Source of the DNA: Marivita sp.
Lineage (GTDB): Bacteria; Pseudomonadota; Alphaproteobacteria; Rhodobacterales; Rhodobacteraceae
DNA length: 64,000 nucleotides
Assembly: GCF_020055675.1 (NCBI RefSeq)
Contig: NZ_JAIPUS010000011.1
Coordinates: 774 to 64,773 of the forward strand
Direction: 5' to 3'
A model generated the notes under the pieces. The model was not told the DNA's origin, searched no databases, and worked only from the letters and a program-made list of their open reading frames with translations. How positions within the stretch are numbered: position 1 is the first letter of the stretch; every line of letters begins with the position of its first letter. Positions 1 through 64,000 of this stretch are shown piece after piece. The position numbers were made by a program, and so were the translations under genes.

Positions 1-448
1 TTACCGTGCTACTGTCGGCTTTGACCAAATTGCCGACCTGATGGATCGGGTTATGACCAACGAGGTCAGCCAACCGACCTATCCCCCCTACAACATCGAA
101 AAGACCGCAGATGATGCATACCGCATCTCGATCGCCGTTGCCGGGTTCTCCGATGACGACCTGAGTGTCGAGGTCAAGGACGGCGCGCTGAATGTGTCGG
201 CCAGAAAAGTTGATGAAAACGAAGAGCGCACCTATCTGCACCGTGGCATTGCCACCCGCGCCTTCCAGCGCAGGTTCCCCTTGGCCGACCATGTTCGCGT
301 GATCGGGGCGAGCCATGAGAACGGGATGCTCCACATCGACTTGCAGCGCGAAATCCCCGAAGCGCTGAAGCCGCGCCGGATCGAGATCGCGAAGGCCGAT
401 GCGGTCGAGACGGACAAGGACGTGGTTGACGCGCAATCTGTGAACTAA
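1..448 (+). CDS. ibpA: Small heat-shock protein IbpA/Hsp20 family, 5'-truncated by window edge
   Basis: Frame is open from base 2 (YRATVGFDQIADLMDRV) into PTYPPYNIEK...YLHRGIATRAFQRRF...NGMLHIDL, typical alpha-crystallin sHSP motifs. Confidence 0.93.
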   Translation, partial: YRATVGFDQIADLMDRVMTNEVSQPTYPPYNIEKTADDAYRISIAVAGFSDDDLSVEVKDGALNVSARKVDENEERTYLHRGIATRAFQRRFPLADHVRVIGASHENGMLHIDLQREIPEALKPRRIEIAKADAVETDKDVVDAQSVN

Positions 449-506
449 GCACAGGACGGGTCACCGACCCCCCAAACGCTTTGACGCATTTGAGCCTTGA
501 CACAAG

Positions 507-539
507 CGGCCCGGCAGAAGACCTGCCGGGCCGTTTTTT
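507..539 (+). terminator. Intrinsic terminator between convergent ibpA and gabD
   Basis: 11-bp stem CGGCCCGGCAG/CTGCCGGGCCG, 5-nt loop, then TTTTTT. Confidence 0.85.
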
Positions 540-690
540 GTCGCAGACCAAGACCGGCAATCGTGCTGGTCGTTGATTCCTGTCGTCCGCGTCGGGTTCA
601 CGCAGACGACAACGCCAGATCGCGGAGACTATCCCCGCCGCGCGTGTCGATGGCGTCTTTGACCTTCTCGACCCGGGGAAAGACACAAGC

Positions 691-2166
691 TCAGACGCTC
701 ATGCAAACGTATTTCATCTCGAGAAAATCATCGATGCCGTGATGGCTGCCTTCGCGGCCAAGTCCGGATTGCTTGACGCCGCCGAAGGGCGCCACCTCGG
801 TCGAGATGATGCCGGTGTTCACACCGACGATGCCGTATTCCAGCGCCTCGGCCACCTTGTAGACGCGGCTCAGATCATTGGCGTAGAAATAGCTGGCGAG
901 ACCGAAGATCGTGTCATTGGCCAGTTCGATCACGTCGTCCTCGGTCTCGAACTTGAAGAGCGGGGCAAGCGGGCCAAAGGTCTCCTCGGTCGCGAATGCC
1001 ATGTCCCTGGTCGCGCCGGTGACGATTGTCGGACCGAAGAAATTGCCCTCCTTGCGATGCTCTTGCTCGCCAAGGATGACATCGGCCCCCTTGGACTTGG
1101 CATCCGCGATGTGGTCCTGCACCTTGGTGAGCGCATCCGCATTGATGAGCGGGCCAAGGTCGGTCCCCTCTTCAAGCCCGTCGCCCACCTTCATGCCGGA
1201 GACCTTGTCTTTCAGCTTTTGGGCGAATTCGTCATACACCCCCGCCTGCACATAGATCCGGTTGGCACAGACGCAGGTCTGGCCGTTGTTGCGGAACTTG
1301 CACAGGATGGCACCGTCGACCGCCGCATCGATATCGGCATCGTCGAACACGATGAAGGGCGCGTTGCCGCCAAGCTCCATCGAGCATTTCATCACCTGGT
1401 CGGCGGCCTGGCGCAACAGGATACGGCCCACCTCGGTCGAGCCGGTGAAGGTCAGCTTGCGCACCGCCGGGTTCTCGCACATTTCCTTGCCCACGTCCGA
1501 AGACGAGGAGGACGGCACCACGTTGAACACGCCTGCCGGGAGACCGGCGCGTTCGGCCAGCACCCCCATGACGATAGCCGAAAGCGGGGTTTCCGCCGCC
1601 GGGCGCGCGACGAAACTGCACCCCGCCGCCAGGGCCGGACCGGCCTTGCGGGCGATCATCGCGTTTGGGAAATTCCACGGCGTGATCGACCCGACAACGC
1701 CAATGGGCTGTTTCATCACCATGATGCGCTTGTCGCGCTGGTGGCCGGGGATCGTCTCACCATAAACGCGCTTTGCCTCCTCGGCAAAGAACTCAATGAA
1801 AGACGCGCCGTAGCCGATTTCTCCCTTCGCCTCGGTCAGGGGCTTGCCCTGTTCGGCGGTCAGGATCGTGCCCAGATCCTCCTGATGTTCGATCATGAGG
1901 TCGAACCACTTGCGCAGAACGGCAGCCCGTTCCTTCCCAGTCCATTTTGCCCAGTCCTTCTGTGCCGTTTCAGCAGCGGCAATGGCCTGGGCCACTTGGG
2001 CACGGGACAGGTCGGCAACCTCGGCGATGGTGTCACCACGCGCCGGGTTGTCGACCGCGAACGTGCCATCGTCCCCGTCAATCCAGCTGCCGTTGACATA
2101 GGCACGGATCTCCAAAAGCGTTGGGTCCTTGAGCAAGCTGGCAAGGTCGGTTGTCTGGTCGAGCAT
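691..2166 (-). CDS. gabD: NAD(P)-dependent succinate-semialdehyde dehydrogenase
   Basis: ALDH motifs ITPWNFP, FTGSTEVG, MELGGNAP, FRNNGQTCVC, EETFGP, PFGGVKQSGLGREG; ATG 2166 with GGAGAG RBS. Confidence 0.9.
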   Translation of the reverse strand: MLDQTTDLASLLKDPTLLEIRAYVNGSWIDGDDGTFAVDNPARGDTIAEVADLSRAQVAQAIAAAETAQKDWAKWTGKERAAVLRKWFDLMIEHQEDLGTILTAEQGKPLTEAKGEIGYGASFIEFFAEEAKRVYGETIPGHQRDKRIMVMKQPIGVVGSITPWNFPNAMIARKAGPALAAGCSFVARPAAETPLSAIVMGVLAERAGLPAGVFNVVPSSSSSDVGKEMCENPAVRKLTFTGSTEVGRILLRQAADQVMKCSMELGGNAPFIVFDDADIDAAVDGAILCKFRNNGQTCVCANRIYVQAGVYDEFAQKLKDKVSGMKVGDGLEEGTDLGPLINADALTKVQDHIADAKSKGADVILGEQEHRKEGNFFGPTIVTGATRDMAFATEETFGPLAPLFKFETEDDVIELANDTIFGLASYFYANDLSRVYKVAEALEYGIVGVNTGIISTEVAPFGGVKQSGLGREGSHHGIDDFLEMKYVCMSV

Positions 2167-2244
2167 GGGTCTCTCCGTTTTTGGTACTGACAAAGGCGGA
2201 TCATTTGATAGATGCAATGGCAAGGATCAACACGGGGTGAACCA

Positions 2245-3042
2245 GTGGATTGGGACGATGCTTATGCCAATGCGGCGTATATTCCCGGCGCGGATATGTA
2301 TCCGGACCGGTGGCGCTCCGATGCCGATGACTTTCGGACACGACTGGCGGTCCTGAACCGCGCACGTCTTGGTGTCATGTATGGGCACGGAACGCGCGAA
2401 ATCGTCGATCTGTTCCAGCCCGACAAACCGGCGCAGGGGACAATGATCTTTGTGCATGGCGGATATTGGCGGCGCTTTGACGGTTCGCTGTGGTCTCATT
2501 TCTCGCAGGGCGCTTTGAACAGCGGCTGGACGGTTGCGATGCCCACCTATGACCTCGCCCCGCGCGTCCGAATCGCGGATATCACCCGTCAAATCGCACA
2601 GGCAGTCTGTGTCGTGGCGAATGAACATCCAGGGCCTTTGCGTCTTGTTGGGCATTCCGCGGGCGGGCACCTTGTCGCGCGGATGCTGGACCCGGAGGTG
2701 CTGCCCCCCGAGATTTCCACCCGCATCGAAAAAGTTGTGCCGATCTCGCCAGTCTCCGACCTGCGCCCGCTCTTGAACACGACCATGAATGATGACTTCA
2801 AGATGGACGAGGCCGCCGCCAAAGCCGAAAGCCCGGTGTTCATGGCCCCGCCCTCAACACCGGTGACCGTCTGGGTCGGGGCCGACGAAAGACCCGTATT
2901 CCTAGACCAGGCGCGCTGGCTGGCCGACGCATGGGGATGCGAGCGCATCGAAGTGCCCGGAAAGCACCATTTCGACGTGATCGATGGATTGAAGGACCCT
3001 GACAGCCCATTGATGCGGTCAATTCTCGCATCCACCGCTTGA
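2245..3042 (+). CDS. Alpha/beta hydrolase (arylformamidase/esterase-like)
   Basis: HGGYW oxyanion motif, GHSAG nucleophile elbow, C-terminal HHFDV; GTG start estimated. Confidence 0.8.
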   Translation: MDWDDAYANAAYIPGADMYPDRWRSDADDFRTRLAVLNRARLGVMYGHGTREIVDLFQPDKPAQGTMIFVHGGYWRRFDGSLWSHFSQGALNSGWTVAMPTYDLAPRVRIADITRQIAQAVCVVANEHPGPLRLVGHSAGGHLVARMLDPEVLPPEISTRIEKVVPISPVSDLRPLLNTTMNDDFKMDEAAAKAESPVFMAPPSTPVTVWVGADERPVFLDQARWLADAWGCERIEVPGKHHFDVIDGLKDPDSPLMRSILASTA

Positions 3043-3167
3043 CACTCGGTCTTGATCGGCATGGCGTGCTGCCATGGCGATGTCTTTTTTGGACCCGGGT
3101 TTGACCAAAAAGGACAAGCCGTTTCGTTTTGAGCCGCGCAAGGTTCACGGTGAAGGAGGCGTTGAAC

Positions 3168-4418
3168 ATGCGATACTCAGGCTTTCGGGTCATCAAGGAG
3201 GCTCTGACCGGTCATCGCGGCTGGGGACCGGCATGGCGCGATCCCGAACCGCAGCCCCGGTATGACTACATCATCATCGGCGGCGGCGGCCACGGTCTGG
3301 CGACCGCGTATTATCTTGCCAAGCACTTCAAGCAATCGCGGATCGCGGTGCTCGAAAAGGGCTGGATCGGTGGCGGCAATGTCGGACGCAACACCACGAT
3401 TGTGCGATCCAACTACATGCTCGATGGGAATGAGCCGTTCTACGAGTTTTCGCTCAAGCTCTGGGAAGGGTTGGAACAGGATCTGAATTACAACGCCATG
3501 ATGAGCCAGCGCGGGGTTATCAACCTCATGCATTCAGACGCCCAGCGCGATGCGTATGTCCGGCGCGGCAACGCGATGATCCTGAACGGGGCGGATGCGG
3601 AATTGCTGGATCAAAAGCAGGTGGTTGCGAAATATCCTTTCCTGAACGTCAAAAACGCACGCTTCCCGGTGATGGGCGGCTTGCTGCAAGCGCGGGCTGG
3701 CACCGCCCGGCACGACGCGGTGGCCTGGGGCTTTGCCAGGGCTGCGGACCAATGCGGTATCGACATCATCCAGAACTGCGAGGTGACCGGGTTCAAGATC
3801 GAGAACGGCAAGGTTCAGGGAGTCGAGACATCACGCGGGTTCATCGGAACCAAAAAGGTCGGCGTCTGCGTGGCCGGATCATCCTCGCGCGTGATGGCGC
3901 AGGCCGGGATGCGCCTGCCCATCGAAAGCCATGTCCTGCAGGCCTTCGTGACGGAAGGGCTGAAGCCCGTCCTGCCGGGTGTGATCACCTTTGGCGCCGG
4001 TCATTTCTATTGCAGCCAGTCCGACAAGGGCGGGCTGGTCTTCGGCGGCAATATCGATGGCTACAATTCCTATGCATCACGCGGCAACCTGCCGGTGGTC
4101 GAGGATGTGATCGAGGAAGCCATCGCCATGTTCCCGATGCTGGGTCGCGCGCGTCTGTTGCGCATGTGGGGCGGCATCGTGGACATGTCGATGGACGGCT
4201 CTCCGATCATCGACAAGACATCTGTGGACGGGCTCTATTTCAACGGCGGCTGGTGTTACGGCGGGTTCAAGGCAACGCCGGCCTCGGGCTTTTGCTATGC
4301 GCACTTGCTGGCAACCGACACGCCACATGAAACCGCAACGGGATACAGGCTGAACCGTTTCGAGACGGGGCACATGATCGACGAAAAAGGAGTGGGCGCG
4401 CAGCCCAATCTGCACTGA
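3168..4418 (+). CDS. soxB: Heterotetrameric sarcosine oxidase beta subunit
   Basis: GGGGHGLATAYYLA FAD motif, GNVGRNTTIVRSNY, GWCYGGFKATP; AAGGAGG RBS before ATG 3168. Confidence 0.92.
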   Translation: MRYSGFRVIKEALTGHRGWGPAWRDPEPQPRYDYIIIGGGGHGLATAYYLAKHFKQSRIAVLEKGWIGGGNVGRNTTIVRSNYMLDGNEPFYEFSLKLWEGLEQDLNYNAMMSQRGVINLMHSDAQRDAYVRRGNAMILNGADAELLDQKQVVAKYPFLNVKNARFPVMGGLLQARAGTARHDAVAWGFARAADQCGIDIIQNCEVTGFKIENGKVQGVETSRGFIGTKKVGVCVAGSSSRVMAQAGMRLPIESHVLQAFVTEGLKPVLPGVITFGAGHFYCSQSDKGGLVFGGNIDGYNSYASRGNLPVVEDVIEEAIAMFPMLGRARLLRMWGGIVDMSMDGSPIIDKTSVDGLYFNGGWCYGGFKATPASGFCYAHLLATDTPHETATGYRLNRFETGHMIDEKGVGAQPNLH

Positions 4419-4699
4419 TGATTATCACCCACCCCATCCTAGGCCCGCGCGACAGCAGCGAATTCGTTTATCTGGGCGATGCGACGCTTCTGGATCGCCC
4501 GGATTGGCAGGCCGACGATGCCTTGCACCAATTCACCCGGTATCAGCACAGTCGCGACAACCCGGCCGGGCTGCACCGCGAGCTTTGGTTTCACGAACAG
4601 GGCGATCGGTCCTGGCTTGTCGTCACACGCGATACCGTCACGCATGAGATCATGCAGGTTGAATTCGCCAGTGACATGGCGCGGAAGGAGCGGTCGTGA
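4418..4699 (+). CDS. soxD: Sarcosine oxidase delta subunit
   Basis: GPRDSSEFVYLGDA...RDNPAG..RELWFH..G.RSWLVVTRDTVTHEI; coupled to soxB and soxA. Confidence 0.88.
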   Translation: MIITHPILGPRDSSEFVYLGDATLLDRPDWQADDALHQFTRYQHSRDNPAGLHRELWFHEQGDRSWLVVTRDTVTHEIMQVEFASDMARKERS

Positions 4700-7653
4700 T
4701 GAGCCAGAAAAACCGTTTGGACGACGGGCTGATCGACCGGTCAGAGACCTTTTCCTTTCGCTTCGACAGTCAGTACTACAAGGGTCACAAGGGCGATACG
4801 CTGGCCTCGGCGCTGCTGGCCAACGGTGTGCGGCTGATGGGCCGCTCGTTCAAGTATCACCGTCCGCGCGGCGTGATGACTGCCGGCTCCGAGGAACCGA
4901 ACGCCCTGGTCGAACTGCGCGACGGTGCACGGAAAGAACCGAACACGCGGGCGACCACGGCGGAGCTGTTCGACGGGTTGAGGGCAGAATCGCAGAACCG
5001 CTGGCCGTCACTGGCGTTTGACGCCATGGAAGTGAACGATCTTCTGTCGAGCTTCTTCGCCGCCGGGTTCTATTACAAGACCTTCATGTGGCCCGCCGCG
5101 TTCTGGGAAAAGATCTACGAGCCGATCATTCGCCGGGCAGCCGGTTTGGGGTCACTCAGCACGCGGGACGACCCGGATGAGTACGACAAAGGGTTCCTGC
5201 ATTGCGATCTTCTGATCATCGGCGGGGGGCCAGCCGGGCTGGCCGCAGCCTTGACCGCCGGCGAAAGTGGCGCGCGGGTTATCCTCGCGGACGAGGATTT
5301 CCTTATCGGGGGTCGGCTGAACCTCGAAAGCCACGCCCTTGGCGGCATGTCCGGCCCCGCCTGGGCGGCAGAAATGGGTGCACGCCTTGGTGCCATGCCG
5401 AATGTACGGGTCATGCCACGCACCACGGTAATGGGCGCGTTCGATCACGGCGTTTACGGCGCTGTGGAACGGGTGAGCGACCACCTGAAAGTTCCGGAGG
5501 ACGGCAAGCCGCTGCAAATCCTCTGGCGCATCACATCGAAGCGCGCGATCCTCTGCGCGGGGGCCACCGAACGACCCATCGTTTTTGAAAACAACGACCG
5601 CCCCGGCATCATGCAGGCCAGCGCCATACGCGCCTACGCAAACCGTTGGGCCGTGACACCGGCGCGGCAGGTGGCGATCTTTACCAACAACGATGACGGG
5701 CATCGCACTGCGTCCGATCTGGTGGCCAAGGGCGTGGACGACGTGTCGGTGATCGACACGCGCACCGATGCGCCCTCGTCGTCGGATTATAACGTGATCG
5801 CCGGGGGCGTGATCGACCAGACATGGGGGCGGCTTGGCCTGACACAGATCGAGGTGAAGATGCCCAGGGGCGGCATTCGCAGGATCAAATGTGGCGCTTT
5901 GGGTGTGTCTGGCGGGTGGAACCCGAACGTGCACCTGACATGCCACCAGCGGGGGCGCCCCGTCTGGAACGATGCGATTGCCGGCTTTGTGCCCGGCGAA
6001 GCGTTGCCAATGGGCATGACAGTCGCTGGCGCTGCAAATGGCGTGTTTTCCACCCATGGCGCGCTGAAAACCGGTGCCGATGCCGCGAAAGGGGTCCTGT
6101 CCGACTTGGGGCTGACGGCCAAGACGCTGCCCCTTCCCGAGACCGAGGATGCACCCGCCCGCGTCACCCCGTTCTGGCATGTCAAAACCGCAAAACGCGC
6201 ATGGGTGGACCAGCAGAACGACGTGACCGCCAAGGACATCAAGCTGGCACATCAGGAAAACTTCCGATCCGTCGAGCACCTGAAGCGTTACACGACGCTG
6301 GGGATGGCGACGGACCAGGGCAAGACATCGAACATCGCCGGCTTGGCGATCATGGCCGAGGTGGCAGGCACATCCATCCCCGAGGTCGGCACGACCATGT
6401 TCCGCCCACCCTACACGCCCACCGCGATGGCTGTTTTCGCGGGGCGCGCCCGGGGCACCGAAACGCGCCCGACACGCCTGACGCCAAGCCACCGCTGGGC
6501 CGAAGAACAGGGCGCTGTCTTCACAGAAGCCGGGCTTTGGTTGCGCGCACAGTGGTTCCCCAAACCGAGCGAGACGCATTGGCGCGAAAGCTGTGATCGG
6601 GAAGTCCTGCAAACCCGCAAATCGGTCGGTATCTGTGACGTCACCTCACTGGGCAAGATCGACGTGCAGGGCTCTGATGCCGCGGCGTTCCTGAACCTGG
6701 TCTACTGCAACGGATTTGCCAAGCTGCCGGTCGGCAAGGTGCGCTATGGCCTGATGCTGCGCGAGGACGGGATCGTCATGGATGACGGCACTGCGGCGCG
6801 ATTGGCCGAAGATCATTTCATCGTCACGACAACGACCGGCAACGCGCTCGGAGTCTACCGTCACATGGAATTCGTGCGGCAATGCCTTTGTCCCGACATG
6901 GACGTGCAACTGATCTCGACCACCGAGGCCTGGGCGCAATTCGCGGTCGCCGGTCCCAAATCCCGCGCACTTCTGCACAAGATCGTGGATGACGAGTTTG
7001 ATCTGTCCAACGCGGCGTTCCCGTTCATGGCCTGCGCCGAGACAACAATTTGCGGCGGCCTGCGCGCGCGGCTGTTCCGGATTTCGTTCTCGGGCGAGCT
7101 CGCCTACGAGATTGCAGTGCCGACGCGGTACGGTGACGCCCTGATCCGGCGATTGATGGACGCAGGCAAGGAATTCGACGTCGTACCCTACGGGCTTGAG
7201 GCGCTGAATGTCATGCGCATCGAGAAGGGGCACGCGACGGCAAACGAATTGAACGGCACCACCACGGCGCTGAACCTCGGGATGGGGCGAATGGTCTCGA
7301 AGAAGAAGGACTCGATCGGATCCATTCTGTCAGAACGGCCGGGCCTGACTGAAGCCGACGCTCTGAAGCTGGTTGGCCTGAAGCCGGTCGATCCCGAGAA
7401 CCCGGTGCCTGCCGGTGCCCACCTGATGACGAAAGATGCAAAGGCGACTGCATCCAACGATCAGGGCTACGTGACCTCAGCCTGTTATTCGCCCAACCTC
7501 GGACACCACATTGCGCTGGGGTTCCTGAAAGCGGGCGACGCACGGCTGGGCGAGGTGATCGGGCTGGTGAGTCCTTTGACGGGCATCAATCATGATGTTG
7601 AAGTCGTCAGCCCCCATTTTCTCGATCCAAAAGGAGAGCGTCTGCGTGCATGA
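4696..7653 (+). CDS. soxA: Sarcosine oxidase alpha subunit
   Basis: GDTLASALLANG, RSFKYHRPRG, GGGPAGL, HLKRYTTLGMATDQGKTSN, C-terminal GcvT-like folate domain. Confidence 0.93.
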   Translation: MMSQKNRLDDGLIDRSETFSFRFDSQYYKGHKGDTLASALLANGVRLMGRSFKYHRPRGVMTAGSEEPNALVELRDGARKEPNTRATTAELFDGLRAESQNRWPSLAFDAMEVNDLLSSFFAAGFYYKTFMWPAAFWEKIYEPIIRRAAGLGSLSTRDDPDEYDKGFLHCDLLIIGGGPAGLAAALTAGESGARVILADEDFLIGGRLNLESHALGGMSGPAWAAEMGARLGAMPNVRVMPRTTVMGAFDHGVYGAVERVSDHLKVPEDGKPLQILWRITSKRAILCAGATERPIVFENNDRPGIMQASAIRAYANRWAVTPARQVAIFTNNDDGHRTASDLVAKGVDDVSVIDTRTDAPSSSDYNVIAGGVIDQTWGRLGLTQIEVKMPRGGIRRIKCGALGVSGGWNPNVHLTCHQRGRPVWNDAIAGFVPGEALPMGMTVAGAANGVFSTHGALKTGADAAKGVLSDLGLTAKTLPLPETEDAPARVTPFWHVKTAKRAWVDQQNDVTAKDIKLAHQENFRSVEHLKRYTTLGMATDQGKTSNIAGLAIMAEVAGTSIPEVGTTMFRPPYTPTAMAVFAGRARGTETRPTRLTPSHRWAEEQGAVFTEAGLWLRAQWFPKPSETHWRESCDREVLQTRKSVGICDVTSLGKIDVQGSDAAAFLNLVYCNGFAKLPVGKVRYGLMLREDGIVMDDGTAARLAEDHFIVTTTTGNALGVYRHMEFVRQCLCPDMDVQLISTTEAWAQFAVAGPKSRALLHKIVDDEFDLSNAAFPFMACAETTICGGLRARLFRISFSGELAYEIAVPTRYGDALIRRLMDAGKEFDVVPYGLEALNVMRIEKGHATANELNGTTTALNLGMGRMVSKKKDSIGSILSERPGLTEADALKLVGLKPVDPENPVPAGAHLMTKDAKATASNDQGYVTSACYSPNLGHHIALGFLKAGDARLGEVIGLVSPLTGINHDVEVVSPHFLDPKGERLRA

Positions 7654-8212
7654 CCTGGCCCCCCTTTGCGCCCTTGGCGGCACTGACCCCGCGATTGAAA
7701 CGCTTGCCGGCGTCACTTTGACCGAATTTCCGGACCTGGCGCTCGCATCGGTCTCTGCCCGAAGAGGCTCGGAAGCGGCCTGCAGGGCACACTTGAAAGG
7801 CCTACTGAACAGCGCAGTGCCAAAGCCCGGCAGAGCCGTGTTCAAGAACCCCGAGGCGGCTTTCTGGATCGGGCCAGATCAATGGATGGTCAGCGCGCCC
7901 CATGCCAGCCACGCGGACCTGACCGATCAGCTAAATTCCCGCTTCCTGAACACCGCGTCTATCACGGAGCAAACCGACGGCTGGGTCTGTTTCGACTTGC
8001 GCGGGGAGGGCGTTGAAGAGGTGATCCGTCTTTGCGCAAATATCGATATCGACCAGATGCAAACCGGCGATGCCGTGCGGACCGTTGTTCACCACATGGG
8101 CGTTTACATCCTGCGCCTCGATCCGGCGAACGCGCTGCGCATCTTCGGCCCTCGATCCTCGGCCAAATCGCTGCACTTGGCACTCAAGACGGCAATGGGT
8201 GCGGCGCTCTAG
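7646..8212 (+). CDS. soxG: Sarcosine oxidase gamma subunit
   Basis: FWIGPDQWMV, ITEQTDGWVCFDLRG, RSSAKSL; GTG start overlaps soxA end. Confidence 0.85.
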   Translation: MHDLAPLCALGGTDPAIETLAGVTLTEFPDLALASVSARRGSEAACRAHLKGLLNSAVPKPGRAVFKNPEAAFWIGPDQWMVSAPHASHADLTDQLNSRFLNTASITEQTDGWVCFDLRGEGVEEVIRLCANIDIDQMQTGDAVRTVVHHMGVYILRLDPANALRIFGPRSSAKSLHLALKTAMGAAL

Positions 8213-8230
8213 CGCAGCGGGTTCGGGTTT

Positions 8231-8255
8231 GGAACAACGCCATGGGTCGGGAGTT
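8231..8255 (+). promoter_or_regulatory. EcfG (sigmaT/RpoE2)-type general stress promoter
   Basis: GGAAC-N17-GTT, 23 nt upstream of a strong-RBS small ORF. Confidence 0.6.
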
Positions 8256-8278
8256 GTCCGGGCAGAAAGGAGGCACGT

Positions 8279-8431
8279 ATGACAGCAGAATTCGCAGTCC
8301 CTCTCTTGGCCTTGATAACGATGCTGGCGGCAATCATTTTCGCCTTGGTCAGCAAGCAGCGCACTGACCAAAAGATGGCCGATCCAAACGCATCCAAATC
8401 ACGATTGGCCGAGGACGCGCCGAACCACTGA
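8279..8431 (+). CDS. 50-aa single-pass membrane protein of unknown function (not in ORF track)
   Basis: AGGAGG RBS; MTAEFAVPLLALITMLAAIIFALVSKQRTDQKMADPNASKSRLAEDAPNH; followed by terminator. Confidence 0.75.
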   Translation: MTAEFAVPLLALITMLAAIIFALVSKQRTDQKMADPNASKSRLAEDAPNH

Positions 8432-8452
8432 AGGCGACCCGTTTACAAAATC

Positions 8453-8487
8453 AAAGCGCGCTTTGGATATCCAAGGCGCGCTTTTTT
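8453..8487. terminator. Bidirectional intrinsic terminator
   Basis: AAAGCGCGCTTTGGA-TA-TCCAAGGCGCGCTTT(TTT) between the small ORF and the convergent kinase. Confidence 0.75.
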
Positions 8488-8505
8488 GCGCGCAAATCGT
8501 GGACC

Positions 8506-10266
8506 CTATTCCGGTTCAAACGACTGATATTCAAACGTCATGGTCACACCGCGCCGGTCGTCTTCGTCGATCTCGTTCAGGTTGGCATCGAGCTGGGCGG
8601 CGAAGGCAAGGATCAGGCGTTTGCCAAGGCCCGTACCATTTGTCCGTTTCATGGTTGGATCGACGCTGTTTTCGATCGTCAGACGCACGCTGGTCTGGTC
8701 TCCGTGCGTTTCTTCCTTCAGGTCGACTTTCAACCGGAACACACCATCGCGACCGGGACCGCCATATTTGAACGCATTGGACAGAGCCTCGGTCGTGACC
8801 ATGGCAATCGGACTGGTCTGGTCGGGCAAGAGCGTTACCGGATCGAGATCAAGCGTCACCGTAGGAGCGTGCTCCTTGGCACCGCCGACAGCTTCCACTT
8901 GTTCTACCAGATCGCGCAACAGGACATCGCACCGAATATGCGTCAGCGACGGCTCCTGGTACAGCGCGCGGTGGACGGTCGCGAGACTGGTCACGCGGTC
9001 CTGAAATTGGCGCAAGGCCGAAACCGCTTCGGGATTGGCCACCTGTCGCACCTGCATGTTGATGATGGACGAGATGAGCTGAAGATTGTTCTTGACCCTG
9101 TGGTGCACTTCTTTCAGCAGCACCTCGCGTTCGAAGACGGCGTTTTCCAGATCGGCTTCTTCACGCAAGAGCTGGTCGGCCATCGATTCGAACGTGCCAT
9201 TGATCATCTGGATCTCGCTTGGCGCATCCGCGATGTTGTTCGAGGTTTCAACATTGCGATAAGTCGCGAAATGCCGCATCCGACGCCCAAGATCGCGGAT
9301 ATGGTGCAGAACGAGACGGTTGAGCGAAATCACCGCAACGGCGATCCCGACCATCCACATAAGGAAGGGAAACAACAGCGTGGTTGCCGTGAACCACGGA
9401 GCGGTCGTGCGTTGCAGCGCGGTGCGCCCCCAACTGCCAAGCGCATAGACCTCGTCTTCAAGGACCGGCACGACTGAAATCAGACGTGTATCGCCCATCC
9501 GCGAGGTTGCGGTGAAGAAGGTGTCTCCCTGCGTGGCAAACCCTTCAAGCGACAAGCCCTCGGGCAGATATTCTTCGATCGGGCGATCGGGGGTCGCGCT
9601 GGACAGGACTTGCCCGAACTTGTTGAACGTCACCAAGGCAATATCCGGGTTGGACCCCAGGTCACTGTCTTTGCGCAAAAGCGGTTTTGTCTCGAAAGAC
9701 AATGTCGTAAGGCCGAGAAGTGTTCCATCCGGGCGGAAGGCCGGATGTGCGATCATGATAACCGGGCGTTGGCTGACCTGCCCGCGCGGATTGAAGGCGA
9801 TATAGGGTTCGGGATTGTCAAACAAACCCTCGGATTGCGGATCAGGTGAAAATTCGATCCGGTCTCCGGTGTTGTTGCATGTCGAGACAAACCCGTCGTC
9901 CACGACACCCGCAAAGCTCACGCGAGGGTTCGAGTCGAGAATGCGCCGCATGATGGCGATGCATTGGTCATTGGACAGATCGACCTCGCCCAGCGTGTCG
10001 GACAAGGTGCGAGAAACACCCAGCTTGGACAAAAGCTGGCGGCGTTCAGGTTCGACAAGCGTGCTGGTGCGCGCGTGGATGGATGCTTCGAGATAGGAAT
10101 TGTTGGTGCTCAGCGCCCGCCAGCTTTGTCCCATGGCAACAAGGCCGATCGGCAGGAGCGCGAGCGACAACAGGAACGCGATACGCACGACAAGACTTCC
10201 GCTGGACGTTGCGGGGTACAAGTCTGCGTCGTCACGACCACCTTGACTGGGCTGCGATCCCGACAT
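8506..10266 (-). CDS. Membrane sensor histidine kinase, HisKA_2/HWE-like with periplasmic Cache-type domain
   Basis: Two TM segments flanking a periplasmic domain; H-box EVHHRVKNNLQLISS; EALSNAFKYG; GTGLG. Confidence 0.85.
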   Translation of the reverse strand: MSGSQPSQGGRDDADLYPATSSGSLVVRIAFLLSLALLPIGLVAMGQSWRALSTNNSYLEASIHARTSTLVEPERRQLLSKLGVSRTLSDTLGEVDLSNDQCIAIMRRILDSNPRVSFAGVVDDGFVSTCNNTGDRIEFSPDPQSEGLFDNPEPYIAFNPRGQVSQRPVIMIAHPAFRPDGTLLGLTTLSFETKPLLRKDSDLGSNPDIALVTFNKFGQVLSSATPDRPIEEYLPEGLSLEGFATQGDTFFTATSRMGDTRLISVVPVLEDEVYALGSWGRTALQRTTAPWFTATTLLFPFLMWMVGIAVAVISLNRLVLHHIRDLGRRMRHFATYRNVETSNNIADAPSEIQMINGTFESMADQLLREEADLENAVFEREVLLKEVHHRVKNNLQLISSIINMQVRQVANPEAVSALRQFQDRVTSLATVHRALYQEPSLTHIRCDVLLRDLVEQVEAVGGAKEHAPTVTLDLDPVTLLPDQTSPIAMVTTEALSNAFKYGGPGRDGVFRLKVDLKEETHGDQTSVRLTIENSVDPTMKRTNGTGLGKRLILAFAAQLDANLNEIDEDDRRGVTMTFEYQSFEPE

Positions 10267-10301
10267 CTGCGCTTACGATGTTTGCATCGGCGCACCGCAG
10301 C

Positions 10302-10336
10302 GCACGGGCACGGGCAAGGACACGGGCACGGGCACG
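10302..10336. repeat. Hexamer tandem repeat (CACGGG)n with one variant unit
   Basis: cacggg cacggg caagga cacggg cacggg cacg in the kinase 5' leader. Confidence 0.85.
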
Positions 10337-10412
10337 ATTGATCTTGAACTCACTAACTCGCAGGTCGACATGGATTTGTTGCCTGTTTGTGTCGAAGATG
10401 GGTTGCTTCTTG

Positions 10413-10437
10413 AACGTGTCGGGACACGCATGGTTCC
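10413..10437 (-). promoter_or_regulatory. EcfG-type promoter directed at the histidine kinase
   Basis: Minus strand GGAAC-N16-CGTT, exact consensus. Confidence 0.72.
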
Positions 10438-10844
10438 CTGTGGACAGTCCAGAACGAATGCCAGGCGCCCTTTCGGACCTGCACTATGCTCAAATGACAG
10501 GGCGCGCCACACCATGCTGGCTCCAACCGGGGTGTCGATTTGACAAGTTGCGTATCGTGCGCCGAAATTCCGGCCACACCGGCATGTCCGATACAGAACA
10601 TGGCCGTGCGTGGTCTGTCAAAAGAATCGGACCCGACAAGAGTCCAGATCGAACGGAGATCGGACTTGTTGCACGTCAGACCCTCCGTAGCGCATACCCT
10701 GGATCGGCCTCGGCTCCGCGAAAGGCCGTCCTGTCCGGAGCCCAGTTGGATTATCGAAGAAACGCTTTGCTTGAAGAACCTGCGCCGATCCGCAACGATG
10801 CAATCAGGTGTTTCCGGCAGCGAGACACGAAGCGGAGGTGGACT

Positions 10845-11111
10845 ATGCTCGCACTTGGACGGCTGTTGATCATCGGGTTCCTTGTCCTGAGCGTGGTCTA
10901 TATCTGCCTGTCGCTCTATTCCCGCGCGGTGCGGCGTGACAAGCTGGAGCGCGAATGGGACGAAGAGATACAGCAAGGGGATCGCGCCGCCTTTGTCGAG
11001 GCGGGCCTGAGCGCATATGATGGCTCCCTTCGCCGCAAGCTGATTCTGGGGGTGTATATCGTGCCGCTGACAGTTATCTCTGCCATCATCTATTTTACGA
11101 ATTTCCACTAG
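10845..11111 (+). CDS. 88-aa two-TM membrane protein, unknown function
   Basis: GGAGG RBS; MLALGRLLIIGFLVLSVVYICLSLYSR...RRKLILGVYIVPL. Confidence 0.75.
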   Translation: MLALGRLLIIGFLVLSVVYICLSLYSRAVRRDKLEREWDEEIQQGDRAAFVEAGLSAYDGSLRRKLILGVYIVPLTVISAIIYFTNFH

Positions 11112-11122
11112 GAGACGACGCC

Positions 11123-11767
11123 GTGGGGTATATCAAGTGGACCGTTATCCTGACCTTCTGGGTCCTGTTTGCGTCGTTTCTGCATTACACGCTGCCGCAG
11201 CACGACGTGGCCCGGATTACCGACACCGAAGTGCGGCGCGTTGATCCGGGCGAGAACAGTTTGTTTTGGGCCCAGGCTGATGTCGGCAATGACGGGAGCG
11301 TGTCGAATCGCGATGTCTTCTTCATCTCGGCGGTGCGCGACAGCGGTGGTGTCATGGTCTACCGCAACGAGGATACGGGTTGGGGTTGGCCTCCGTATTT
11401 CAAGTTCGACACCTCCAACCTTCAGGCCGAGGCCGCCGATCTGCGCAGCACGTCGGCAAATCCGCAATGGGTGGTGATCAAGCATTACGGCTGGCGCAAC
11501 GAATTCCTGACGATCTATCCGAATGCCATCAGCGTGCGCCCGGTGGATACGCCGGATGTGCAGATCATCCCGTGGATCAACATCATCATCCTGACGCTTC
11601 TCGCGGCGACGTTCTGGGCGATCTGGGTCCGTTGGCGGCGGTTTCGTCGAGCGCGGATCGATCCGGTGATCGAGGATGTCGGCGACGGATTCGAAGCGGT
11701 GGGGGACGATTTCGCTCGCCGGCGCAGCGGCATACGGCGCTGGTTCGACCGCTGGCGCTCCAGCTAA
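11123..11767 (+). CDS. DUF1523-like membrane protein
   Basis: LHYTLPQHDV.RI..TEVRR, VYRNEDTGWGWPPYFKFD..NLQA, YGWR recalled as DUF1523; GGAG RBS, GTG start. Confidence 0.65.
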   Translation: MGYIKWTVILTFWVLFASFLHYTLPQHDVARITDTEVRRVDPGENSLFWAQADVGNDGSVSNRDVFFISAVRDSGGVMVYRNEDTGWGWPPYFKFDTSNLQAEAADLRSTSANPQWVVIKHYGWRNEFLTIYPNAISVRPVDTPDVQIIPWINIIILTLLAATFWAIWVRWRRFRRARIDPVIEDVGDGFEAVGDDFARRRSGIRRWFDRWRSS

Positions 11768-11953
11768 GATACCACGCTTGCCAAACCGGAGCTGATCCGC
11801 CACCGTCATGCGACCGCATGCACGAAGGGGTCATGGCCGGTGCGCATCCCGAACAGGCAGGTGTGCGCCGCGCCCCCGATCCAGTCAAGAGACCGGCAAG
11901 GCGCGGCTATACATCGGCCCGGTGGTCGTCAAACCCCGGCACGACGGGGATAC

Positions 11954-12826
11954 TCAGCGCATTCCGTAGTACAGGCCGACCACGTGTTCCGCCTCGGCAA
12001 AGAAAAGCCAGCGCGACACCAGGACCCCGGCGACATGACTGAGAAGCGCCAACACAGCCCCGACGTGCGAGAAGGGCAAGAGAAGCAGAACCACAGGCAG
12101 AAGCAACATCAGGAACAGCGAAATCAGGCGCAGTTTGCGCGCGTGCCGGCGGGCCACGGTATACACCATTTCATTGAGAAGGTAGTTCGTCCCGGTATGC
12201 GGCGGCTCGAAAGCGCGCACCTCGCCGATCGTGCCAAGGCCGGTCGCGGACTTCATGTCCGTCCCGCTCTTGGCAAAACGCTTGTCGCCGATTTGCCACC
12301 AGACAAGCTGAATCAGCCCCGCGATCAGCAGCAGGACAAGCCCGATGGCAACCCGCCCGGACAAGAGCGCACCACCCGCCACTGACAGGGCCAGGAACAG
12401 GATGCTGGTCAGCACCGTGTTCCACCGCGGCACCGTCTTGAGCTGGGCATAGATCATCGAGGTGGTATAGACCGTCATGAGGCAGAAGAAGGCGCCAATC
12501 GCGCCAAGCAATCTGATCTGCGTGTCGAAGAACACCAGAAAGAGCCCGTAAACACCCATTGTCACAAGGGCGGCTACGGCGCACCATGCCTCGCGGCTGA
12601 GCCAGCTTGTCTGCCATTGGGTGAATGCCTTGAGCGCGCGTTCCGGGCGGCCAAGATGGAAGGTCGACGCCACCAGCCCCCCCACTGCCAGCAGATAGCC
12701 AATGGCGAAAAACGCGAAGGCGACCCAGCCGGTCGGTGCGGAAGAGGCGACGCCGAGCCAGAACAACAGCCCAAGCCCAAGGCCCGAGAACGTGCTGAAG
12801 GCGATAATAGAGGGAGCTGGATGCAT
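11954..12826 (-). CDS. soeC: DmsC-family membrane anchor of sulfite:quinone dehydrogenase
   Basis: MHPAPSIIAFST, STFHLGRPERALKAFTQWQTSWLSRE, RWLFFAEAEHVV; last gene of xsc-linked Mo-enzyme operon. Confidence 0.8.
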   Translation of the reverse strand: MHPAPSIIAFSTFSGLGLGLLFWLGVASSAPTGWVAFAFFAIGYLLAVGGLVASTFHLGRPERALKAFTQWQTSWLSREAWCAVAALVTMGVYGLFLVFFDTQIRLLGAIGAFFCLMTVYTTSMIYAQLKTVPRWNTVLTSILFLALSVAGGALLSGRVAIGLVLLLIAGLIQLVWWQIGDKRFAKSGTDMKSATGLGTIGEVRAFEPPHTGTNYLLNEMVYTVARRHARKLRLISLFLMLLLPVVLLLLPFSHVGAVLALLSHVAGVLVSRWLFFAEAEHVVGLYYGMR

Positions 12827-13575
12827 CAGATCTTCTCCAGCGTCTTGTCCAGCCAGCCAAGAAAGCCCTTCGGCTCTTCCGCGACAGGCGCGAGCAAGGG
12901 GGCAAGCATGTCAACCTCCTCGTTCAACTGGTCCTTTGGACGGGGCGGCAGGTATTTGTTGACAGGCTTGGTTCCCTGCTCAGGCATCAGGTCCATGCCG
13001 CCGCGTTCGGCGACCAGTTGGCTGACCGCGCTGTCGGGGTCCCCCAGATCGCCGAAATGGCGCGCATTGGACGGACAGGTGCGCACGCAGGCTGGCTCGC
13101 GATCTTCCTCGGGCAGATTCTCGTTATAGATCCGATCCACGCAAAGAGTGCATTTTTTCATCACCCCTTCGGCCTTGTCCATTTCCCGCGCGCCATAGGG
13201 GCACGCCCAGGCACACAACCCGCAGCCAATGCAGTCTGTTTCGTTGACCAGAACGATCCCGTCCTCTGTGCGCTTGTAGCTGGCACCCGTCGGGCAAACG
13301 GTCACGCAAGGCGCATCTTCGCAATGCAGGCAGGACTTTGGAAAATGGATCAGTTGCGCCGGGCCCTCCTCGGGTTGCACCTCGTAGGAATGAATGCGGT
13401 TCAGGAAGGTGCCGGACGGATCGCCGCCATAGGGGTCTTGATCGGACAGGGGCGCGCCGTAATTTTCGGAATTCCAGCCTTTGCAGGAAATCACGCAGGC
13501 ATGGCATCCGACGCAGGTATCAAGGTCGATGACCAAACCCAATTTGCGTTCTGTCTTTTCCGGTAGCTGCGTCAT
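12826..13575 (-). CDS. soeB: 4Fe-4S subunit of sulfite dehydrogenase
   Basis: CVGCHAC, CLHCEDAPCVTVCP, CIGCGLCAWACPYG, CTLC...C; ATG 13575. Confidence 0.85.
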   Translation of the reverse strand: MTQLPEKTERKLGLVIDLDTCVGCHACVISCKGWNSENYGAPLSDQDPYGGDPSGTFLNRIHSYEVQPEEGPAQLIHFPKSCLHCEDAPCVTVCPTGASYKRTEDGIVLVNETDCIGCGLCAWACPYGAREMDKAEGVMKKCTLCVDRIYNENLPEEDREPACVRTCPSNARHFGDLGDPDSAVSQLVAERGGMDLMPEQGTKPVNKYLPPRPKDQLNEEVDMLAPLLAPVAEEPKGFLGWLDKTLEKI

Positions 13576-13733
13576 GCGACCTCCATCGTCTGTACCGCCT
13601 CGGGGGGTGTCTGCTTCACGATCGGCTCCTCCGCATCTCTGTCCCATGTCGCCACGAACCAGATGAAGGATACGGCCATGCCGCCAAGAACCAGACCGAT
13701 CGCCAGAAGCGTCACCATCGTCGCGCGGTTCAT
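13572..13733 (-). CDS. 53-aa single-pass membrane protein inside the soe operon (not in ORF track)
   Basis: MNRATMVTLLAIGLVLGGMAVSFIWFVATWDRDAEEPIVKQTPPEAVQTMEVA; ATGA overlaps with soeA stop and soeB start. Confidence 0.72.
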   Translation of the reverse strand: MNRATMVTLLAIGLVLGGMAVSFIWFVATWDRDAEEPIVKQTPPEAVQTMEVA

Positions 13734-16558
13734 GTTCCCACCTTCCAGCGCAATTCGTCCGGACCTTGACCCACGGGCGATGTGATATCGTCGTGCACCG
13801 GGTGGGCTTCGTCCGGGGCGGGCACTTTCTCAATTTTCACGCGCAGGTCGAACCATGCCGCCTGCCCGGTCACCGGATCGGAATTCGACCAGCGCAGACC
13901 ATCGCCCTTAGGTGGCAGCAATTCGTGAATCAGGTGGTTCAGCAGAAAGCCCTTGGTCGCTTCCGGCGCAGTCTTGTCGAGCGCCCATGCCCCCTTGCGC
14001 TTTCCAATCGCGTTCCATGTCCAGATCGTGTTCTCGTTCAGCGCGGCCATATGCGCCACCGGGACGGTGATCTTGCCATGCGCCGAGGTGACCAAGGCCC
14101 AGTCGCCGTCCTTGAAGCCATGCTGCTCCCAGAGCTTGGTCGGCAGGTACATCGGGTTGCGCCCATGGATTTGCCGCAGCCACGCGTTCTGCGAGCCCCA
14201 AGAGTGATACATCGCCATCGGCCGTTGCGTCAGAGCGTGGACCGTGAATTCCTCGGGATCGACATGGCCATCCTCAAGCGGCGGGTACCAGATCGGAAGG
14301 GGATCGAGCGTCGCCTTCAATCGCGCGCGCAGATGCTCTGGCGGTTGGCGCTCACCATGCCCTTCGGCGGCAATCTGAAACTTGCGCATCGGCTCGACAT
14401 AAAGCTGGAAAAGGAATGGCGCCGGCGCGTCATAGAGACCGATCTCGACCGCCCAGTCCTGATACGCTGTGTTCCACGGTTTGTAATACAGCCCTTCGTC
14501 CGGGACATGCGACGACCAGAAGCCGCCATTCGCGATGTAGCTGTCAAGCTGCGCTTCGTTCACGTCGCCGCGTCCGCCGGTCAGCCCATCCTCGCCCATA
14601 CGCCAACCCGCCAACGGACCGATGCCCGGCCGGCGCTGGTGGTGGGTCATGTAGTCTGCATAATCCGCGTATTTCTGGCTGCCATCCTCGGTCACGAACC
14701 CCGGCAGATCGAGCTGCGCACCCAGGTCGCACAACACCGACTGGAAGCCCCGCACATCGCGATCTGGTTCCACCACCGGCCAGCGGATCGCATCCGCCGC
14801 CGCGTCCGCCTCGCAGATCGGACGGTCGAGCAATGAAATGCAATCGTGACGTTCCAGATAGGTCGTATCTGGCAGGATCAGGTCGGCATAGGCCACCATT
14901 TCCGAGGAATAGGCATCCGAATAGATGATCCGCGGGATCACGTATTCGCCGTTCTCGTCGGTGTCGGTCAGCATGTTCATCACGCCACCCGTGTTCATCG
15001 ACGAGTTCCAAGACATGTTGGCCATGTACATGAACAGCGTATCGATCTTGTAAGGATCGCCGGCATGCGCGTTCGAGATGACCATGTGCATCATTCCGTG
15101 TGCGCTCATCGGGTTGTCCCAGGTGAACGCCTTGTCGATGCGTGCAGGCGTGCCATCCTCCTTGAGGCACAGGTCTTCCGGGCCCTGTACAAAGCCCAGA
15201 TGCGGCCCGTCCAGTGGCTGGCCAGGGGTCACCTTGCAATGCGGCTTTGGATGCGCGGTCGCGGGTTTTGGATAGGGCGGTTTGAAACGGAAACCGCCGG
15301 GCGTCTCGACAGAGCCCAGGAGGATTTGCAACACATGCAGCGCGCGGCAGGTCTGGAAGCCGTTGGAATGGGCGCTGATCCCGCGCATCGCATGGAAGCT
15401 GACGGGGCGGCCGATCATCTTGTCGTGTTTTTCACCGCGGAAATCGGTCCAGGGCTGGTCTATCTCGATCGCTTCGTCAAAGGCCACTCGCGCGATCTCG
15501 ACGGCGATGCGCTTGATCTTGGCAGCAGGCACGCCGCAGGTCTCGGCCACGTTTTCGGGGGCGTACTCCGGGTCGAGATAGCGTTCGGCCATGAGGTGCA
15601 TCACCGGCTTGTGGGTGATCCCGGCATGGCGATAGCTGGCGGAAAGGTCTGGCTTGGTTCCCGGCTGATCGAACGGTGTCAACTTGCCCGTCACGCGGTC
15701 CATGACCAAAGGCTTGCCGTTATCATCCTTGAGGAACAACCCATGTTCGGGTGATTTCGGGTCGCCGTTCACCAGCACGGGCGCGTTGGTATAACGGGCG
15801 AGGTAATCAAGGTCGATCTTGCCGGCCTTCAGCAGTTCGTGAACCAGCGCGAGAATGAACAACCCATCGGTTCCGGGCGTGATGCCGACCCAATCGTCGG
15901 CGATCGCGTTGTAGCCGGTGCGGATCGGGTTCACCCCGATCACCTTGGCCCCGCGCTCCTTGATCTTGCCAAGGCCCATCTTGATGGGATTGCTGTCGTG
16001 ATCCTCTGCCACGCCGAACAGCATGAACAGCTTGGTGTGATCCCAGTCGGGCTGGCCGAATTCCCAGAAGGCACCGCCCATCGTGTAGATACCGGCAGCC
16101 GCCATGTTGACGGAACAAAAGCCCCCGTGCGCGGCATAGTTCGGCGTGCCGAAATTCTGCGCCCAGAAAGAGGTAAAACTTTGGGACTGGTCACGCCCTG
16201 TGAAGAACGCGAGCTTCTCGGGCGCTTCGTCACGCAGAGGTTTCAACCACCCTGTCGCGATCTCCAGCGCCTCGTCCCAGGAAATTTCCTCGAATTCACC
16301 CGACCCGCGCGGGCCGACCCGCTTGAGCGGTGCGCGCAGACGGGATGGCGCGTTGTGCTGCATGATCCCGGCGCTGCCCTTGGCGCACAGAACACCCTTG
16401 TTCACCGGGTGATCGCGGTTGCCCTCGATATAGGCGACCTTGCCATCCTTTATGTGCACGTCGATCCCGCAACGACAGGCGCACATGTAGCAAGTGGTCT
16501 TGCGCACCTCGTCCGACACCTTGGGCGACAGATTCAGGTCTGGTTGGACATGACCCAT
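13730..16558 (-). CDS. soeA: Molybdopterin oxidoreductase, SoeA-type sulfite dehydrogenase catalytic subunit
   Basis: TTCYMCACRCGI...LCAKG Fe-S motif, Mo-bisPGD motifs, no Tat signal; downstream of xsc as in Ruegeria pomeroyi soeABC; GGAGG RBS. Confidence 0.82.
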   Translation of the reverse strand: MGHVQPDLNLSPKVSDEVRKTTCYMCACRCGIDVHIKDGKVAYIEGNRDHPVNKGVLCAKGSAGIMQHNAPSRLRAPLKRVGPRGSGEFEEISWDEALEIATGWLKPLRDEAPEKLAFFTGRDQSQSFTSFWAQNFGTPNYAAHGGFCSVNMAAAGIYTMGGAFWEFGQPDWDHTKLFMLFGVAEDHDSNPIKMGLGKIKERGAKVIGVNPIRTGYNAIADDWVGITPGTDGLFILALVHELLKAGKIDLDYLARYTNAPVLVNGDPKSPEHGLFLKDDNGKPLVMDRVTGKLTPFDQPGTKPDLSASYRHAGITHKPVMHLMAERYLDPEYAPENVAETCGVPAAKIKRIAVEIARVAFDEAIEIDQPWTDFRGEKHDKMIGRPVSFHAMRGISAHSNGFQTCRALHVLQILLGSVETPGGFRFKPPYPKPATAHPKPHCKVTPGQPLDGPHLGFVQGPEDLCLKEDGTPARIDKAFTWDNPMSAHGMMHMVISNAHAGDPYKIDTLFMYMANMSWNSSMNTGGVMNMLTDTDENGEYVIPRIIYSDAYSSEMVAYADLILPDTTYLERHDCISLLDRPICEADAAADAIRWPVVEPDRDVRGFQSVLCDLGAQLDLPGFVTEDGSQKYADYADYMTHHQRRPGIGPLAGWRMGEDGLTGGRGDVNEAQLDSYIANGGFWSSHVPDEGLYYKPWNTAYQDWAVEIGLYDAPAPFLFQLYVEPMRKFQIAAEGHGERQPPEHLRARLKATLDPLPIWYPPLEDGHVDPEEFTVHALTQRPMAMYHSWGSQNAWLRQIHGRNPMYLPTKLWEQHGFKDGDWALVTSAHGKITVPVAHMAALNENTIWTWNAIGKRKGAWALDKTAPEATKGFLLNHLIHELLPPKGDGLRWSNSDPVTGQAAWFDLRVKIEKVPAPDEAHPVHDDITSPVGQGPDELRWKVGT

Positions 16559-16864
16559 GTGATTCCTCCCTCTCGCGATAGGATGGCCCCCTATCCGGTC
16601 TGGCGACAGTGTTCCCGTTTCCATCTCAATCGTAAAGGTGCAAACCGCAAGCGTTTTTCAGCAGGCTCCCCTGCCTGGTTGCGGCAGAGATCCGAACGGG
16701 CAGTCCAGATACGGCCCGCAAAAACGCGATGTCGGCCATTGCAAAAGCCGGTCTTTGCGAAACACGCCTTCCACTTGGATCACCACATCGCCGCCAAGGA
16801 TCCGATCGCGGACAATCCCGCGTCAATGACCAAGGTCAGCCCATCAGGTGTTTGGCCCCTCATG

Positions 16865-18643
16865 TCAGGCAACAGTCTGCGGACGCATGTCCGCCGGATC
16901 GATTCCCGCAACAGCAACCGGCGCCTTCATGGCGTCGCGGCGGAACGGCTCACCCAGTTCCTGATTGATCATCGCTTCGATCAGCGTGGTGGTGCCGTTC
17001 TGCATCTGATCCGTGATCGCGGTATTCAACGCGTCTGTCAGGTCGGCCATCGTCCGGACCTGAATGCCCTTGAGGCCGCAAGCCGTTGCGACGCCCGCGT
17101 AGCTGACACCTTCGTCGAGTTCCGTGCCGACGAAATTGTCGTCATACCACAACGTCGAGTTACGCTTTTCGGCGCCCCATTGGTAGTTGCGGAAGACGAT
17201 CATGGTGATCGCCGGCCATTCCGGGCGACCTATGGCGGTAAGTTCAGGCACGGCGATACCGAAGGCCCCGTCGCCCGCGAAACCGACAACTGGCACATCA
17301 GGGCAACCAATCTTCGCCCCGACGATGGACGGCAGCCCATAGCCACAGGGACCGAACAGGCCGGGCGCAAGGTATTTGCGCCCCTCCTCGAAGGACGGAT
17401 AGGCGTTGCCGATGGCGCAGTTGTTCCCGATATCGGACGAGATGATCGCCTCTCTCGGCAATGCAGACTGGATCGCGCGCCAGGCCATGCGGGGACTCAT
17501 CCAGGCCGGTTTTGCCGCGCGGGCGCGTTCGTTCCAGGTGGTGCCGGGATCGTCGTCTTCGTGATCCATGCTGGACAGTTGCTGCGCCCAGGTGGATTTC
17601 GTTTTCGCGATGGTGGCTTGCCGGTCGTCACGGCCCTCGTCGCCTGCCGTATCCGACAGGCGCGCCAGAATGCCCTCGGCCACCTTTTTCGCATCGCCGA
17701 CAATGCCGACGCTGATGGTCTTGGTCAGGCCGATGCGATCGGGATTAATGTCGACCTGAATGATTTTCGCGTCCTTTGGCCAGTAGTCGATCCCGTAACC
17801 CGGCAAGGTCGAGAACGGGTTGAGCCGCGTCCCGAGACACAGCACCACGTCCGCCTTGGAAATCAGCTCCATCCCCGCCTTCGAGCCGTTATACCCCAAC
17901 GGCCCTGCAAACAGCGGATGTGAGCCGGGAAAGGCGTCGTTGTGCTGATAGCCAACACAGACGGGTGCCGTCAGTCGTTCGGCAAGCTCTATCGAGGCCG
18001 GGATCGCCCCGGCAAGGACGACACCCGCGCCGTTGAGGATGACCGGGTTGCTGGCGTTCGACAGCAGGTCCGCCGCCTGTTGGATCGCGCCATCGCCGCC
18101 CGATGGACGTTCGAATTCCACCACTTCGGGCAGCTCGATGTCGATCACCTGGGTCCAGAAGTCGCGCGGCATGTTGATCTGCGCCGGCGCCGAGGCACGC
18201 TTGGCATTCAGGATCACGCGGTTGAGAACTTCGGCCACGCGGGAAGGATCGCGGACTTCTTCCTGATAAGCGACCATGTCTTCGAACAGTTTCATCTGCT
18301 CGACTTCCTGGAAGCCACCCATCCCGATTGTCTTGTTGGCCGCCTGCGGCGTCACCAACAGCAACGGGGTATGGTTCCAGTAAGCGGTTTTCACAGCCGT
18401 GACGAAATTGGTGATACCGGGGCCGTTCTGGGCGATCATCATCGACATCTTTCCCGATGCGCGGGTGTATCCATCCGCGATCATCCCGCCGGAGCCTTCA
18501 TGCGCACAATCCCAGAAGGTGATCCCCGCCTTGGGAAAGATGTCCGAGATCGGCATGAAAGCCGATCCGATGATCCCGAACGCATGTTCGATACCGTGCA
18601 TCTGGAGGACTTTGACAAAGGCTTCTTCGGTGGTCATTTTCAT
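16865..18643 (-). CDS. xsc: Sulfoacetaldehyde acetyltransferase (ThDP)
   Basis: MKMTTEEAFVKVLQMHGIEHAFGIIGSAFM, AGDGAFG...FRNYQWGAEKRN, NQELGEPFRRDAM. Confidence 0.95.
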   Translation of the reverse strand: MKMTTEEAFVKVLQMHGIEHAFGIIGSAFMPISDIFPKAGITFWDCAHEGSGGMIADGYTRASGKMSMMIAQNGPGITNFVTAVKTAYWNHTPLLLVTPQAANKTIGMGGFQEVEQMKLFEDMVAYQEEVRDPSRVAEVLNRVILNAKRASAPAQINMPRDFWTQVIDIELPEVVEFERPSGGDGAIQQAADLLSNASNPVILNGAGVVLAGAIPASIELAERLTAPVCVGYQHNDAFPGSHPLFAGPLGYNGSKAGMELISKADVVLCLGTRLNPFSTLPGYGIDYWPKDAKIIQVDINPDRIGLTKTISVGIVGDAKKVAEGILARLSDTAGDEGRDDRQATIAKTKSTWAQQLSSMDHEDDDPGTTWNERARAAKPAWMSPRMAWRAIQSALPREAIISSDIGNNCAIGNAYPSFEEGRKYLAPGLFGPCGYGLPSIVGAKIGCPDVPVVGFAGDGAFGIAVPELTAIGRPEWPAITMIVFRNYQWGAEKRNSTLWYDDNFVGTELDEGVSYAGVATACGLKGIQVRTMADLTDALNTAITDQMQNGTTTLIEAMINQELGEPFRRDAMKAPVAVAGIDPADMRPQTVA

Positions 18644-18952
18644 TGCGGCTCTCCCAACGATGCACGCCGACCATGCGGCCAGCACAATTCGCCACGATCC
18701 TAGCCGCCGCCACGGACACCAACTAGGACCAGTTTGGAAGGCCACCTATAGCCAAAATCGCGGGCTGACTCGCTGCAGTCTTCTTGTATTGCCCTGACCG
18801 GGATCACGTATTTGCTGCATTCCAGAGCCATTTATGCCGGATTTCAACTGCAGTATGTTGTAAGGCAGGGTTTGAGATATCCCGCTTGACGAGACGACGA
18901 GCCGGCCTCACGCACGTTAAACGCCCGGACAAGGGAACAAACAGGATCCTGA

Positions 18953-20347
18953 ATGCCAAACGCATTGGCAACACTGGCACTGGCCCTCTGGCCAATCGTC
19001 ACGGTGGCTTTCTTTCAGAAACTGCCGCCGGGCCGCGCCGTGATTGCGACATTGTTGATTGGCTACCTGTTCTTGCCGGAACCGCCTGCCGGATTCGATT
19101 TTCCATTGATTCCACCCCTGACCAAACACACCATCCCGGCGTTGAGCGCATTGGCCATGTGGGCGGTCCTGTATTCGCGAAACTTCAATCTCTTGCCGAA
19201 ATCACCGGTCACGAATTTTCTCTTCGCGCTGTTCATATTCTCGCCTATCGTCACGGCGATTTTGAACCCCTATCCGGTCTTGTGGGGCGAATTCGTGATC
19301 CCGGCAATGTCCTTCAAGGACGGCATCGGGCTTGTCATTCAGCAGGCCTTGCTGATCATCCCGTTCCTTCTGGCACGCCGGTTCCTTTACCGGGCAGAGG
19401 ACCAGCGCGATCTGCTTTTTGCCTTCGTGATCGGCGGCGTGGTTTATTCGGCCCCGATGATTGTCGAGGTTGTGCTGTCCCCACAATTGAACAGGTGGAT
19501 CTACGGCTATTTCCAGCATGAGTTCGCCCAAACGATCCGCTTTGGCGGATATCGTCCGATGGTGTTCCTCTATCATGGGATCTGGGTGGCGTTTTTCATG
19601 TTGCTGGCCATCCTTTCGGCTTTCGCCCTTTGGAAAACGCGGCAGCTCGAAACGAACTGGCACCTTCTGTTGGTCGCGCTCTACCTGACCGGCATCCTCG
19701 TGCTCGCCAAATCTCTGGGGGCCTGGTTGTACGCCGGGGTTTTGATCCCGATGGTGGCACTGGCCGGGCAGCGATGGCAGATGCGGCTGGCCGTTGTCAT
19801 CGCCGCCTTCACGATCGCCTACCCGGCGCTCAAGGGTGTGGACCTGATCCCACAGGGCAAGATCCTCTGGGCCGCAGAAAGCATAGATTCCGAACGCGCG
19901 GCATCACTGGCCTTTCGCTTCAACAACGAAAACCGGCTTCTGGAGCGTGCAAAGCAAAAACCATTGTTCGGCTGGGGCAGCTTCAACCGTAACCAGATCA
20001 TCGACACGGCCACCGGCGAGGCCGAAACGGTAACCGACGGACGCTGGGTCATCCTGATCGGGCAATTCGGCTGGCTGGGCTTTCTTGCAGAATTTTCGCT
20101 GATCGTGCTTCCGGTCTTTTTCCTGTGGCGTGAAATCCGGCACCGGGATCCGAAAGACTATTCTCCCTTCATCGTACCGCTGTCCTTGATGCTCGCGGTG
20201 AACGCATTTGACATGCTGCCCAACGCGACACTGACACCCCTGACTTGGTTGATGGCGGGGGCGCTGACCGGCTATGCCGAAACCCTGCGCCACGGTCGCA
20301 ACGCATATCTGTCCGCGGATCGGCTGCAATGGCGGCCTGTCCTGTAA
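18953..20347 (+). CDS. O-antigen ligase/Wzy-like polytopic membrane protein
   Basis: About 11-12 hydrophobic segments; RFGGYRPMVF..HG, SL.FRFNNE..LLERAKQKPLFGWG, TDG.W. Confidence 0.7.
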   Translation: MPNALATLALALWPIVTVAFFQKLPPGRAVIATLLIGYLFLPEPPAGFDFPLIPPLTKHTIPALSALAMWAVLYSRNFNLLPKSPVTNFLFALFIFSPIVTAILNPYPVLWGEFVIPAMSFKDGIGLVIQQALLIIPFLLARRFLYRAEDQRDLLFAFVIGGVVYSAPMIVEVVLSPQLNRWIYGYFQHEFAQTIRFGGYRPMVFLYHGIWVAFFMLLAILSAFALWKTRQLETNWHLLLVALYLTGILVLAKSLGAWLYAGVLIPMVALAGQRWQMRLAVVIAAFTIAYPALKGVDLIPQGKILWAAESIDSERAASLAFRFNNENRLLERAKQKPLFGWGSFNRNQIIDTATGEAETVTDGRWVILIGQFGWLGFLAEFSLIVLPVFFLWREIRHRDPKDYSPFIVPLSLMLAVNAFDMLPNATLTPLTWLMAGALTGYAETLRHGRNAYLSADRLQWRPVL

Positions 20348-20362
20348 CACGTGAGGTACGGA

Positions 20363-21649
20363 ATGACTGACCCCTCGAGCATCCGACCCCGCGTGCTCGC
20401 CATAGCCGAGGCCGCGAACCCAGAATGGGTGAGCGTGCCGCTTGTTGGCTGGTCCTTGGCGCAGGCGCTGCGCGAGGTCGCGGATGTGCACCTCGTTACG
20501 CAGATCCGGAATCGCGACGCGATCCTGCGGGCCGGGCTGGTCGAGGGTCGCGATTTCACAGCCATAGATTCCGAAGCAGTCGCCCGCCCTCTTTGGACCT
20601 TGGCCGAGAAATTGCGGATGGGCGAAGGAAAGGGCTGGACCACGCTTCAGGCATTCAATGCCCTGATCTACCCATGGTTCGAGCATCTGATCTGGAAGGA
20701 ATTCGGAAACGCGATCAAGGCCGGAGAGTTCGATCTGGTCCACCGGATCACGCCGCTCAGCCCGACCATCACATCTCCGATCGCGAAGAAGGTCGTCAAG
20801 GCCGGTGTGCCCTTCGTGCTGGGCCCCCTGAATGGAGGCGTGCCATGGCCAAGCCAATTCGACGCAGAGCGGCGTGCCGAGAAGGAATGGCTGAGCTATC
20901 TCCGAAGTGCGTACAAACATCTTCCGGGGCGGGCCAGCACGCTCAAACATGCCGCCACCATCATCGTCGGATCGCGCCACACCCAGAGCGAGGTTCCCGC
21001 CAAGCACCAGGGCAAAACCGTTTATATGCCAGAAAACGGCATTGATCCGGCGCGATTCAACCTGGCGTCAGAGCCTGACGGCGGAGTCCTTCGGGCGACC
21101 TTCGTCGGGCGACTGGTGCCCTACAAAGGCGCGGACATGCTGATCGAAGCGGCCGCGGATTTGATCGGATCGGGACGCATGACGCTTGATATCATCGGCG
21201 ACGGCCCGATGCTGGACCAGTTGACCGAACAAGCAAACTCACTGGGATGCGAAAAAGGGTTAACCTTTCACAAATGGATCCCGCATGAACAGGTCCAGTC
21301 AATTCTGAGCCGGTCGCATGTCCTGAGTTTCCCGTCGATCCGCGAATTCGGTGGCGGCGTGGTGCTCGAAGCCATGGCGTTGGGTGTGGTCCCGGTGGTC
21401 GTCGACTACGCTGGACCCGGGGAGCTTGTGACCCGGGAGACCGGCTTCAAGGTTCCCTGCGGCAGCCGCGACGAGATCATCGAGGGCTTCCGCTCCACCC
21501 TGTCGGACGTCGCGGAAAATCCAGCGCGTCTGGGTCCGGTGGCGGAAAACGCGAAACGCCTTGTGCAGTCGCAGTTCCTGTGGTCGCGCAAAGCCGAACA
21601 AGTCCGGCGCGTCTATGACCGGGCCTTGGCGAAGGACAGGCCGGATTAG
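20363..21649 (+). CDS. Glycosyltransferase family 4
   Basis: FVGRLVPYKG, IIGDGP, FPSIREFGGGVVLEAMALG (EX7E). Confidence 0.88.
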   Translation: MTDPSSIRPRVLAIAEAANPEWVSVPLVGWSLAQALREVADVHLVTQIRNRDAILRAGLVEGRDFTAIDSEAVARPLWTLAEKLRMGEGKGWTTLQAFNALIYPWFEHLIWKEFGNAIKAGEFDLVHRITPLSPTITSPIAKKVVKAGVPFVLGPLNGGVPWPSQFDAERRAEKEWLSYLRSAYKHLPGRASTLKHAATIIVGSRHTQSEVPAKHQGKTVYMPENGIDPARFNLASEPDGGVLRATFVGRLVPYKGADMLIEAAADLIGSGRMTLDIIGDGPMLDQLTEQANSLGCEKGLTFHKWIPHEQVQSILSRSHVLSFPSIREFGGGVVLEAMALGVVPVVVDYAGPGELVTRETGFKVPCGSRDEIIEGFRSTLSDVAENPARLGPVAENAKRLVQSQFLWSRKAEQVRRVYDRALAKDRPD

Positions 21650-21880
21650 GGCTTGCACCCTAACCCGACCTTTTTGTGGCGCGCAGGCGTCACCCGGCAT
21701 AAAACCCCGTTTGACATATTGTTTCTGCATTGATCGTTGCCAGGGCTGCACCCCGGCTGTTATGCGTCATCCATGGCGTGGGGGCGCTTAAGATAGAATT
21801 GTGTCGCTTTGCCTGCCCGATCGCAATTAAAAGTTTGGAACCTGTTCCGGATCAGAGACACGGACTCTGCACGCTCTGAA

Positions 21881-23833
21881 ATGCGGCAGTTCCTGTTCGC
21901 GATGGCGTGCCTCGCATTCCTGTTGTCGGCCCTCGGGTTTGGGAGCATCAGCGCGAACATCTTTGCTGCCGACATCGTACTCGTATTCTGCGGCGCATGG
22001 TGCGCCAATCAACTGATCCGTGGGCCGCAGATATTCAAAGCCCAGGCGATCTGTGTCCTGCAAGCCTATTTCATCGGCGTCTTTTGCATTTCGACCCTGC
22101 TCTACGTTGCGGGGTGGTTCTTGTTCCTGCCCGTCGAGTATCAGAACCTCGGTCACGCGCTCTTGCTGGCGGCCACGTTTTCAACCAACCTCGGATTGGT
22201 GTTTTTCCCGGTCGACAGCGGATTGCGCTTTGACGGGTTGTTCCATCACCTCTGGCTGCCTGCCTTGATCGCGCAATGCTGCGCCATTCTGTCGTTTATC
22301 TTCTGGCGCCTTTACCGCAACCAGATCCGGCTTCTGGTCGTTCTGGGGGTGATCGCCTGCCTGTCGCTGGTGTTGTCGCTGATTGAAACGCAGATGGTGA
22401 AGATGCTGCCAATCGGCGGCCTGTGGGCCTTCCTGTTCGGGGCGGTACCGTTCATTGCCACGCACCGGTTCCAGGTCCTGAAATACGCGTCGATGATCGG
22501 GGCTATCAACCTCATTGCCGGGATCATGGCGATCACCGCGACGGGCGATACGATCTTTGCGCGCGCCCTTGTCGCGCTCGGTCTGTCTTTCCTCTATGTC
22601 GGCAGTCGCCCTCGAGAGATGGACACCGACGCCACGATGCAACGCCGCCGCTGGTTCGGGATGATGTTGCACACGTTTCTCTGGGCGGTGCCGCTGGCAC
22701 AGTTGAATGCCGGGCTCCACATCCTGACGCCGGGCCAGGCCGATGTGCTGCTGCTGATATTCCCTTGCCTCGTCTTTGCGATCTTTTCGTGGACCATCTG
22801 GCAACATGTCGAGCAAAAGGCAGGGCGGAACCGTTTCTTCATCAGCGCGTCTGTATCGATTGTTCTCGTCATCAACGGGCTGATCGGCGCAGCGACGCAG
22901 GGAGCCGCGTTCCGGTTTCCCGAGGTGTCACAAGCCTACCTGACGGCGCTGGATGCACCGGAACCGGCGTTCACCTGCCCGCTTGAAACCGAGGGGCCGC
23001 TTGACGGGCTGGCAGTGTGCCACCTTGGCCCCAAGGGCGCGCCAGAGGCTCTGATATGGGGCGATCACCAACTGGACGCCTTGCGCGCCGGCTATTCCGA
23101 GGCAGCCCGCCGCACTGATATCCCGACGCTCCTGATCGGGCGAACGGATTGTATACCGCTCGACCGCTTGCAAACGCGGTTCCCGGCGAGCGCCGAACAG
23201 TCGGGACGGCAATGCGACCGGCAATCCGCACAGATCCTCCAGGCGCTGCCACACCTGCCCGGCATAAGGCAGGTCACTCTCGTGGGCGATTGGCTCCATT
23301 ACACGAATACCCGCTCCACCGAACTGTCGCCGCGCGTGCCGATCCGGATTGGGCCCAGTGATGGAACGCCGATCAATCTGGACCATCAAACCGCCTATAT
23401 CGCCACCGCGGCCGAACACACCACCCGAATGCTGACAGAGCAGGGCATTCGTGTCTCAGTGCTGCGCCAGGTCCCGTCACAGCCCCGGTTCGACGCGGAG
23501 CTGGCCGCCCGCGCTGACGTTCCCGGGGCGCAGTTCTACGTCAACCTGCCTCGAATTTCCCTTGGCACTGACAAACAGGCAGCCGCGGCGCGCCACGCCG
23601 AAATTGACGGTCTGTTCAATGATCTGGCGGTGAAAGGGCTTCTCAGCTATGTGAATTCATGGCCCGCATTCTGCAGCGATCTGCGCTGTGACGTGCGCGG
23701 CGGGTTGTCCAGCGACTATCTCACCTCAACGCGTCTGACTCCCAGCGGTGCACTGTCGCTCAGCGATATCCTTGCCGAAGACCTGAAGCGGGTGAAAACG
23801 CACACACCGATCCGGCGCGGGATGGGAAGCTGA
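21881..23833 (+). CDS. Acyltransferase-3/SGNH fusion-like protein with degenerate catalytic motifs
   Basis: About 10 TM N-terminal domain with remote AT3 similarity; periplasmic domain with LIWGD, Cys pairs and VTLVGDW; Ser and DxxH not found; start estimated. Confidence 0.62.
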   Translation: MRQFLFAMACLAFLLSALGFGSISANIFAADIVLVFCGAWCANQLIRGPQIFKAQAICVLQAYFIGVFCISTLLYVAGWFLFLPVEYQNLGHALLLAATFSTNLGLVFFPVDSGLRFDGLFHHLWLPALIAQCCAILSFIFWRLYRNQIRLLVVLGVIACLSLVLSLIETQMVKMLPIGGLWAFLFGAVPFIATHRFQVLKYASMIGAINLIAGIMAITATGDTIFARALVALGLSFLYVGSRPREMDTDATMQRRRWFGMMLHTFLWAVPLAQLNAGLHILTPGQADVLLLIFPCLVFAIFSWTIWQHVEQKAGRNRFFISASVSIVLVINGLIGAATQGAAFRFPEVSQAYLTALDAPEPAFTCPLETEGPLDGLAVCHLGPKGAPEALIWGDHQLDALRAGYSEAARRTDIPTLLIGRTDCIPLDRLQTRFPASAEQSGRQCDRQSAQILQALPHLPGIRQVTLVGDWLHYTNTRSTELSPRVPIRIGPSDGTPINLDHQTAYIATAAEHTTRMLTEQGIRVSVLRQVPSQPRFDAELAARADVPGAQFYVNLPRISLGTDKQAAAARHAEIDGLFNDLAVKGLLSYVNSWPAFCSDLRCDVRGGLSSDYLTSTRLTPSGALSLSDILAEDLKRVKTHTPIRRGMGS

Positions 23834-24835
23834 TCAAGCGGCCTGTGTGGCCATCAACTCCTTCCAGCGGTGGCAGGACACGGCATGTCCCGCGCCGTCG
23901 ATTTCCAATTGCGGCTCGACCTGTTTGCAATGGTCGATCGCATGCGGACAGCGCGTGTGGAATTTGCAGCCCGAGGGCTGGTTCGTGGGTGACGGGATTT
24001 CGCCTGTCAGCTTTTGCACCGCACCCCGATCATCGGGATCAAGCGACGGGATCGCCGAAAACAAGGCCCTCGTGTAGGGATGACGCGCTGCTTCGAAAAG
24101 CTTGCGCGTGGGCGCGGTTTCGACCAGCCGGCCCAGATACATGACCGCGACATGATCACAGGTATGGGCAACCACCGACAGATCATGACTGATGAACATG
24201 AATGTAACGCCCATGTCGGACTGGATCTGCTTCAAAAGATTCAGAACATCCGCCTGGATCGACACATCGAGCGCGGCGACGCTTTCATCGGCAACGATGA
24301 AGTTCGGAGCCGAGACAAGCGCGCGCGCGATCGAGATCCGCTGACGCTGGCCGCCAGAAAATGCATGCGGGAAACGACGCAGATGCTCTAGGTTGAGCCG
24401 GCATTTCGCCGCGATCTCGCGCACGCGCTTGTCGGTTTCCTGACGCGTTTTGGTCAGGCCCATCACTTCCAGCGGTTCGGCGATAATGTCGCGCACCGTC
24501 ATGCGCGGGCTCAAGGCCGCGTATGGATCCTGAAAGATCAGCTGCGCCCGTTTGCGATAATCCTTGAGCTGGTTCTTGGTGATGTTTTCGAGGTCGTATT
24601 CCACCTCTCCATCGCTGTAATGCGCGCCGCCCCCTGTGATCGGAACTGCCTTGAGAAGCGCGCGCCCCAGCGTTGTCTTGCCCGACCCGCTTTCCCCGAC
24701 AAGTCCAAAGACAGATCCCTTTTCGATGTCCAGCGACACGTCATCGACTGCCTTGAGGATCTGCTTGCTGAACAGGCCGGAGCCTATGGGAAACCCGACG
24801 GACAGGCTCTTCGCTCGGATCAGTATGTCGCTCAC
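23834..24835 (-). CDS. Oligopeptide-type ABC ATP-binding protein (OppF-like)
   Basis: GESGSGKT, FSGGQRQRI, DESVAALD, C-terminal CKFHTRC. Confidence 0.9.
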   Translation of the reverse strand: MSDILIRAKSLSVGFPIGSGLFSKQILKAVDDVSLDIEKGSVFGLVGESGSGKTTLGRALLKAVPITGGGAHYSDGEVEYDLENITKNQLKDYRKRAQLIFQDPYAALSPRMTVRDIIAEPLEVMGLTKTRQETDKRVREIAAKCRLNLEHLRRFPHAFSGGQRQRISIARALVSAPNFIVADESVAALDVSIQADVLNLLKQIQSDMGVTFMFISHDLSVVAHTCDHVAVMYLGRLVETAPTRKLFEAARHPYTRALFSAIPSLDPDDRGAVQKLTGEIPSPTNQPSGCKFHTRCPHAIDHCKQVEPQLEIDGAGHAVSCHRWKELMATQAA

Positions 24836-25827
24836 GCCATCTCCTCCGTGTAGATATGACATGCAACACGATGCGACCCGTCAAGATCGCGGTCTTTCGG
24901 GTCGACTTGCTTGCAGACATCGCCAACCACCTGGCGACAGCGGGTGTGAAACACACATCCTGATGGCCGTTCCAACGGAGACGGAATATCACCGGGCACA
25001 GGGGTCAGCGGCGCATCAATATCATCCAGTTTCGGCAGCGCGGCGATGAGTCCTTGTGTGTATGGATGCTTGGGCTGGCGGATCACATCACGCACCGGAC
25101 CGGTTTCGATCATGCGTCCCAGATACATCACATTCACCTTGTCGGCAGTCTGGGCCACGACACCCAGGTCGTGCGTGATAAAGACGATCCCCATCTGGAA
25201 TTCCGATACGAGATCTTTCATCAGGTCGATCACCTGCGCCTGGATCGTCACGTCCAGAGCGGTGGTCGGCTCATCCGCGATCAGAAGCTTGGGCTGTGTC
25301 GAAAGTGCCATGGCGATCATCGCGCGCTGCCGCATCCCGCCGGACAACTCGAACGCATATTGATTGAACCGCTTGCCAGCGTCCGAAATCCCGACACGGT
25401 CGAGCATCTCGATGGACCAGCGTTTTGCCTGTTCCTTGGTGTAGTCGCCATGCAGTTGCAGCTGTTCGACCATCTGGTTGCCGATGCTGATCGCGGGGGC
25501 GAAACTGGCCATCGGTTCCTGGAAAATCATCGAAACGGCGCCTCCGCGCACGATGTTCAACTCCTTCGGCGTCTTCAGCGACAAGACATCGACCGGGCCG
25601 GTCTCGGTGTGCAGAGTGATCTTGCTTTCAGGGCTGTAGACCGCGTTCCTGGCATTGAGATGCATCAGCGCCTTGGCGGTGACGGACTTGCCAGAGCCGC
25701 TTTCGCCGACCAGCCCCATGACCTCGCTCTTGTCGAGCGAGAAGCTCACATTGTCGACAGCCGTGATCAATCCCTCGTCGGTACGGAATTGCAGCGTCAG
25801 GTTTTCAACATCAAGCAAAGCCGTCAT
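24832..25827 (-). CDS. Oligopeptide-type ABC ATP-binding protein (OppD-like)
   Basis: GESGSGKS, LSGGMRQR, DEPTTALD, CVFHTRC. Confidence 0.9.
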   Translation of the reverse strand: MTALLDVENLTLQFRTDEGLITAVDNVSFSLDKSEVMGLVGESGSGKSVTAKALMHLNARNAVYSPESKITLHTETGPVDVLSLKTPKELNIVRGGAVSMIFQEPMASFAPAISIGNQMVEQLQLHGDYTKEQAKRWSIEMLDRVGISDAGKRFNQYAFELSGGMRQRAMIAMALSTQPKLLIADEPTTALDVTIQAQVIDLMKDLVSEFQMGIVFITHDLGVVAQTADKVNVMYLGRMIETGPVRDVIRQPKHPYTQGLIAALPKLDDIDAPLTPVPGDIPSPLERPSGCVFHTRCRQVVGDVCKQVDPKDRDLDGSHRVACHIYTEEMA

Positions 25828-27023
25828 TTGTTGTTATCCGAATAGGGGTCGGCTGCGTCGCGCAGACCGTCGCCGACAAACACGAACGCCATCACCAGTG
25901 CGATGAAAAAGATCACGGGGATGAAGTACCATTGATAGTTGAGCAGCACATCCGCGCTGGTCACGTTCTGGAGCATGACCCCGAGACTGTTGACCGGATC
26001 CTTGAGGCCCAGCCCGATAAAGGACAGCGCGGTTTCCGACAGCACCATGTACGGAAACGAGATCACCAGATCCACGATAATGTAGCTGGTAAAACTGGGC
26101 AGCAAATGCCGCCGGATCACATGGCCCGAGGACGCGCCACACAACTGCGCCGCCAGCACGTATTCCTGATTGCGCTCGGTCAGAAGATGCGTCCGCACCC
26201 GCCGCGCCAAGGTGGGCCAGCCGATCAGCCCGAGGATCAGGGATATGTAGAAGAACCGTTCCTCTGCCGAAAGCTCTGGCGGCATGAAGGCAGCCACAGC
26301 CATGAACAGCGGGATCGCGGGCACCGTTCGGACGGCATCTGTGATCATCTGCAACACGGAATCGATCCAGCCGCCATAGTATCCCGACACACCCCCGATC
26401 ACGAGCGCCAGGACAAAGGCGATAAAGACGCCGATGGTGCCCACCTGAAGCGAGGTCCAGATCGCGTGGAAGGTGCGCGAGAAGATGTCCTTGCCGCTCG
26501 CATCCGTGCCGAAGACATGCACAAAACCCTCTTGGGTGCCAAACAGATGCGTGTCCATCGGGATGAAGCCGAACAGCTTGTACTCCCAGCCCTCGACGAA
26601 GAAATAGACGTAGTTCCGCTCGTCCTCGTTCACCGTCGTCACCCAGCGGAAATTCGTTTCCAGGGACCGTTCCCGCTCCACGGCGTGCACGAAGGGGCGC
26701 AGGGAACAGCCAGTGTCATCACAGAACATCGGAACCTGCGGCGCGCCGTTGGTGTAATCGTCATTCTTGCCCGCTATGGTCGGATTGTACGGCGACAGGA
26801 ACGGCGCAAAGAGGCCTGTCAGGATCAAGAAGGCCAGCACGCAGGCGGCGACCATCGCCGACCGTTGTTTCTTGAACCGTGCCCAGATCAGCTGGCCCTG
26901 CGAGGCGGTGAAATACGCCTCTTTCGACCTGCGCTGCACCGCGTCTTCTGTTTCGACCACCTGCACATGGGGGCCGGTGGTCTCTGCGAGGTTCGGCTGC
27001 AGGGGATCCGGTGTCGTCGTCAT
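25824..27023 (-). CDS. ABC permease (OppC-like)
   Basis: FGTDASGKDIFSR, EYVLAAQLCGAS..HVIRRHLLP, ETALSFIGLG. Confidence 0.9.
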   Translation of the reverse strand: MTTTPDPLQPNLAETTGPHVQVVETEDAVQRRSKEAYFTASQGQLIWARFKKQRSAMVAACVLAFLILTGLFAPFLSPYNPTIAGKNDDYTNGAPQVPMFCDDTGCSLRPFVHAVERERSLETNFRWVTTVNEDERNYVYFFVEGWEYKLFGFIPMDTHLFGTQEGFVHVFGTDASGKDIFSRTFHAIWTSLQVGTIGVFIAFVLALVIGGVSGYYGGWIDSVLQMITDAVRTVPAIPLFMAVAAFMPPELSAEERFFYISLILGLIGWPTLARRVRTHLLTERNQEYVLAAQLCGASSGHVIRRHLLPSFTSYIIVDLVISFPYMVLSETALSFIGLGLKDPVNSLGVMLQNVTSADVLLNYQWYFIPVIFFIALVMAFVFVGDGLRDAADPYSDNNK

Positions 27024-27027
27024 GGCG

Positions 27028-28032
27028 TCACCTCACAATGCTTTTGCGGACGCGCGGGTCCAGAACGGCCAGCATCACATCCGTCAGAAAGTTCAGCGAC
27101 ACGATGGACGCCGTCAGAAGGAAGATGATCGCGCCGGCAAGCTGTTGGTCATTCGACCGTGCCAGCGCCTCGATCAACAGCGCCCCCGCCTCGGTCAGCG
27201 TCAGGATGAGGGCCACGATGGGCAATTCGTTGAAGATGCGATTGAGATCGAACCCGAGGCTGTTGATGATCGGCCCGAGCGCATGACGCGCCGGGTAATT
27301 CCACAAAAGCCTGCGCCCATGCACACCGCGGGCCGACGCAGCCGTGACATAAAGCTTGCCAATCTCGTCGGACATGAGGGCGCGCACCGTCTGAAGCGCA
27401 AAGGCCGTGGCCGACCAACCAAGAATGAAGATGGGAAGCCAAGCATTGCTGAGCAGGTCTTTCATCCGCCCCCAACTCCAGTCCGCATCGCGATATTCGG
27501 CGGAAAAGAGGCCGGTCAGCGTGTCCCCGAAATACACGGTCGAGAACAGCATGATCATCAGCGCCAGCAGGAAATTCGGCAGCGCCAGGCCAAGATAGCT
27601 GAACAGGCGCAACGAATTGTTCAGAACCGCGTTTTGCGAGGCCGCCGCAATGATCCCGACGGGCAGGGCGATGGCATAGGCAAGCGCCAGAGACGCCAGA
27701 CACAGGCCAAGCGAGATCCAGAACTTGTCACCCATCAATTGCGCGATATTCACCCGCAGGATGCAGCTTTCGCCGAATTCGCCCTGAAAGGCGTTGACGA
27801 TCCACTTGCTCCACCGTTCAAGAAACGGGCGGTCAAGGCCCAGTCGCACGCGTTCGGCTTCGATATCGGCCACCGAAATGCCGGAGCCTTGTGTGTTCTT
27901 GAAGGCCAGATAGCGTTCGGCACAATCGCCGGGGACAAACTCCATCAGCGAAAACACGACAAGCGAGACGATCACCAATGTGAGCATCGCGAAAACAGCG
28001 CGTGTCGCAACAAAACGAGCAAAGTTCAGCAT
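27028..28032 (-). CDS. ABC permease (OppB-like)
   Basis: LGLDRPF, ALPNFLLALM, EAA-like loop YVTAASARG. Confidence 0.88.
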   Translation of the reverse strand: MLNFARFVATRAVFAMLTLVIVSLVVFSLMEFVPGDCAERYLAFKNTQGSGISVADIEAERVRLGLDRPFLERWSKWIVNAFQGEFGESCILRVNIAQLMGDKFWISLGLCLASLALAYAIALPVGIIAAASQNAVLNNSLRLFSYLGLALPNFLLALMIMLFSTVYFGDTLTGLFSAEYRDADWSWGRMKDLLSNAWLPIFILGWSATAFALQTVRALMSDEIGKLYVTAASARGVHGRRLLWNYPARHALGPIINSLGFDLNRIFNELPIVALILTLTEAGALLIEALARSNDQQLAGAIIFLLTASIVSLNFLTDVMLAVLDPRVRKSIVR

Positions 28033-28151
28033 GAAGAACGTCCCTGCAAGATGTCCAAATCCCCGATTGTCACGGGCTGTTTTCCAGACAACACTCAGTC
28101 CCTAAACCGCTGCGGACACGCAAAGCCCGCCCGCAGCAGAGTCACACGGGC

Positions 28152-30191
28152 TTATTCGTCCAGCCACCATTGCGTGGCACGGTACGGATAGGTCCGGTAG
28201 TATTCGTAGGAATGCGTCTTGAAGTCGGCAAAGTTCTTCAGATCGTTGTTCTGATAAATCGGTGCCGGAGCATTCACAGTGCCGATGAACATCATGTTCT
28301 CGACCATCGCCTTGACCAGATCATTGCCAAGCTGCTCGAACTCCGCGGTGCCTTGGGCGGCGGACTGAAGCGCGTTGATGTCGTCGATCATGTCCTTGGC
28401 CCATTGCGGAGGCTCGACACCCTCGGCACCATCGGAATCGATCCACTCGGCCCAGAGCATCGCGTTGCGCACACCGAAGTAGTTTTCATACGGCGGCACC
28501 CACAATTCGTTGTTGCCCAGAACAATCGCCAGCGGCTGTGATTTGCGCCACATGGCCACGTCAAGCTGGTTCGAGGACTGCGCCGACCGGTACTCGTCCG
28601 GCGTCACTTCCTTGACCACGGACTGGATCCCCACATCGGCCCAGTTCTGTGCCACGAGTTCAACGGTCTGACCGGCCACGCCCTGGGTCGAGAAGTTGAG
28701 GTTCAGCACAAGCTTGTCGCCGTTCGGCAATTCGCGGAAGCCGTCACCGTCGGTGTCTTCCATGCCCAGCGCATCAAGCGCAGCATTGGCCGCATCTGGA
28801 TCATACTCGGCCTTGTAGGTCAGCCAGTCCTGATCCACGAATTCCGGCAACGGCGAGAACCCCACATATTGCTGCGGTGTGCCCTGACCGAAGAAGCCAA
28901 GCTCGTTCAGATCTTCGCGGTTGATCGCAACCGACATCGCCTCGCGGAAGGACAGATCGCTGAACACTGCGCGCTTGGCCGGGTCCTCATGCGTGACGTT
29001 GAAACCGAACACGCTCTGCGTGATCTCGGAGCGCAGATGAATGGTGTAGTCGCTGCTTTCCTGGTTCTCCAGGAGGATCGGCGCAGAGGCGAGTTGCAGG
29101 GATTGAGACTTGTAATCCACCTCACCGTTCACGAGCTTGAGGATACGCACCTCGTTGTCGTTGATATAAAGCTCATCCTGCGTCGAGATATAGGGCAACT
29201 GCTGGCCCGTCGGATCGACCTGGAAGAAGTAGGGATTCGCCACCAACTGACGGCCCTCGGTCGTGTCGTTGATGTAGATGTGCGATTCCAGCGTCGGATA
29301 GGTCGCCTTGGGCAGATCGTCGACAATATCGGCACGCGACAACATCGGCGTCGGCGTGTCGGTCCAGTCGGAGTTGCCATAATACGCAAGAATGGCGTCA
29401 TAACCGTCTTCGAACCCGAGGCTCTGCGCATAGCTGTCCGCATCCGGGTTCACATCCGGGTGGAACTGGCCAAGGAAATGCTTCGGCTGGAATGGCTGCG
29501 AATAATGCGTCGCAAAATGCGCGATCAAACCGGGCTTCGGTGCCGGCAGGTTGAAGATCACCGTGGTGTCGTCCGGTGCTTCGATGGTCATCGGCTCGCC
29601 CGCGACGGTGATGTAATCCTTGGGCGTTTCGGAGATGTTTTCGTCCAGCATCAGGTTGTCGTGGTAGAACACGATATCCGCACTGGTGAACGGCTCACCG
29701 TCGGACCACTTGTGGCCTTCGCGCAGCTTGATCGTCAGTTGGGTGAAATCGTCGTTCCAGTCCCATGACTTCGCCACGTTCGGCACGATGGTCTGAAGAT
29801 CGTCTGAGTAGCGCATCAGGCTGACATGGCGCACCGACAGGAAATCGGACGTGCCCGCCTCGGTCGCGTTGGACAAGACGTTCAGTTCACCGCCATATTC
29901 GCCAACACTGTTATAGGGCACCATGACAAGAGGTTCGGCCGGGATCCGCTCGGAGAGCGGTGGAAGCTCCGGGTTGCCCTTGATCTGCGCGTTCAGCGCT
30001 TCAATCTCGGGGTTGGTGGAAAACTCCATCACGCAGCCAGCGGCGTCCTGAAAGGCACTGAGCTCGTATTGCTGGGGATATTCGCCGGGCGCGATGCCCT
30101 GCATGTCATCCAAGGTGACCGCCGGGCAATTGGCATAGGCCGCTGCCGGAAGGGCAAGCAGGGCAACGCCTGAAAGTAATAGTCGTTTCAT
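28152..30191 (-). CDS. ABC substrate-binding protein, family 5, about 680 aa
   Basis: Signal peptide MKRLLLSGVALLALPAAAYA; LPPLSERIP..P, YGG, PNVAKSW.WNDD, LREGHKWSDGEPFTSADI; GGAG RBS. Confidence 0.88.
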   Translation of the reverse strand: MKRLLLSGVALLALPAAAYANCPAVTLDDMQGIAPGEYPQQYELSAFQDAAGCVMEFSTNPEIEALNAQIKGNPELPPLSERIPAEPLVMVPYNSVGEYGGELNVLSNATEAGTSDFLSVRHVSLMRYSDDLQTIVPNVAKSWDWNDDFTQLTIKLREGHKWSDGEPFTSADIVFYHDNLMLDENISETPKDYITVAGEPMTIEAPDDTTVIFNLPAPKPGLIAHFATHYSQPFQPKHFLGQFHPDVNPDADSYAQSLGFEDGYDAILAYYGNSDWTDTPTPMLSRADIVDDLPKATYPTLESHIYINDTTEGRQLVANPYFFQVDPTGQQLPYISTQDELYINDNEVRILKLVNGEVDYKSQSLQLASAPILLENQESSDYTIHLRSEITQSVFGFNVTHEDPAKRAVFSDLSFREAMSVAINREDLNELGFFGQGTPQQYVGFSPLPEFVDQDWLTYKAEYDPDAANAALDALGMEDTDGDGFRELPNGDKLVLNLNFSTQGVAGQTVELVAQNWADVGIQSVVKEVTPDEYRSAQSSNQLDVAMWRKSQPLAIVLGNNELWVPPYENYFGVRNAMLWAEWIDSDGAEGVEPPQWAKDMIDDINALQSAAQGTAEFEQLGNDLVKAMVENMMFIGTVNAPAPIYQNNDLKNFADFKTHSYEYYRTYPYRATQWWLDE

Positions 30192-30399
30192 GGTCTCTCC
30201 TGTTGGTTCCAAGTGTTCATCAGGGGCTGATCCCCCTGTTGTGTCCGGATCTGCCGAAACAGCCGGTCATTCCGGATCTTGATCCATCGCTTGAGTCATT
30301 TGTAAGATTCGTATTGGCGATAGAGGGCAGTCGGTCGAAACATCTCCTGTTTTGCATCCGCGCAGGTGCGGACAGCCGCGTTTTGTATCTCTGGCAACC

Positions 30400-30417
30400 A
30401 TGACAGATCCATGACAG
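30400..30417 (-). promoter_or_regulatory. Pho box (PhoB site) upstream of the ABC operon
   Basis: Minus strand CTGTCAT-GGAT-CTGTCAT: two consensus heptamers at 11-bp period, oriented toward the SBP gene. Confidence 0.75.
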
Positions 30418-30426
30418 TCCAACGGG

Positions 30427-31926
30427 TCACGACGCCACCTTAACGCCGTCATCGGTAATCTTCGTGCGGGAAAACGTGCCATCGGCATGGATCATGCGAT
30501 GGCGGAGCAAATCCTGCATCAAATCGAGCATTGTCTGCGAATGTGATGAATTTTTCGCCAGGTTTTGCGTCTCGGTCCCACCCGACACATCCATGAGAAC
30601 AGGGGGCAAGCCCCCGGCAAACTGCACATAGCGCAGAGTGTCTTTGCGCAGCACGGCCAGCTTGGCCTCGTCGATGGACAGGCCATGCGCCGTTTGCCAA
30701 GCCGTTGGCGTGATCGGGTCAGCGAAATCAAGCTCGGACACCGAAACCTGTTTCCAGGCCTCCGGAACGGTCCGGTTCAGAAACGGTTTCAGGCTGCGCC
30801 CATCCATGGAATGGAGCACCGACAGGCCAAGGCAGTCGAGGATTGTCGGCGTCACATCTATCGACTCTGTCGGCGCCATCACGACATGACCGCGCGCTTG
30901 GGCCGCTGGATCGCGGATGATCAGCGGGACATGGAAAGCGGCGTCGTGGAACGTTGTCTTGCCCCAAATACCGTAATCACCCAACAAGTCGCCATGATCG
31001 GCAGTCAGGACGATCAGCGTGTCGTCATACTGGCCCGTCTCCCTGAGCCAGCCGATCAGCCGGCCGACATGATGATCGACCTCGGTCGCCAGCCCGAAAT
31101 AGAGCTTGCGGATCATCTTGGTGGTTTCGTCTGTCGCGGGCAGATCGGGAAACCCGATGACAGTCGACGCGGCAGAGCTTTGCATCCGCGCGGTGGTCAG
31201 GAACGGGTGCCAATCCGGGTCCGCAGCCTGTCGCGGCGGGGGCATCCGCGCAGCATCATACATCGCGTTGTAAGGCGCCGGGGCGACAAACGGGGGATGC
31301 GGGCGAATATAGGTCAGCAGCGCGAACCAGCCGGAATCGCGCTGCGACAGGTCGGCAAGCGTCCGGTCGGTCAGGAAGGCGGTATCACTGTCGCCGGCTG
31401 CGTAAAGGGCCGGAGCGTCAGGCGCATCTCCCGCGGGTCGGTACAGGGCCGGATAGGGCGGGACATCATACCCCTTCTGGCCCAGGTCGGTCTCCCACGC
31501 GCGGGAATCGCCTTCCAGACGCATTCGCACCACTTCGGTGAAACCGGGCATCACCTCTTCATAGGAAAACAACCGCGGATCGTCCGGGGGCAGGAACCGG
31601 GGATCCTGCGATGTGTCGGTATACCCAAAGAGCAGCGGATCATGCCCCTGCGCGCGCATCACGCTGGCAAGGTTCGGCGTATCCCGCTTGAGCGGCGTCC
31701 CGTTGCGGGTCGCTCCGTGGTTCGACGCGTATTGCGCCGTGAGCAGCGACACCCGAGACGGCCCGCAGGGCGAGGTGACGGAATAATGCGACTGGAACGC
31801 GACCGAGTCATCGGCCAGCTTACGGATATTGGGCAGGTCAAGATGCTCTGACAGAGCGCCGAAAACGCAATCAGCGCGCAGCTGATCGATTACGATAAAA
31901 AGCGTATTCGTCTTGGTTTTTGTCAC
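30427..31926 (-). CDS. Alkaline phosphatase superfamily, phosphonate monoester hydrolase/phosphodiesterase (PMH/PehA-like)
   Basis: LFIVIDQLRAD, SPCGPSR..LLT (CxPxR), YIRPHPPFVAPAPY, TADHGDLLGD...GK; no signal peptide. Confidence 0.72.
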   Translation of the reverse strand: MTKTKTNTLFIVIDQLRADCVFGALSEHLDLPNIRKLADDSVAFQSHYSVTSPCGPSRVSLLTAQYASNHGATRNGTPLKRDTPNLASVMRAQGHDPLLFGYTDTSQDPRFLPPDDPRLFSYEEVMPGFTEVVRMRLEGDSRAWETDLGQKGYDVPPYPALYRPAGDAPDAPALYAAGDSDTAFLTDRTLADLSQRDSGWFALLTYIRPHPPFVAPAPYNAMYDAARMPPPRQAADPDWHPFLTTARMQSSAASTVIGFPDLPATDETTKMIRKLYFGLATEVDHHVGRLIGWLRETGQYDDTLIVLTADHGDLLGDYGIWGKTTFHDAAFHVPLIIRDPAAQARGHVVMAPTESIDVTPTILDCLGLSVLHSMDGRSLKPFLNRTVPEAWKQVSVSELDFADPITPTAWQTAHGLSIDEAKLAVLRKDTLRYVQFAGGLPPVLMDVSGGTETQNLAKNSSHSQTMLDLMQDLLRHRMIHADGTFSRTKITDDGVKVAS

Positions 31927-32009
31927 GGCACATCCCAGAACTGGACGGATGATGCCCTGAACAAATCATATGTAAAGAGAGGCGTTCGCTATACCTCCAT
32001 AGGTCAAAC

Positions 32010-32888
32010 TTATACTTTGGCCTGCGCAACCACCCGTTTCACAGACTTGAGAAACCCCCGGATCAACGGCACGTCGCACCGCGCGGACAGGGTGACAAGC
32101 GATTCCGACATGCCGATGTCCACATCTTCGAACGGTAACGTCAGCAGCCGCCTGTCGTGCCCGACCTCCGCCTCGCTGATAAACCCGATCCCGGCACCAG
32201 ACGCCACGACTTCGCGCATTGCCTCACGCCCCTCAACCTCGATCGCGGGCATGAGGGACAACCCGAGGCGCATCGCTTCTTCTTCAACAATCGCGCGGGT
32301 CCGCGACCCCGCCTCGCGGAAAACAAGTGGATACCTGGCCAGATCCCTGAACCGCAGCGCCCGCGTTCCCTTGCGAAGATACCCCTTGCCCGCAAGGCCA
32401 AGGATCGGTGTACGGCCCAGATCGACCGCATCAAGATCGGGTGCCGTGACAGAGTTGCCGATCACGCCGATCTCGGCTTCGTAGTTGCGCAGGCGGCGCA
32501 ACAAGTCTTCTGTATTGCCGGTCCGGATCGTGACGAACACATCCGGGTTCGAGGCACGAAACCGGCTGACCGCGGCCGTGATATGCATCGCGGAATCGGC
32601 CATGATCCGAAGATGCCCGGACAGCGCCGCGCGGTTCTCATCGAACAGCGCGGCGATCCGGTCCTCGACTTCGAACATCTCGCTTGTCAGGCGAAAAAGC
32701 GCTTCGCCGGCCTTGGTCATGCGCACCTGCCGCGCCTCGCGCGAAAACAGCAGCACGTCGTGTCGCTGTTCCAGTTGCCGGACCTGATCGGACACCGAGG
32801 GTTGCGATATGTTCAGCGCCCGCGCTGCGCTGGAAAAACCGCCATGCAAAGCAACGTGATGAAACGCCCGCAAATGACTGTATCGCAT
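32010..32888 (-). CDS. LysR regulator of aminoethylphosphonate catabolism (phn-associated LysR)
   Basis: HTH FSSAARALNISQPSVSDQVRQLE; divergent from phnW. Confidence 0.85.
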   Translation of the reverse strand: MRYSHLRAFHHVALHGGFSSAARALNISQPSVSDQVRQLEQRHDVLLFSREARQVRMTKAGEALFRLTSEMFEVEDRIAALFDENRAALSGHLRIMADSAMHITAAVSRFRASNPDVFVTIRTGNTEDLLRRLRNYEAEIGVIGNSVTAPDLDAVDLGRTPILGLAGKGYLRKGTRALRFRDLARYPLVFREAGSRTRAIVEEEAMRLGLSLMPAIEVEGREAMREVVASGAGIGFISEAEVGHDRRLLTLPFEDVDIGMSESLVTLSARCDVPLIRGFLKSVKRVVAQAKV

Positions 32889-32916
32889 GGATCCCTCCGA
32901 TTTGATACGAAGACAT

Positions 32917-32931
32917 ATAACCAAGGGTTAT
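32917..32931. promoter_or_regulatory. Putative LysR recognition site
   Basis: Palindrome ATAACC-AAG-GGTTAT containing T-N11-A in the lysR/phnW divergent gap. Confidence 0.6.
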
Positions 32932-33010
32932 TGAAGAATAGCAAACAAAGATTTCAAATATGAATGCCCGCATTGCATATCGGACACAGGATCAAATTCG
33001 GAACCCCGCC

Positions 33011-34192
33011 ATGTCGTCCAGCCCCCTGCCCATGCCAGCACTCGGCGAACCCTATCTTCTCACCCCCGGCCCGCTGACAACCGCCTGTTCCGTCAAACAG
33101 GCGATGCTGAAGGACTGGGGCAGTTGGGACGACGATTTCCGCGCCCTCACCCGCGACATGCGCCGTCGCCTGCTTGCGATGATCGGAGACACCGCGCCGG
33201 AGTATGACTGCGTGCCGATCCAGGGCTCGGGCAGCTATTGCGTCGAAGCGATGCTGGGTAGCTTTGTGCCACGCGACGGTAAGGTGCTTGTCCTGGCAAA
33301 CGGCGCCTACGGCCTGCGCGCGGCGCAGACACTGGATTATCTGGGACGCGCATATCACGTGCTCGACAAGGGCGATTACCTGCCTCCGCGCGGCACGGAG
33401 GTGGCACAGATCCTCGCCGAGGACCCAATGATCACCCATGTGTTGGCGATCCATTGCGAAACCTCCAGCGGTATACTGAACCCGTTGGAAGAAATTGCCG
33501 AAGCAACGCAAGCCGCCGGGCGCAAGCTGCTGATCGATTCCATGTCGGCCTTTGGCGCGCTGCCGCTTGATCCCGGCGCTCTCAACTGCGCCGCCTTCGT
33601 ATCCTCGGCCAATAAATGCATCGAAGGTGTGCCCGGGTTCGGCTTCGTCATCGCCCGCAAGGAGGAAATTGACGCCTCCAGGGGCAACTCGCATTCCCTG
33701 TCGCTGGACGTGCACGCGCAATGGGCAACGATGGAGAAAACCGGACAGTGGCGCTACACCCCGCCGACCCATGTGGTCGCAGCGTTCCTCAAGGCGCTCG
33801 ATCTGCACGAGGCCGAAGGCGGCGTGCCCGCCCGTGGTGCGCGCTACACAAACAATCGGGACGTGGTCGTGCAGGGTTTGCGGGATCTCGGCTTTGAAAC
33901 ACTGCTCGAGGATCGCTGGCTCAGCCCGATCATCGTCACCTTTTTCTGCCCCGCCGATACAAACTTCACCTTCAAGGGATTCTATGACTCCATGAAAGCG
34001 CGGGGCTTCATCATCTACCCCGGCAAGCTGACCGTGGTGGAGTCTTTCCGCATCGGGGTGATCGGGCAAATGGATGAACACGTCATGCGCCGCGTGGTCG
34101 AAGCGGCCCGCGAGGCTCTGACTGACATGAACGTAAGCTGCGCGGCCCCACCCGCAGCCGCCCTCGAAGAACGCAAGAAACTCGCCGCCTGA
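33011..34192 (+). CDS. phnW: 2-aminoethylphosphonate:pyruvate transaminase
   Basis: YLLTPGPLTT, DWGSWD, HCETSSGILNP, SSANKCIEGVPG, QWRYTPPTHVV, FIIYPGKLT; start uncertain. Confidence 0.93.
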   Translation: MSSSPLPMPALGEPYLLTPGPLTTACSVKQAMLKDWGSWDDDFRALTRDMRRRLLAMIGDTAPEYDCVPIQGSGSYCVEAMLGSFVPRDGKVLVLANGAYGLRAAQTLDYLGRAYHVLDKGDYLPPRGTEVAQILAEDPMITHVLAIHCETSSGILNPLEEIAEATQAAGRKLLIDSMSAFGALPLDPGALNCAAFVSSANKCIEGVPGFGFVIARKEEIDASRGNSHSLSLDVHAQWATMEKTGQWRYTPPTHVVAAFLKALDLHEAEGGVPARGARYTNNRDVVVQGLRDLGFETLLEDRWLSPIIVTFFCPADTNFTFKGFYDSMKARGFIIYPGKLTVVESFRIGVIGQMDEHVMRRVVEAAREALTDMNVSCAAPPAAALEERKKLAA

Positions 34193-34202
34193 AGGAAGAG
34201 AC

Positions 34203-35462
34203 ATGCCCCTCACGAACCCCGTGGTCGCCAATGACCGCACCTACCCCGTGCCCAGAACCTGCGCGATTGCGATCTGTCTGGATGGCTGCGAACCGGAATA
34301 CCTTGAGGTCGCGATTGCCGAAGGTCTGATGCCGACACTCAAGCGCATCCGCGAAACCGGGACAGACCGTCTGGCCCATTCGGTGATCCCCTCCTTTACC
34401 AACCCCAACAACATGAGCATCGCCACCGGCCGCCCGCCTGCGGTGCATGGCATCTGCGGCAACTTCCTCTATGAGCCGGAAACCGGCCAGGAAGTGATGA
34501 TGAACGACCTGCGCTTCCTGCGCGCCCCGACCGTTTTCTCGAAATTCTACGAGGCCGGTGCGCGTGTCGCTGTCATCACCGCCAAGGACAAGCTGCGCGC
34601 GCTTCTGGGCGCTGGGCTGAAGTTCGACGAAGACCGCGCGATTGCGTTTTCCTCGGAACGGTCGGGCGACACGACGAAAGCGGAACACGGGATCGACAAG
34701 GCGTCGGACTGGCTCGGCATGCCGGTGCCCGAGGTCTATTCCGCTGACCTGTCGGAATTCGTCTTCGCCGCGGGCGTAAAGTTGCTGAAGGAGTGGAAAC
34801 CGGACGTGATGTACCTGTCCACGACCGACTACATCCAGCACAAGTTCGCCCCGGACGAACAAGGCGCCAAGGACTTCTACGCGATGTTCGACCGCTACCT
34901 GACCGAGCTTGACGCGATGGGTGCCGCCATCGTCGTGACCGCCGACCACGGCATGAAGCCCAAGCATGACGCCAATGGTGACCCGGCGGTGATCTACGTT
35001 CAGGATCTGCTCGACGAGTGGCTGGGCGAAGCCGCCGCCCGCGTGATCCTGCCGATCACCGACCCTTATGTCGTGCATCACGGTGCACTTGGGTCCTTTG
35101 CCACGGCCTACCTGCCCTCCGGCGCAGATCAGGCCGACATCATCGCCCGCCTGCGCGCTTTGCCGGAAATGCTCGAAGTTGTGGACAAGGCCACGGCTGT
35201 CCAGAAATACGACCTGCCCGCCGACCGGATCGGTGATATCGTGATGATCTCGACCGAGAACATGACCATCGGCACCAGCGCCCACCGTCACGACCTTGCC
35301 GCACTCAAGGAACCGCTCCGCAGCCATGGCGGCCTGACCGAACAAGAGGTCCCGTTCATCGTGAACCGCAAGATCGATTTGCCCGGCGCGCCCGTCTTGC
35401 GCAACTTCGATGCGTTCTTCTACGCCACCGCCGCCGCAGCCCTCGAAGAGGTGGAAGCATGA
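34203..35462 (+). CDS. phnA: Phosphonoacetate hydrolase
   Basis: [53 protein letters not shown]. Confidence 0.93.
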
Positions 35463-36898
35463 CCGACATCCGCCACGACCAGATGCGCATCGGCGGCGAA
35501 AAGGTCGATACCGACGCGCGCATCGAGGTGCGGTATCCCTATACCGACGAGGTGATCGGGACGGTGCCCGCTGGCAACGCAGACCACGCCCGCCGCGCAT
35601 TCGAGATTGCCGCGAACTACACGCCAAAACTCACCCGGTATGAACGCAGCCAGATCCTGCAACGGGCCGGGCAACTGATCGGCGAACGCCGCGATGACCT
35701 CGCCAAATGGCTGGTGCTGGAACTGGGCATCTGCCACCAGCACGCGATCTACGAGACCAAGCGCGCGCAGGATGTCTACCAATTCGCCGCCGCCGAAGCG
35801 CTCAAGGACGATAGCGAGGTGTTTTCCTGCGACCTCACCCACAACGGCAAGGCGCGCAAGATCTTCACCATGCGCGAACCGGTGCGCGCCATCAGCGCGA
35901 TCACCCCGTTCAACCACCCGCTCAACATGGTCAGCCACAAGATCGCGCCATCGATTGCGACCAATAATTGCATGGTCTGCAAGCCGACGGAATTGACACC
36001 ACTCACGGCGCTGACTTTGGCGGATATCCTCTACGAGGCGGGCCTGCCGCCCGAGATGTTCCAGGTGGTCACGGGGATGCCCGCCGACATCGGCGATGAG
36101 ATGATCACCAACGAGAATATCGATATCATCACCTTCACCGGCGGTGTTCCCGTCGGCAAACTCATCGCGGGCAAAGCAGGCTACAAACGCACCGCTCTGG
36201 AACTGGGCGGGAACGATCCCCTGATCGTCTGCAACGACCTGAGCGATGCCGACCTCGACAAAGCCGCGACCATCGCCGTGGCAGGCGCCACCGGCAATTC
36301 CGGCCAGCGGTGTACCGCGATCAAACGCATCCTCGTGCAGGAAAGCGTGGCGGACCGCTTCGTCCCGCTGGTGGTCGAGAAGGCCAAGAAGATCAAATTC
36401 GGCGATCCGCAGGACCCGGAAACCGAACTTGGCTGCGTGATCCATGCGCAAGCCGCCGAGCTTTTCGAAAAGCGCGTCACCATGGCCGCAGATCAAGGCG
36501 CCAAGGTTCTCTACAATCCCGGTCGTCAAGGCGCGCTGCTGCCCCCCATCGTTGTCGATCACGTGCCCCATGAAAGCGAACTGGTGATGGAGGAAACCTT
36601 CGGCCCCATCATCCCCATCGTGCGCGTGCCCGACGATGACACCGAGGTGATGCGCATCTCGAACAGCACCGACTTCGGTCTGTCTTCGGGCGTGTGCACC
36701 AACGATCTGAACCGCGCGATCGCCTATATCAACGGCTTGAATGTCGGCACCTGCAACATCTGGGAACAGCCCGGCTACCGGATCGAGATGTCCCCGTTCG
36801 GCGGCATCAAGGACAGCGGCAACGGCGTGAAGGAGGGCGTCATCGAAGCGATGAAATTCTTCACCAACGTCAAAACCTACAGCCTGCCATGGCCATGA
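35459..36898 (+). CDS. phnY: Phosphonoacetaldehyde dehydrogenase
   Basis: [47 protein letters not shown]; follows phnA. Confidence 0.92.
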
Positions 36899-36902
36899 AG
36901 GA

Positions 36903-37730
36903 GTGACGCTGTCCATTCTCGGGATCGTCCTGACAGCGGCGTTCCTGCACGCGCTGTGGAACGCGCTCGTCAAGGCATCGGGTGACCGTGCGATCACCTT
37001 GGGGCTGGTGGCAGCGGGCCATTGCGTGCCTGCGATCCTGCTGCTGCCGATGGCGCCGGTCCCCGCGATGGCGGCGCTGCCCTATATCGTGGCCTCCACG
37101 GTGATACACTGGGGCTACTATTACTTCCTGAACATGGCTTACCGCTTTGGCGATCTGTCCCTGATCTATCCCATAGCCCGTGGCGCGGCCCCGGTGATGG
37201 TCGCACTGGGCGCGATGGTCTGGGCCGACGAGGGTCTGCCAGTCCTCGCGTGGATCGGGATAGTCACGGTATCCGCCGGGATCATGATCCTCGCAGCCAT
37301 TCGCCATGCCGACACGCGGGGCATCGCGGCGGCCCTGTGCACCTCGGCTATCATCGCTGCGTATTCGATCATTGACGGCATCGGCATCCGCGTCTCCGGC
37401 GCGCCATTGGGATATGTGATCTGGCTCTTCGCCGCAGAGATCTTTGTGGTGTTCTTTGTCGGCGCCACGCGGGTCCAACGCCTTCGGGCGCTGCCGGGCA
37501 AGGCAGTGACCCTGGGCCTTTTGGGCGGTGCGATCTCGGGCCTGGCTTACGCCCTTGCGCTTTACGCCAAAACCCTCGCACCCATCGGCATCGTCTCGGC
37601 CATTCGCGAAACCTCGGTGATCTTCGCCGCCTTGATCGGTGTCTACTGGATGGGCGAAGGCCCGGCCCGACGCCGGCTCATTGCCGCGTCTGTCGTTGCG
37701 CTGGGTGTGATCCTGCTGACGTTCTCATGA
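36903..37730 (+). CDS. EamA/DMT membrane protein (phosphonate-utilization associated type)
   Basis: AAFLHALWNALVK, DLSLIYPIARG, AIRETSVIFAALIG; 10 TM; last gene of phnWAY operon. Confidence 0.82.
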   Translation: MTLSILGIVLTAAFLHALWNALVKASGDRAITLGLVAAGHCVPAILLLPMAPVPAMAALPYIVASTVIHWGYYYFLNMAYRFGDLSLIYPIARGAAPVMVALGAMVWADEGLPVLAWIGIVTVSAGIMILAAIRHADTRGIAAALCTSAIIAAYSIIDGIGIRVSGAPLGYVIWLFAAEIFVVFFVGATRVQRLRALPGKAVTLGLLGGAISGLAYALALYAKTLAPIGIVSAIRETSVIFAALIGVYWMGEGPARRRLIAASVVALGVILLTFS

Positions 37731-37742
37731 TGCACCACCGGA

Positions 37743-38609
37743 TCACAGCTTGCGAAAGATTCGCGTCGACTGGAACATCTCCTCCAGCGCCTCGATCCGG
37801 TCCAGCGCGGTTTCGGACACACGCGTCTGCACCTCTGCGACAAGCGCCTCGATCACGAGGTTGATCGCCAGCGTCGAATCCCAGCTTGACGGCGCCTCGA
37901 TCTGCGCATTCACCACATGATCCGCCTGTCGCGAAATCGGGGACCCCCATTGATCCGTGAACAGGATGATCTGCGCGTCGCGATCCTTGGCCAACTCCGC
38001 CAGTCGGTCCAGGTCACGCTCATACCGCCGGATGTCGAACAGGATCAGAACCGACATGCGATCCATATCAAGAATGTATTGCGGCCACACGTTGGGGGAC
38101 GCGCCCAAAAGCGTGACCCCCGGCCGGATGATCTGAAGATGATTGTAGAAATAGTCCGCATTTGACCGGGTAATGCGCCCGCCGGACAGGAACAGCCGCC
38201 GCTCCCGATCGGCCAACACGGCGGCAATCGCGTCCACCGTCCCCGGCTCGAGCCGGTCGATGGTGCGGCTCAGATTGTCGAACACGGCTTCGGCAAACGC
38301 CTTGAACGCGGCAGAGACCGGCTTTGCGTCGCCCCACCCATCCCGCTTGGCGATGGGCGTCTTGAACTGCGCCGACGCTTCATCGCGCAGTGCGGCCTGC
38401 AAGTCCGGGAACCCGTCAAAGCCCAGCTTGCGCGCCAATCGGATCACCGTCGGCGTCGAGACCCCCGCCGCTTCGGCAATACGCGTGATCGATTGCAAGC
38501 CTCCCACGGGGTAGTCGCGCATCAAAACACCCGACAATTGCCGTTCTGCAGGCGTCAAGGCGCTTGCAGTGTCATGCAGCCGATCCTTCACTGAAAGTGC
38601 TTTTGCCAT
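37743..38609 (-). CDS. MurR/RpiR family regulator
   Basis: LTPAERQL...SITRIAEAAGVSTPTVIRLARKLGFDGF plus SIS domain. Confidence 0.9.
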   Translation of the reverse strand: MAKALSVKDRLHDTASALTPAERQLSGVLMRDYPVGGLQSITRIAEAAGVSTPTVIRLARKLGFDGFPDLQAALRDEASAQFKTPIAKRDGWGDAKPVSAAFKAFAEAVFDNLSRTIDRLEPGTVDAIAAVLADRERRLFLSGGRITRSNADYFYNHLQIIRPGVTLLGASPNVWPQYILDMDRMSVLILFDIRRYERDLDRLAELAKDRDAQIILFTDQWGSPISRQADHVVNAQIEAPSSWDSTLAINLVIEALVAEVQTRVSETALDRIEALEEMFQSTRIFRKL

Positions 38610-38623
38610 AAAATGATGCCGTT

Positions 38624-38639
38624 TGTAGCAATCGTTACA
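38624..38639. promoter_or_regulatory. Putative RpiR-family operator
   Basis: TGTA-GCAATCGT-TACA inverted repeat in the divergent promoter. Confidence 0.45.
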
Positions 38640-38712
38640 TCGTTGCTTGGATTGGTACAAAAATCAACCAAATTTTCTTGACATGGCCCGAAACAGCACG
38701 ACAAATGAAATA

Positions 38713-39480
38713 GTGATCCAGAACACCCCACATACGATTCTGACCGCGCAGGATAGCGCCGCCGAGGTGATCCACCCCGAGGGCGCCGCGCCGATCTGCC
38801 TTGTCTGCGAACACGCCAGCGCCCGGATTCCTGCGGTGCTGGACGATCTGGGTCTCGCGCCCGAGGACCGCTACAGCCACGCCGCATGGGACATCGGCGC
38901 GCGCGATCTGGCCGTTGCACTGGCGCAAAAGCTCGACGCACCGCTTGTCGCGGCGGGCGTGTCGCGGCTCGTCTATGACTGCAACCGCCCGCCAGAAGCA
39001 CCGGATTCGATCCCGGCACGGAGCGAACTGGTAGAGGTGCCCGGCAATGCCGACCTGAGCAACGACGACCGACAGGCGCGCGTTGCCTCGGTCTACAGAC
39101 CCTTCCGCGACATGCTGTGCCGCAAGCTCGATCAATTCGAGAAACCTCCGATCATGGTGACATTGCACAGCTTCACGCCTGAATGGTTCGGCGTTCCACG
39201 CAACGTTGAACTCGGCCTGCTGCACGACAACGACGACCGGTTGGCAAAGGCAATGCTCGCAGAGGCGCCGCACGACCTGGATACACGGCTCAACGCCCCT
39301 TACGATGCCAGCGATGGTGTAACGCACACGCTGCGCGAACACGCGGTCCCGCGGGGGCTTCACAATGTCATGGTCGAAATTCGCAACGACCTGATCTCCG
39401 ACAGCACCGGGATTGCGCGATTTGCCGATATCCTTGGCGATATGCTGACACGGGCAATGGTCCGGGAGGTGGCGCGATGA
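38713..39480 (+). CDS. N-formylglutamate amidohydrolase family (putative gamma-glutamyl-glycine amidohydrolase)
   Basis: LVCEHAS, HAAWDIGA, VSRLVYDCNRP, LHSFTP, HTL.EHA, VMVEIRNDLI; start uncertain. Confidence 0.82.
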   Translation: MIQNTPHTILTAQDSAAEVIHPEGAAPICLVCEHASARIPAVLDDLGLAPEDRYSHAAWDIGARDLAVALAQKLDAPLVAAGVSRLVYDCNRPPEAPDSIPARSELVEVPGNADLSNDDRQARVASVYRPFRDMLCRKLDQFEKPPIMVTLHSFTPEWFGVPRNVELGLLHDNDDRLAKAMLAEAPHDLDTRLNAPYDASDGVTHTLREHAVPRGLHNVMVEIRNDLISDSTGIARFADILGDMLTRAMVREVAR

Positions 39481-40058
39481 CGGCTGCCCTCAAGGCTTAT
39501 GTGCGGGTCATCGACCCGGTCAACCGGATGATCGGGCGCATCGTGATGTACGGCATCTTCGTGATAATCGGCATCCTGCTCTGGTCCACCGTTTCCAAGG
39601 CGTTCCTGCTGCCCTCGCTCTGGACACTTGAAATGGCGCAATTCGCGATGGTCGCCTATTACATCCTTGGGGGTCCATATTCGATCCAGATGGGGTCCAA
39701 CGTGAGGATGGACCTGATCTACGGCGAAATGAGCGACCGCCGCAAAGCCGCCATCGACGCTATGACGGTGGTGTTCCTGCTCGTCTACCTCGGTTTCCTG
39801 CTCTATGGCGGCATCGCCTCCACCGCCTATTCGCTGGGCTATTTCGGATCGGAACCGATCAGCTTTTTCGCGGGCCTTGCCACAGGCAGCGCCGAACTTG
39901 GCTTCCTCGAACGCAGCCCCACCTCGTGGCAGCCTTACCTTTGGCCGATCAAGACGATCATGGTGATCGGCATCTTCCTGATGCTGCTCCAGGTGCTCTG
40001 CGAACTGGCCAAGGACATCCTGCGCCTCAAGGGACATGAAATGGGAGCCAAGGTCTGA
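39477..40058 (+). CDS. TRAP small permease (DctQ)
   Basis: 4 TM; WTLEMAQF, NVRMDLIY. Confidence 0.88.
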   Translation: MTAALKAYVRVIDPVNRMIGRIVMYGIFVIIGILLWSTVSKAFLLPSLWTLEMAQFAMVAYYILGGPYSIQMGSNVRMDLIYGEMSDRRKAAIDAMTVVFLLVYLGFLLYGGIASTAYSLGYFGSEPISFFAGLATGSAELGFLERSPTSWQPYLWPIKTIMVIGIFLMLLQVLCELAKDILRLKGHEMGAKV

Positions 40059-41383
40059 TGCCTTACGAGGTGATAGCCGCCCTCATGTTCTCGACCATGA
40101 TGCTGATGCTGCTCACCGGGCAGCGTGTATTCGGCGCCATCGGGTTTGTGGCCGTGATGGCGGCCTTTCTGCTCTGGGGGGACCGGGGCGGATACGACCT
40201 TGGCTTCTCGGCGGCGATGAAGCTGATGAAATGGTATCCGCTGCTGACTTTGCCGATGTTCATCTTCATGGGCTATGTCTTGTCCGAAAGCCGCATCGCC
40301 GACGACCTTTACCGCATGTTCCACGTCTGGATGGGCGGGCTGTCGGGGGGGCTGGCCGTGGGCACCATCGGCCTGATGGTCCTGATCTCTGCCATGAACG
40401 GGCTCAGCGTCGCGGGCATGGCCATCGGGGCCACCATCGCCCTGCCAGAACTCTTGCGGCGAGGATACGACAAACGCATGGTCACCGGGGTGATCCAGGC
40501 CGGATCATCCCTGGGCATCCTCGTGCCACCCTCGGTGGTGCTGGTGCTCTATGCGATGATCGCCCGGCAGCCCGTCGGCCAGCTCTGGCTGGCCGGGGTG
40601 ATCCCCGGCCTGTTCATGGCAGCGATGTTCATCATCTATATCACCGTCCGCTGCAAACTGAACCCGGCGCTTGGCCCGGTCCTGCCTGCCGCCGAGCGCG
40701 ACATTCCCCGCGCCGAAAAGCTGCGCTTGCTGCGCGCCGGTATCCTGCCGCTTGCGATCTTCTTCATCATGATGGTGCCTTTCGTGAACGGTTGGACCTC
40801 GCTCGTCGAAAGCTCGGCCATCGGCGCCATCGCCGCCTTCATGGCGGCTGTCCTCAAGGGACGCATGACACGCCAAGTGTTCGAAAACTCGGTCCGTCAG
40901 ACCCTTGGCATCTCCTGCATGTTCATGTGGATCATCCTGGCCGCACTGGCCTTCGGCGCGGTGTTCGATGGGCTGGGCGCGGTCAAGGCGATCGAAAGCC
41001 TGTTCACCGAACAGCTTGGCCTGAACCCCTGGATGATCCTGATCCTGATGCAGCTCAGCTTCATCATCATGGGCACCTTCCTTGACGACACCGCAATGCT
41101 GGTGATCGTGGCCCCGCTCTACGTGCCGCTGGTGGGAGCGCTCGGCTTTGACCTGATCTGGTACGGCATCCTTTATACCATCACCACGCAGATCGCCTAT
41201 ATGACTCCGCCCTTCGGCTATAACCTGTTCCTGATGCGCGCGATGGCCCCGCCCGAGATAACCCTGCGCGACATCTATACATCCATCCTTCCCTTCGTGG
41301 CAGTGATGGTGGTCGCCCTTGCGACGATCATGATCTTCCCGGAAATCGCCCTGTGGCTCCCGGGATACGTATACGGAAATTAA
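40058..41383 (+). CDS. TRAP large permease (DctM)
   Basis: PMFIFMGYVL, GSSLGILVPPSVVLVLY, AYMTPPFGYNLF. Confidence 0.92.
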   Translation: MPYEVIAALMFSTMMLMLLTGQRVFGAIGFVAVMAAFLLWGDRGGYDLGFSAAMKLMKWYPLLTLPMFIFMGYVLSESRIADDLYRMFHVWMGGLSGGLAVGTIGLMVLISAMNGLSVAGMAIGATIALPELLRRGYDKRMVTGVIQAGSSLGILVPPSVVLVLYAMIARQPVGQLWLAGVIPGLFMAAMFIIYITVRCKLNPALGPVLPAAERDIPRAEKLRLLRAGILPLAIFFIMMVPFVNGWTSLVESSAIGAIAAFMAAVLKGRMTRQVFENSVRQTLGISCMFMWIILAALAFGAVFDGLGAVKAIESLFTEQLGLNPWMILILMQLSFIIMGTFLDDTAMLVIVAPLYVPLVGALGFDLIWYGILYTITTQIAYMTPPFGYNLFLMRAMAPPEITLRDIYTSILPFVAVMVVALATIMIFPEIALWLPGYVYGN

Positions 41384-41433
41384 CCAAGAGACCCCGCAAA
41401 CGGGGCGCATCAACCCAACCGAGAGGAAATGAC

Positions 41434-42471
41434 ATGACCACAAGACGAAAGTTTCTGAAAACCGCTGGCATCGCCGGTGTCGGCAGCCTCGCCGCTCCCG
41501 CTGTCGTCAAGGCGCAGGACGCAATCACATGGCGCTTCCAGACCTACGCAGGGGCTGCTTTGGGCGAGCATGTGACCAAGCCGGTGATCGACTACATCAA
41601 CAACAACTCCAACGGCGAGCTTCAGGTCGAATTGTTCTACGCCGACCAGATCGTCCCCACGGGAGAGCTGTTCCAGGCGCTCCAGCGCGGCACCATCGAT
41701 GGCGTGCATTCGGATGACGACTCCATGGCATCCCCCACCCCGCTGCGCCAATTCGGCGGCTATTTCCCGTTTGCGACCAAGCATATCCTCGACGTGCCGG
41801 TGCTCTTCAACCAGTACGGCCTGGCCGAGATCTGGGACGAGGAATATGCCAAGGTCGGTGTGAAGTGGCTGTCGGCCGCGGGCCAGGACCCGTGCAACTT
41901 CAATACCACCAAGGAAATCACCTCGGTCGCCGATCTCGACGGCCTGCGGCTCTACACTTTCCCGACTGCGGGGCGCTTCCTGTCGCAATTCGGCGTTGTC
42001 CCGGTCAGCATCCCCTACGAGGATGCCGAGGTTGCGGTGCAGACAGGCGAGCTTGACGGCATGGCCTGGTCCGGCATCACAGAAGATTACACTGTCGGCT
42101 GGGCGGACGTGACCGACTACTTCCTGACCAACAATATCTCGGGGGCGTGGATCGGATCTTGGTTCGTCAACCAGCAACGCTGGGCCGACCTGCCCGATCA
42201 CCTCAAATCCGTCGTCATGGCCGCCACCGAGGCAGGCCATACCTATCGCAACCAATGGTACTGGGGCGGCGAAGCGGCGCTGCGCGCAAACGGTGAAAAG
42301 CTGGCGCTGCGCCAGGTCCCCGCAAGCGAATGGGCCGAGGTCGAGAACGCCGCCAAGGAGTTCTGGAACGAGATTGCGGAAGAAGGTGAAGTGCACCAAA
42401 AAGTCATCGACATCTTCCGCGAATATAACGGTGTCATCAATCAGGCGGGTGCCCCGTACACGTTCGAGTAA
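41434..42471 (+). CDS. TRAP substrate-binding protein (Tat signal), putative ethanolamine-binding
   Basis: MTTRRKFLKTAGIAG twin-arginine signal; WRFQTY, IVPTGELFQAL; context matches the Chromohalobacter ethanolamine cluster. Confidence 0.8.
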   Translation: MTTRRKFLKTAGIAGVGSLAAPAVVKAQDAITWRFQTYAGAALGEHVTKPVIDYINNNSNGELQVELFYADQIVPTGELFQALQRGTIDGVHSDDDSMASPTPLRQFGGYFPFATKHILDVPVLFNQYGLAEIWDEEYAKVGVKWLSAAGQDPCNFNTTKEITSVADLDGLRLYTFPTAGRFLSQFGVVPVSIPYEDAEVAVQTGELDGMAWSGITEDYTVGWADVTDYFLTNNISGAWIGSWFVNQQRWADLPDHLKSVVMAATEAGHTYRNQWYWGGEAALRANGEKLALRQVPASEWAEVENAAKEFWNEIAEEGEVHQKVIDIFREYNGVINQAGAPYTFE

Positions 42472-42570
42472 ACACATCATGGCGTTCCCCGGCACCGGCC
42501 GGGGGGCGCCGACCGCACAGACACACCGCACCGCAGACGCGGTGCGCACCGACCATCCCCGGAGGCCCCG

Positions 42571-43923
42571 ATGACCCTAGACGAGTTGCAAGCCAAAGCC
42601 GAGACCGGCGAGATCGACACCGTTCTGGTGTGCATGGTCGACATGCAGGGGCGCCTCATGGGCAAGCGTTTCCATGTCTCGAACTTCCTCGAAAGCGCCT
42701 GGAAAGAGACCCATTGCTGCAATTACCTGCTCGCCACCGATCTCGAAATGGACACGCCGGCTGGCTACAAATCCACCAGTTGGGCAGCGGGGTACGGCGA
42801 TTACGTCATCCAGCCCGACCTTGGCACGCTGCGCAATGTTCCGTGGCTTGAAGGCACCGTCATGGTCCTGTGTGATGTGCTTGACCACCACACCCACAGC
42901 CCGGTTCCCCATTCGCCGCGCCAGATGCTCAAGAAACAGGTGGACCGCCTGTCCGAGATGGGCCTGACCCCGATGATGGCCACCGAGCTGGAATTCTTCC
43001 TGTTCGAACACAGCTTCGATGACATCCGCAAATCCGGGTTTCGCACCCTGACCCCGATCAGCGGGTATAACGAGGATTACAACATCCTCCAGACCACCCG
43101 TGAAGAACACGTCATGCGTCCGATCCGCAATCACCTGGTGGCCGCCGGCGTGCCTGTCGAAAACTCCAAGGGCGAGGCCGAGACCGGCCAGGAAGAGCTG
43201 AATATCCGTTACGCCGACGCATTGGCCTGCGCCGACAACCACACCATCGCCAAACACGCGGTCAAGGAAATCGCCCAGATGCAGGGCCACGCCGCGACCT
43301 TCATGCCAAAGTGGCGCGCCGACAAGGTGGGCAGCGCCGCGCATGTGCACCAGTCGCTGTTCAAGGGCGACACCAACGTTTTCCATGACGCGGGTGACAC
43401 GCTCACCATGTCCGACACGATGAAAAGCTATGTCGCGGGCCTGATCAAATATGCCCCCGACATGACCATTTTCCTTGCACCCTACGTCAACAGCTACAAA
43501 CGCTTCCTGCCAGGCACATTCGCCCCCACCAAGATCGCCTGGTCAGTTGACAACCGGACTGCGGGCTACCGGCTTGTCGGTGACGGGACCAAAGGCGTGC
43601 GGATCGAATGTCGCATCCCGGGCTCCGATATCAACCCGTATCTTGCCTGCGCGGCGCAGCTCGCGGCAGGGATTGCCGGCATGGAGGAGAGACTGTCGCT
43701 GGCCGATCCGGTGTCCGGCGATGTCTACGGCATGACCGACATCCCCGAGATTCCGAACACTTTGCTCAAGGCCACGGATGTCCTGCGCAACTCCACAATG
43801 CTGCGCGCCGCCATGGGCGACGACGTGATCGACCACTACACCCGCGCCGCCGAAGTCGAACAGGAAGCGTTCGACGCCGCTGTCACCGACTGGGAACTCC
43901 AGCGCGGATTTGAAAGAGCCTGA
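42571..43923 (+). CDS. Glutamine synthetase-like gamma-glutamylase (putative ethanolamine gamma-glutamylase)
   Basis: DMQGRLMGKR, ELEFFLF, KGEAETGQEELN, GSAAHVHQSL, WSVDNRT, RIECRIPGSDINPY. Confidence 0.8.
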   Translation: MTLDELQAKAETGEIDTVLVCMVDMQGRLMGKRFHVSNFLESAWKETHCCNYLLATDLEMDTPAGYKSTSWAAGYGDYVIQPDLGTLRNVPWLEGTVMVLCDVLDHHTHSPVPHSPRQMLKKQVDRLSEMGLTPMMATELEFFLFEHSFDDIRKSGFRTLTPISGYNEDYNILQTTREEHVMRPIRNHLVAAGVPVENSKGEAETGQEELNIRYADALACADNHTIAKHAVKEIAQMQGHAATFMPKWRADKVGSAAHVHQSLFKGDTNVFHDAGDTLTMSDTMKSYVAGLIKYAPDMTIFLAPYVNSYKRFLPGTFAPTKIAWSVDNRTAGYRLVGDGTKGVRIECRIPGSDINPYLACAAQLAAGIAGMEERLSLADPVSGDVYGMTDIPEIPNTLLKATDVLRNSTMLRAAMGDDVIDHYTRAAEVEQEAFDAAVTDWELQRGFERA

Positions 43924-43926
43924 ACC

Positions 43927-45303
43927 ATGACCAAGACCCAAGACCTGATCTCCCCGATCGACGGATCGGTTTATCTCACACGCGATGTACTGCCCCGCGA
44001 CGCCGCCTTTGCCGCCGCGAAACGCGCCCGCGACGCCCAGGCCGACTGGGCCGCGCGCCCGGTGGCCGAACGCATCGCGCTGGTCCGCAAGGCCGGCGAG
44101 ATCATTGGCACGCAAACCGACCGCATGGCGACCGAACTGGCGCACCAGATGGGCCGCCCGATCCGCTACGGCGGCGAATATGGCGGCTTCGACGAACGCC
44201 TGACCTACATGGCGGACGTGGCCGAAGAGGGCCTCGCCCCGATGGAAATCGAGGACAGCGCCACCGCCCACCGCGTCATCAAGCGGGTTCCCTGGGGCAC
44301 CGTTCTGGTGATCGCGCCCTGGAACTACCCCTATATGACCGCCATCAACACCGTCGCCCCGGCCCTGATCGCCGGCAACAGCGTGATCCTGAAGCACGCC
44401 GCCCAGACGCTCGCCGTCGGCGACCATCTGGCCGAGGCGTTTCATGCCGCAGGCGTGCCGGAAGACGTGTTCCAGAACCTCGTGCTCGACCACGATACCA
44501 CCTCTGCCCTGATCACCGACCGCGCGGTCGATTTCGTGAACTTCACCGGATCGGTCGGTGGCGGTCAGGCGATGGAACGCGCAGCGGCGGGCACCTTCAC
44601 GCCGGTCTCGACCGAACTTGGCGGCAAGGACCCCGGCTATGTCCGTGCCGATGCCAATGTCGACGCGGCAGTCGATGGGCTGATGGATGGCGCGATGTTC
44701 AACGCCGGGCAATGCTGCTGCGGAATCGAACGCATCTACGTGCACGAGAGCCTATATGACGCGTTTGTCGAAAAGGCGGTCGCCTGGGTCAACGCGCAGA
44801 AACTGGGCAACCCTCTGGACCCCGACACGATGATGGGCCCGATGGCCAACGTGCGCTTTGCCCGCGAGGTTCGCGCTCAGATAGACGAGGCGCTGGCCGA
44901 TGGCGCCACGGCCCATATCGACACCATGCCTGCCGACGATGGCGGCGCGTATCTCACCCCGCAAGTCCTGACCAATGTCACCCACAAGATGCGCGTCATG
45001 CGCGACGAAAGCTTCGGCCCGGTGATCGGCATCATGCCGGTCAAGGACGACGAGGAGGCGGTCAAGCTTATGAATGACAGCCAATTCGGCCTGACCGCCG
45101 CGATCTTTTCCAAGGACGCCGATGCCGTCGAAGCCATCGCGGACCGGATCGAGACCGGCACCGTCTTCATGAACCGCTGCGACTACCTCGACCCCGCGCT
45201 CTGCTGGACCGGGTGCAAGGACACAGGTCGCGGGCAGGGTCTGTCGAAACTGGCGTATCAGGCTCTGACACGCCCCAAATCCTACCATCTCAAGAAAGCG
45301 TGA
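43927..45303 (+). CDS. Aldehyde dehydrogenase (putative gamma-glutamyl-aminoacetaldehyde dehydrogenase)
   Basis: IAPWNYPY, FTGSVGGG, ELGGKDP, FNAGQCCCG, ESFGP. Confidence 0.85.
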   Translation: MTKTQDLISPIDGSVYLTRDVLPRDAAFAAAKRARDAQADWAARPVAERIALVRKAGEIIGTQTDRMATELAHQMGRPIRYGGEYGGFDERLTYMADVAEEGLAPMEIEDSATAHRVIKRVPWGTVLVIAPWNYPYMTAINTVAPALIAGNSVILKHAAQTLAVGDHLAEAFHAAGVPEDVFQNLVLDHDTTSALITDRAVDFVNFTGSVGGGQAMERAAAGTFTPVSTELGGKDPGYVRADANVDAAVDGLMDGAMFNAGQCCCGIERIYVHESLYDAFVEKAVAWVNAQKLGNPLDPDTMMGPMANVRFAREVRAQIDEALADGATAHIDTMPADDGGAYLTPQVLTNVTHKMRVMRDESFGPVIGIMPVKDDEEAVKLMNDSQFGLTAAIFSKDADAVEAIADRIETGTVFMNRCDYLDPALCWTGCKDTGRGQGLSKLAYQALTRPKSYHLKKA

Positions 45304-45307
45304 CGAC

Positions 45308-46453
45308 ATGAGCCTCACCGGAAACTGGTCCTACCCCACCGCCATCCGCTTTGGCGCAGGCCGCATCTCGGAAATCGCCGAGGCCTGCCTCGCCGCCGGG
45401 ATCACCAAGCCGCTTCTGGTCACCGACCGGGGTCTCGCGGACATGGAGATCACCACCAAGACCCTGAACCTGATCGAACAGGCCGGGCTGGGCCGTGCGA
45501 TGTTTTCGGATGTCGATCCCAACCCGAACGAGAAAAACGTCGAAGAGGGTCTGCGCGTCTACCGCGAAGGCGGGTTCGACGGCGTCGTGGCCTTTGGCGG
45601 CGGGTCGGGTCTGGACCTTGCCAAGACGCTGGCCTTCATGGCCGGCCAGTCCCGCCCGCTGTGGGATTTCGAAGACATCGGCGACTGGTGGACCCGCGCG
45701 GATCCCGCCGGCATTCACCCCATCGTCGCCGTGCCCACAACTGCGGGCACCGGCTCCGAAGTGGGCCGCGCCAGCGTCATCACAAATTCGGAAACCCACG
45801 AGAAAAAGATCATCTTCCACCCCAAGATGCTCCCCGCCGTGGTGATCTGCGACCCCGAACTGACCGTGGGCATGCCCAAATTCATCACCGCAGGCACCGG
45901 GCTTGATGCCTTTGCCCATTGCGTCGAGGCCTATTCCAGCCCGCATTACCATCCGATGAGCCAGGGCATGGCGCTGGAAGGCATGAAGCTGGTCGTGGAA
46001 AACCTGCCCCTTGCCTATAAGGACGGGTCACATATCGACGCGCGCGCCAACATGATGAGCGCCGCCGCCATGGGGGCCACCGCCTTCCAAAAGGGGCTGG
46101 GTGCGATCCATGCGCTGTCGCACCCCATCGGCGCGCATCACCAAACGCATCATGGAACAACGAATGCGGTCTGCATGCCCGCCGTGCTCAAGTTCAATGC
46201 AGACGCCATCCGCGACCGCTTCGACCGCGCGGCGGGGTATCTGGGTATCGACGGCGGCTTCGACGGGTTCTGCGCCTTTGTCGATCAGTTCAACGACAGT
46301 TTCGCGATCCCGAAAACGCTGACCGATCTGGGCGTCACGGACCCGGATCTCGACGTGCTGGTGCGCGACGCGCTCAACGACCCGTCCACAGGCGGCAACC
46401 CGGTCACCATGACCGAAGCCAATACCCGCGCCCTATTCGAATCCGTCTTCTAA
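45308..46453 (+). CDS. Iron-containing alcohol dehydrogenase (putative gamma-glutamyl-ethanolamine dehydrogenase)
   Basis: GGGSGLD, VPTTAGTGSE, GLDAFAHCVE, HALSH, HHGTTNA. Confidence 0.87.
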   Translation: MSLTGNWSYPTAIRFGAGRISEIAEACLAAGITKPLLVTDRGLADMEITTKTLNLIEQAGLGRAMFSDVDPNPNEKNVEEGLRVYREGGFDGVVAFGGGSGLDLAKTLAFMAGQSRPLWDFEDIGDWWTRADPAGIHPIVAVPTTAGTGSEVGRASVITNSETHEKKIIFHPKMLPAVVICDPELTVGMPKFITAGTGLDAFAHCVEAYSSPHYHPMSQGMALEGMKLVVENLPLAYKDGSHIDARANMMSAAAMGATAFQKGLGAIHALSHPIGAHHQTHHGTTNAVCMPAVLKFNADAIRDRFDRAAGYLGIDGGFDGFCAFVDQFNDSFAIPKTLTDLGVTDPDLDVLVRDALNDPSTGGNPVTMTEANTRALFESVF

Positions 46454-46507
46454 GGGCGCGCAATTCTTCGAAGAATTGCGGGAGACTTTTCGAAAAGTCT
46501 CCCGCCC
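46454..46507. repeat. Two overlapping perfect palindromes (REP-like double hairpin) between convergent genes
   Basis: CGCAATTCTTCGAAGAATTGCG (46459-46480) and GCGGGAGACTTTTCGAAAAGTCTCCCGC (46478-46505), bracketed by GGGC/GCCC. Confidence 0.85.
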
Positions 46508-47734
46508 TCACTCCACCGCCTGATACCACGCCACGATCTGCGCCCGCGCGTCCGCATCCATCTGGATCGCGTTCGGCGGCGGCATCGCGTGGGACCGTCC
46601 CGCCTGCAGGTAAATCTCTTCCGCATGCTGCGCCACGTCGCTTTCGGTCTCAAGGTACACGCCCTTGGGGGCCCAGCGGATGCCGTCCCACAAAGGCTCG
46701 CGGGCATGGCACATCGAACAATTTCCCTGCACCGCGTTATAGGCGTCGTCGAACCCCTCGGCCGAGGCAAAGCGCATCTCGAAATCGGTCAACGGGCGCT
46801 CCGCTGCCTCGTCATAGGTCTCTGTTCCACCCAGCGTCGACAGCCAGGCGATCGAAACAAAGATCACCGCGGTCGCCGCCCAGGTCCAGTTCGGCTGGCC
46901 CTTGCCCGCGTGCATGGAGTTGAAATAATGCCGGATCGTCACCCCCATCAGGAAGACCAATGAGGCGATCAGCCACGCGAACTCCGTGCCAAAGGCCAGC
47001 GGGTAATGGTTCGACAGCATCAGGAAGATCACCGGCAGCGTCAGGTAGTTGTTATGCGTTGACCGCAGCTTCGCGATCTTGCCGTATTTCGGGTCCGGCG
47101 TGCGCCCGTTCTTGAGGTCATCCACGACAATCCGCTGGTTCGGCATGATGATGAAGAACACGTTGGCCGTCATGATCGTCGCCGTGAATGCCCCCAGGTG
47201 CAGCAGCGCCGCACGCCCGGTGAACACCTGGTCATAGCCCCAGGCCATCACCACGAGAATGCCGAACAGGATCAGCATCAGCACCGTCGGTTGATCCCCA
47301 AGCGAAGATTTGCACAGGGCGTCATAGAGCAGCCAGCCAATGGTCAGCGACAAGGCCGAAATCGCGATCCCCTGCCACAGCGCCAGTTCGGCCTTGGTCG
47401 GATCGAGCAGGTACAGCTCTCCGCCCACCCAGTAGACGATCATCAAGAGCGCCGCACCTGACACCCAGGTGATATAGCTCTGCCATTTATGCCAGATCAG
47501 ATGTTCGGGCATGTGTTCGGGTGCGACCATGTATTTCTGGATATGGTAAAACCCGCCGCCATGGACCTGCCATTCCTCACCAGAGACACCCGCCGGCGCA
47601 TGGGCGACCTTTTTCAGACCCAGATCAAGCGCGATGAAAAAGAACGACGCCCCGATCCACGCCATCGCGGTGATGACATGCAACCAGCGCACCGCGAAGG
47701 CGATCCAGTCCCACAGAACGGCGAAATCATACAT
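46508..47734 (-). CDS. puuD: Membrane urate hydroxylase with C-terminal cytochrome c
   Basis: RWLHVITAMAWIGASFFF, WQVHGGGFY, RSTHNNYLTLPVIFLMLSNHYP, CSMCH. Confidence 0.9.
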   Translation of the reverse strand: MYDFAVLWDWIAFAVRWLHVITAMAWIGASFFFIALDLGLKKVAHAPAGVSGEEWQVHGGGFYHIQKYMVAPEHMPEHLIWHKWQSYITWVSGAALLMIVYWVGGELYLLDPTKAELALWQGIAISALSLTIGWLLYDALCKSSLGDQPTVLMLILFGILVVMAWGYDQVFTGRAALLHLGAFTATIMTANVFFIIMPNQRIVVDDLKNGRTPDPKYGKIAKLRSTHNNYLTLPVIFLMLSNHYPLAFGTEFAWLIASLVFLMGVTIRHYFNSMHAGKGQPNWTWAATAVIFVSIAWLSTLGGTETYDEAAERPLTDFEMRFASAEGFDDAYNAVQGNCSMCHAREPLWDGIRWAPKGVYLETESDVAQHAEEIYLQAGRSHAMPPPNAIQMDADARAQIVAWYQAVE

Positions 47735-47834
47735 GGCTAAGGCTCCGGCTTTGGGGGTTTGCACCAGACTAGCGGCAGGTGCATTCTTCTGCTATTCCAA
47801 TCAAACTCCAAGCTGTATCAAAAAACTGCGAAGA

Positions 47835-48743
47835 ATGTCCTATCTCGACAACATCAGAACCTTTGTTCGTGTCTACGAATTGGGCAGCATGTCCGCCGCC
47901 GGTCGGGATTTGCGCATTTCACCCGCCGTCACATCGACACGTATTGCGCAGCTTGAGGACCACCTGTCGGTCCGCCTGTTCCAGCGCACCACCCGCAACC
48001 TGACGCCCACCGAACAGGGGCGACTGTTCTATACCGGTGCGGTCGAGGTTCTGGAAGCGGTGGACGTGGCCGAAGCGCAGGTCGTCGATATTACCGACAA
48101 CCCGCGCGGATCGATCTACGTGGCCGCCCCCCTGGGCGTGGGCCGCCGGCTGATCGCACCGCAGGTGTCTGCCTTTCTGGACCAATACCCCGAGGTGTCC
48201 GTCCGGTTGCGCCTGACGGATCGCAAGGTTGACCTGACCACAGAAGGGCTGGATCTGGCCTTCTTTCTGGGGGAGCCCGAGGACAGCACCTTGCGGATCC
48301 GCAAGATTGCCGATGTCGATCGGCTGCTCTGCGCGGCCCCGGACTATATCGCGGCCAATGGCATGCCCGCGTCCGGCGCGGACCTGATTACACAGAACCA
48401 CGAATGCCTGAACCTGCGTTTTCCCGGCGCAACCGAATTCCAGTGGCGCCTGCAAACCCGTGACGGTCCGAAACGCTTCAAGGTGCGCGGGCGCTTCGAA
48501 TCCGATGATGGCGATGTGCTCACCGATTGGGCGCTTGCCGGGCATGGCATCGTGCTCAAACCAAAGTTCGAAGTGGCCGACCACCTGCGCACGGGCCGGC
48601 TGATCCCTGTGGCCACGACCACGCCACCGATGCCGGTACAGATGGCGTGCCTGTTCACGCATCGGCGCAAACAGGATCCCAAGACCCGGCTGTTCATGGA
48701 TTTCGTGATCGGGCAGATCGGCAACGTGATCAAGAACGCCTGA
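47835..48743 (+). CDS. LysR family regulator (purine/urate cluster)
   Basis: YELGSMSAAGRDLRISPAVTS.RI..LE, LFQRTTR. Confidence 0.9.
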   Translation: MSYLDNIRTFVRVYELGSMSAAGRDLRISPAVTSTRIAQLEDHLSVRLFQRTTRNLTPTEQGRLFYTGAVEVLEAVDVAEAQVVDITDNPRGSIYVAAPLGVGRRLIAPQVSAFLDQYPEVSVRLRLTDRKVDLTTEGLDLAFFLGEPEDSTLRIRKIADVDRLLCAAPDYIAANGMPASGADLITQNHECLNLRFPGATEFQWRLQTRDGPKRFKVRGRFESDDGDVLTDWALAGHGIVLKPKFEVADHLRTGRLIPVATTTPPMPVQMACLFTHRRKQDPKTRLFMDFVIGQIGNVIKNA

Positions 48744-48799
48744 GGCCGCGCGCAGATGCGCCACCGCGCCTGACGGGTTCCGTTGACGGAAACGCGCGC

Positions 48800-49156
48800 C
48801 TAGCTGCCCCGATAGGTCGAATACCCAAACGGCGACAGCAGCAGTGGCACGTGGTAATGCGCCTCTGCGTCAGACATGCCAAAGCGGATCGGCACCTCGT
48901 CAAGAAACAGCGGTTCGTCCGCCGCCTGCCCCATGGCACGCAGGTAATCGCCCGCGAAGAACACCAGTTCATAAGTCCCAATTTGAAACGCATCCGCGGG
49001 CAGGATCGGACTGTCGGTGCGACCGTCCGCGTTGGTCACGGTCTCGGCGATCTGTGCGGTGCCCGCTTGCGTCACGCGGGACAGCGTAATCCTGAGACCT
49101 GCTGCCGGGCATCCCTTCGCCGTATCGAGAACATGGGTCGTCAAATAACCGGACAT
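48800..49156 (-). CDS. uraH: 5-hydroxyisourate hydrolase
   Basis: LTTHVLDTAKGCPA, TNADGR, HYHVPLLLSPFGYSTYRGS. Confidence 0.95.
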   Translation of the reverse strand: MSGYLTTHVLDTAKGCPAAGLRITLSRVTQAGTAQIAETVTNADGRTDSPILPADAFQIGTYELVFFAGDYLRAMGQAADEPLFLDEVPIRFGMSDAEAHYHVPLLLSPFGYSTYRGS

Positions 49157-49304
49157 TGCGCGCTCCTCGTAATGCGATGCCTCTTTATGCAGCCAGACCG
49201 GGCCAAACCGCAAATGGAACGCGTTTGAGACACCTTTCGGGATTTCTTGAAAAACGGAATGTATTATTCGGAATACAACGACGACCACTCAGGAGGATTC
49301 ACAC

Positions 49305-50717
49305 GTGCAACGCTACCCCCGCGATATGACAGGATACGGCGCAACTCCCCCCAAGGCCAATTGGCCGGGCGGTGCGAAAATCGCCGTTCAGATCGTTCTC
49401 AACTACGAAGAGGGCGGCGAGAACAACATCCTGCATGGCGATGCCGCCTCCGAGGCGTTCCTGTCCGAAATCACCGGTGCGCAGCCCTGGCCGGGGATGC
49501 GGCACTGGAACATGGAATCGATCTACGAATACGGCAGCCGCGCCGGGTTCTGGCGTCTGCACCGGATGATGCAGGACCTGCCCATCACGATCTACGGCGT
49601 CGCAACCGCGCTGGCCCGCGCCCCCGAACAGGTGGCCGCGATGAAGGACGCCGGCTGGGAAATCGCCTCGCACGGCCTCAAGTGGGTCGAACACAAGGAC
49701 ATGCCCGAGGACGAGGAACGCGCCCAGATCATCGAGGCGATCCGCCTGCACACCGAGGTCGTGGGCGCGCCACCCAAGGGCTGGTACACGGGTCGCTGTT
49801 CGAACAACACCTTAAGGCTGGTGGCGGAACACGGCGGGTTCGACTACGTCGCCGACAGCTATGCCGACGACCTGCCCTATTGGTCGCGCTTTGACGACAC
49901 GCACCAGCTCATCATGCCCTACACCATGGATTGCAACGACATGCGCTTCGGCATCCAGGCGGGGTTCACTACTGGCGACCAGTTCGAAAGCTACCTGAAA
50001 GACAGCTTCGACACCCTCTATGCCGAAGGTGCCCAAGGGGCGCCCAAGATGCTGTCGATCGGGTTGCATTGCCGCATCATGGGACGCCCCGGCCGCGCTG
50101 CCGCCTTGAAGCGCGCGCTCGACTACATGGCAGGCCATGCCGACGTCTGGTTCGCCACCCGCCAGCAGATCGCGCGGCACTGGGCCAACGAGCATCCCGC
50201 GCCGACCGGGCAACGCCCCTCTGACATGACGCGCGAGGACTTCGTGGCGGCCTTTGGCGACATCTTCGAACATTCGCCCTGGATTGCCGACCGCGCCTGC
50301 GATTTCGAAACCGGCCCGACCCACGACACGGCCCGCGGGGTGCACAGCCTGCTCTGTCGTGCGTTCCGCAGTGCGTCTGACGAAGACCGGCTCGGCGTGC
50401 TGAACGCTCACCCGGATCTCGCCGGAAAGCTTGCCTCTGCCGGTCGGCTGACAGCCGATTCCACATCCGAACAGGCGGGCGCCGGGCTCGACATGCTGAC
50501 CGACGAAGAACGCGCGACCTTTCAAAAGCTCAACGCCGATTATGTCGCGCGCCACGGCTTTCCCTTCATCATCGCGGTCAAGGACAACACCAGGGCAACG
50601 ATCCTCGACGCCTTTCACCGCCGTATTCAAAATGATCGCGACACCGAATTCGCCGAGGCCTGCCGACAGGTCGAACGCATTGCCGAGTTGCGCCTGATCG
50701 AAAAGCTGGGCGCATGA
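49305..50717 (+). CDS. puuE: Allantoinase PuuE fused to OHCU decarboxylase
   Basis: LNYEEGGE, ESIYEYGSRAGFWR, MLSIGLHCRIMGRPGR, then IFEHSPWIA, LNAHPDLAGK, YVARHGFPFIIAVK; AGGAGG RBS, GTG. Confidence 0.92.
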   Translation: MQRYPRDMTGYGATPPKANWPGGAKIAVQIVLNYEEGGENNILHGDAASEAFLSEITGAQPWPGMRHWNMESIYEYGSRAGFWRLHRMMQDLPITIYGVATALARAPEQVAAMKDAGWEIASHGLKWVEHKDMPEDEERAQIIEAIRLHTEVVGAPPKGWYTGRCSNNTLRLVAEHGGFDYVADSYADDLPYWSRFDDTHQLIMPYTMDCNDMRFGIQAGFTTGDQFESYLKDSFDTLYAEGAQGAPKMLSIGLHCRIMGRPGRAAALKRALDYMAGHADVWFATRQQIARHWANEHPAPTGQRPSDMTREDFVAAFGDIFEHSPWIADRACDFETGPTHDTARGVHSLLCRAFRSASDEDRLGVLNAHPDLAGKLASAGRLTADSTSEQAGAGLDMLTDEERATFQKLNADYVARHGFPFIIAVKDNTRATILDAFHRRIQNDRDTEFAEACRQVERIAELRLIEKLGA

Positions 50718-51205
50718 CGATGCAGATCACCACAGACCCGCTGACCGCCGACGCCTTCGCCCCCTTCGGCGATCTGCTGGATTGCGCAGGCGACCCGGAC
50801 AAGCTGATCAATCAAGGGCTGTGCGGCCGCTATCACGACCGCGCAACGCTCGATTTCGCCGAAGGTCACGCCGGGATCAGCCTGTTCAAGGCCGAATTGC
50901 GCAGCCTGCCCTACAGGCTGGACATGATGGAACGGCACCCGCTGGGCAGCCAGGCCTTTGTCCCGATGAGCCACGATCCCTTCCTGGTGATCGTCGCGCC
51001 GGATGACGGCGGCCGACCCGGCACGCCCCGCGCCTTCCTGACCCAGGCGGGACAGGCGATCAACATCCACCGCAACACCTGGCACGGCGTTCTGACGCCC
51101 CTGTCCGGGACCGGCCTGTTCGCCGTGATCGACCGCATTGGCGCGGGCGACAACCTGCAGGAACACTGGCTCGACACACCCTGCGAGGTGATCGACGGCA
51201 GATAA
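50714..51205 (+). CDS. allA: Ureidoglycolate lyase
   Basis: AFAPFGDL, MMERHPLGSQAFVP, NTWHGVLTPL, FAVIDR.G...NLQE. Confidence 0.9.
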   Translation: MTMQITTDPLTADAFAPFGDLLDCAGDPDKLINQGLCGRYHDRATLDFAEGHAGISLFKAELRSLPYRLDMMERHPLGSQAFVPMSHDPFLVIVAPDDGGRPGTPRAFLTQAGQAINIHRNTWHGVLTPLSGTGLFAVIDRIGAGDNLQEHWLDTPCEVIDGR

Positions 51206-51267
51206 CGAACCGGACGCCTTTGAGGAGGGGCCCCGGCAAAACCACTGGTTACGAGGGAGAGAGAACC

Positions 51268-52704
51268 ATGTCAGACGCATCCATCGGCACGCCGGAGCAG
51301 CTCCGCGATCCGAATTACACACCCCCGCTTGTCAAGGCGGTCCCACTGGGCATCCAGCATGTGCTGGCCATGTTCGTCTCCAATGTCACCCCGGCCATCA
51401 TCGTCTGCGGTGCTGCGGGCTTCGGGTTCGGCTCGGACAGCGCCGATTTCCCGCAGATGATCTACATGATCCAGATGTCGATGTTCTTTGCCGGCATCGC
51501 CACCTTGATCCAGACCATCGGCATCGGTCCCGTCGGTTCACGCCTGCCCATCGTGCAGGGCACCAGCTTTGCCTTCATCCCCATCATGATCCCGCTGGTG
51601 GCGGGCAAGGGCGTTGACGCCATAGCGGTGCTGATGGGCGGCATTGTCGCCGGTGGTCTCTTCCACGCGGTGCTCGGCCTTTTCATCGGCAAACTGCGCT
51701 TTGCCCTGCCGCCTCTGGTGACTGGGCTCGTGGTCACGATGATCGGCCTCGCGCTGGTCCAGGTGGGCATCCAGTACGCGGCAGGCGGTGTTCCAGCGAT
51801 GGATCAACCGGAATACGGCTCGCTGCGCAATTGGACGATGGCGGGGATCGTGATCCTTGTCACGCTTGGCCTCAAGTTCTTCACCAAAGGCATGCTCTCG
51901 GTCTCTGCTGTCCTGATCGGCCTGCTCGTCGGCTACGCGGCCGCCTTCCTCATGGGAGAGGTCAGCCTCGGCAACGTCGCCACCGCCGCTCCCTTTGCCC
52001 TGCCCAACCCGCTGCATTTCGGACTCGAATTCACCGTGGCCGCGGTCATCGGCTTTTGCCTGATGTCCTTCGTCTCGGCCGTCGAAACCGTGGGTGACGT
52101 CAGCGGCATCACCAAGGGCGGCGCGGGACGCGAGGCGACCGACACGGAAATCCAGGGCGCGACCTATGCAGACGGGATCGGAACAGCCGTGTCGGGCCTC
52201 TTCGGGGCCTTGCCGAACACGTCGTTCAGCCAGAATGTCGGCCTGATCGCCATGACCGGTGTGATGAGCCGGGGTGTCGTCACCATCGGTGCCGTCTTCC
52301 TGATCCTCTGCGGGCTTGTGCCCAAGGTCGGCGCGGTGATCTCGTCGGTCCCCATCGAAGTGCTGGGCGGCGGCGTGATCGTCATGTTCGGCATGGTCGT
52401 CGCGGCTGGCATCTCGATGCTGTCCGATGTGAACTGGAACCGCCGCAACATGGTGATCTTCGCGATCTCCCTGTCGCTGGGTCTTGGGCTTCAGCTTGAA
52501 CCGAACGCGCTGCAATACCTGCCGCAGACGCTCCGGGTGCTCGCCACCAGCGGCATCCTGCCCGCCGCCCTGATCGCCATCGTGCTGAACCTCGTCCTGC
52601 CACAAGAGCTTGCCGGAGAATCCACAGAGGAAGTCTCGGGCGGCATGGCCGGCCATGGCACGGGCCTGAAAGGCAAGACAGACGCGTCCGCCGCCAACGT
52701 CTGA
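51268..52704 (+). CDS. NCS2 (uracil-xanthine/urate) permease
   Basis: GIQHVLAMF, QGTSFAF, PNTSFSQNVGLIAMTGVMSR signature. Confidence 0.92.
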   Translation: MSDASIGTPEQLRDPNYTPPLVKAVPLGIQHVLAMFVSNVTPAIIVCGAAGFGFGSDSADFPQMIYMIQMSMFFAGIATLIQTIGIGPVGSRLPIVQGTSFAFIPIMIPLVAGKGVDAIAVLMGGIVAGGLFHAVLGLFIGKLRFALPPLVTGLVVTMIGLALVQVGIQYAAGGVPAMDQPEYGSLRNWTMAGIVILVTLGLKFFTKGMLSVSAVLIGLLVGYAAAFLMGEVSLGNVATAAPFALPNPLHFGLEFTVAAVIGFCLMSFVSAVETVGDVSGITKGGAGREATDTEIQGATYADGIGTAVSGLFGALPNTSFSQNVGLIAMTGVMSRGVVTIGAVFLILCGLVPKVGAVISSVPIEVLGGGVIVMFGMVVAAGISMLSDVNWNRRNMVIFAISLSLGLGLQLEPNALQYLPQTLRVLATSGILPAALIAIVLNLVLPQELAGESTEEVSGGMAGHGTGLKGKTDASAANV

Positions 52705-52728
52705 TCCGGTCAGGGGAAATCCACCCGA

Positions 52729-52759
52729 AAGACCCCCGGCGCCCCGCGCCGGGGGTCTT
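52729..52759 (+). terminator. Probable terminator hairpin after NCS2 permease
   Basis: 14-bp stem AAGACCCCCGGCGC/GCGCCGGGGGTCTT; short U tract. Confidence 0.65.
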
Positions 52760-52800
52760 GTTCGTGGACCCCGCCCAGCTTGCGCGGGACCCGTGGTGCC

Positions 52801-52825
52801 GGAACGAAACAGGTCCGGCGGCGTT
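52801..52825 (+). promoter_or_regulatory. EcfG-type promoter
   Basis: GGAAC-N16-CGTT exact consensus, 47 nt upstream of PRC-barrel ATG. Confidence 0.75.
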
Positions 52826-52872
52826 TCTCCGCCGTGAGTGAGATTGAATCACGAACGGCAAAGGAGACCAAC

Positions 52873-53640
52873 ATGACCTATTTCACGACCGCAGCCCGCA
52901 CGGCCACCGCGATCACCCTCGTGGCCGCCATCCCAGCTTTTGCACAGGACAGCGAAAACCAGGACTCCGACGGCGACTCCGTTCAGGTCCTGGCGACCTG
53001 GACCTACGCCCCCCTCTATGAAGACGGCTGGAGCGTTGAGAACATGTTCAACGTGACCGATGTCACGGGCCCCGGAGACGAGGTTATCGGCGACGTCGAA
53101 AACGTGATCTTCCGCAATAACGGCGAGGTGCTTGGCATTGTCGCGCAGGTCGGGGGGTTCTGGGATATCGGCGACACGCATGTCTTTGTTCCATGGGACG
53201 ACGTCTCGGTCGGGGACGATCTCTCGCAGGCACAGGTCCCGGTGACGGAAGAGGAGGTCGACGATTTCGATATCTTCGGCGCCACGGAAGGCGATGCCAT
53301 GGTCGCCGAGAGCGACGCGTCTGATACCAATGTCGTCGATGACGATCTTGTAGCCGGTGAAAGCGTCTTCAAGGCCACCGATCTGATCGGGGATTACGCC
53401 TATCTCTCGGATGGGGTGCAATACGGCTATGTCGCGGATCTCATCGTGCAGGATGGCAGGATCTCTGCCGTTGTTTCGGACGCGGCCAGCTACGGACGCA
53501 GCGGCTATTACGCCTATCCCTATCAATACGGCCGTGGATCGCCGCGCATGGGGCCGCGCTACCAGATGCCATATGATCAGTCCGAGATCGATACGATCGA
53601 GAGCTTCGATTACACACAACTTCAGTCGCGCGCTGAATAA
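52873..53640 (+). CDS. Secreted acidic protein with two PRC-barrel-like repeats
   Basis: Signal peptide; GDEVIGDVENVIF..NGEVLGIVAQVGGFWDIGDTHVFVPW; second FKATDLIG...YGYVADLIV; AAGGAG RBS. Confidence 0.75.
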   Translation: MTYFTTAARTATAITLVAAIPAFAQDSENQDSDGDSVQVLATWTYAPLYEDGWSVENMFNVTDVTGPGDEVIGDVENVIFRNNGEVLGIVAQVGGFWDIGDTHVFVPWDDVSVGDDLSQAQVPVTEEEVDDFDIFGATEGDAMVAESDASDTNVVDDDLVAGESVFKATDLIGDYAYLSDGVQYGYVADLIVQDGRISAVVSDAASYGRSGYYAYPYQYGRGSPRMGPRYQMPYDQSEIDTIESFDYTQLQSRAE

Positions 53641-53704
53641 CCCCTGGAATCCGCGTCCACAGTCCGGCCGGGATCGGCACGACCGATCAAACGGCCGCTC
53701 CGAC

Positions 53705-53742
53705 AAAAGGCCCCCGCACCATCCGGTCCGGGGGCCTTTTTT
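53705..53742. terminator. Bidirectional intrinsic terminator
   Basis: AAAAGGCCCCC...GGGGGCCTTTTTT between convergent PRC-barrel and dodecin genes. Confidence 0.8.
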
Positions 53743-53769
53743 CGTGTTCATGTCGCGTGCGGGACAGGG

Positions 53770-53973
53770 TCAATCATCCAGAACAAAGGTCACGGAGAGG
53801 TTCACCTTGAATTCGGTGACCTTGCCGTTTTCGATCATCACGTTCTGATCCTTGATCCAAGCACTCTTGAGCCCGCGCAAGGTCTTCGATGCGCGCTCGA
53901 TCCCCAGCTTGGTGGCGTCGTCAAAACTGTTGGGCGATGTCGCTGAAATTTCAGTTACACGTGCGACCGACAT
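53770..53973 (-). CDS. Dodecin family protein
   Basis: MSVARVTEISATSPNSFDDA...GIERASKTLRGLKSAWIKDQ...FKVNLSVTFVLDD; AGGAGG RBS. Confidence 0.88.
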   Translation of the reverse strand: MSVARVTEISATSPNSFDDATKLGIERASKTLRGLKSAWIKDQNVMIENGKVTEFKVNLSVTFVLDD

Positions 53974-54005
53974 GATATCCTCCTTTTGGTTTCATGTAGC
54001 GTGTC

Positions 54006-54030
54006 AACACACAGACCGGGAACACGTTCC
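54006..54030 (-). promoter_or_regulatory. EcfG-type promoter for dodecin
   Basis: Minus strand GGAAC-N17-GTT. Confidence 0.62.
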
Positions 54031-54092
54031 GTAATTCGCCCGGCGCAGTCCGGACGGCCGCCTAAGATGGAGGAACCGGCGGGGGGTCAAAT

Positions 54093-55058
54093 TCAGAAAT
54101 CCACCTCGATCGCGACGCCACGCTCAATCGCCAATCCAACAACCTTCGACGCAACGGCCAGGTCCTGCAGCCCCACGCCGGTGCCATCGAACAGCGTGAT
54201 ATCGCTGTCCGACAGGCGACCGGGGTGCGCCTCGTTTATCACCGCCCCGATCTCGGTCACATCCGACTCCGCGATCAGCCCGGTCGCCACCGCGTGCTGC
54301 GCCTCGCCGATGGAGACCGACTGCGCCACCTCGTCGGTGAAGACACTGGCCCGCGCCAGAAGCGCCGCCTCGACCTCCTGCTTGCCCTTGGTATCGGTGC
54401 CCATGCAGGCCAGATGCGTGCCCGGGCTGACATGATCCGCCATCAGCGACGGCGCGAAAGCCGAGGTGATCGAGATGATCACATCTGCTTGCCTCAACCC
54501 CGGCAGGTCCACCGCCTCGAAGGGCACACCGGCCTCATTCGCGACCGTCTCGATATTGGGCAGCATCTCGGGGTGGTAATTCCAGCCGATCACCTTCTCG
54601 AAGGACCGCTGCTCCAATGCTGCACGCAGCTGGAACGTCGCCTGATGGCCCGCACCAACCATGCCCATGACCTTGGCATCCGGCCGCGCCAGGTGCTTGA
54701 TCGACACCGATGAGGCCGCCGCCGTGCGCAGCGCGGTCAACAGGTTACCACCCACCATCGCATGCACGCGGCCCGTGTCCGGATCGAACAGGAACACCGT
54801 CGACTGGTGGTTGATCAACCCGCGCTTCTCAAGGTTGTGCGGCCAGTAGCCGCCGGCTTTCAGGCCCAGCGATCCGCCCGCGCGGTCGAACCCGCCCTTG
54901 AAGCCATAAAGCGCATCCTCGTGGCCAACCGCTTCGCGCACCACGGGAAAATTGTACGCATCGCCGGATGCCATCGCGGCAAATACCTGTTCGACCGCCT
55001 CGAACGCGGCCTCGCGCGACACCAGATCGGCAATCCGGTCTTCCGGAACAATATACAT
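54093..55058 (-). CDS. bhcD: Iminosuccinate reductase (ornithine cyclodeaminase family)
   Basis: AYNFPVVREAVGHEDALYGFKGGFD, LGLKAGGYWP, NHQSTVFLFDPDTG, DGTGVGLQDLA, matching recalled Paracoccus BhcD. Confidence 0.92.
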   Translation of the reverse strand: MYIVPEDRIADLVSREAAFEAVEQVFAAMASGDAYNFPVVREAVGHEDALYGFKGGFDRAGGSLGLKAGGYWPHNLEKRGLINHQSTVFLFDPDTGRVHAMVGGNLLTALRTAAASSVSIKHLARPDAKVMGMVGAGHQATFQLRAALEQRSFEKVIGWNYHPEMLPNIETVANEAGVPFEAVDLPGLRQADVIISITSAFAPSLMADHVSPGTHLACMGTDTKGKQEVEAALLARASVFTDEVAQSVSIGEAQHAVATGLIAESDVTEIGAVINEAHPGRLSDSDITLFDGTGVGLQDLAVASKVVGLAIERGVAIEVDF

Positions 55059-55108
55059 GGTCTCTCCCTCGCGAAAACGGCGCGCCATCCCCGTAACGCG
55101 CCGCATAA

Positions 55109-55160
55109 TGCTTCTTTGTTTCAAAAATATCCCGGGGGTCTGGGGGCAGAGCCCCCAGCC
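55109..55160. repeat. REP-like element with GC hairpin in the bhcC-bhcD gap
   Basis: CTTCTTTGTTTCAAAAATATCCCGGGGGT followed by CTGGGGGC-AGA-GCCCCCAG hairpin; resembles interspersed Rhodobacteraceae repeats (recall). Confidence 0.55.
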
Positions 55161-55186
55161 AGTCGACGCGCGTCAGCGCGGCGAAA

Positions 55187-56350
55187 TCAGTATGCGCGCC
55201 CCCGGGCCGACACCGGCCAGACGGTTTCCACCACGCCATCGCGCACACCGACATACCAGTCGTGCACGTTGCAGGTCGGGTCGCAATGGCCGGGAACCAG
55301 CTTGAGCTTGTCATTGACCTTGAGCACCCCCTGCGGGTCCGCAACGACGCCATGCTCGTCCGAGCATTTGACATATTCCACGTCGTCCCGGCCAAAGATC
55401 ACCGGCAGGCCGCTGTCCACGGATTGCGCCTTGAGACCGGCATCCACGATGGCCTTGTCCGCCTTCGCGTGGCTCATCACCGAGGTCAGGATGAACAGCG
55501 CGTTTTCCCATTCACCCTGGTCGATGCGCTTGCCGTCCTTGTCAAGGATACGCCCGTAATCCGCATCCATGAACGCGTAGGACCCGCACTGAAGCTCGTT
55601 ATAGACACCCGAGTTCGACTCGAAATAATACGACCCCGTACCGCCACCGCCGACGATGTCGCATGCGATGCCATCGGCCTTCAGCGTATCGACCGCATCT
55701 TTCACCTGCGCCACCGCAACCGCGATCTTGGCCTTGCGCTCGTCATAGCTGTCCATGTGCTGCATCGCGCCCTGATAGGCCTGGATGCCCGCGAACTTGA
55801 GCCCCTCTGCCGCGTCGATCGCCTTGGCAAGCTCGACCACCGCAGGCGTTGTCGTCACACCGCACCGCCCAGCGCCGCAGTCGATTTCGACCAGGCATTC
55901 GATCTGGGTGCCATGCTTGACGGCAGCAGCCGACAGGTCGGCCACATTGGCCAGGTCATCCACACAACAGATCGTCCGCGCGCCCAGCTTGGGCATCCGC
56001 GCCAGGCGGTCGATCTTGGCGGGATCGCGCACCTGGTTCGACACCAGCACATCGGTGATACCGCCACGGGCGAACACCTCGGCCTCGGACACTTTCTGAC
56101 AGCAGACACCACAGGCACCGCCCCGCTCGACCTGCAAAAGCGCCACGTCCACCGACTTGTGCATCTTGCCGTGTACGCGGTGACGCATGCCATGCGCCTT
56201 GGCATAATCGCCCATCTTCTTGATATTGCGCTCCAGCGCGTCAAGATCGAGCACCAGCGCCGGTGTCTGCACATCCGCCTCGGCCATGCCCGGCTTGGCC
56301 GGGATGTCGAAGCCCACTTCGTAATCGTCGAAAACGGTCATGTCTTTCAT
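55187..56350 (-). CDS. bhcC: beta-hydroxyaspartate aldolase (PLP)
   Basis: RHRVHGKMHKS, GVCCQKVSEAE, GGGTGSY, LQCGSYAFMDADYG, SDEHG, PGHCDPTCN. Confidence 0.92.
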   Translation of the reverse strand: MKDMTVFDDYEVGFDIPAKPGMAEADVQTPALVLDLDALERNIKKMGDYAKAHGMRHRVHGKMHKSVDVALLQVERGGACGVCCQKVSEAEVFARGGITDVLVSNQVRDPAKIDRLARMPKLGARTICCVDDLANVADLSAAAVKHGTQIECLVEIDCGAGRCGVTTTPAVVELAKAIDAAEGLKFAGIQAYQGAMQHMDSYDERKAKIAVAVAQVKDAVDTLKADGIACDIVGGGGTGSYYFESNSGVYNELQCGSYAFMDADYGRILDKDGKRIDQGEWENALFILTSVMSHAKADKAIVDAGLKAQSVDSGLPVIFGRDDVEYVKCSDEHGVVADPQGVLKVNDKLKLVPGHCDPTCNVHDWYVGVRDGVVETVWPVSARGRAY

Positions 56351-56422
56351 TGGGTCTCTCCTGTTGCGCGGGCGGTGCGTGCAAGCACACACCCTAAGAT
56401 GTCTGCGGTAGGCCGGGTGATC

Positions 56423-57394
56423 TCAGGCACCTGTCATCCACGGCAATTTGTCCAGATCCACGTTGCCCCCAGTCACGATGACGCCCACGCGCTTGCCCGC
56501 GAACGCGTCCTTGTTCTTGAGCATCACCGCCAGCGGCACGGCGCAGGACGGCTCCATCACGATGCGCAGGTATTTCCAGGTCATCTTCATAGCGTCGATG
56601 ATCTCTTGCTCCGACGCGGTGTAGATCTCGGATACGTGGTTCGACACGAAATGCCAGGTCAGGTCCTTGAGAGGCACCTTGAGCCCGTCTGCAATGGTCT
56701 CCGGCGCGTCATCAGCGATGATGTGCCCCGCCTTGAAGCTGCGATAGGCGTCATCCGCCTGTTCGGGTTCCGCCGCGATGATCTTCACCTCGGGGGCCAA
56801 TGTCGACAACGTCAGGCAAGTGCCCGAGATCATGCCGCCGCCGCCGATCGGTGCCAGCATCATGTCCAGACCGTCGGTCTGTTCCATGAATTCCTTGGAA
56901 CAGGTGCCCTGACCGGCAATCACGCGCGGATCGTTGTAGGGGTGGACGAACTCTCCCCCGGTCTCGGCCTGCACTTTCGCGAACACCTCTTCGCGCGACG
57001 TGGTCGACGGCTCGGATTCGGTGATCGTCCCGCCATAGCGGCGCACCGCGTCCTTCTTGGCCTGGGGGGCCGTGCGCGGCATGACGACGTTGCACGGGAT
57101 GCCCCGGCGACCGGCGGCATAGGACAGGCACAAGGCGTGGTTGCCGGACGAATGGGTGCAGACACCCTTGCCCGCCAACTCCTCGCTCAGCCCGAACACG
57201 GCGTTCGAGCCGCCACGTACCTTGAAGGCCCCCGGCTCTTGGAAGTTCTCGCATTTGAAGAAGATCTGCGCACCGGTGAGGTCGTTGAGATAGGCCGACT
57301 GCATCACGGGCGTGCGGTTGATATGCGGCTTGATCCGCTCATGCGCAACCAGCATGTCCTCGTAGGTGGGGATAATCATGCCCAAGTCCTTCAT
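56423..57394 (-). CDS. bhcB: beta-hydroxyaspartate dehydratase (Ser/Thr dehydratase family)
   Basis: FKCENFQEPGAFKVRG, THSSGNHA, IGGGGMISG, MEPSCAVPLA, TGGNVD. Confidence 0.9.
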   Translation of the reverse strand: MKDLGMIIPTYEDMLVAHERIKPHINRTPVMQSAYLNDLTGAQIFFKCENFQEPGAFKVRGGSNAVFGLSEELAGKGVCTHSSGNHALCLSYAAGRRGIPCNVVMPRTAPQAKKDAVRRYGGTITESEPSTTSREEVFAKVQAETGGEFVHPYNDPRVIAGQGTCSKEFMEQTDGLDMMLAPIGGGGMISGTCLTLSTLAPEVKIIAAEPEQADDAYRSFKAGHIIADDAPETIADGLKVPLKDLTWHFVSNHVSEIYTASEQEIIDAMKMTWKYLRIVMEPSCAVPLAVMLKNKDAFAGKRVGVIVTGGNVDLDKLPWMTGA

Positions 57395-58584
57395 TGTGCC
57401 GCCACCTTCTGTTCGATCGTCGACCCGTGGCGGTAGAATTCCTGCGCCGCCGCAACGCCTGACCCCAGCTTGATGTCCAGGCCAAGATCGACCATGCACA
57501 TCTCGGCAGTTGCGATCCCCGACAGCGCCATCACGTCGGTGAGGCTGCCCAGGTGGCCAATCCGGAACACCTTGCCCGCAACCTCGCCCAGACCAACACC
57601 AAAGGCCACGCCATAGGTTTCGGCGGCATGGGTGACGATGTCTGTGGCGTTGACGCCTTCGGGTGTGCGGATCGCCGACACCGTGTCGGAATAGAGATCC
57701 GGCGTTTCGGCGCACAACGTCAGCCCCCAGGCATCGACAGCCGCACGGACACCCGACGCGATCCGGCTGTGGCGGGCAAACACGTTTTCCAGCCCCTCGG
57801 CCTGCAACATCCGGCAGGCTTCGTTCAGGCCATTCATCAGGCCGACTGGCGGCGTGTAGGGATAGGCGTTGTTGGCATAGCCTTTCACCATGTCCTGCAC
57901 GTCAAAAAAGGTGCGGTGCAGTCCGGCAGTTTGGGTTGCCGCCATTGCCTTGTCGCTGAAGCCGACAATGGCCAGCCCTGAAGGCAGCATGAAGCCTTTC
58001 TGCGACCCGGTCACGGCGACATCAACACCCCAGTCATCGAACCGAAAGTCCATGGAGGCAATCGATGACACCCCGTCGACAAAGAGCAGAGCAGGGTGGG
58101 TCGCCGCGTCCATGGCACGACGCACGGCCGCGATGTCGGATTTCACGCCCGTGGCCGTTTCGTTATGCGTGGCCAGAACCGCCTTGATCCTGTGTGCCGT
58201 GTCGGCAGTCAGGATCTCTTCATAGCGGTCCGCCGGAATGCCCTGCCCCCAGGGCACATCGACAATCTGCACGTCAAGGCCAAAGCGCTGGCACATGTCG
58301 ATCCAGCGATGCGAGAACATGCCGTTGCGCGCCACCAGCACGCTGTCCCCTGCGCAAAGTGTATTGGTCAGCGCCGTTTCCCAGCCGCCCGTGCCCGAGG
58401 CCGGGAAGATGAAGACCTCGGCGCTGGTGCTTTTCAGGATCGTCTGAACCGCCTTGCGGGCGGGGTGCAGGATCTGACCGAACAGCGGCGACCGGTGATC
58501 GATGGTCGGCATGTCACATGCCTTACGCAGTGACTCCGGGATGTTGGTCGGGCCGGGTATGAACACGGGGTTCTGGAAACTCAT
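57391..58584 (-). CDS. bhcA: Aspartate:glyoxylate aminotransferase
   Basis: MSFQNPVFIPGPTNIP, DHRS, GTGGWE, HNETATGV, GSQKGFML, FRIGHLG. Confidence 0.9.
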   Translation of the reverse strand: MSFQNPVFIPGPTNIPESLRKACDMPTIDHRSPLFGQILHPARKAVQTILKSTSAEVFIFPASGTGGWETALTNTLCAGDSVLVARNGMFSHRWIDMCQRFGLDVQIVDVPWGQGIPADRYEEILTADTAHRIKAVLATHNETATGVKSDIAAVRRAMDAATHPALLFVDGVSSIASMDFRFDDWGVDVAVTGSQKGFMLPSGLAIVGFSDKAMAATQTAGLHRTFFDVQDMVKGYANNAYPYTPPVGLMNGLNEACRMLQAEGLENVFARHSRIASGVRAAVDAWGLTLCAETPDLYSDTVSAIRTPEGVNATDIVTHAAETYGVAFGVGLGEVAGKVFRIGHLGSLTDVMALSGIATAEMCMVDLGLDIKLGSGVAAAQEFYRHGSTIEQKVAAQ

Positions 58585-58589
58585 GGCGT

Positions 58590-58740
58590 TTCTCCTCCAA
58601 TTATTGGCAGATTACGCGCAGCTTGTTTGCGTTACAATTTTTTCGAAAATATTTTTCACAATCTGGAATTTCAAAAAATTAATATAATTCAATGGTTTGT
58701 ATTTTTCACATTGCACAAATATATTTCTAAAACTGGCAAG
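58590..58740 (-). promoter_or_regulatory. Very AT-rich bhcA promoter region with repeated motif
   Basis: TATTTTTCACA at 58650-58660 and 58700-58710; imperfect palindrome TTCACAATCTGGAA at 58655-58668. Confidence 0.6.
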
Positions 58741-58789
58741 GTGCAAAGGCGTGCCTTCCTCACCGACCCGTGCCGCCTGAAAGAATGCA

Positions 58790-58849
58790 ACCGCGCAGGA
58801 CGGCCTGCCTGCCTGAAAACCTGGCGCTCCCGCCCGCCCCCTGCGCGGT
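58790..58849. repeat. Inverted-repeat (REP-like) element at the allE 3' end
   Basis: 10-bp arms ACCGCGCAGG / CCTGCGCGGT enclosing GCGCTCCCGCCCGCCCC. Confidence 0.5.
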
Positions 58850-59685
58850 CAGCCGGGCCGGCCCAGGCCAAGCGGCATGTGCCGGTTCACATCCTTGTAA
58901 AGCAGGTAACGGAATGGTCCCGGCCCACCGGCATAGCAGGCTTGCGGGCAAAAGGCGCGCAGCCACATGTAATCACCTGCCTCTACCTCGACCCAATCCT
59001 GGTTCAGCCTGTAGACGCCCTTGCCTTCAAGGACGTACAGACCGTGTTCCATCACATGGGTCTCCATGAACGGCAGAACCGCACCGGATTCCAGCGTCAC
59101 GATGGTCACATGCATGTCGTGGCGCAGGTCCGATGGATCGACAAAGCGCGTGGTCGCCCATTTGCCCTCGGTCTCCGGCATTGGCACCGGCGCGACATCA
59201 GCCTCGTTCGCCACGATCACCTCGGGCTGGGACAGCCCCTCGACCGCTTGATAGGCCTTGCGAATCCAGTGAAAGCGCACAGGCTCGGACCCCGTATTGC
59301 GCAACGTCCAGCCAGATCGCGGCGGCAGGTAGGCATATCCCCCCGGCCCCATCTCATGTGCCTCGCCATCCACGGTCACGCTCAGGGATCCCTCGACCAC
59401 GAACAGAACACCCTGCGCGCCGGGGTCGGTCTCGGGCCGCTCCGACCCGCCGCCGGGCATGACCTCCATGATGTAATGCGAAAACGTCTCGGCAAAACCG
59501 GAGAGCGGACGCGCGATCACCCACAGACGTGTTCTGTCCCAGAAGGGCAGGAAGCTTGTCGTGATGTCCCGCATCGTTCCCTTGGGGATCACCGCGTAAG
59601 CCTCGGTGAACATGGCACGATCCGTCAAAAGCTGGTCTTGCCCCGGAAGCCCGCCCTTGGGCGCGTAATAGGATCTGGTCATCAT
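58849..59685 (-). CDS. allE: Bicupin (S)-ureidoglycine aminohydrolase (AllE/YlbA-like)
   Basis: FAETFSHYIMEV.PGGGS, VRFHWIRKAY, ETHVMEHGLYVLEGK, CPQACYAGG, RYLLYKDVNRH. Confidence 0.85.
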   Translation of the reverse strand: MMTRSYYAPKGGLPGQDQLLTDRAMFTEAYAVIPKGTMRDITTSFLPFWDRTRLWVIARPLSGFAETFSHYIMEVMPGGGSERPETDPGAQGVLFVVEGSLSVTVDGEAHEMGPGGYAYLPPRSGWTLRNTGSEPVRFHWIRKAYQAVEGLSQPEVIVANEADVAPVPMPETEGKWATTRFVDPSDLRHDMHVTIVTLESGAVLPFMETHVMEHGLYVLEGKGVYRLNQDWVEVEAGDYMWLRAFCPQACYAGGPGPFRYLLYKDVNRHMPLGLGRPG

Positions 59686-59815
59686 GCGGTCCTCGACACT
59701 GCGTTGCCTGTAGTATCACCCGCAATCACGCATCGCACCACCCGGAAGACCAAGCAGCACCCTTCGGCTTTCTTTGATAATCCGGCCGGGGTCCCGGTTC
59801 AGCCCGGATACAGCG

Positions 59816-60820
59816 TCACACGCCGTAATAATCCCGGTACCACGCCACGAACCGGTTCATCCCGTCGCGCACATCGGTCTGCGGGGCATATCCGGTCAGC
59901 CGGTGCAGCAACCCGGCATCGGCCCAGGTAGCGAACACGTCACCTTTTTGCATGTCCATGTAGTTGCGCTTTGCGCTGAGCCCGGTCGCGGCCTCGATCG
60001 CCTCGATGAAATCCATCAGGCGCACCTTGTCGGAATTGCCGATATTGACGATCCGATACGGCGCTGCCGCGGTCAGCGTGTCTCCCTCCACCGCTGTCTC
60101 CGGCCCCCCCGGCACCGCGTCCATCAACAAGCGGATCGCGCGAACCAGATCCTCCACATATGTGAAATCGCGGTACATGTCGCCGTGATTGTAAATGTCG
60201 ATGGGCGTGCCGCTCAGAATGCCTTTGGTAAACTTGTAGGGCGCCATATCCGGCCGGCCCCAAGGCCCGTAAACGGTAAAGAAGCGAAACATCGTCGTCG
60301 GGATCTGCCACAGATGCGCATAGGAATGGGCCATGCTTTCATTGGCCTTCTTGGTGGCGGCATAAAAGGTAAGCTGGGTGTCGGCCTTGTCGGTTTCCTT
60401 GAACGGCATGTCCTCATTCGCGCCGTATACCGACGAGGTCGAGGCCATCAACAGATGCCCGACCTCTATCTGCCGCGCCGCTTCCATCACGTTGAAGGTG
60501 CCGACGATGTTGCTTTCAAGATAGGCGCGCGGGTTTTCCAGCGAATACCGCACCCCCGCCTGCCCGGCGAGATGCACAATCACATCCGGCGCAAACTCGG
60601 CTGCGACCCGCTCGAACACACCCGGCGTCTCCAGCGCGTCATGGGTAAAGCTATAGCCAGCGGATTGCAGCAGCATCTGGTTGCGCCGCGCCTTGAGCGT
60701 GACATCATAGTAATCGGTGATCGCGTCATAGCCATGCACGATGTCGCCATCCTCCAGCAACAACCGCACCAGATGATAGCCGATAAACCCGGCTGTTCCC
60801 GTCACAAGAACGCGTGTCAT
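59816..60820 (-). CDS. UDP-glucuronate 4-epimerase-like NAD-dependent epimerase
   Basis: TGTAGFIG, HLAGQAGVRYS, ASTSSVYG, YAATKK, RFFTVYGPWGRPDMA, RDFTY. Confidence 0.88.
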   Translation of the reverse strand: MTRVLVTGTAGFIGYHLVRLLLEDGDIVHGYDAITDYYDVTLKARRNQMLLQSAGYSFTHDALETPGVFERVAAEFAPDVIVHLAGQAGVRYSLENPRAYLESNIVGTFNVMEAARQIEVGHLLMASTSSVYGANEDMPFKETDKADTQLTFYAATKKANESMAHSYAHLWQIPTTMFRFFTVYGPWGRPDMAPYKFTKGILSGTPIDIYNHGDMYRDFTYVEDLVRAIRLLMDAVPGGPETAVEGDTLTAAAPYRIVNIGNSDKVRLMDFIEAIEAATGLSAKRNYMDMQKGDVFATWADAGLLHRLTGYAPQTDVRDGMNRFVAWYRDYYGV

Positions 60821-61008
60821 CAGAGTGCCCCGCCTGTGCTGTCCCGTCCAATCGCCAACGCACCTAGCATGAACCGCTGGCAAGCGCCAACGCGCAGGGC
60901 CTGCCCATGTTGCCCTGCAAACCGTTGCGGCAATGTATACCACAGTACACTGTTTACGACTCGCTTGGTTTGCCCTAAGGCAGGGGCAAACTTCGAAAGG
61001 TGTGACCC

Positions 61009-63216
61009 ATGGCTGACAACACGACTCCCGATATCATCTATACCAAGGTCGACGAAGCGCCGGAACTGGCCTCGGCGTCCTTCCTGCCGATCATCCAGAC
61101 CTTCGCCAAGGCCGCAGGCGTCAGCGTCGGCAGCAAGGACATCTCTCTTGCCGGGCGCATCCTTGCCACCTTCCCCGAAGTCCTGACCGAGGATCAACGC
61201 CAGCCGGACCATCTCGCAGAGCTGGGCAAATTGGTCAAAACGCCCGAAGCGAACGTGATCAAGCTGCCCAATATCTCGGCCTCGGTGCCGCAGCTCGTCG
61301 CGGCGATCAAGGAACTTCAAAGCCAAGGCTACGCGCTCCCCGACTATGTGGAGACGCCGCAGACCGACGCCGAAAAAGCGATCCGCGCCAAGTACGACAC
61401 GATCAAGGGCTCCGCCGTGAACCCGGTCCTGCGCGAAGGCAATTCCGACCGCCGCGCGGCCAAGCCGGTCAAAGCCTATGCCCAGAGCAACCCGCACCGC
61501 ATGGGCGACTGGAGCAAGGACAGCAAGACCCGCGTCGCGTCCATGTCTGCCGGTGATTTCTACTCGAACGAAACCTCCGCGACCCTCGGTTCGGACAGCG
61601 ACGCCAGGATCGTCCTCACCGCCAGGGATGGCACGGAAACCGTGCTCAAGGACGGGCTCAGCTACCCGGCCGGCACCGTGGTCGATGCCACCTTCATGTC
61701 CGCCAGCGCACTCGATGCGTTCCTCGAAGAGGAAATCGCCAGGACCCACAAAGAGGGCACGCTTTTCTCGTTGCACATGAAAGCCACGATGATGAAGGTC
61801 TCCGACCCCATCATCTTCGGCCATGCGGTCAAATGCTATCTCAAGCCGGTTTTCGATCAATACGGCGACGCGCTCGAAAAGGCCGGCGTCACCCCCAATT
61901 CCGGGCTGGGCGATCTGCTCGAACGGGTCAAGGACAAGCCCGAGATCACCGCCGCAATCGACCGCGTCATGGCCGATCGTCCGCCGATGTACATGGTCGA
62001 CAGCGACAAGGGCATCAGCAACCTGCACGTGCCCTCGGACGTGATCATCGACGCTTCCATGCCCGCGCTCATCAAGGCCGGCGGCAAGGGATGGGGCCCC
62101 GATAACAAGGAACACGACACCAACTGCGTGATCCCCGACAGCAGCTATGCCCCCGTCTATGACGAAACGATCAACTATTTCAAGGAAACCGGAAAGCTCG
62201 ATCCGGCCACCGCCGGCACGGTGCAGAATATCGGCCTGATGGCCCAGAAGGCCGAGGAATACGGGTCCCACCCCACCACCTTCGAAATCCCGCATGCGGG
62301 CACCGTCAAGATGGTGCTGGCCGATGGCACCGTGTTGCACAGCCACGAGGTCGAGCAGGGCGACATCTGGCGCTCCGCCTCCACCCGCAAGGCCCCGATC
62401 AAGGATTGGGTCCAACTCGCCATCGACCGCCAGAAGGCGGAGGGCTGCGAAGCGATCTTCTGGCTCGACGAAACCCGTGCGCATGACGCGGAACTGATCG
62501 CCTATGTCAAACCGATCCTCGAAGCCAAGGGCCTGACCGACACCTTCAGGATCATGGCCCCGCGCGAGGCGACCCGCGCCACGCTGGAAACGATCCGCGA
62601 GGGCAAAACCTCCATCGCGATCACCGGCAACGTGCTGCGCGACTACCTCACGGACCTGTTCCCGATCCTCGAACTGGCGACCAGCGCCAAGATGCTGTCC
62701 ATCGTCAAGCTGATGAACGGCGGCGGGTTGTTCGAAACCGGCGCGGGCGGCTCAGCCCCCAAGCACGTGCAACAGCTCATGGAACAGAACCACCTGCGCT
62801 GGGACAGCCTGGGCGAATTCTGCGCGCTGGGCGAAAGCCTGCAATTCCTCGCGGATGCGCGGAACAATGAAAAGGCGCGCGTGCTGGGCAAGGCGGTGGA
62901 TGCCGCAACACAGGGCATCCTTGACAACAGCCGCTCACCGTCGCGCAAGGTCGGAGAACCGGACAACCGCGACAGCCATTACTGGTTCGCCCGCTACTGG
63001 GCCGAAGCCTTGGCCGCCCAAACCGAGGACACCGAAATCGCAGCCCATTTCGCCCCCATCGCGAAAGCCCTGACCGACCAGGAAGACGCCATCACCAAAG
63101 AGCTTGCCACGGCACAGGGCACGGAGGTGGATCTGGGCGGCTATTACCACACCGATCCGGCCAAAACCGAGTCGGTGATGCGCCCCTCCGCCACGCTCAA
63201 CGCGATCATCGGCTGA
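61009..63216 (+). CDS. icd: Monomeric NADP-dependent isocitrate dehydrogenase
   Basis: [60 protein letters not shown]; 735 aa. Confidence 0.96.
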
Positions 63217-63225
63217 CATGAGACA

Positions 63226-63249
63226 GGGTCGGGCGACCACGCCCGACCC
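63226..63249. repeat. GC hairpin after icd (REP-like or terminator; no U tract)
   Basis: GGGTCGGGCG-ACCA-CGCCCGACCC. Confidence 0.6.
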
Positions 63250-63517
63250 GCACCCCGCAGGTTTGCAATCGCCAAAACCGCGTCGAGTGCCCAACTGCAC
63301 GCATCGATACGCCAACAGGGTCGCATCATGGCTGTCTTGGCTGCCATCACGTCGCCGGGCGCGTATCATTGGCCGGGTGGCTAGATTGCGCCGGATACGA
63401 AATCTGCCGCCCCAAAGTGCTGGGCCGCATGGGTCCAAACCTTAACACGCGGTGAATCCGCCTCCATAACCCCTTGAAATATATACAGGCCAAAGCCGTC
63501 CCAGCCATGGGACGCTC

Positions 63518-64000
63518 TCAATGCGCGGTCTCGTCCACCGCGTCCACGGTAAAGAACCACTCCGCATCGGGGTCCCTCTCGACGACCTCGTCCGGCACCA
63601 CCCCCGGCCCCGCCAGGAAAACGTTCGCTCCGAAATGGGTGTGCAGCCGGGACAGCTTTTCCAGCCGCGGCCCGGTCAGATCGGCGTAGAACGCGGCATA
63701 GTTTTCCGTCGCCCGCAGCGCGTCGATCTTGGCCCGATGCGCCGCCACCGCGGCCTCATGCGCCGCCCTGATTTCCGGATCCGCCATCATCCGCGCCAGC
63801 TCGGCCTGCATCATCGGAAGCCGTTTCTGGATCGACAGGTCCTCCTCGAAATTGTTGTTCATCCGGAACCAGTACGCCAGCCCTTGATCCCGATCCACGT
63901 GGTTCACCCGCCCCCGGTCGCGCTTGACCAGGAAACTCTCCGCCGACCGGACCGCATAGTGATTGAGCTGGACCAGATCATAACCATAGGTCTCGGCCGT
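63518..64000 (-). CDS. Glycosyltransferase family 2-like protein, C-terminal part
   Basis: Frame open to window edge: YGYDLVQLNHYAVRSAESFLVKRDRGRVNHVDRDQGLAYWFRMN. Confidence 0.7.
   Translation of the reverse strand, partial: TAETYGYDLVQLNHYAVRSAESFLVKRDRGRVNHVDRDQGLAYWFRMNNNFEEDLSIQKRLPMMQAELARMMADPEIRAAHEAAVAAHRAKIDALRATENYAAFYADLTGPRLEKLSRLHTHFGANVFLAGPGVVPDEVVERDPDAEWFFTVDAVDETAH

Follow-up and report, generated by a model that had tools for sequence, protein, structure and literature searches.

Fused AT3-SGNH proteins have been studied as acylating enzymes of O-antigen, peptidoglycan and other surface glycans. The 64 000-nucleotide stretch of a Marivita sp. contig that was analysed here (the window) contains a gene of this architecture, and the residues on which catalysis depends in relatives appear to be replaced in both domains of its product. 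The question is therefore whether this protein is still an enzyme and, if it is not, what it is kept for.

Reading frame and start of the gene

The open reading frame of the AT3-SGNH gene runs without interruption (Table 1). An earlier reading made from the sequence of the window alone (the sequence-only reading) had described an intact frame of 650 residues. The frame is indeed intact when read from ATG 21881, as printed, but this start lies too far into the gene. Codon −24 reads TTG or GTG in all 11 loci, while the position of ATG 21881 holds Leu or Ile, and no ATG, in four of them. As read from these sequences, the true start is probably TTG 21809, which gives a protein of 674 rather than 650 amino acids. 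Residue numbers throughout count from ATG 21881 as residue 1. An NCBIfam search with the protein returned nothing beyond a chance match to EccE (E = 1.3).

Table 1. Coordinates of the cassette genes and of the domains and motifs of the AT3-SGNH protein in the window.
Feature	Coordinates	Strand	Remarks
Wzy-like membrane protein (O-antigen polymerase/ligase family)	18953..20347	+	Cassette gene 1; PF04932, E 8.9e-7, under the cut-off
GT4 glycosyltransferase	20351..21649	+	Cassette gene 2; PF00534, E 2.3e-28
AT3-SGNH protein, putatively inactive, whole CDS	21809..23833	+	674 aa from the probable start TTG 21809; stop included in coordinates
N-terminal extension, 24 residues	21809..21880	+	Peptide '..DT(D/E)xARSE' conserved at protein level
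Membrane domain, residues 1–340	21881..22900	+	AT3/TmAT-like predicted fold; catalytic residues absent
AADIVLVFCG, residues 29–38	21965..21994	+	Equivalent of GVDxFFxISG; Asp (D31) and Gly alone survive
KAQAICV	22037..22057	+	Equivalent of RRxRR/RXXR; Q55, I57 and C58 in place of Arg
HHLWLPALIAQC, residues 122–133	22244..22279	+	Equivalent of HTWSLAVEEQFY
OafB-type extended SGNH-like domain, residues 347–637	22919..23791	+	PF19040 and 6SE1 match
Block I, WGDHQL	23057..23074	+	Nucleophile Ser replaced by His396; next His replaced by Gln397
Block III region, VGDWLHY	23282..23302	+	Arg of canonical GRW replaced by Asp470 (switch position)
Block V, DYLTSTRLT	23714..23740	+	Asp replaced by T615, His by R618

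Catalytic residues are replaced in both domains

The motif changes listed by the sequence-only reading are borne out. In the membrane domain the AT3 start DGLRA..H is missing, with Asp and Gly at the helix-1 switch positions replaced by R2 and Q3. The GVDVFFVISG segment reads AADIVLVFCG, the RRxRR motif is absent and HTWSLAVEEQFY reads HHLWLPALIAQC; in this last segment H123, W125 and Q132 are retained, while the Ser and both Glu are gone. In the periplasmic domain GDS reads GDH (residues 394–396, nucleotides 23060–23068) and DxxH reads TSTR (T615 to R618, nucleotides 23723–23734). All charged channel residues of the membrane domain have become uncharged, and Glu311, which follows the last helix, is retained. 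Catalytic residues in shifted positions were ruled out: the protein has no His ahead of residue 91 and no Ser in or beside block I.

We compared 42 orthologues of the protein with the 103 nearest canonical cluster representatives at the Arg and His of TMH1, the RXXR motif, the Ser of HTWS, the two Glu, the Arg of FRAWE and the Ser, Asp and His of the SGNH domain. Each of ten key residues is present in 101–103 of the 103 canonical sequences: the helix-1 Arg in 101, and the helix-1 His, both RXXR Arg and the block V Asp and His in all 103. In the orthologues the key residues, including the helix-1 Arg and His and both RXXR Arg, are found in none of the 42 sequences, except for the block V Asp in a single one. 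Position 396 is Ser in 103/103 canonical sequences and His in 41 of the orthologues, the remaining one having Gln. The block V His column in the orthologues holds Arg (29), Leu (8), Gln (4) or Thr (1). D31 and H123 are present in 42/42. In alignment A3 (150 rows, the best 150 of 27 697 profile matches), W125 is invariant in all rows and Q132 is conserved in at least 90%.

The former motif segments are the best conserved of the family (0.81–0.91 versus a mean of 0.71), and 31 positions are fixed in both groups with different residues. Judged from these alignments, the loss of catalytic residues is far beyond chance. It is a real loss and not an alignment slip, since 28 of the 29 homologues typed in other genera keep the whole set of key residues (14/14).

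The fused O-antigen O-acetyltransferases OafA and OafB of Salmonella share the two-domain architecture and the length class of the Marivita protein. In OafA, the substitutions R14A, H25A, R69A, R72A, S112A, S412A and H590A each leave less than 1% activity and D587A leaves 10% (PMC7448272). Of the activity-abolishing positions, all are replaced in the Marivita protein save D39, the equivalent of D31; D587 is also replaced. From its sequence, together with the mutagenesis of such distant relatives at about 20% identity, we infer that the protein is catalytically dead.

Predicted folds of the two domains

The periplasmic domain is readily recognized. It matches PF19040 at residues 371–632 (101.4 bits, cut-off 27; E = 8.3e-29). 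The full AF2 model has a pLDDT of 91.3 and a pTM of 0.87, and its residues 347–637 superpose on OafB (6SE1_A) with Z = 17.7 and an r.m.s.d. of 4.2 over 243 of 261 residues. This structure, the OafB periplasmic domain including its SGNH extension, also ranks first in a Foldseek search with the full model (E = 8.6e-6), which returned SGNH chains only and no match for the membrane domain. A PDB sequence search with the single protein gave no match at E ≤ 1; only a profile of 150 sequences reached 6SE1, and its columns align with the GDS and DxxH of that structure. The SGNH fold with the OafB-type extension is thus predicted by the model to be kept. Six periplasmic cysteines (366, 380, 424, 445, 598 and 603) are conserved in at least 90% of the 150 sequences and come in the order in which OafA is reported to form three disulfide pairs (PMC7448272).

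For the membrane domain, PF01757 finds no match in the protein even at E ≤ 10, while canonical neighbours score 69–117 bits. The domain is nevertheless homologous in sequence to AT3 domains: P0043, which carries both PF01757 and PF19040, can be aligned with 97% of the query, and canonical AT3-SGNH proteins cover positions 4–636 of the family profile (E from 1e-55 to 1e-123). An AF2 model of the transmembrane part only (pLDDT 75.9) was compared with 48 161 chains. The best three are HGSNAT (8JKV, Z = 11.0, 265 residues aligned; 8TU9, Z = 10.0) and GWT1 (8XIK, Z = 8.4), with alignments spanning 253–265 residues; chains ranked below them reach Z ≤ 7.3 with far shorter alignments. HGSNAT and GWT1 are solved TmAT acyltransferases and active enzymes. 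Sequence identity is 6–13%, and the match speaks for the fold only. The TmAT fold of these two proteins has been assigned to AT3 proteins (PMC12423673). In agreement with this, the ten-helix TmAT fold is predicted to be kept in the membrane domain.

Retention and selection in Marivita

The gene is present in 28/28 Marivita genomes. In 26 of these it is a single full-length match without a stop, at identities down to 48%; one of the two exceptions has an internal TGA and in the other the gene is split. None of the 11 loci contains a stop codon. The dN/dS ratio is 0.19 for the pair WIN-L002 (dS 0.22) and 0.06 for L003-L006 (dS 0.81), a range that rests on these two unsaturated pairs. In WIN-L002 the two halves are alike (membrane 0.19, periplasmic 0.20). 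The gene is under purifying selection. It also evolves faster than its cassette partners and is the fastest of its neighbourhood: identity to other Marivita-type loci is about 60% for this gene, 66–79% for the Wzy-like gene, 76–81% for GT4 and 86–96% for the flanking genes.

Retained residues in shifted positions and neutral decay had been named beforehand as the two outcomes that would speak against a pseudoenzyme. The residues are gone and dN/dS is low. The proposal of a pseudoenzyme accordingly holds up, with both catalytic sets gone, the predicted fold kept, purifying selection and presence in all 28 genomes.

That the gene is a functionless relic in slow decay, to which its rate of evolution and the two disrupted copies might point, is hardly credible and is already contradicted by the low dN/dS of the two unsaturated pairs, equal between the halves of WIN-L002, by full-length stop-free retention in 26/28 genomes and by the confident AF2 model.

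A conserved cassette with Wzy-like and GT4 genes

The gene follows those of a Wzy-like membrane protein and a GT4 glycosyltransferase on the same strand (Table 1). Atlas clusters that neighbour the Wzy-like protein are named O-antigen polymerase/ligase; a PDB search with its profile gave no match. The GT4 gene scores 508 bits against NF041879 (EPS_EpsH-like), under the 800-bit cut-off. The identity of the glycan was also sought through the NCBIfam neighbours of EPS_EpsH, and both candidates were rejected: the family NF041878 turned out to be unrelated, and 30 regulator-like genes match NF041880 (EpsF).

Ten Marivita-type loci were examined for gene order. The order Wzy-like, GT4, AT3-SGNH is kept in 8/8 loci that span all three genes, at protein identities of 59–91%, the remaining two loci lying at a contig end. 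The conserved cassette supports the link to polysaccharide assembly that the sequence-only reading had drawn. Outside Marivita, 147 of the 400 Rhodobacteraceae genera have a Wzy-like orthologue and only 41 have any AT3-SGNH protein, so the pathway generally does without such a protein. In a hand comparison, an AT3-SGNH homologue lies within 5 kb of a Wzy-like orthologue on the same strand in 20 of the 41 genera. A complex prediction for the Wzy-like protein and the membrane domain (residues 1–345) returned a score of 0.00, 'no answer', which is neutral on binding.

Descent from active enzymes and partly degraded relatives

Canonical Rhodobacteraceae AT3-SGNH genes beside Wzy-like and GT4 genes share the cassette on one strand. 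In locus L043 (= G137) the Wzy-like gene (53% identity) and the GT4 gene (36% identity) are followed by an AT3-SGNH gene. Unlike the Marivita protein, the canonical cassette proteins have 14/14 key residues and a PF01757 match. The L043 locus also has GNAT, GMC-oxidoreductase, SDR and GFO/IDH/MocA genes that are absent from the Marivita cassette.

Four relatives are only half dead: P0049 ('acyltransferase family protein' of Thetidibacter halocola), P0050, P0051 and P0052. As in the Marivita protein, their SGNH Ser is replaced (by Glu, Asp, Asp and His, respectively), the SGNH His is Arg in three of the four and HTWSLAVEEQ is degraded. Unlike the Marivita protein, all four keep the helix-1 Arg and the block V Asp. 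Both RXXR Arg are kept in three, the second being Ser in P0050, and the helix-1 His is retained in P0050 and P0052. The closest of these relatives is the G364 copy, which is identical to P0049 and in which PF01757 is still found (E = 4e-19).

In an IQ-TREE run with 34 rows, the dead clade forms a 99* group with P0049, P0050 and P0051. This group is nested within the canonical clade found near Wzy-like genes, and the stem that leads to it measures 3.88 substitutions per site. P0052 lies elsewhere in the tree and its loss is thus probably independent. The tree program itself warns about such branches, and the grouping of dead and half-dead sequences could partly reflect long-branch attraction.

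The dead protein descends from live AT3-SGNH enzymes of the same cassette.

A probable pseudoenzyme with a proposed role in glycan assembly

The residue losses, together with intact retention in every species, make it probable that the protein now takes a non-enzymatic part in assembling cell-surface sugars. With moderate confidence, we favour a selected non-catalytic pseudoenzyme that serves the Wzy-like/GT4 pathway as a glycan- or lipid-binding or escort subunit. The ancestor would have been a Rhodobacteraceae AT3-SGNH O-acyltransferase decorating the glycan of the adjoining Wzy-like and GT4 proteins. Along one very long branch, the membrane residues for holding acyl-CoA and handing over the acyl group were lost (the helix-1 DxxR and R-X10-H, RXXR, the loop Ser, two Glu and the Arg and Glu of FRAWE), and on the same branch the periplasmic Ser-His-Asp triad. 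Loss of both sets would leave no acyltransferase function. Both predicted folds, TmAT in the membrane and OafB-type extended SGNH in the periplasm, were kept, as were the six putative disulfide cysteines. In the likeliest mechanism, the still highly conserved former cleft and the now uncharged former acyl-CoA channel would bind the glycan or its lipid-linked precursor without modifying it, and the protein would act as a binding or escort subunit of the pathway. Even in active AT3-SGNH proteins, substrate recognition and hand-over between the domains have been modelled, not seen (PMC9833829).

Of the repurposing suggested by the sequence-only reading, the pseudoenzyme and its link to polysaccharide assembly stand; its new role may be that of a scaffold or transport partner. 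A sensor is unsupported, as no output domain was found. Membrane pseudoenzymes such as the iRhoms, and carbohydrate-enzyme folds that have lost catalysis and serve as binders, belong to unrelated families. By analogy only, they too keep fold and substrate-site shape, have lost their chemistry and are retained under selection in a binding or regulatory capacity. We found no account of an AT3 or AT3-SGNH protein that is inactive in the literature searched, which included reviews and in which subscription papers were thinly covered.

A stronger version, which we consider possible but rather doubtful, has the Wzy-like polymerase/ligase machinery depend on the protein as a non-catalytic subunit, the cleft holding the nascent glycan and the apolar channel the lipid carrier. 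Physical docking to Wzy/WaaL-type enzymes would then be a general property of AT3-SGNH proteins, binding could evolve independently after the loss of catalysis, and the half-dead relatives would show this transition under way.

Alternatively, the protein may be a neofunctionalised enzyme with a rebuilt cleft, for example from His396 with Asp470 or with the Ser/Asp of the conserved RGGLSSDY segment ahead of block V, that performs a new reaction on the glycan while the membrane domain acts as anchor or conduit. The former active-site blocks are the best-conserved segments, H396 is present in 41/42 orthologues, switch positions are charge-swapped (Arg to Asp470, His to Gln397) and a very long stem followed by constraint resembles adaptive remodelling. 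However, one orthologue has Gln396 and the old His position varies. PF01757 and PF03062 (AT3 and MBOAT) have no match in the genome, which is 99.93% complete, so no membrane partner that could supply an acyl donor was found. The charged membrane-channel residues are all uncharged now, and we know of no SGNH chemistry with such a residue set. This explanation seems unlikely to us.

We give little credence to a non-catalytic role outside the Wzy-like/GT4 pathway, for instance as a structural protein of the envelope, with the position in the cassette merely inherited. A 160-nt gap separates the gene from GT4, compared with 3 nt between Wzy-like and GT4, and the G364 copy lies 167 kb from its own Wzy-like gene. 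The gap nonetheless holds no terminator-like site, and the gene order persists in every spanning locus despite the divergence of the proteins.

That the alignment misleads, or that other residues substitute and the protein is still an acyltransferase, is highly improbable. D31, H123, W125, Q132 and E311 are retained, and GWT1, which belongs to the TmAT superfamily, is functional although it has neither the Asp of DxxR nor the catalytic His seen in HGSNAT (PMC12423673). Against this stand the lack of any His ahead of residue 91, the lack of Arg at three channel positions and the loss of the SGNH Ser, Asp and His in the same protein. In addition, GDS and DxxH in the solved OafB domain fall in the corresponding profile columns, and the whole residue set is kept in 28/29 homologues of neighbouring genera.

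Read as a selected pseudoenzyme of the Wzy-like/GT4 pathway, the Marivita protein would be a natural, genus-wide AT3-SGNH variant without chemistry in either domain, with graded intermediates in sister genera. The family would then offer a clean system for separating binding from catalysis. For annotation, 'SGNH hydrolase domain-containing protein', 'acyltransferase family protein' (the half-dead relative) and similar database names imply an activity that is very probably absent. More broadly, the finding suggests that AT3-SGNH proteins may contribute to glycan assembly in a second way that involves no catalysis.

Gene, reading frame and family

The AT3-SGNH-type gene without catalytic residues, hereafter the dead gene, is a single open frame. 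Translation from ATG 21881, from which residues are numbered, gives 650 amino acids (P0001), the length assigned by the sequence-only reading; the frame extends 24 codons further upstream to TTG 21809. Because codon −24 is TTG or GTG in all 11 loci compared (the window and ten Marivita-type loci), the extension peptide (K/R)D(T/S)(D/E)xARSE is conserved at the protein level in these loci, and Leu or Ile replaces the ATG at the position of 21881 in four of them, the true start is most likely TTG 21809 and the product 674 amino acids long. The stop codon ends at 23833 and the convergent ABC ATPase gene at 23834 (window 23831–23836), so that their 3′ ends adjoin and leave no space for separate terminators.

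The only Pfam match is PF19040 (SGNH domain fused to AT3 domains; E 8.3e-29, residues 371–632), and a Pfam search for PF01757 returned no match even at E ≤ 10. Alignment to P0043, a canonical protein with both PF01757 and PF19040, covers 97% of the query (24% identity). A search with the family profile returned 27,697 cluster representatives (E ≤ 1e-3), of which the best canonical members cover profile positions 4–636. Judged by these alignments, the membrane half is homologous to AT3 despite the missing PF01757 match.

Loss of the catalytic residues

Residues were counted in a 150-sequence alignment of 42 dead-family rows (the query and 41 orthologues), five odd relatives and the 103 nearest canonical representatives. 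The helix-1 His, both RXXR Arg residues, the first Glu of VEEQ, the Arg of FRAWE and the SGNH Ser, Asp and His are present in 103/103 canonical sequences, and the helix-1 Arg, the Ser of HTWS and the second Glu of VEEQ in 101/103. The dead family has the SGNH Asp in 1/42 and each of the others in 0/42. The SGNH Ser is replaced by His (41) or Gln (1) and the SGNH His by Arg (29), Leu (8), Gln (4) or Thr (1), while the FRAWE Glu is Ala or Pro in the three dead sequences typed. The earlier observation of an intact frame with hallmark residues replaced in both domains is thus confirmed, and its motif readings and coordinates were all correct on re-reading of the sequence.

The membrane-domain replacements are uncharged (Gln55, Ile57, Cys58, Leu124, Ile130, Gly179 and Ala183). 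Common to the dead family and the canonical group are Asp31 (equivalent to Asp39 of the Salmonella O-antigen O-acetyltransferase OafA), His123, Trp125, Gln132, Trp182, Gly187, a Glu that follows the final helix and six Cys residues of the periplasmic part. The OafA mutants R14A, H25A, D39A, R69A, R72A, S112A, S412A and H590A retain <1% activity and D587A retains 10%, and three disulfide pairs are described (PMC7448272). The acetyl-CoA channel has been modelled as lined by His25 and the Arg residues (PMC9833829). That every charged residue of the channel is gone speaks against binding of acyl-CoA and for a channel that is closed or faces lipid.

Predicted structure

The fold is predicted to be intact. 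An AlphaFold2 model based on the 150-row alignment has a mean pLDDT of 91.3 and a pTM of 0.87. The periplasmic part (model residues 347–637) finds its best match among 48,161 PDB representatives in 6SE1_A, the periplasmic domain of OafB (Z 17.7, rmsd 4.2, 243 aligned), over a span that takes in the SGNH extension. The top Foldseek match is also 6SE1, and the GDS and DxxH columns of the family profile align with its GDS and DWGH. The membrane domain folded alone (369 amino acids, 36-row alignment, pLDDT 75.9) best matches HGSNAT (8JKV, Z 11.0, 265 aligned; 8TU9, Z 10.0), followed by GWT1 (8XIK, Z 8.4, 253 aligned); lower matches score ≤7.3 over far shorter stretches. Both HGSNAT and GWT1 have solved structures and belong to the TmAT superfamily, in which AT3 is placed (PMC12423673).

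Genomic context

The dead gene is the third of a forward-strand cassette flanked by a divergent TPP-enzyme gene on one side and a convergent ABC operon on the other.

Genes of the cassette (window coordinates)
Feature	Position	Strand	Remarks
Wzy-like membrane protein	18953..20347	+	First; PF04932 E 8.9e-7, below cut-off
GT4 glycosyltransferase	20351..21649	+	Second; PF00534; EPS_EpsH-like 508 bits, below cut-off
Dead AT3-SGNH protein	21809..23833	+	Third

This order is identical in all eight loci that span the three genes, out of ten Marivita-type loci; the other two sit at a contig end. All three cassette genes diverge much faster among Marivita species than the ABC and TPP genes (protein identity 59–81% vs 86–96%), and such fast divergence of window 18953–23833 relative to its flanks is typical of surface-glycan loci. 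In the window, the TPP-enzyme gene has a molybdopterin oxidoreductase gene on one side and the Wzy-like gene on the other; in the closest relative, L002 (91% identity; L002:1-3073 vs window 13730–18953), it is down to ∼66 residues, as though most of it had been deleted.

A sample of 400 other Rhodobacteraceae genera, one genome each, has an AT3-SGNH homologue in 41 genera (24–30% identity) and the Wzy-like gene in 147 (36–57%). By a comparison of coordinates made by hand, the homologue and the Wzy-like gene share a strand and lie ≤5 kb apart in 20/41 genera, and are 29–38 kb apart in nine (G344, G093, G342, G099, G029, G064, G223, G038 and G138), a recurrent spacing that may represent a second conserved layout, that of a larger surface-glycan region; in the remaining 12 the homologue is farther off, on another contig or without a Wzy-like match. 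All 14 key residues are kept in 28 of the 29 homologue loci returned. At the canonical locus L043 the genes run Wzy-like, GT4, GNAT, canonical AT3-SGNH, GMC oxidoreductase, SDR, GFO/IDH/MocA. In G355 (C25:578156-579571), beside a canonical AT3-SGNH gene, the match to the Wzy-like gene is broken into two (query residues 1–231 and 240–449), and the gene may be frameshifted.

The sole exception among the 29 is a half-dead locus, with part of the catalytic residues lost, in the Thetidibacter-type genome G364, whose protein is identical to P0049 of Thetidibacter halocola. Directly upstream lies a 731-amino-acid ORF with no Pfam match (L042:6508-8703), and GMC-oxidoreductase and GFO/IDH/MocA genes follow downstream, as in L043.

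Phylogeny and half-dead forms

A short IQ-TREE search (LG+C20) was confined to 34 chosen rows: six family members, P0045, four half-dead forms, the three nearest canonical proteins, 14 Rhodobacteraceae loci and six non-Rhodobacteraceae representatives as root. Marivita and P0045 group with half-dead P0049, P0050 and P0051 (SH-aLRT 99), and this group nests inside the canonical clade encoded near Wzy-like genes (support 98 and 99). The dead-clade stem measures 3.88 substitutions per site, and 2.14 in a 77-row FastTree; the exact sister relation is provisional because long branches meet, as the program itself warns. At the level of sequence, alignments and trees show that the protein is homologous to AT3-SGNH enzymes over its full length, that it descends from live enzymes of the cassette and that both sets of catalytic residues are gone.

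In P0049, P0050, P0051 and P0052 the SGNH Ser is replaced by Glu, Asp, Asp and His, and the SGNH His by Arg in three of the four. The block V Asp and helix-1 Arg survive in all four, both RXXR Arg residues in three, and the helix-1 His in P0050 and P0052. The series reads as death of the SGNH domain first, with channel residues lost afterwards. P0052 keeps R-X10-H and RRIRR and has GDH and DSNR in its SGNH domain; its position elsewhere in the tree suggests an independent loss. Loss of the SGNH triad thus seems to have occurred repeatedly among Rhodobacteraceae AT3-SGNH proteins (P0052; L028 and L040 among the tree loci).

Selection and retention

Nei–Gojobori dN/dS on codon alignments is 0.19 between the window and L002 (dS 0.22; membrane half 0.19, periplasmic half 0.20) and 0.06 between L003 and L006 (dS 0.81). 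For the window and L002 the Wzy-like gene gives 0.13, the GT4 gene 0.165 and the flanking ABC genes 0.03–0.08. In the 17 of 55 pairs with dS < 2.5 the median is 0.16; most other pairs are saturated. Both halves are under purifying selection throughout the genus, so the orthologue comparison proposed from sequence came out against decay. No stop codon interrupts the gene in the 11 loci, and all 28 Marivita species genomes searched carry it (48–100% identity), 26 of them as one stop-free match over the full length. In one genome a single internal TGA lies near a contig start (G414:C11:222-2168); in another (G424:C1:90995-95657) the last ∼50 residues lie ∼2.7 kb from the rest, possibly through an insertion. 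The old-motif segments are the most conserved of the dead family (mean top-residue frequency 0.81–0.91 vs 0.71 overall), and 31 positions are fixed in the dead family and the canonical group alike with different residues.

Proposed role

We infer that the protein lacks acyltransferase activity and acts through binding. The conservation of the cleft speaks for a ligand site that has been kept, and equal constraint on both halves argues against the membrane half being a mere anchor. The window's genome (99.93% complete) has no PF01757 or MBOAT (PF03062) match, and the dead protein is its only PF19040 match; no other membrane acyltransferase of a known family is therefore available to feed the dead SGNH domain. 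The protein would be a non-catalytic part of the glycan pathway of the Wzy-like protein and GT4, which is probably its role.

New chemistry is unlikely, and a non-catalytic role outside this pathway slightly less likely still. Residual acyl transfer is improbable. That the gene is a relic, as the two disrupted copies might suggest, is scarcely credible given the purifying selection.

The earlier interpretation is partly supported: catalytic loss, predicted fold and selection favour a pseudoenzyme, and the suggested role as scaffold, sensor or transport partner is putative. Searches of a literature collection that lacks many subscription papers turned up no report of an inactive AT3 or AT3-SGNH protein; neither PMC9558356 nor PMC12423673 uses the words inactive, non-catalytic, degenerate or pseudo, a search on SGNH pseudoenzymes gave only unrelated lipases and plant GDSL annotation, and one on Marivita exopolysaccharide listed nothing on the cassette genes. 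The dead family is mainly of use as a naturally occurring separation of function in AT3-SGNH proteins.

Follow-up and report, generated by a model that had tools for sequence, protein, structure and literature searches.

A gene island putatively salvaging 2-aminoethyl-phosph(on)ate head groups in a marine-type Rhodobacterales bacterium

Organization of the locus

[quoted passage not shown] The content is as first described, with Pfam and NCBIfam assignments recovering all gene classes listed in an earlier note on this DNA. The block ends exactly at gene ends (stop codons of abcF at 23834 and of FeADH at 46453), and it is a delimited unit, since the exopolysaccharide genes to the left and the urate/purine catabolism genes to the right are unrelated to it. 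The island sequence was found in no RNA runs.

Table 1. Features of the island, with positions in the window.
Feature	Position	Strand	Basis
ABC ATPase, DppF/OppF-like, last gene of importer operon	23834..24862	-	Pfam ABC_tran + oligo_HPY
ABC ATPase, OppD-like	24832..25827	-	Pfam ABC_tran + oligo_HPY; NCBIfam OppD subfamily, under cut-off
ABC permease, OppC-like	25824..27023	-	Pfam BPD_transp_1 + OppC_N
ABC permease, OppB-like	27028..28032	-	Pfam BPD_transp_1 + BPD_transp_1_N
Periplasmic family-5 (cluster C) solute-binding protein, 679 aa	28152..30191	-	Pfam SBP_bac_5
Pho box, two CTGTCAT repeats 4 bp apart	30400..30417	-	Perfect direct repeat, CTGTCATGGATCTGTCAT
Cytoplasmic PMH/phosphodiesterase-like enzyme	30427..31926	-	Pfam Sulfatase
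LysR-type regulator, AEP-associated subfamily, divergent from phnW	32010..32888	-	Pfam HTH_1 + LysR_substrate
Putative divergent LysR/phnW control region	32889..33010	.	AT-rich intergenic stretch
PhnW, 2-aminoethylphosphonate-pyruvate transaminase	33011..34192	+	NCBIfam NF010006, 548 bits vs 296 cut-off
PhnA, phosphonoacetate hydrolase	34203..35462	+	NCBIfam TIGR02335, 507 bits vs 408 cut-off
PhnY, phosphonoacetaldehyde dehydrogenase	35459..36898	+	NCBIfam TIGR03250, 762 bits vs 636 cut-off
EamA/DMT-family membrane protein, "phosphonate utilization associated" type (phn_DUF6)	36903..37730	+	Pfam EamA
RpiR-family regulator of ethanolamine operon	37743..38609 (refined start)	-	Pfam HTH_6 + SIS
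FGase-family amidohydrolase (gamma-glutamylglycine amidohydrolase, Eto pathway)	38683..39480 (refined start)	+	Pfam FGase
TRAP small permease (EtoV, DctQ)	39477..40058	+	Pfam DctQ
TRAP large permease (EtoW, DctM)	40058..41383	+	Pfam DctM; NCBIfam dctM subfamily
TRAP binding protein, orthologue of ethanolamine-binding EtoX/Csal_0678	41353..42471	+	Pfam DctP
Glutamine-synthetase (GS)-like ethanolamine gamma-glutamylase	42571..43923	+	Pfam Gln-synt_C; operon position
Aldehyde dehydrogenase (ALDH; gamma-glutamylacetaldehydeamide dehydrogenase)	43927..45303	+	Pfam Aldedh; operon position
Iron-containing alcohol dehydrogenase (FeADH; gamma-glutamylethanolamide dehydrogenase)	45308..46453	+	Pfam Fe-ADH + ADH_Fe_C; operon position

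The importer comprises two ATPases, two permeases and a binding protein. The best NCBIfam matches of the terminal ATPase are dipeptide/oligopeptide ATPases, every one under cut-off; its orthologues in related loci are 66–90% identical, and those of the OppC-like and OppB-like permeases 63–95% and 66–94%, respectively. The start of the binding protein was placed from the sequence at the ATG at 30191, instead of the mechanical TTG call at 30212, and the protein carries a Sec signal peptide, likewise read from the sequence, and an N-terminal extension with two invariant cysteines, C22 and C53 (alignment A2). Nearly all homologues are precisely 679 aa long, with identities of 75–97%. Among solved structures, the oligosaccharide binders SPH1118, 5IPW and AgpA come closest, and these relatives take pectin oligosaccharides, alpha-galactosides, chitin oligosaccharides and mannosides as ligands; such kinship gives no pointer to glycerol esters.

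The importer had been described as Pho-box-led, and a perfect box indeed precedes the binding-protein gene, about 190 bp upstream of its ATG. Scanned with a general Pho-box consensus, this is the sole match with at most two mismatches in the 64 kb, where 0.34 would be expected. The box lies directly after the PMH stop codon and therefore leads the ABC genes, not PMH.

The PMH-like enzyme has a sulfatase fold with the formylglycine motif CGPSR. Its best NCBIfam match is PehA (394 bits vs 900-bit cut-off), it matches the "phosphonate monoester hydrolase" of PDB 4UPK with 565 bits, and the catalytic residues, formylglycine motif and metal ligands of the Rhizobium leguminosarum enzyme are conserved. 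The position of the catalytic Asp14 in the first strand leaves no room for a signal peptide. Enzymes of this family prefer phosphonate monoesters and phosphodiesters (summarised in PMC5649143). A precedent for the pairing is provided by the archetypal PMH gene of R. leguminosarum, which is followed by a family-5 ABC importer.

PhnW, PhnA and PhnY all exceed the equivalog cut-offs, and phnWAY together with LysR is canonical; conversion of AEP to acetate and phosphate by PhnWAY is established for these families. The start of phnW is possibly at 32960 instead of 33011. The best NCBIfam match of the regulator, whose start codon was read from the sequence, is phn_lysR TIGR03339 (264 bits vs 341-bit cut-off), and that of the EamA protein is TIGR03340 (133 bits vs 288-bit cut-off). 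The EamA gene again adjoins phn genes in 11–12 related loci.

RpiR through FeADH constitute the ethanolamine (Eto) operon, which has been characterised before and has the same gene order (RpiR, amidohydrolase, TRAP, GS-like, ALDH, FeADH). RpiR occupies the position of its counterpart in the Phaeobacter operon, the FGase amidohydrolase is placed as in PMC10132767, and the EtoX orthologue matches PDB 4UAB with 478 bits across 318 residues. Function of this operon was established in Phaeobacter and Chromohalobacter, and elsewhere it is autonomous, with its own importer and regulator. The earlier note listed the content of the TRAP cluster correctly but not its order, as the amidohydrolase gene opens the TRAP operon instead of closing it.

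Gene context in other genomes and metagenomes

A synteny survey, proposed earlier as a check, was positive: PMH, ABC system, AEP genes and gamma-glutamyl genes re-associate, and the Pho box is conserved. Among 27 genome loci centred on a PMH with an identity of 44% or more (genes in related loci were called heuristically), AEP-type phosphonate genes occur in 15, this ABC system in 15, both in 11 and Eto genes in four. Around the binding-protein gene, 40 informative metagenome loci contained PMH in 17, phn genes in 14 and Eto genes in nine, raw counts that overstate the number of independent events because near-duplicates are included (L092/93/94, L100/101/103, L097/98 and L143–145). PMH is the most frequent neighbour of the binding-protein gene, the pairing being found in almost every clade, and the various contexts are scattered over almost all binding-protein clades. 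The modules re-associate across many genera; PMH, ABC system and phn genes combine in at least three orders, and the Eto linkage is found in at least six.

Pho-box-like sites are present at the equivalent position in 8 of 17 genome loci and upstream of the binding-protein gene in 19 of 70 metagenome loci, as against 64 of 3000 random windows (2%).

The aminophosphonate routes found among PMH neighbours are PhnWAY, PhnWX, PbfA and TmpA. Orthologues of the GS-like gene, 62–69% identical, also lie next to PMH or the ABC system elsewhere: L100 and L101 carry GS-like, ALDH and FeADH genes without any TRAP genes, divergent from PMH-ABC, and in L104 a GS-like gene stands by itself next to PMH. Further recurrent neighbours, namely DeoR/GlpR-type regulators, an IMPase/HisN-like phosphatase and a Na/Pi-PhoU transporter, are compatible with an ester-cleavage scheme. 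The ABC system also occurs with phn genes but without PMH (L091, L092–94, L110, L115 and L128) or alone within a 10-kb flank (L111, L116, L122, L137 and L142–144), while PMH is alone in Ruegeria pomeroyi and elsewhere accompanies a PotD-type ABC system.

Proposed function

Taken together, the island may serve the salvage of 2-aminoethyl-phosph(on)ate head groups by combining a new module with two that are known, a reading to which we give about an even chance. Under phosphate starvation, PhoB would switch on the ABC importer, control that we infer from the conserved Pho box. The importer would bring in a small organophosphorus ester with an AEP or phosphoethanolamine head group, such as glyceryl-AEP, glycerophosphoethanolamine or sugar-linked AEP, and the cytoplasmic PMH, judging by the documented substrate preference of its family, would cut the ester bond. 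Freed AEP would induce PhnW-PhnY-PhnA via LysR and be converted by the same enzymes to acetate and phosphate, and freed ethanolamine could enter gamma-glutamylation through enzymes of the neighbouring Eto operon, whose own TRAP system could also take up free ethanolamine. Coupling of Eto to PMH is suggested by synteny. The acc operon offers a precedent, as there a sugar phosphodiester is imported via a cluster C binding protein and cleaved in the cytoplasm.

The recurrent association of these parts in other bacteria hints at a possible route by which head groups of lipids or glycans are harvested in esterified form. The scavenging function put forward earlier gains from the recurrent synteny and the conserved Pho box, but the modules are separable and Eto is autonomous; glyceryl-AEP and glycerophosphoethanolamine, the ligands named then, become candidates among several, and the solved relatives of the binding protein take oligosaccharides. 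Also counting against the scheme are the separate regulators of the modules and the position of the Pho box, which is not ahead of PMH here.

Profiles, 4UPK, 4UAB, PMC10132767 and PMC5649143 bear out what had been stated on PhnWAY, PMH enzymes and the ethanolamine TRAP cluster. The claim that the combined system was undescribed holds in part. A 2026 paper placed pmh beside phnWX and phnWAY-lysR, and a 2017 paper postulated that a roseobacter PMH releases esterified phosphonates, but the importer, Pho control and ethanolamine link are in neither paper. Eto operon, phnWAY and LysR are known; what is new is how the modules are linked.

Alternatively, the ABC system imports free AEP and/or phosphoethanolamine, and PMH has a side role, such as removing the phosphate from phosphoethanolamine to give ethanolamine, or acts on another substrate. 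This stays a live rival because of the loci with ABC and phn genes but no PMH within reach, where the ABC genes form an apparent operon with PhnW-PhnX or NaPi-PhnWAY, directly beside LysR. No known AEP importer was found in the window (AepX, AepS and PhnS are PF13343 members), and the Phaeobacter study left room for Pho-independent or direct uptake of intact head groups; if true, the ABC system would be a fourth type of AEP importer. We nevertheless regard it as unlikely, given the prevalence of PMH beside the binding protein in almost every clade and the preference of PMH-family enzymes for diesters and phosphonate monoesters. A 679-aa cluster C protein with oligosaccharide-binding relatives would also be an odd match for a two-carbon ligand, and the DeoR/GlpR-type regulators and IMPase-like phosphatase by PMH hint that the product is a phosphorylated polyol or sugar.

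Somewhat less probable still is that the imported esters are sugar-linked and not glycerol-linked, PMH stripping phosph(on)ate in the cytoplasm from fragments of phosphonoglycan or marine polysaccharide. The solved relatives that bind oligosaccharides and mannosides fit this, as does the R. leguminosarum PMH-ABC pair, which is surrounded by sugar-utilisation genes. Marine high-molecular-weight polysaccharides bear phosphonate and phosphate esters on which a roseobacter PMH was postulated to act, and PbfA, a recurrent neighbour, acts on hydroxy-AEP, a phosphonoglycan component. Against it, the surveyed loci show no recurrent glycoside hydrolase or sugar catabolic gene beside the module, PhnW does not act on methyl- and hydroxyethylphosphonate, the alkylphosphonates found in marine polysaccharides, and the link to ethanolamine enzymes is simpler with glycerophosphoethanolamine.

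The least probable reading, in which Rhodobacterales have inherited a nutrient-scavenging region where three operons lie together without functional coupling (phnWAY, eto, and an importer for peptides or sugars accompanied by a promiscuous esterase), would account for the separate regulators and transporters, for the occurrence of each module alone in some genomes and for promoter and terminator scans that gave nothing beyond chance, and common ancestry of the many related Rhodobacterales loci inflates co-occurrence; yet, given the Pho box, neither a peptide nor a plain sugar is a likely ligand, and inherited synteny would not predict re-association in many orders and orientations, which reaches as far as Hyphomicrobiales (L021, L022) and loci whose module genes have diverged (L141, L157), or Eto enzymes next to PMH without the TRAP importer. 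By our estimate, chance would place an 8-kb cluster no more than 10 kb from a given gene in about 0.7% of genomes of 4 Mb, far below the Eto frequencies in both surveys.

Gene content and surroundings of the island

The gene list that an earlier note had drawn up for the island was borne out, and both ends of the block coincide with gene ends. The minus strand carries genes for two Opp/Dpp-type ATPases, two permeases and a family-5 binding protein (together the ABC system), a sulfatase-fold hydrolase resembling phosphonate monoester hydrolases (PMH), and a LysR regulator. The plus strand contains phnW, phnA and phnY (the phn genes) and a gene for an EamA permease; these are followed by a divergent RpiR gene and an operon encoding an FGase-type amidohydrolase, DctQ, DctM, DctP, a glutamine-synthetase-like enzyme, an aldehyde dehydrogenase (ALDH) and an iron alcohol dehydrogenase (Fe-ADH). 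Gene starts were refined by reading of the sequence, and the binding protein was found to carry a signal peptide. In mechanical open reading frame calls the RpiR and amidohydrolase genes overlap at their 5' ends; with the starts that are probably correct, the two genes are separated by a divergent control region of 73 bp.

Features of the island, its surroundings and individual related loci (window coordinates unless a locus is named)
Feature	Coordinates	Strand	Remark
Island	23834-46453
ABC system	23834-30191	-	binding-protein start, ATG at 30191
Pho box	30400-30417		CTGTCATGGATCTGTCAT
PMH gene	30427-31926	-
LysR gene	32010-32888	-	start refined to 32888
phnW, phnA, phnY	33011-36898	+
RpiR gene and ethanolamine (Eto) operon	37743-46453	RpiR -, others +
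RpiR and amidohydrolase genes	37743-39480	-/+	starts refined to 38609 and 38683
Sarcosine-oxidase-type gene group	691-7653
Molybdoenzyme gene group	11954-18745
Urate catabolism genes	46508-52704		directly right of the island
TmpA gene, locus L002	3917-5035
PMH homologue, locus L161	11992-13949
PMH and family-5 importer genes, locus L162	9995-17207
PMH and PotD-type importer genes, locus L163	7058-13539

The left flank encodes exopolysaccharide functions and the right flank urate/purine catabolism, beginning with a membrane urate oxidase (Urate_ox_N), a fused polysaccharide-deacetylase/OHCU-decarboxylase protein and a xanthine/uracil permease. Upstream of the island, catabolism of methylated amines or glycine betaine is suggested by genes for an aldehyde dehydrogenase, an alpha/beta hydrolase and sarcosine-oxidase-type proteins, namely a DAO subunit followed by an alpha subunit of 985 aa that contains a GCV_T domain. 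Another group encodes a 964-aa molybdoenzyme of the DMSO-reductase family together with a DmsC-like anchor; after these comes a thiamine-diphosphate enzyme (626 aa).

To judge from homologues, the source organism is close to Marivita in the Rhodobacterales. Sequencing-run searches found window sequence in soil, salt-lake and marine metagenomes; all matches were DNA metagenomes, with no RNA run among them. The Rfam scan of window positions 21000-48000 returned no RNA elements. Promoter and terminator scans gave match numbers no higher than chance; a weak promoter-like site was seen 5' of the PMH gene and a hairpin 3' of abcF.

Phosphonate monoester hydrolase and phosphonate degradation genes

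From its fold, motif and metal ligands, the hydrolase is a predicted member of the phosphonate monoester hydrolase clade within the alkaline-phosphatase superfamily. It contains a sulfatase-type catalytic domain (Pfam PF00884, 143 bits, residues 7-367) with an invariant formylglycine motif C54-G-P-S-R58, which fits C-x-P-x-R. Residues D14, N75, Y102, H210, D310, H311 and K323 align with D12, N78, Y105, H218, D324, H325 and K337, which we take to be the active-site residues of the Rhizobium leguminosarum PMH. The protein is closer to solved PMHs (565 bits to 4UPK; 298-320 bits to 2VQR/2W8S, the Rhizobium and Burkholderia enzymes, with 320 for 2VQR) than to sulfatases (choline sulfatases, at most 126 bits). 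Its best NCBIfam match is the PehA equivalog family, at 394 bits against a cut-off of 900, indicating a relative of PehA rather than its equivalog. The protein shares fold, formylglycine motif and metal ligands with the R. leguminosarum PMH, B. caryophylli PehA and 4UPK, while identity to the first is only 39-41%. Since the protein opens directly with the catalytic strand (Asp14) and has no export signal, it is assigned to the cytoplasm. For decades, PMH enzymes have served as model systems for catalytic promiscuity; to our knowledge, no native substrate is known for the characterised ones.

The active-site Thr107 of the R. leguminosarum enzyme is replaced by Asp at window residue 104, and likewise in the Ruegeria pomeroyi and Aliiroseovarius homologues (GYTDT vs GYTTT). 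Judging from the alignment, this Asp is a possible specificity determinant of the roseobacter clade.

PhnW, PhnA and PhnY, encoded contiguously on one strand, pass the NCBIfam equivalog cut-offs (548 vs 296, 507 vs 408 and 762 vs 636 bits, respectively). The LysR gene is divergent from phnW, and its product best matches the LysR family TIGR03339 associated with 2-aminoethylphosphonate (AEP), at 264 bits with a cut-off of 341; the EamA protein best matches the "phosphonate utilization associated membrane protein" family, below the cut-off. PhnWAY with LysR is the canonical, already known route of AEP degradation. The marine AEP systems (AepXVW, AepP or AepSTU with PhnWAY or PhnWX and LysR) share PhnW, PhnA and PhnY with the island, whose LysR is putatively of the AEP-associated family. 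They are described as phosphate-insensitive, whereas the importer of the island bears a Pho box and has an esterase partner.

ABC importer and Pho box

The binding protein of the island matches Pfam PF00496 (family 5) only and thus lies outside the type of the known AEP importers AepX, AepS and PhnS, which are PF13343 proteins. A PDB search placed large cluster C proteins that bind oligosaccharides as its nearest solved relatives. A conserved N-terminal extension of about 50 residues with invariant C22 and C53 lies within residues 22-90, and the PDB relatives align only after it, from about residue 70.

The Pho box named in the earlier note is real: a perfect match to the presumed consensus of two 7-bp CTGTCAT-like repeats 4 bp apart is located directly 3' of the PMH stop codon, about 190 bp 5' of the binding-protein ATG, and is the sole match with at most two mismatches in the window. 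Pho-box-like sites (at most three mismatches) occur in the intergenic region 5' of the binding-protein gene in 8 of 17 genome loci, and in 19 of 70 metagenome loci vs 64 of 3000 random windows. Such sites also lie 5' of the PMH gene itself in L033 and L040, which are more distant loci. On the strength of these putative sites, the family-5 importer very probably serves phosphorus scavenging, and a peptide or a plain sugar is therefore an unlikely ligand.

Conservation of the gene neighbourhood

A synteny survey, as proposed in the earlier note, was run from two independent starting points, and the modules proved to be recurrently co-located in rearranged order. The first survey scanned one genome per species by alignment to the PMH, and loci were mapped with the window proteins and clustered neighbour genes. 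Among 27 loci with a PMH at least 44% identical, AEP-type phosphonate genes are found within 10 kb in 15, the same ABC system in 15 (permeases 66-94% identical to those of the window) and both in 11. The phosphonate neighbours include PhnWAY, PhnW-PhnX, the hydroxy-AEP lyase PbfA and the trimethyl-AEP dioxygenase TmpA, all acting on aminophosphonates that are found naturally as esterified head groups. The association extends to Hyphomicrobiales (L021, L022), and the differing orders of the PMH, ABC and phn genes argue against simple inherited synteny. TmpA (2-trimethylaminoethylphosphonate dioxygenase, 521 bits with a cut-off of 400) is encoded near PMH in L002 and L009 and widens the set of neighbours to the phosphonate analogue of phosphocholine.

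Arrangements of the PMH, ABC, phn and Eto genes in the window and in related loci from both surveys (L-numbers)
Genes placed	Arrangement	Loci
PMH/ABC/phn	window-like order	L001-4, L006, L020
PMH/ABC/phn	PMH convergent with ABC operon	L010, L013, L015-19
PMH/ABC/phn	ABC operon upstream of PMH	L021, L022, L042, L047
Eto, class A	beyond the phn genes	window, L001, L083
Eto, class B	after the last ABC gene	L006, L097/98
Eto, class C	divergent from PMH	L100/101, L104, L017, L011
Eto, class D	before LysR-ABC	L092-94
Eto, class E	RpiR directly before the binding-protein gene	L126
Eto, class F	a few kb downstream of PMH	L026

The second survey scanned metagenome contigs by alignment to the binding protein, with the same mapping. 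Forty loci had 2.5 kb or more of sequence upstream of the binding-protein gene; among these, PMH is present in 17, phn genes in 14, either of them in 23 and Eto genes in 9. Near-duplicate contigs are present, and independence was therefore judged by arrangements, not by locus counts. The link has its limits: in this order, the L092-94 loci comprise an Eto operon, LysR, ABC, a Na/Pi transporter and PhnWAY, with no PMH in the 10-kb neighbourhood sampled, and L110 and L128 comprise LysR, PhnW, PhnX and ABC; several loci with 10 kb on both sides carry the ABC system alone. In a clustering of the binding proteins, the surveyed contexts are mixed and occur in nearly every clade, which gives the family the look of a single orthologous group; for the same reason, the possibility that the loci with the ABC system alone form a separate binding-protein clade with a different ligand was rejected. 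L092 and L093 show one 22-kb arrangement twice on the same 4.0-Mb contig (WLWD01000001.1), once at its start and once close to its end; this is most likely an assembly overlap of a circular chromosome, and the two count as one locus.

Further recurrent neighbours are a DeoR/GlpR-type regulator, an IMPase/HisN-like phosphatase and a Na/Pi-PhoU transporter; the unit in Roseovarius nubinhibens consists of Na/Pi-PhoU, DeoR, PMH and ABC. A cobalamin-independent methionine-synthase-like gene (Meth_synt_2, about 350-450 aa) is located downstream of the ABC operon or PMH in L023, L084, L100, L101 and L157.

Ethanolamine operon and its link to the importer

The identification of the TRAP/gamma-glutamyl cluster as an ethanolamine operon, made earlier from the sequence, agrees with the gene order of the operon of Phaeobacter sp. 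MED193, which was described with reference to Chromohalobacter salexigens (PMC10132767). The order RpiR, gamma-glutamylglycine amidohydrolase, EtoV, EtoW, EtoX, gamma-glutamylase, ALDH and Fe-ADH is identical in the island and the Phaeobacter/Chromohalobacter operon. DctP appears to be a close orthologue of Csal_0678, scoring 478 bits over residues 54-371 against its ethanolamine-bound structure 4UAB.

The Eto module itself is not new; new is its recurrent placement beside PMH and ABC, sometimes without TRAP genes. A chance neighbourhood, initially expected, is disfavoured by the finding that Eto genes adjoin PMH, ABC or phn genes in at least six arrangements over both surveys. Most telling are L100 and L101, where genes for gamma-glutamylase, ALDH and Fe-ADH, with no TRAP genes, lie divergently 250 bp from PMH-ABC; their products are 61-69% identical to those of the window, the range of a bona fide Eto operon from another genus. 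In L104 the gamma-glutamylase gene alone is divergent from PMH. TRAP-less Eto enzymes beside PMH-ABC are most simply read as a sign that ethanolamine reaches the cell interior by the PMH/ABC route.

Proposed pathway and alternatives

The proposed pathway would begin with the activation by PhoB of the family-5 importer, which would bring in an ester bearing an AEP or phosphoethanolamine head group. PMH would cut the ester in the cytoplasm, released AEP would be processed by PhnWAY under the control of LysR, and released ethanolamine would enter the gamma-glutamyl enzymes. We give this scheme of ester import, PMH cleavage and PhnWAY and Eto processing an even chance of being right. Glyceryl-AEP or glycerophosphoethanolamine (GPE) as the ligand fits the GlpR-like regulators and the ethanolamine link.

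The existence of loci with ABC and phn genes and no PMH is in favour of free AEP or phosphoethanolamine as the importer ligand, which nevertheless seems unlikely. Import of sugar-linked AEP, a variant of the ester scheme that fits the oligosaccharide-binding relatives of the binding protein, is a little less likely still. Pure coincidence of the modules is improbable.

A wider form of the ester scheme can be put forward tentatively, as possible but rather doubtful. The 679-aa binding protein would read a 2-aminoethyl-phosph(on)ate ester motif, and this PMH clade would be the native esterase that frees AEP from phosphonolipids and phosphonoglycans and also cleaves GPE. One Pho-controlled importer would thus feed parallel C-P and C-O-P routes, with LysR sensing AEP and DeoR/GlpR a phosphorylated polyol. 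If this is true, the PMH family gains its long-missing physiological substrate, and the missing first step from esterified phosphonates to AEP mineralisation is filled.

Comparison with known systems

All parts of the island are of known families, and its logic has precedents. Escherichia coli ugpBAEC-ugpQ encodes a Pho-regulated ABC importer of glycerol-3-phosphate and glycerophosphodiesters together with a cytoplasmic phosphodiesterase for the imported diester. This logic of Pho-regulated import and cytoplasmic cleavage is mirrored by the PMH/ABC set; UgpB is, however, a family-1 binding protein, UgpQ is a GDPD-fold enzyme, and ugp is not known to be linked to phosphonate catabolism.

The agrocinopine catabolism (acc) operon found on Ti plasmids of Agrobacterium (AccA-E, AccF, AccG and AccR) uses a binding protein of cluster C with an Opp-type ABC transporter to import a sugar phosphodiester, which is cleaved in the cytoplasm by AccF, called only a phosphodiesterase in that account; a phosphatase, AccG, acts next, and the phosphorylated cleavage product is sensed by the repressor AccR (PMC4526662). 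The parallel is extended by those related loci in which PMH and ABC are accompanied by a regulator of the DeoR type and a phosphatase resembling IMPase. AccA was absent from the PDB matches of the island binding protein at E <=0.001. AccF is a glycerophosphodiesterase-type enzyme, whereas the esterase of the island is a sulfatase-fold PMH. The acc substrates are plant tumour opines, while the products in the island appear to be AEP and ethanolamine. The resemblance is therefore one of logic, not of membership.

Biogenic aminophosphonate is mostly not free but bound as esters in phosphonolipids and phosphonoglycans, and esters also make up much of the dissolved organic phosphorus in the sea; free AEP is the starting point of the AEP pathways and importers known so far. 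The earlier note knew of no description of the combined system, and none was found for the combination in the library searched; for PMH, two earlier papers go part of the way. According to a proposal by Sosa et al. (2017; PMC5649143), a PMH of Sulfitobacter might hydrolyse the phosphonate esters found in marine polysaccharides, and a 2026 paper reports pmh beside phnWX and phnWAY-lysR in dinoflagellate-associated bacteria without discussing a mechanism (PMC13608971). Neither has the family-5 importer, a Pho box, the cytoplasmic location as a constraint, the ethanolamine link or a synteny survey. PMH, monoesters and the island-type importer go unmentioned in a comprehensive 2023 review on the degradation of phosphonates and in papers dealing with the genomic context of AEP clusters; an ester-cleaving entry step is likewise absent from the review. 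The literature search returned no account of a Pho-controlled family-5 importer, of its pairing with PMH or of its recurrent link to the catabolism of both AEP and ethanolamine.

With a conserved module of Pho-controlled importer and cytoplasmic PMH that is linked to the catabolism of AEP and ethanolamine, both the native role of PMH and the way in which esterified aminophosphonates enter catabolism become directly testable, and cultivable carriers exist, such as Roseovarius nubinhibens. If confirmed, the binding protein and PMH would form a quantifiable marker pair with which to follow how lipid and glycan head groups are turned over in the phosphorus and nitrogen cycles of the sea.

PMH genes in other contexts

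A PMH homologue on the Ruegeria pomeroyi DSS-3 megaplasmid (L161) overlaps a MerR-family regulator gene and adjoins R-body (RebB) genes; with no phn or ABC neighbours, a shared island context was ruled out for it. On an Aliiroseovarius crassostreae plasmid (L163), and also in L011, L012 and L014, PMH is divergent from a PotD-type (SBP_bac_8), not family-5, ABC importer. The PotD-type binding protein was considered as an AepX and rejected, as it is an SBP_bac_8 protein with no phnS-type NCBIfam match. Phosphate starvation induced a "PotA/PotD" pair in Phaeobacter MED193.

On plasmid pRL9 of Rhizobium johnstonii 3841 (L162), the gene for the R. leguminosarum PMH, the archetype of the family with a solved structure, is directly followed by genes for a binding protein of family 5, two ATPases of the Opp type and two permeases; genes for sugar utilisation and for a phosphotriesterase surround them. 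This binding protein is only a distant relative of that of the window. With a family-5 importer after the Rhizobium PMH and a PotD-type ABC importer beside PMH elsewhere, an importer next to PMH seems to be a theme of wider occurrence, and such pairing may hold for the PMH family as a whole.

Follow-up and report, generated by a model that had tools for sequence, protein, structure and literature searches.

A Conserved Pho Box Precedes a Peptide-Type ABC Importer Associated with Phosphonate Ester Hydrolase and Aminoethylphosphonate Genes

The Transporter Operon

The 64-kb stretch of DNA analyzed here, referred to below as the window, contains a five-gene operon for an ABC importer of the PepT/Opp type, consisting of a periplasmic binding protein (SBP) with an SBP_bac_5 domain, two permeases with BPD_transp_1 domains and two ATPases with oligo_HPY domains, all of which score above the Pfam gathering thresholds (Table 1). 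A terminator-like hairpin is located directly past the stop codon of the last ATPase gene. The SBP belongs to family 5 (cluster C), is 679 aa in length, and possesses a signal peptide (the mature protein would span residues ~21–679) and conserved cysteines at positions 22 and 53. While the mechanically called open reading frame begins with a TTG at 30212, the real start is the ATG at 30191, because a GGAGAG ribosome binding site precedes it and all orthologs of 679 aa begin with MKR.

Orthologs that are 62–97% identical to this SBP were matched in more than 594 species-level genomes from the Rhodobacterales, Hyphomicrobiales, Kiloniellales and several Gammaproteobacteria, as well as in SAR324 and Poribacteria MAGs, and every source labels the protein either as peptide/nickel-binding or as a generic ABC binding protein. 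The sequencing runs that contain the locus are DNA metagenomes, with no RNA run among them. When the SBP was compared with the NCBIfam peptide and nickel equivalogs no cut-off was reached: the best score, to Opp4A, was 104 bits (cut-off 650), with NikA at 77 (393), OppA at 29 (947) and DppA at 26 (1005). Among 44 relatives in the PDB (E ≤ 1e-3), the nearest are the pectin-binding SPH1118, 5ipw and the α-galactoside binder AgpA, such that the closest solved relatives bind carbohydrates (pectin oligosaccharides, α-galactosides) and not peptides.

The closest of these is SPH1118 of Sphingomonas sp. A1 (7ver; 228 bits over ~580 residues, ~30% identity), likewise a large cluster C protein with an extra domain, and one that was formerly (mis)annotated as an oligopeptide binder. 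SPH1118 binds acidic oligosaccharides via a positively charged cleft. In a HMMER alignment, however, the ligand-contacting arginines of SPH1118 are replaced in the SBP described here (R57 by L118, R438 by Q503, R466 by P531 and R496 by N561), and homology therefore does not predict the ligand of the latter; in a further difference, no link to phosphorus has been reported for SPH1118.

Table 1. Features of the transporter locus and its surroundings, with positions in the window.
Feature	Position	Strand	Basis or remark
Terminator-like hairpin	23803-23819	-	past the last ATPase gene
ABC ATPase (OppF/DppF-like)	23834..24862	-	oligo_HPY; last gene of the operon
ABC ATPase (OppD-like)	24832..25827	-	oligo_HPY
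ABC permease (OppC-like)	25824..27023	-	OppC_N domain
ABC permease (OppB/NikB-like)	27028..28032	-	BPD_transp_1 + BPD_transp_1_N; syntenic in 75 loci
SBP, periplasmic, family 5 (cluster C)	28152..30191	-	Pfam SBP_bac_5, E = 5.5e-53
SBP ribosome binding site, GGAGAG	30195-30200	-	
5' leader	30192..30383	-	no recognized RNA element
GC hairpin in leader	30221-30238	-	
15-codon leader ORF	30296-30343	-	
AGGAG in leader, conserved	30344-30348	-	alignment
Putative -10 hexamer, GATACA	30384..30389	-	10 nt downstream of box; read from sequence
Pho box	30400..30417	-	two CTGTCAT direct repeats, GGAT between them, 11-bp periodicity
Phosphonate monoester hydrolase (PMH)/phosphodiesterase-like enzyme, cytoplasmic	30427..31926	-	Pfam Sulfatase
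Sigma-70-like promoter of PMH gene	31949-31976	-	consensus scan
LysR regulator, family associated with aminoethylphosphonate catabolism	32010..32924	-	NCBIfam phn_lysR, HTH_1, LysR_substrate
phnW-phnA-phnY	32960..36898	+	NCBIfam equivalogs over cut-off

Genes Neighboring the Transporter

The gene upstream of that for the SBP encodes a protein of the alkaline phosphatase superfamily that is devoid of a signal peptide and carries a CGPSR formylglycine motif, aligned with that of SpPMH (4upk). It scores 565 bits to SpPMH, ~320 bits to RlPMH (2vqr) and 298 bits to BcPMH/PehA (2w8s), versus at most 190 bits to aryl and choline sulfatases. As judged from its sulfatase fold, from the CxPxR nucleophile motif that it shares with all three characterized enzymes, and from its greater similarity to these than to other sulfatase-like proteins, this hydrolase belongs to the PMH clade. 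Its score against the NCBIfam PehA equivalog is 394 bits, below the cut-off of 900, and it is therefore regarded as a PMH-clade paralog, or an ortholog of SpPMH, and not as a PehA equivalog. To our knowledge, work on PMH enzymes, which goes back to 1996, has relied entirely on synthetic substrates, and we know of no native substrate for any of them.

Beyond the PMH gene lie a gene for a LysR-type regulator (phn_lysR, 263.6 bits, below the cut-off of 341), the real start of which is probably near 32888, and the phnW, phnA and phnY genes, the products of which score 547.8, 507.2 and 762.4 bits, respectively, against their NCBIfam equivalogs. These three enzymes are predicted to convert 2-aminoethylphosphonate to phosphonoacetaldehyde, phosphonoacetate and finally acetate and Pi. 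A phnW-phnA-phnY cluster with pmh and lysR is already known from Marivita sp. AC-MB-28 (PMC13608971).

The Pho Box and Its Promoter

Between the PMH and SBP genes lies CTGTCATGGATCTGTCAT, an exact CTGTCAT-GGAT-CTGTCAT. As all flanking genes are minus-strand genes, the motif is on the coding strand. Nine nucleotides (cccgttgga) separate it from the PMH stop codon (TGA, 30429-30427) and, given the SBP start at the ATG, the box ends 208 nt upstream of the start codon. A preliminary description, which had placed an exact Pho box on the coding strand roughly 10 bp past the PMH stop and 210 bp before the SBP ATG, is thus confirmed. A PhoB box is defined as 7-bp direct repeats spaced 4 bp apart, and thus as two 11-bp units (PMC4415409); both repeats in the window have this spacing and agree with the core repeat at 14 of 14 positions, the consensus being that of E. 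coli PhoB, which may not be that of the host.

The motif is not a chance occurrence. A search of both strands of the window with zero to one mismatch returned the box as the sole match, where 0.01 are expected from shuffled sequences, and the number of exact matches expected per window, as estimated from base composition, is ~2e-4. Allowing up to three mismatches yielded four matches versus 4.03 expected, placing the three besides the box at chance level. With a leave-one-out PWM, the box attains 25.2 bits, compared to 13.4 bits for the runner-up in the window, which is situated within a coding region or at its end. No phoB/phoR or pst genes are found within the window.

In Pho promoters such as that of E. 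coli pstS, the box stands in for the -35 element and is positioned ~10 bp before the -10 hexamer. The same geometry is observed here, in the orientation of the SBP gene, with the GATACA hexamer as a weak putative -10 element. A consensus scan detected no sigma-70 -35/-10 pair at the box and no -35 element, which fits an activator-dependent promoter, as would be expected for promoters of this kind. Transcription would then start near 30377, ~7 nt past the hexamer. An alignment of leaders demonstrates that the block TTGCCAGAGATACAAAAC is kept in the window and in four orthologous loci (L001, L002, L003 and L019), and that in the Marivita-group loci the box and the -10 block are conserved at the same position while the remaining leader has diverged. 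At most of the other loci with a box, a hexamer rich in TA follows 5–12 nt past it, mostly at 8–10 nt.

At ~186 nt, the resulting leader would be of unusual length for a Pho promoter. A riboswitch or attenuator was considered and rejected: an Rfam search of the 208-nt leader returned nothing at E ≤ 1, and the z-score of its fold (-1.18) is not significant. Nor is the 15-codon ORF that follows the AGGAG sequence regarded as a conserved gene, since only the closest relative, L001, retains it, whereas L002, L003 and L019 do not.

Conservation of the Box Across Orthologous Loci

The regions upstream of 80 orthologous SBP genes were surveyed with the leave-one-out PWM at a cut-off of at least 10 bits. 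Sites reaching this score were present on the coding strand of 35 of the 80 regions, versus 2 of 80 on the reverse strand (Wilcoxon p = 2e-8). Similarly, ~1 Mb of orthologous loci contains 35 sites with two or fewer mismatches, 22 of which are situated 0–400 bp before an SBP start; each of these 22 is on the coding strand, where 0.45 would be expected. The box-positive loci include those of Marivita, Sagittula, Shimia, Alexandriicola, Notoacmeibacter, Kiloniellales, Hyphomicrobiales and Rhodospirillaceae, and the motif is thus evolutionarily recurrent. Cultured strains that bear the box include Marivita sp. S6314 (L003), Shimia biformata JCM 18818 (L010), Alexandriicola marinus LZ-14 (L021) and Marivita sp. 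AC-MB-28. A PWM scan found no comparable site upstream of PMH, phnW or LysR genes in any locus, and the box therefore belongs to the transporter; the few matches at other genes in the flanks are beside small ORFs that have no Pfam matches.

The expectation, voiced in the preliminary description, that the motif recur upstream of orthologs holds in part. It is borne out in about 35 of the 80 loci, from several alphaproteobacterial orders and far in excess of controls, and fails in the remaining loci, more than half, in which the box is absent or too weak. Without a convincing box at these loci, Pho control is not a general property of this SBP family. Their number also lends some weight to the view that the motif is read by a different OmpR-family or an unrelated regulator, or is a nonfunctional chance or relic sequence. 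Such a view is nevertheless very improbable in light of the complete match to the E. coli PhoB core repeat (14/14; PMC4415409), the strong enrichment at this position and on this strand in distantly related taxa, and the conservation of the box where its flanks have diverged.

Gene Linkage and the Nature of the Ligand

Of 79 loci, 40 have a gene for a PMH-like hydrolase within 6 kb of the transporter, and at 8 of the 40 this gene comes after the final transporter gene, in the same orientation; phnW or phnA is found nearby in 18 of the 79. All-versus-all clustering of flanking ORFs recovered only PMH, LysR, PhnW, PhnA and PhnY, in addition to antisense artifacts, and hence no further conserved neighbor by which the ligand might be revealed. 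A ligand containing phosphorus is independently suggested by the linkage to PMH, by the co-occurrence of phnW/phnA and by the carbohydrate-binding character of the solved SBP relatives.

One alternative is that the transporter takes up free 2-aminoethylphosphonate (AEP), or a close small aminophosphonate, for PhnWAY, with PMH as an accessory and the box adding phosphorus-starvation control to a substrate-inducible pathway. Consistent with this, phnW/phnA and the phn-type LysR gene adjoin the transporter in the window, the phn genes recur at the 18 loci noted above, and the 64-kb window contains no other recognizable AEP transporter, save for an EamA permease after phnY. Linkage to PMH is nevertheless commoner than linkage to phn genes, and PMH is operonic in some loci. 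In addition, the characterized AEP transporters are AepXVW, AepP and AepSTU, whose genes lie beside phnWAY or phnWX and which support the breakdown of aminophosphonates by marine Alphaproteobacteria (PMC8316502). No peptide-type component is mentioned for any of them, and their descriptions set them apart from the transporter described here, which has PMH as a neighbor more frequently than phnW. Lastly, a 125-Da ligand is unlikely for a 679-aa cluster C SBP with oligosaccharide-binding relatives. Taken together, uptake of free AEP appears unlikely.

A second alternative accepts the box as functional but holds that the cargo is devoid of phosphorus, being a peptide, an oligosaccharide or an organosulfate cleaved by the sulfatase-like PMH; the transporter would then be induced within a general response to starvation. 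The family 5, OppBCDF-like architecture and the carbohydrate-binding relatives of the SBP are compatible with such a cargo. So is the promiscuity of PMH enzymes. Those of the PMH clade also hydrolyze sulfate esters (PMC5488252), as reportedly described by van Loo and colleagues in 2010, and Pho regulons hold some transporters unrelated to phosphorus, for example PotAD in Phaeobacter (PMC10132767). On the other hand, the hydrolase is nearest to characterized PMHs and phosphodiesterases (565 bits versus at most 190 for choline and aryl sulfatases), and genes for C-P bond catabolism are repeatedly co-located with the transporter, rendering a phosphorus-free cargo improbable.

A Model for Phosphate-Responsive Uptake of an Organophosphorus Ester

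Because the transporter is accompanied by a Pho box, a phosphonate-ester hydrolase and aminoethylphosphonate genes, the import of a phosphorus ester under phosphate starvation is considered the most likely function of this system, and the transporter is most likely a misnamed "oligopeptide" importer. Specifically, sequence and gene context suggest, with a probability of roughly 0.6, that a PhoB-activated PepT-type importer takes in an organophosphorus ester, and not peptides, and that this ester is cleaved by the cytoplasmic PMH. The ligand would be a phosphonate ester or a phosphodiester.

According to this model, the box would act as a PhoB operator in place of a -35 element in the promoter of the five-gene importer. 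Under phosphate starvation, phosphorylated PhoB would occupy both CTGTCAT repeats and bring RNA polymerase to the weak -10 hexamer, giving rise to a transcript beginning near the position indicated above. As no terminator is present between the PMH gene and the box, read-through from the LysR/PMH unit could provide a second, substrate-dependent input. The cargo would be an anionic phosphonate monoester or phosphodiester, with candidates including 2-aminoethylphosphonate or an alkylphosphonate linked to a sugar, glycerol or another alcohol. Following import, PMH, having no signal peptide, would cut the ester in the cytoplasm, and the freed phosphonate would be passed to PhnW-PhnY-PhnA, or to a C-P lyase encoded elsewhere in the genome, yielding phosphate.

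Should this importer prove to be Pho-regulated and specific for organophosphorus esters, then marine genomes and meta-omes over-count peptide uptake and under-count the scavenging of organic phosphorus. PMH enzymes would gain both a physiological context and, through ligand screening of the SBP, a means of searching for their substrates. SBP transcript or protein might also serve as a marker of phosphorus stress, solely in lineages that bear the box. With regard to marine dissolved organic matter (DOM), release of ester-bound phosphonates before C-P cleavage has been proposed, with no gene assigned to this step (PMC5649143); the model would make such release directly testable.

A more far-reaching reading, put forward tentatively and with considerable doubt, is that the combination of the box, a long carbohydrate-type family 5 importer and PMH constitutes the missing marine route for uptake and de-esterification of natural phosphonate esters. 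Its cargo could be phosphonate-decorated oligosaccharides of high-molecular-weight (HMW) DOM, fragments of phosphonoglycans or deacylated head groups of phosphonolipids. If true, this would define the native substrate of PMH enzymes and would provide AEP for PhnWAY or PhnWX and alkylphosphonates for C-P lyase, the step before aerobic methane release.

Comparison with Characterized Systems

The acc operon of Agrobacterium (AccABCDE and AccF, agrocinopines), so far as PMC4526662 describes it, resembles the system proposed here in that a family 5/cluster C importer, with AccA as its cluster C SBP, takes up a phosphodiester and a cytoplasmic esterase is encoded in the same cluster. That source also cites Kim et al. 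(2008) for dual control of acc by substrate and by phosphate level. The likeness is functional only, as homology to AccA and AccF was not found: the 44 PDB relatives of the 679-aa SBP (E ≤ 1e-3) do not include AccA (~520 aa), and the esterase is AccF there whereas here it is a formylglycine PMH of the alkaline phosphatase superfamily. Further, acc is borne on the Ti plasmid, while the system described here is located on the chromosome and is widely distributed among marine bacteria. Since acc already pairs a PepT-type importer of sugar phosphodiesters with phosphate control, the suggestion in the preliminary description of a "new class of organophosphorus importer" is overstated.

E. coli ugpBAECQ encodes an ABC importer of glycerophosphodiesters that is driven by a Pho box, with cytoplasmic hydrolysis by UgpQ. 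By analogy, Pho-driven import of an organophosphate ester would likewise be followed by cytoplasmic hydrolysis in the system proposed here; UgpB, however, belongs to another SBP family, and Ugp has a single ATPase and no sequence relationship to the family 5 system. Together, acc and Ugp/UgpQ may be viewed as precedents indicating that importers of phosphorus esters, coupled to an esterase and under phosphate control, are known already. In Phaeobacter MED193, both Ugp-type proteins and a "sugar" ABC transporter with a phosphodiesterase are PhoB-dependent (PMC10132767). The Roseobacter Pho regulons published for R. pomeroyi (PMC3390766) and Phaeobacter MED193 (PMC10132767) contain no transporter of the type described here.

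With respect to the characterized PMHs, no transporter gene is adjacent to that of SpPMH in R. pomeroyi. On pRL9, by contrast, a family 5 ABC importer is encoded directly after the RlPMH gene, as PMH and importer genes are also paired here. Only weak sites are present upstream of pehA on this plasmid (11.8 and 15.0 bits), the stronger of which is wrongly oriented. The pRL9 SBP comprises 544 aa and is no ortholog of the 679-aa protein, with which it shares 29% identity over 73 residues; the two importers thus differ, and the pairing of PMH with a PepT-type importer therefore recurs independently.

The Putative Pho Box and Its Promoter

A motif scan of the window finds an exact CTGTCATGGATCTGTCAT on the minus strand, the strand that also carries the substrate-binding protein (SBP) operon, the phosphonate monoester hydrolase-like (PMH) gene and the LysR gene, such that the motif lies on the coding strand. 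The PMH open reading frame closes with TGA at 30429-30427, and the motif starts nine bases further on. Translation of the SBP starts at ATG 30191, a codon preceded by a GGAGAG ribosome-binding site, and the 679-aa orthologues all start with MKR; TTG 30212, located 21 nt upstream, is the mechanical start of the reading frame. With this start codon, the end of the box therefore lies 208 nt upstream of it. The preliminary description had placed a consensus Pho box just past the PMH stop and about 210 bp before the SBP ATG, and the exact motif, with its gaps of 9 and 208 nt, bears this out. Allowing at most one mismatch, the motif is the sole site in the window (0.01 expected from shuffles), while three further sites at three mismatches represent the chance level. 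Separately, automatic callers choosing TTG 30212 could report a 686-aa SBP with a false N-terminus (28152-30212).

Conservation was assessed in 80 orthologous loci (SBP identity 62-96%, approximately 1 Mb of sequence) using a box defined from the E. coli PhoB core repeat (PMC4415409), from which the consensus of the host itself may differ. Specifically, CTGTCAY-N4-CTGTCAY with at most two mismatches occurs 35 times in this sequence, and 22 of these sites lie no more than 400 bp upstream of an SBP start, all 22 on the coding strand, against a background expectation of 0.45. Similarly, a leave-one-out weight matrix gives a coding-strand score of 10 bits or more in 35/80 upstream regions vs. 2/80 on the reverse strand (Wilcoxon p=2e-8). 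Box-positive loci extend beyond close kin (Marivita, Sagittula, Shimia, Alexandriicola, Kiloniellales, Notoacmeibacter, Hyphomicrobiales, Rhodospirillaceae), two of them (L047, L062) have a third repeat in the 11-bp register, and alignment of the Marivita group reveals that the box and the next ~20 nt (TTGCCAGAGATACAAAAC) are kept while the remaining leader has diverged. Conservation upstream of orthologous SBPs, a check named in the preliminary description, is thus partial: although 35 loci score at least 10 bits, a convincing box is absent from about half, so that Pho control is predicted for many members of the family without extending to all.

A TA-rich hexamer is found 5-12 nt (mostly 8-10) past the box in the majority of loci that carry one, and a consensus scan of the PMH-SBP intergenic region detects no -35/-10 pair. 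The rule for box-to--10 spacing derives from E. coli pstS. As predicted from sequence, the box and -10 have the geometry of an activator-dependent PhoB promoter, with the box in place of the -35. Because no comparable site precedes PMH, phnW or LysR in any locus, the putative PhoB box is assigned to the transporter and not to the catabolic genes. This transporter does not figure in two published Roseobacter Pho regulons (R. pomeroyi, PMC3390766; Phaeobacter, PMC10132767). We consider the motif very probably a working PhoB operator (probability roughly 0.8).

Gene Content and Linkage

The operon downstream of the box ends in a terminator-like hairpin directly 3' of its last ATPase gene, and a complete 2-aminoethylphosphonate (AEP) catabolic cluster lies directly upstream of PMH; the rest of the 64-kb window holds no further phosphorus-related genes. 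The PMH-like protein scores 565 bits against 4upk, a solved phosphonate monoester hydrolase, and ~300-320 against RlPMH and BcPMH; true sulfatases reach 190 at most. Since PMH enzymes are promiscuous, the substrate may alternatively be a sulfate ester. A matching phnW-phnY-phnA, pmh and lysR cluster of Marivita sp. AC-MB-28 has been described in a 2026 paper that leaves transporter and Pho box unmentioned (PMC13608971). The EamA protein, whose gene also adjoins the SBP in three orthologous loci (L007, L068, L070), might serve as permease for a phosphonate or a product.

Features of the window, with identities of the genes around the box from Pfam and NCBIfam profile matches
Feature	Position	Strand	Remarks
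Wzy-like O-antigen ligase family protein, GT4 glycosyltransferase, AT3-SGNH acyltransferase	18953-23833		Convergent with transporter operon end; acyltransferase synteny limited to Marivita loci L001-L003
ATPase, oligo_HPY	23834-24862	-	Last operon gene
ATPase, oligo_HPY	24832-25827	-	
ABC permease, OppC_N	25824-27023	-	
ABC permease	27028-28032	-	
Family-5 SBP	28152-30191	-	First gene downstream of box
Ribosome-binding site	30200-30195	-	GGAGAG
Leader hairpin	30221-30238		CAGGGG-loop-CCCCTG
AGGAG region	30296-30348		
Putative Pho box	30400-30417	-	
PMH-like gene	30427-31926	-	499 aa, sulfatase fold, CGPSR formylglycine motif, no signal peptide
PMH promoter	31976-31949	-	Sigma-70-like, no Pho box
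AEP cluster	32010-37730		
LysR	Start of AEP cluster	-	Upstream of PMH; family tied to aminoethylphosphonate catabolism
phnW, phnA, phnY	Within AEP cluster	+	Divergent from LysR; all above NCBIfam equivalog cut-offs
EamA permease	End of AEP cluster	+	After phnY
RpiR regulator, N-formylglutamate amidohydrolase-family protein, TRAP transporter (DctQ, DctM, DctP), glutamine-synthetase-like protein	37743-43923		Separate catabolic island adjoining phn cluster
PuuD-type urate oxidase, LysR regulator, HIU hydrolase, fused polysaccharide-deacetylase/OHCU decarboxylase, ureidoglycolate lyase, xanthine/uracil permease	46508-52704		Urate/allantoin catabolism cluster

Among 79 loci, 40 carry a PMH-like gene near the transporter (at least 40% identity, within 6 kb): it immediately precedes the transporter in the same orientation in 25, is encoded on the opposite strand in 7, and immediately follows the last ATPase in the same orientation in 8, the latter arrangement suggesting a single operon. 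In 18 loci phnW/phnA adjoin the transporter, and the flanks of the orthologous loci show no conserved neighbours other than PMH and phn genes. On plasmid pRL9 of Rhizobium johnstonii 3841 (L082, 8995-16207), RlPMH (PehA), the crystallised and kinetically characterised enzyme, is followed after a 34-bp gap by a 544-aa family-5 SBP, two oligo_HPY ATPases, two permeases and a LacI regulator. As this SBP is non-orthologous to that of the window, the pairing of PMH with a PepT importer arose at least twice; Pho-box-like sites upstream on pRL9 are weak (11.8 and 15.0 bits). On an Aliiroseovarius crassostreae plasmid (L083, 4058-10539) a PMH homologue and an ABC importer of PotD/PotF-like rather than family-5 type are divergently oriented, with no phnW within 9 kb, and in R. 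pomeroyi DSS-3 the gene for crystallised SpPMH stands beside R-body (RebB) genes without a transporter neighbour.

Ligand and Proposed Mechanism

The SBP reaches none of the NCBIfam equivalog cut-offs for peptide, nickel or opine binding, and its nearest solved relatives are all carbohydrate binders, namely SPH1118, AgpA (alpha-galactoside) and chitin- and mannoside-binding proteins. SPH1118, once annotated as an oligopeptide binder, binds pectin oligosaccharides in a positively charged cleft (PMC9314435). Alignment indicates that its ligand-contacting arginines are not conserved in the window SBP; pectin is therefore an unlikely ligand, and the ligand is not readable from homology. The preliminary description had favored a phosphorus-containing ligand over an oligopeptide, a view that the PMH linkage, the adjoining phnW/phnA and the carbohydrate-binding solved relatives support, though the ligand itself is inferred. 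Uptake of an organophosphorus ester, not of peptides, is accordingly well motivated and somewhat favored, while a specific tie to natural phosphonate esters is plausible yet rather doubtful.

In the most coherent model, whose ligand steps we infer throughout, PhoB~P bound at the box would activate transcription from ~30377, the transporter would import an anionic ester (a phosphonate monoester or a phosphodiester) that is probably linked to a carbohydrate or polyol, PMH would cleave it in the cytoplasm, and the freed phosphonate would be degraded by PhnWAY or C-P lyase. The model agrees with a previous suggestion that ester-bound phosphonates in the high-molecular-weight fraction of marine DOM are freed by enzymes of the PMH type (PMC5649143). 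PMH has its own promoter, and with no terminator in the stretch between PMH and the box, transcripts of the LysR/PMH unit could read through and provide the transporter with a second, substrate-dependent input.

Relation to Known Systems

By analogy, the Agrobacterium acc system, in which sugar phosphodiesters enter through an importer with a cluster-C SBP, with a cytoplasmic phosphodiesterase alongside and opine and phosphate as controlling signals, would be closest in function, although the SBP described here, judged by its PDB relatives, is not an AccA relative; Ugp/UgpQ of the Pho regulon is also close. The proposed dual input resembles control of the acc operon by substrate and phosphate (Kim et al., 2008, as cited in PMC4526662). 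Phaeobacter has a pair of unassigned substrate under PhoB control, described as "sugar ABC transporter plus predicted phosphodiesterase" (PMC10132767). The AEP transporters AepXVW, AepP and AepSTU (PMC8316502) are, by description, different systems. The locus encodes an ABC importer of the PepT type together with a hydrolase of the PMH clade, and falls outside the Opp/Dpp/Nik and PehA equivalogs (394 vs. 900 bits for the latter). In the literature searched, no report ties this SBP family to PMH, phosphonates or the Pho regulon. Judged by these likenesses, the locus belongs to a known kind, a putative Pho-regulated ester importer with a cytoplasmic esterase; the new importer class initially suggested is preceded by acc and Ugp/UgpQ. 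As an experimental lead it is inexpensive and worth pursuing, since members of the SBP family are numerous, misannotated throughout and linked to an enzyme without an established native substrate.

SBP Distribution and the 5' Leader

Conservation of the SBP and permeases is unusually high (62-96% amino-acid identity, L001-L080) across Alphaproteobacteria, several Gammaproteobacteria (Granulosicoccus, Ca. Spongiihabitans, Ectothiorhodospiraceae) and MAGs labelled SAR324, Poribacteria and Acidobacteria, a pattern that points to strong constraint, horizontal spread or the mis-binning of some contigs. By its nearest SBP relatives, the window comes from a member of the Roseobacter group in or close to Marivita.

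The 186-nt leader matches no Rfam family and has no significant structure. An AGGAG ~50 nt past the box is conserved in the window and four orthologous loci (L001, L002, L003, L019); directly after it, a 15-codon ORF (MFRPTALYRQYESYK) occurs in the window and L001 but is not retained in the other relatives. A GC-rich hairpin that lacks a U-tract and sits ~20 nt upstream of the ribosome-binding site of the SBP is common to Marivita-group loci, with a stem of different sequence at the equivalent place in L016, and might stabilise or process the mRNA.
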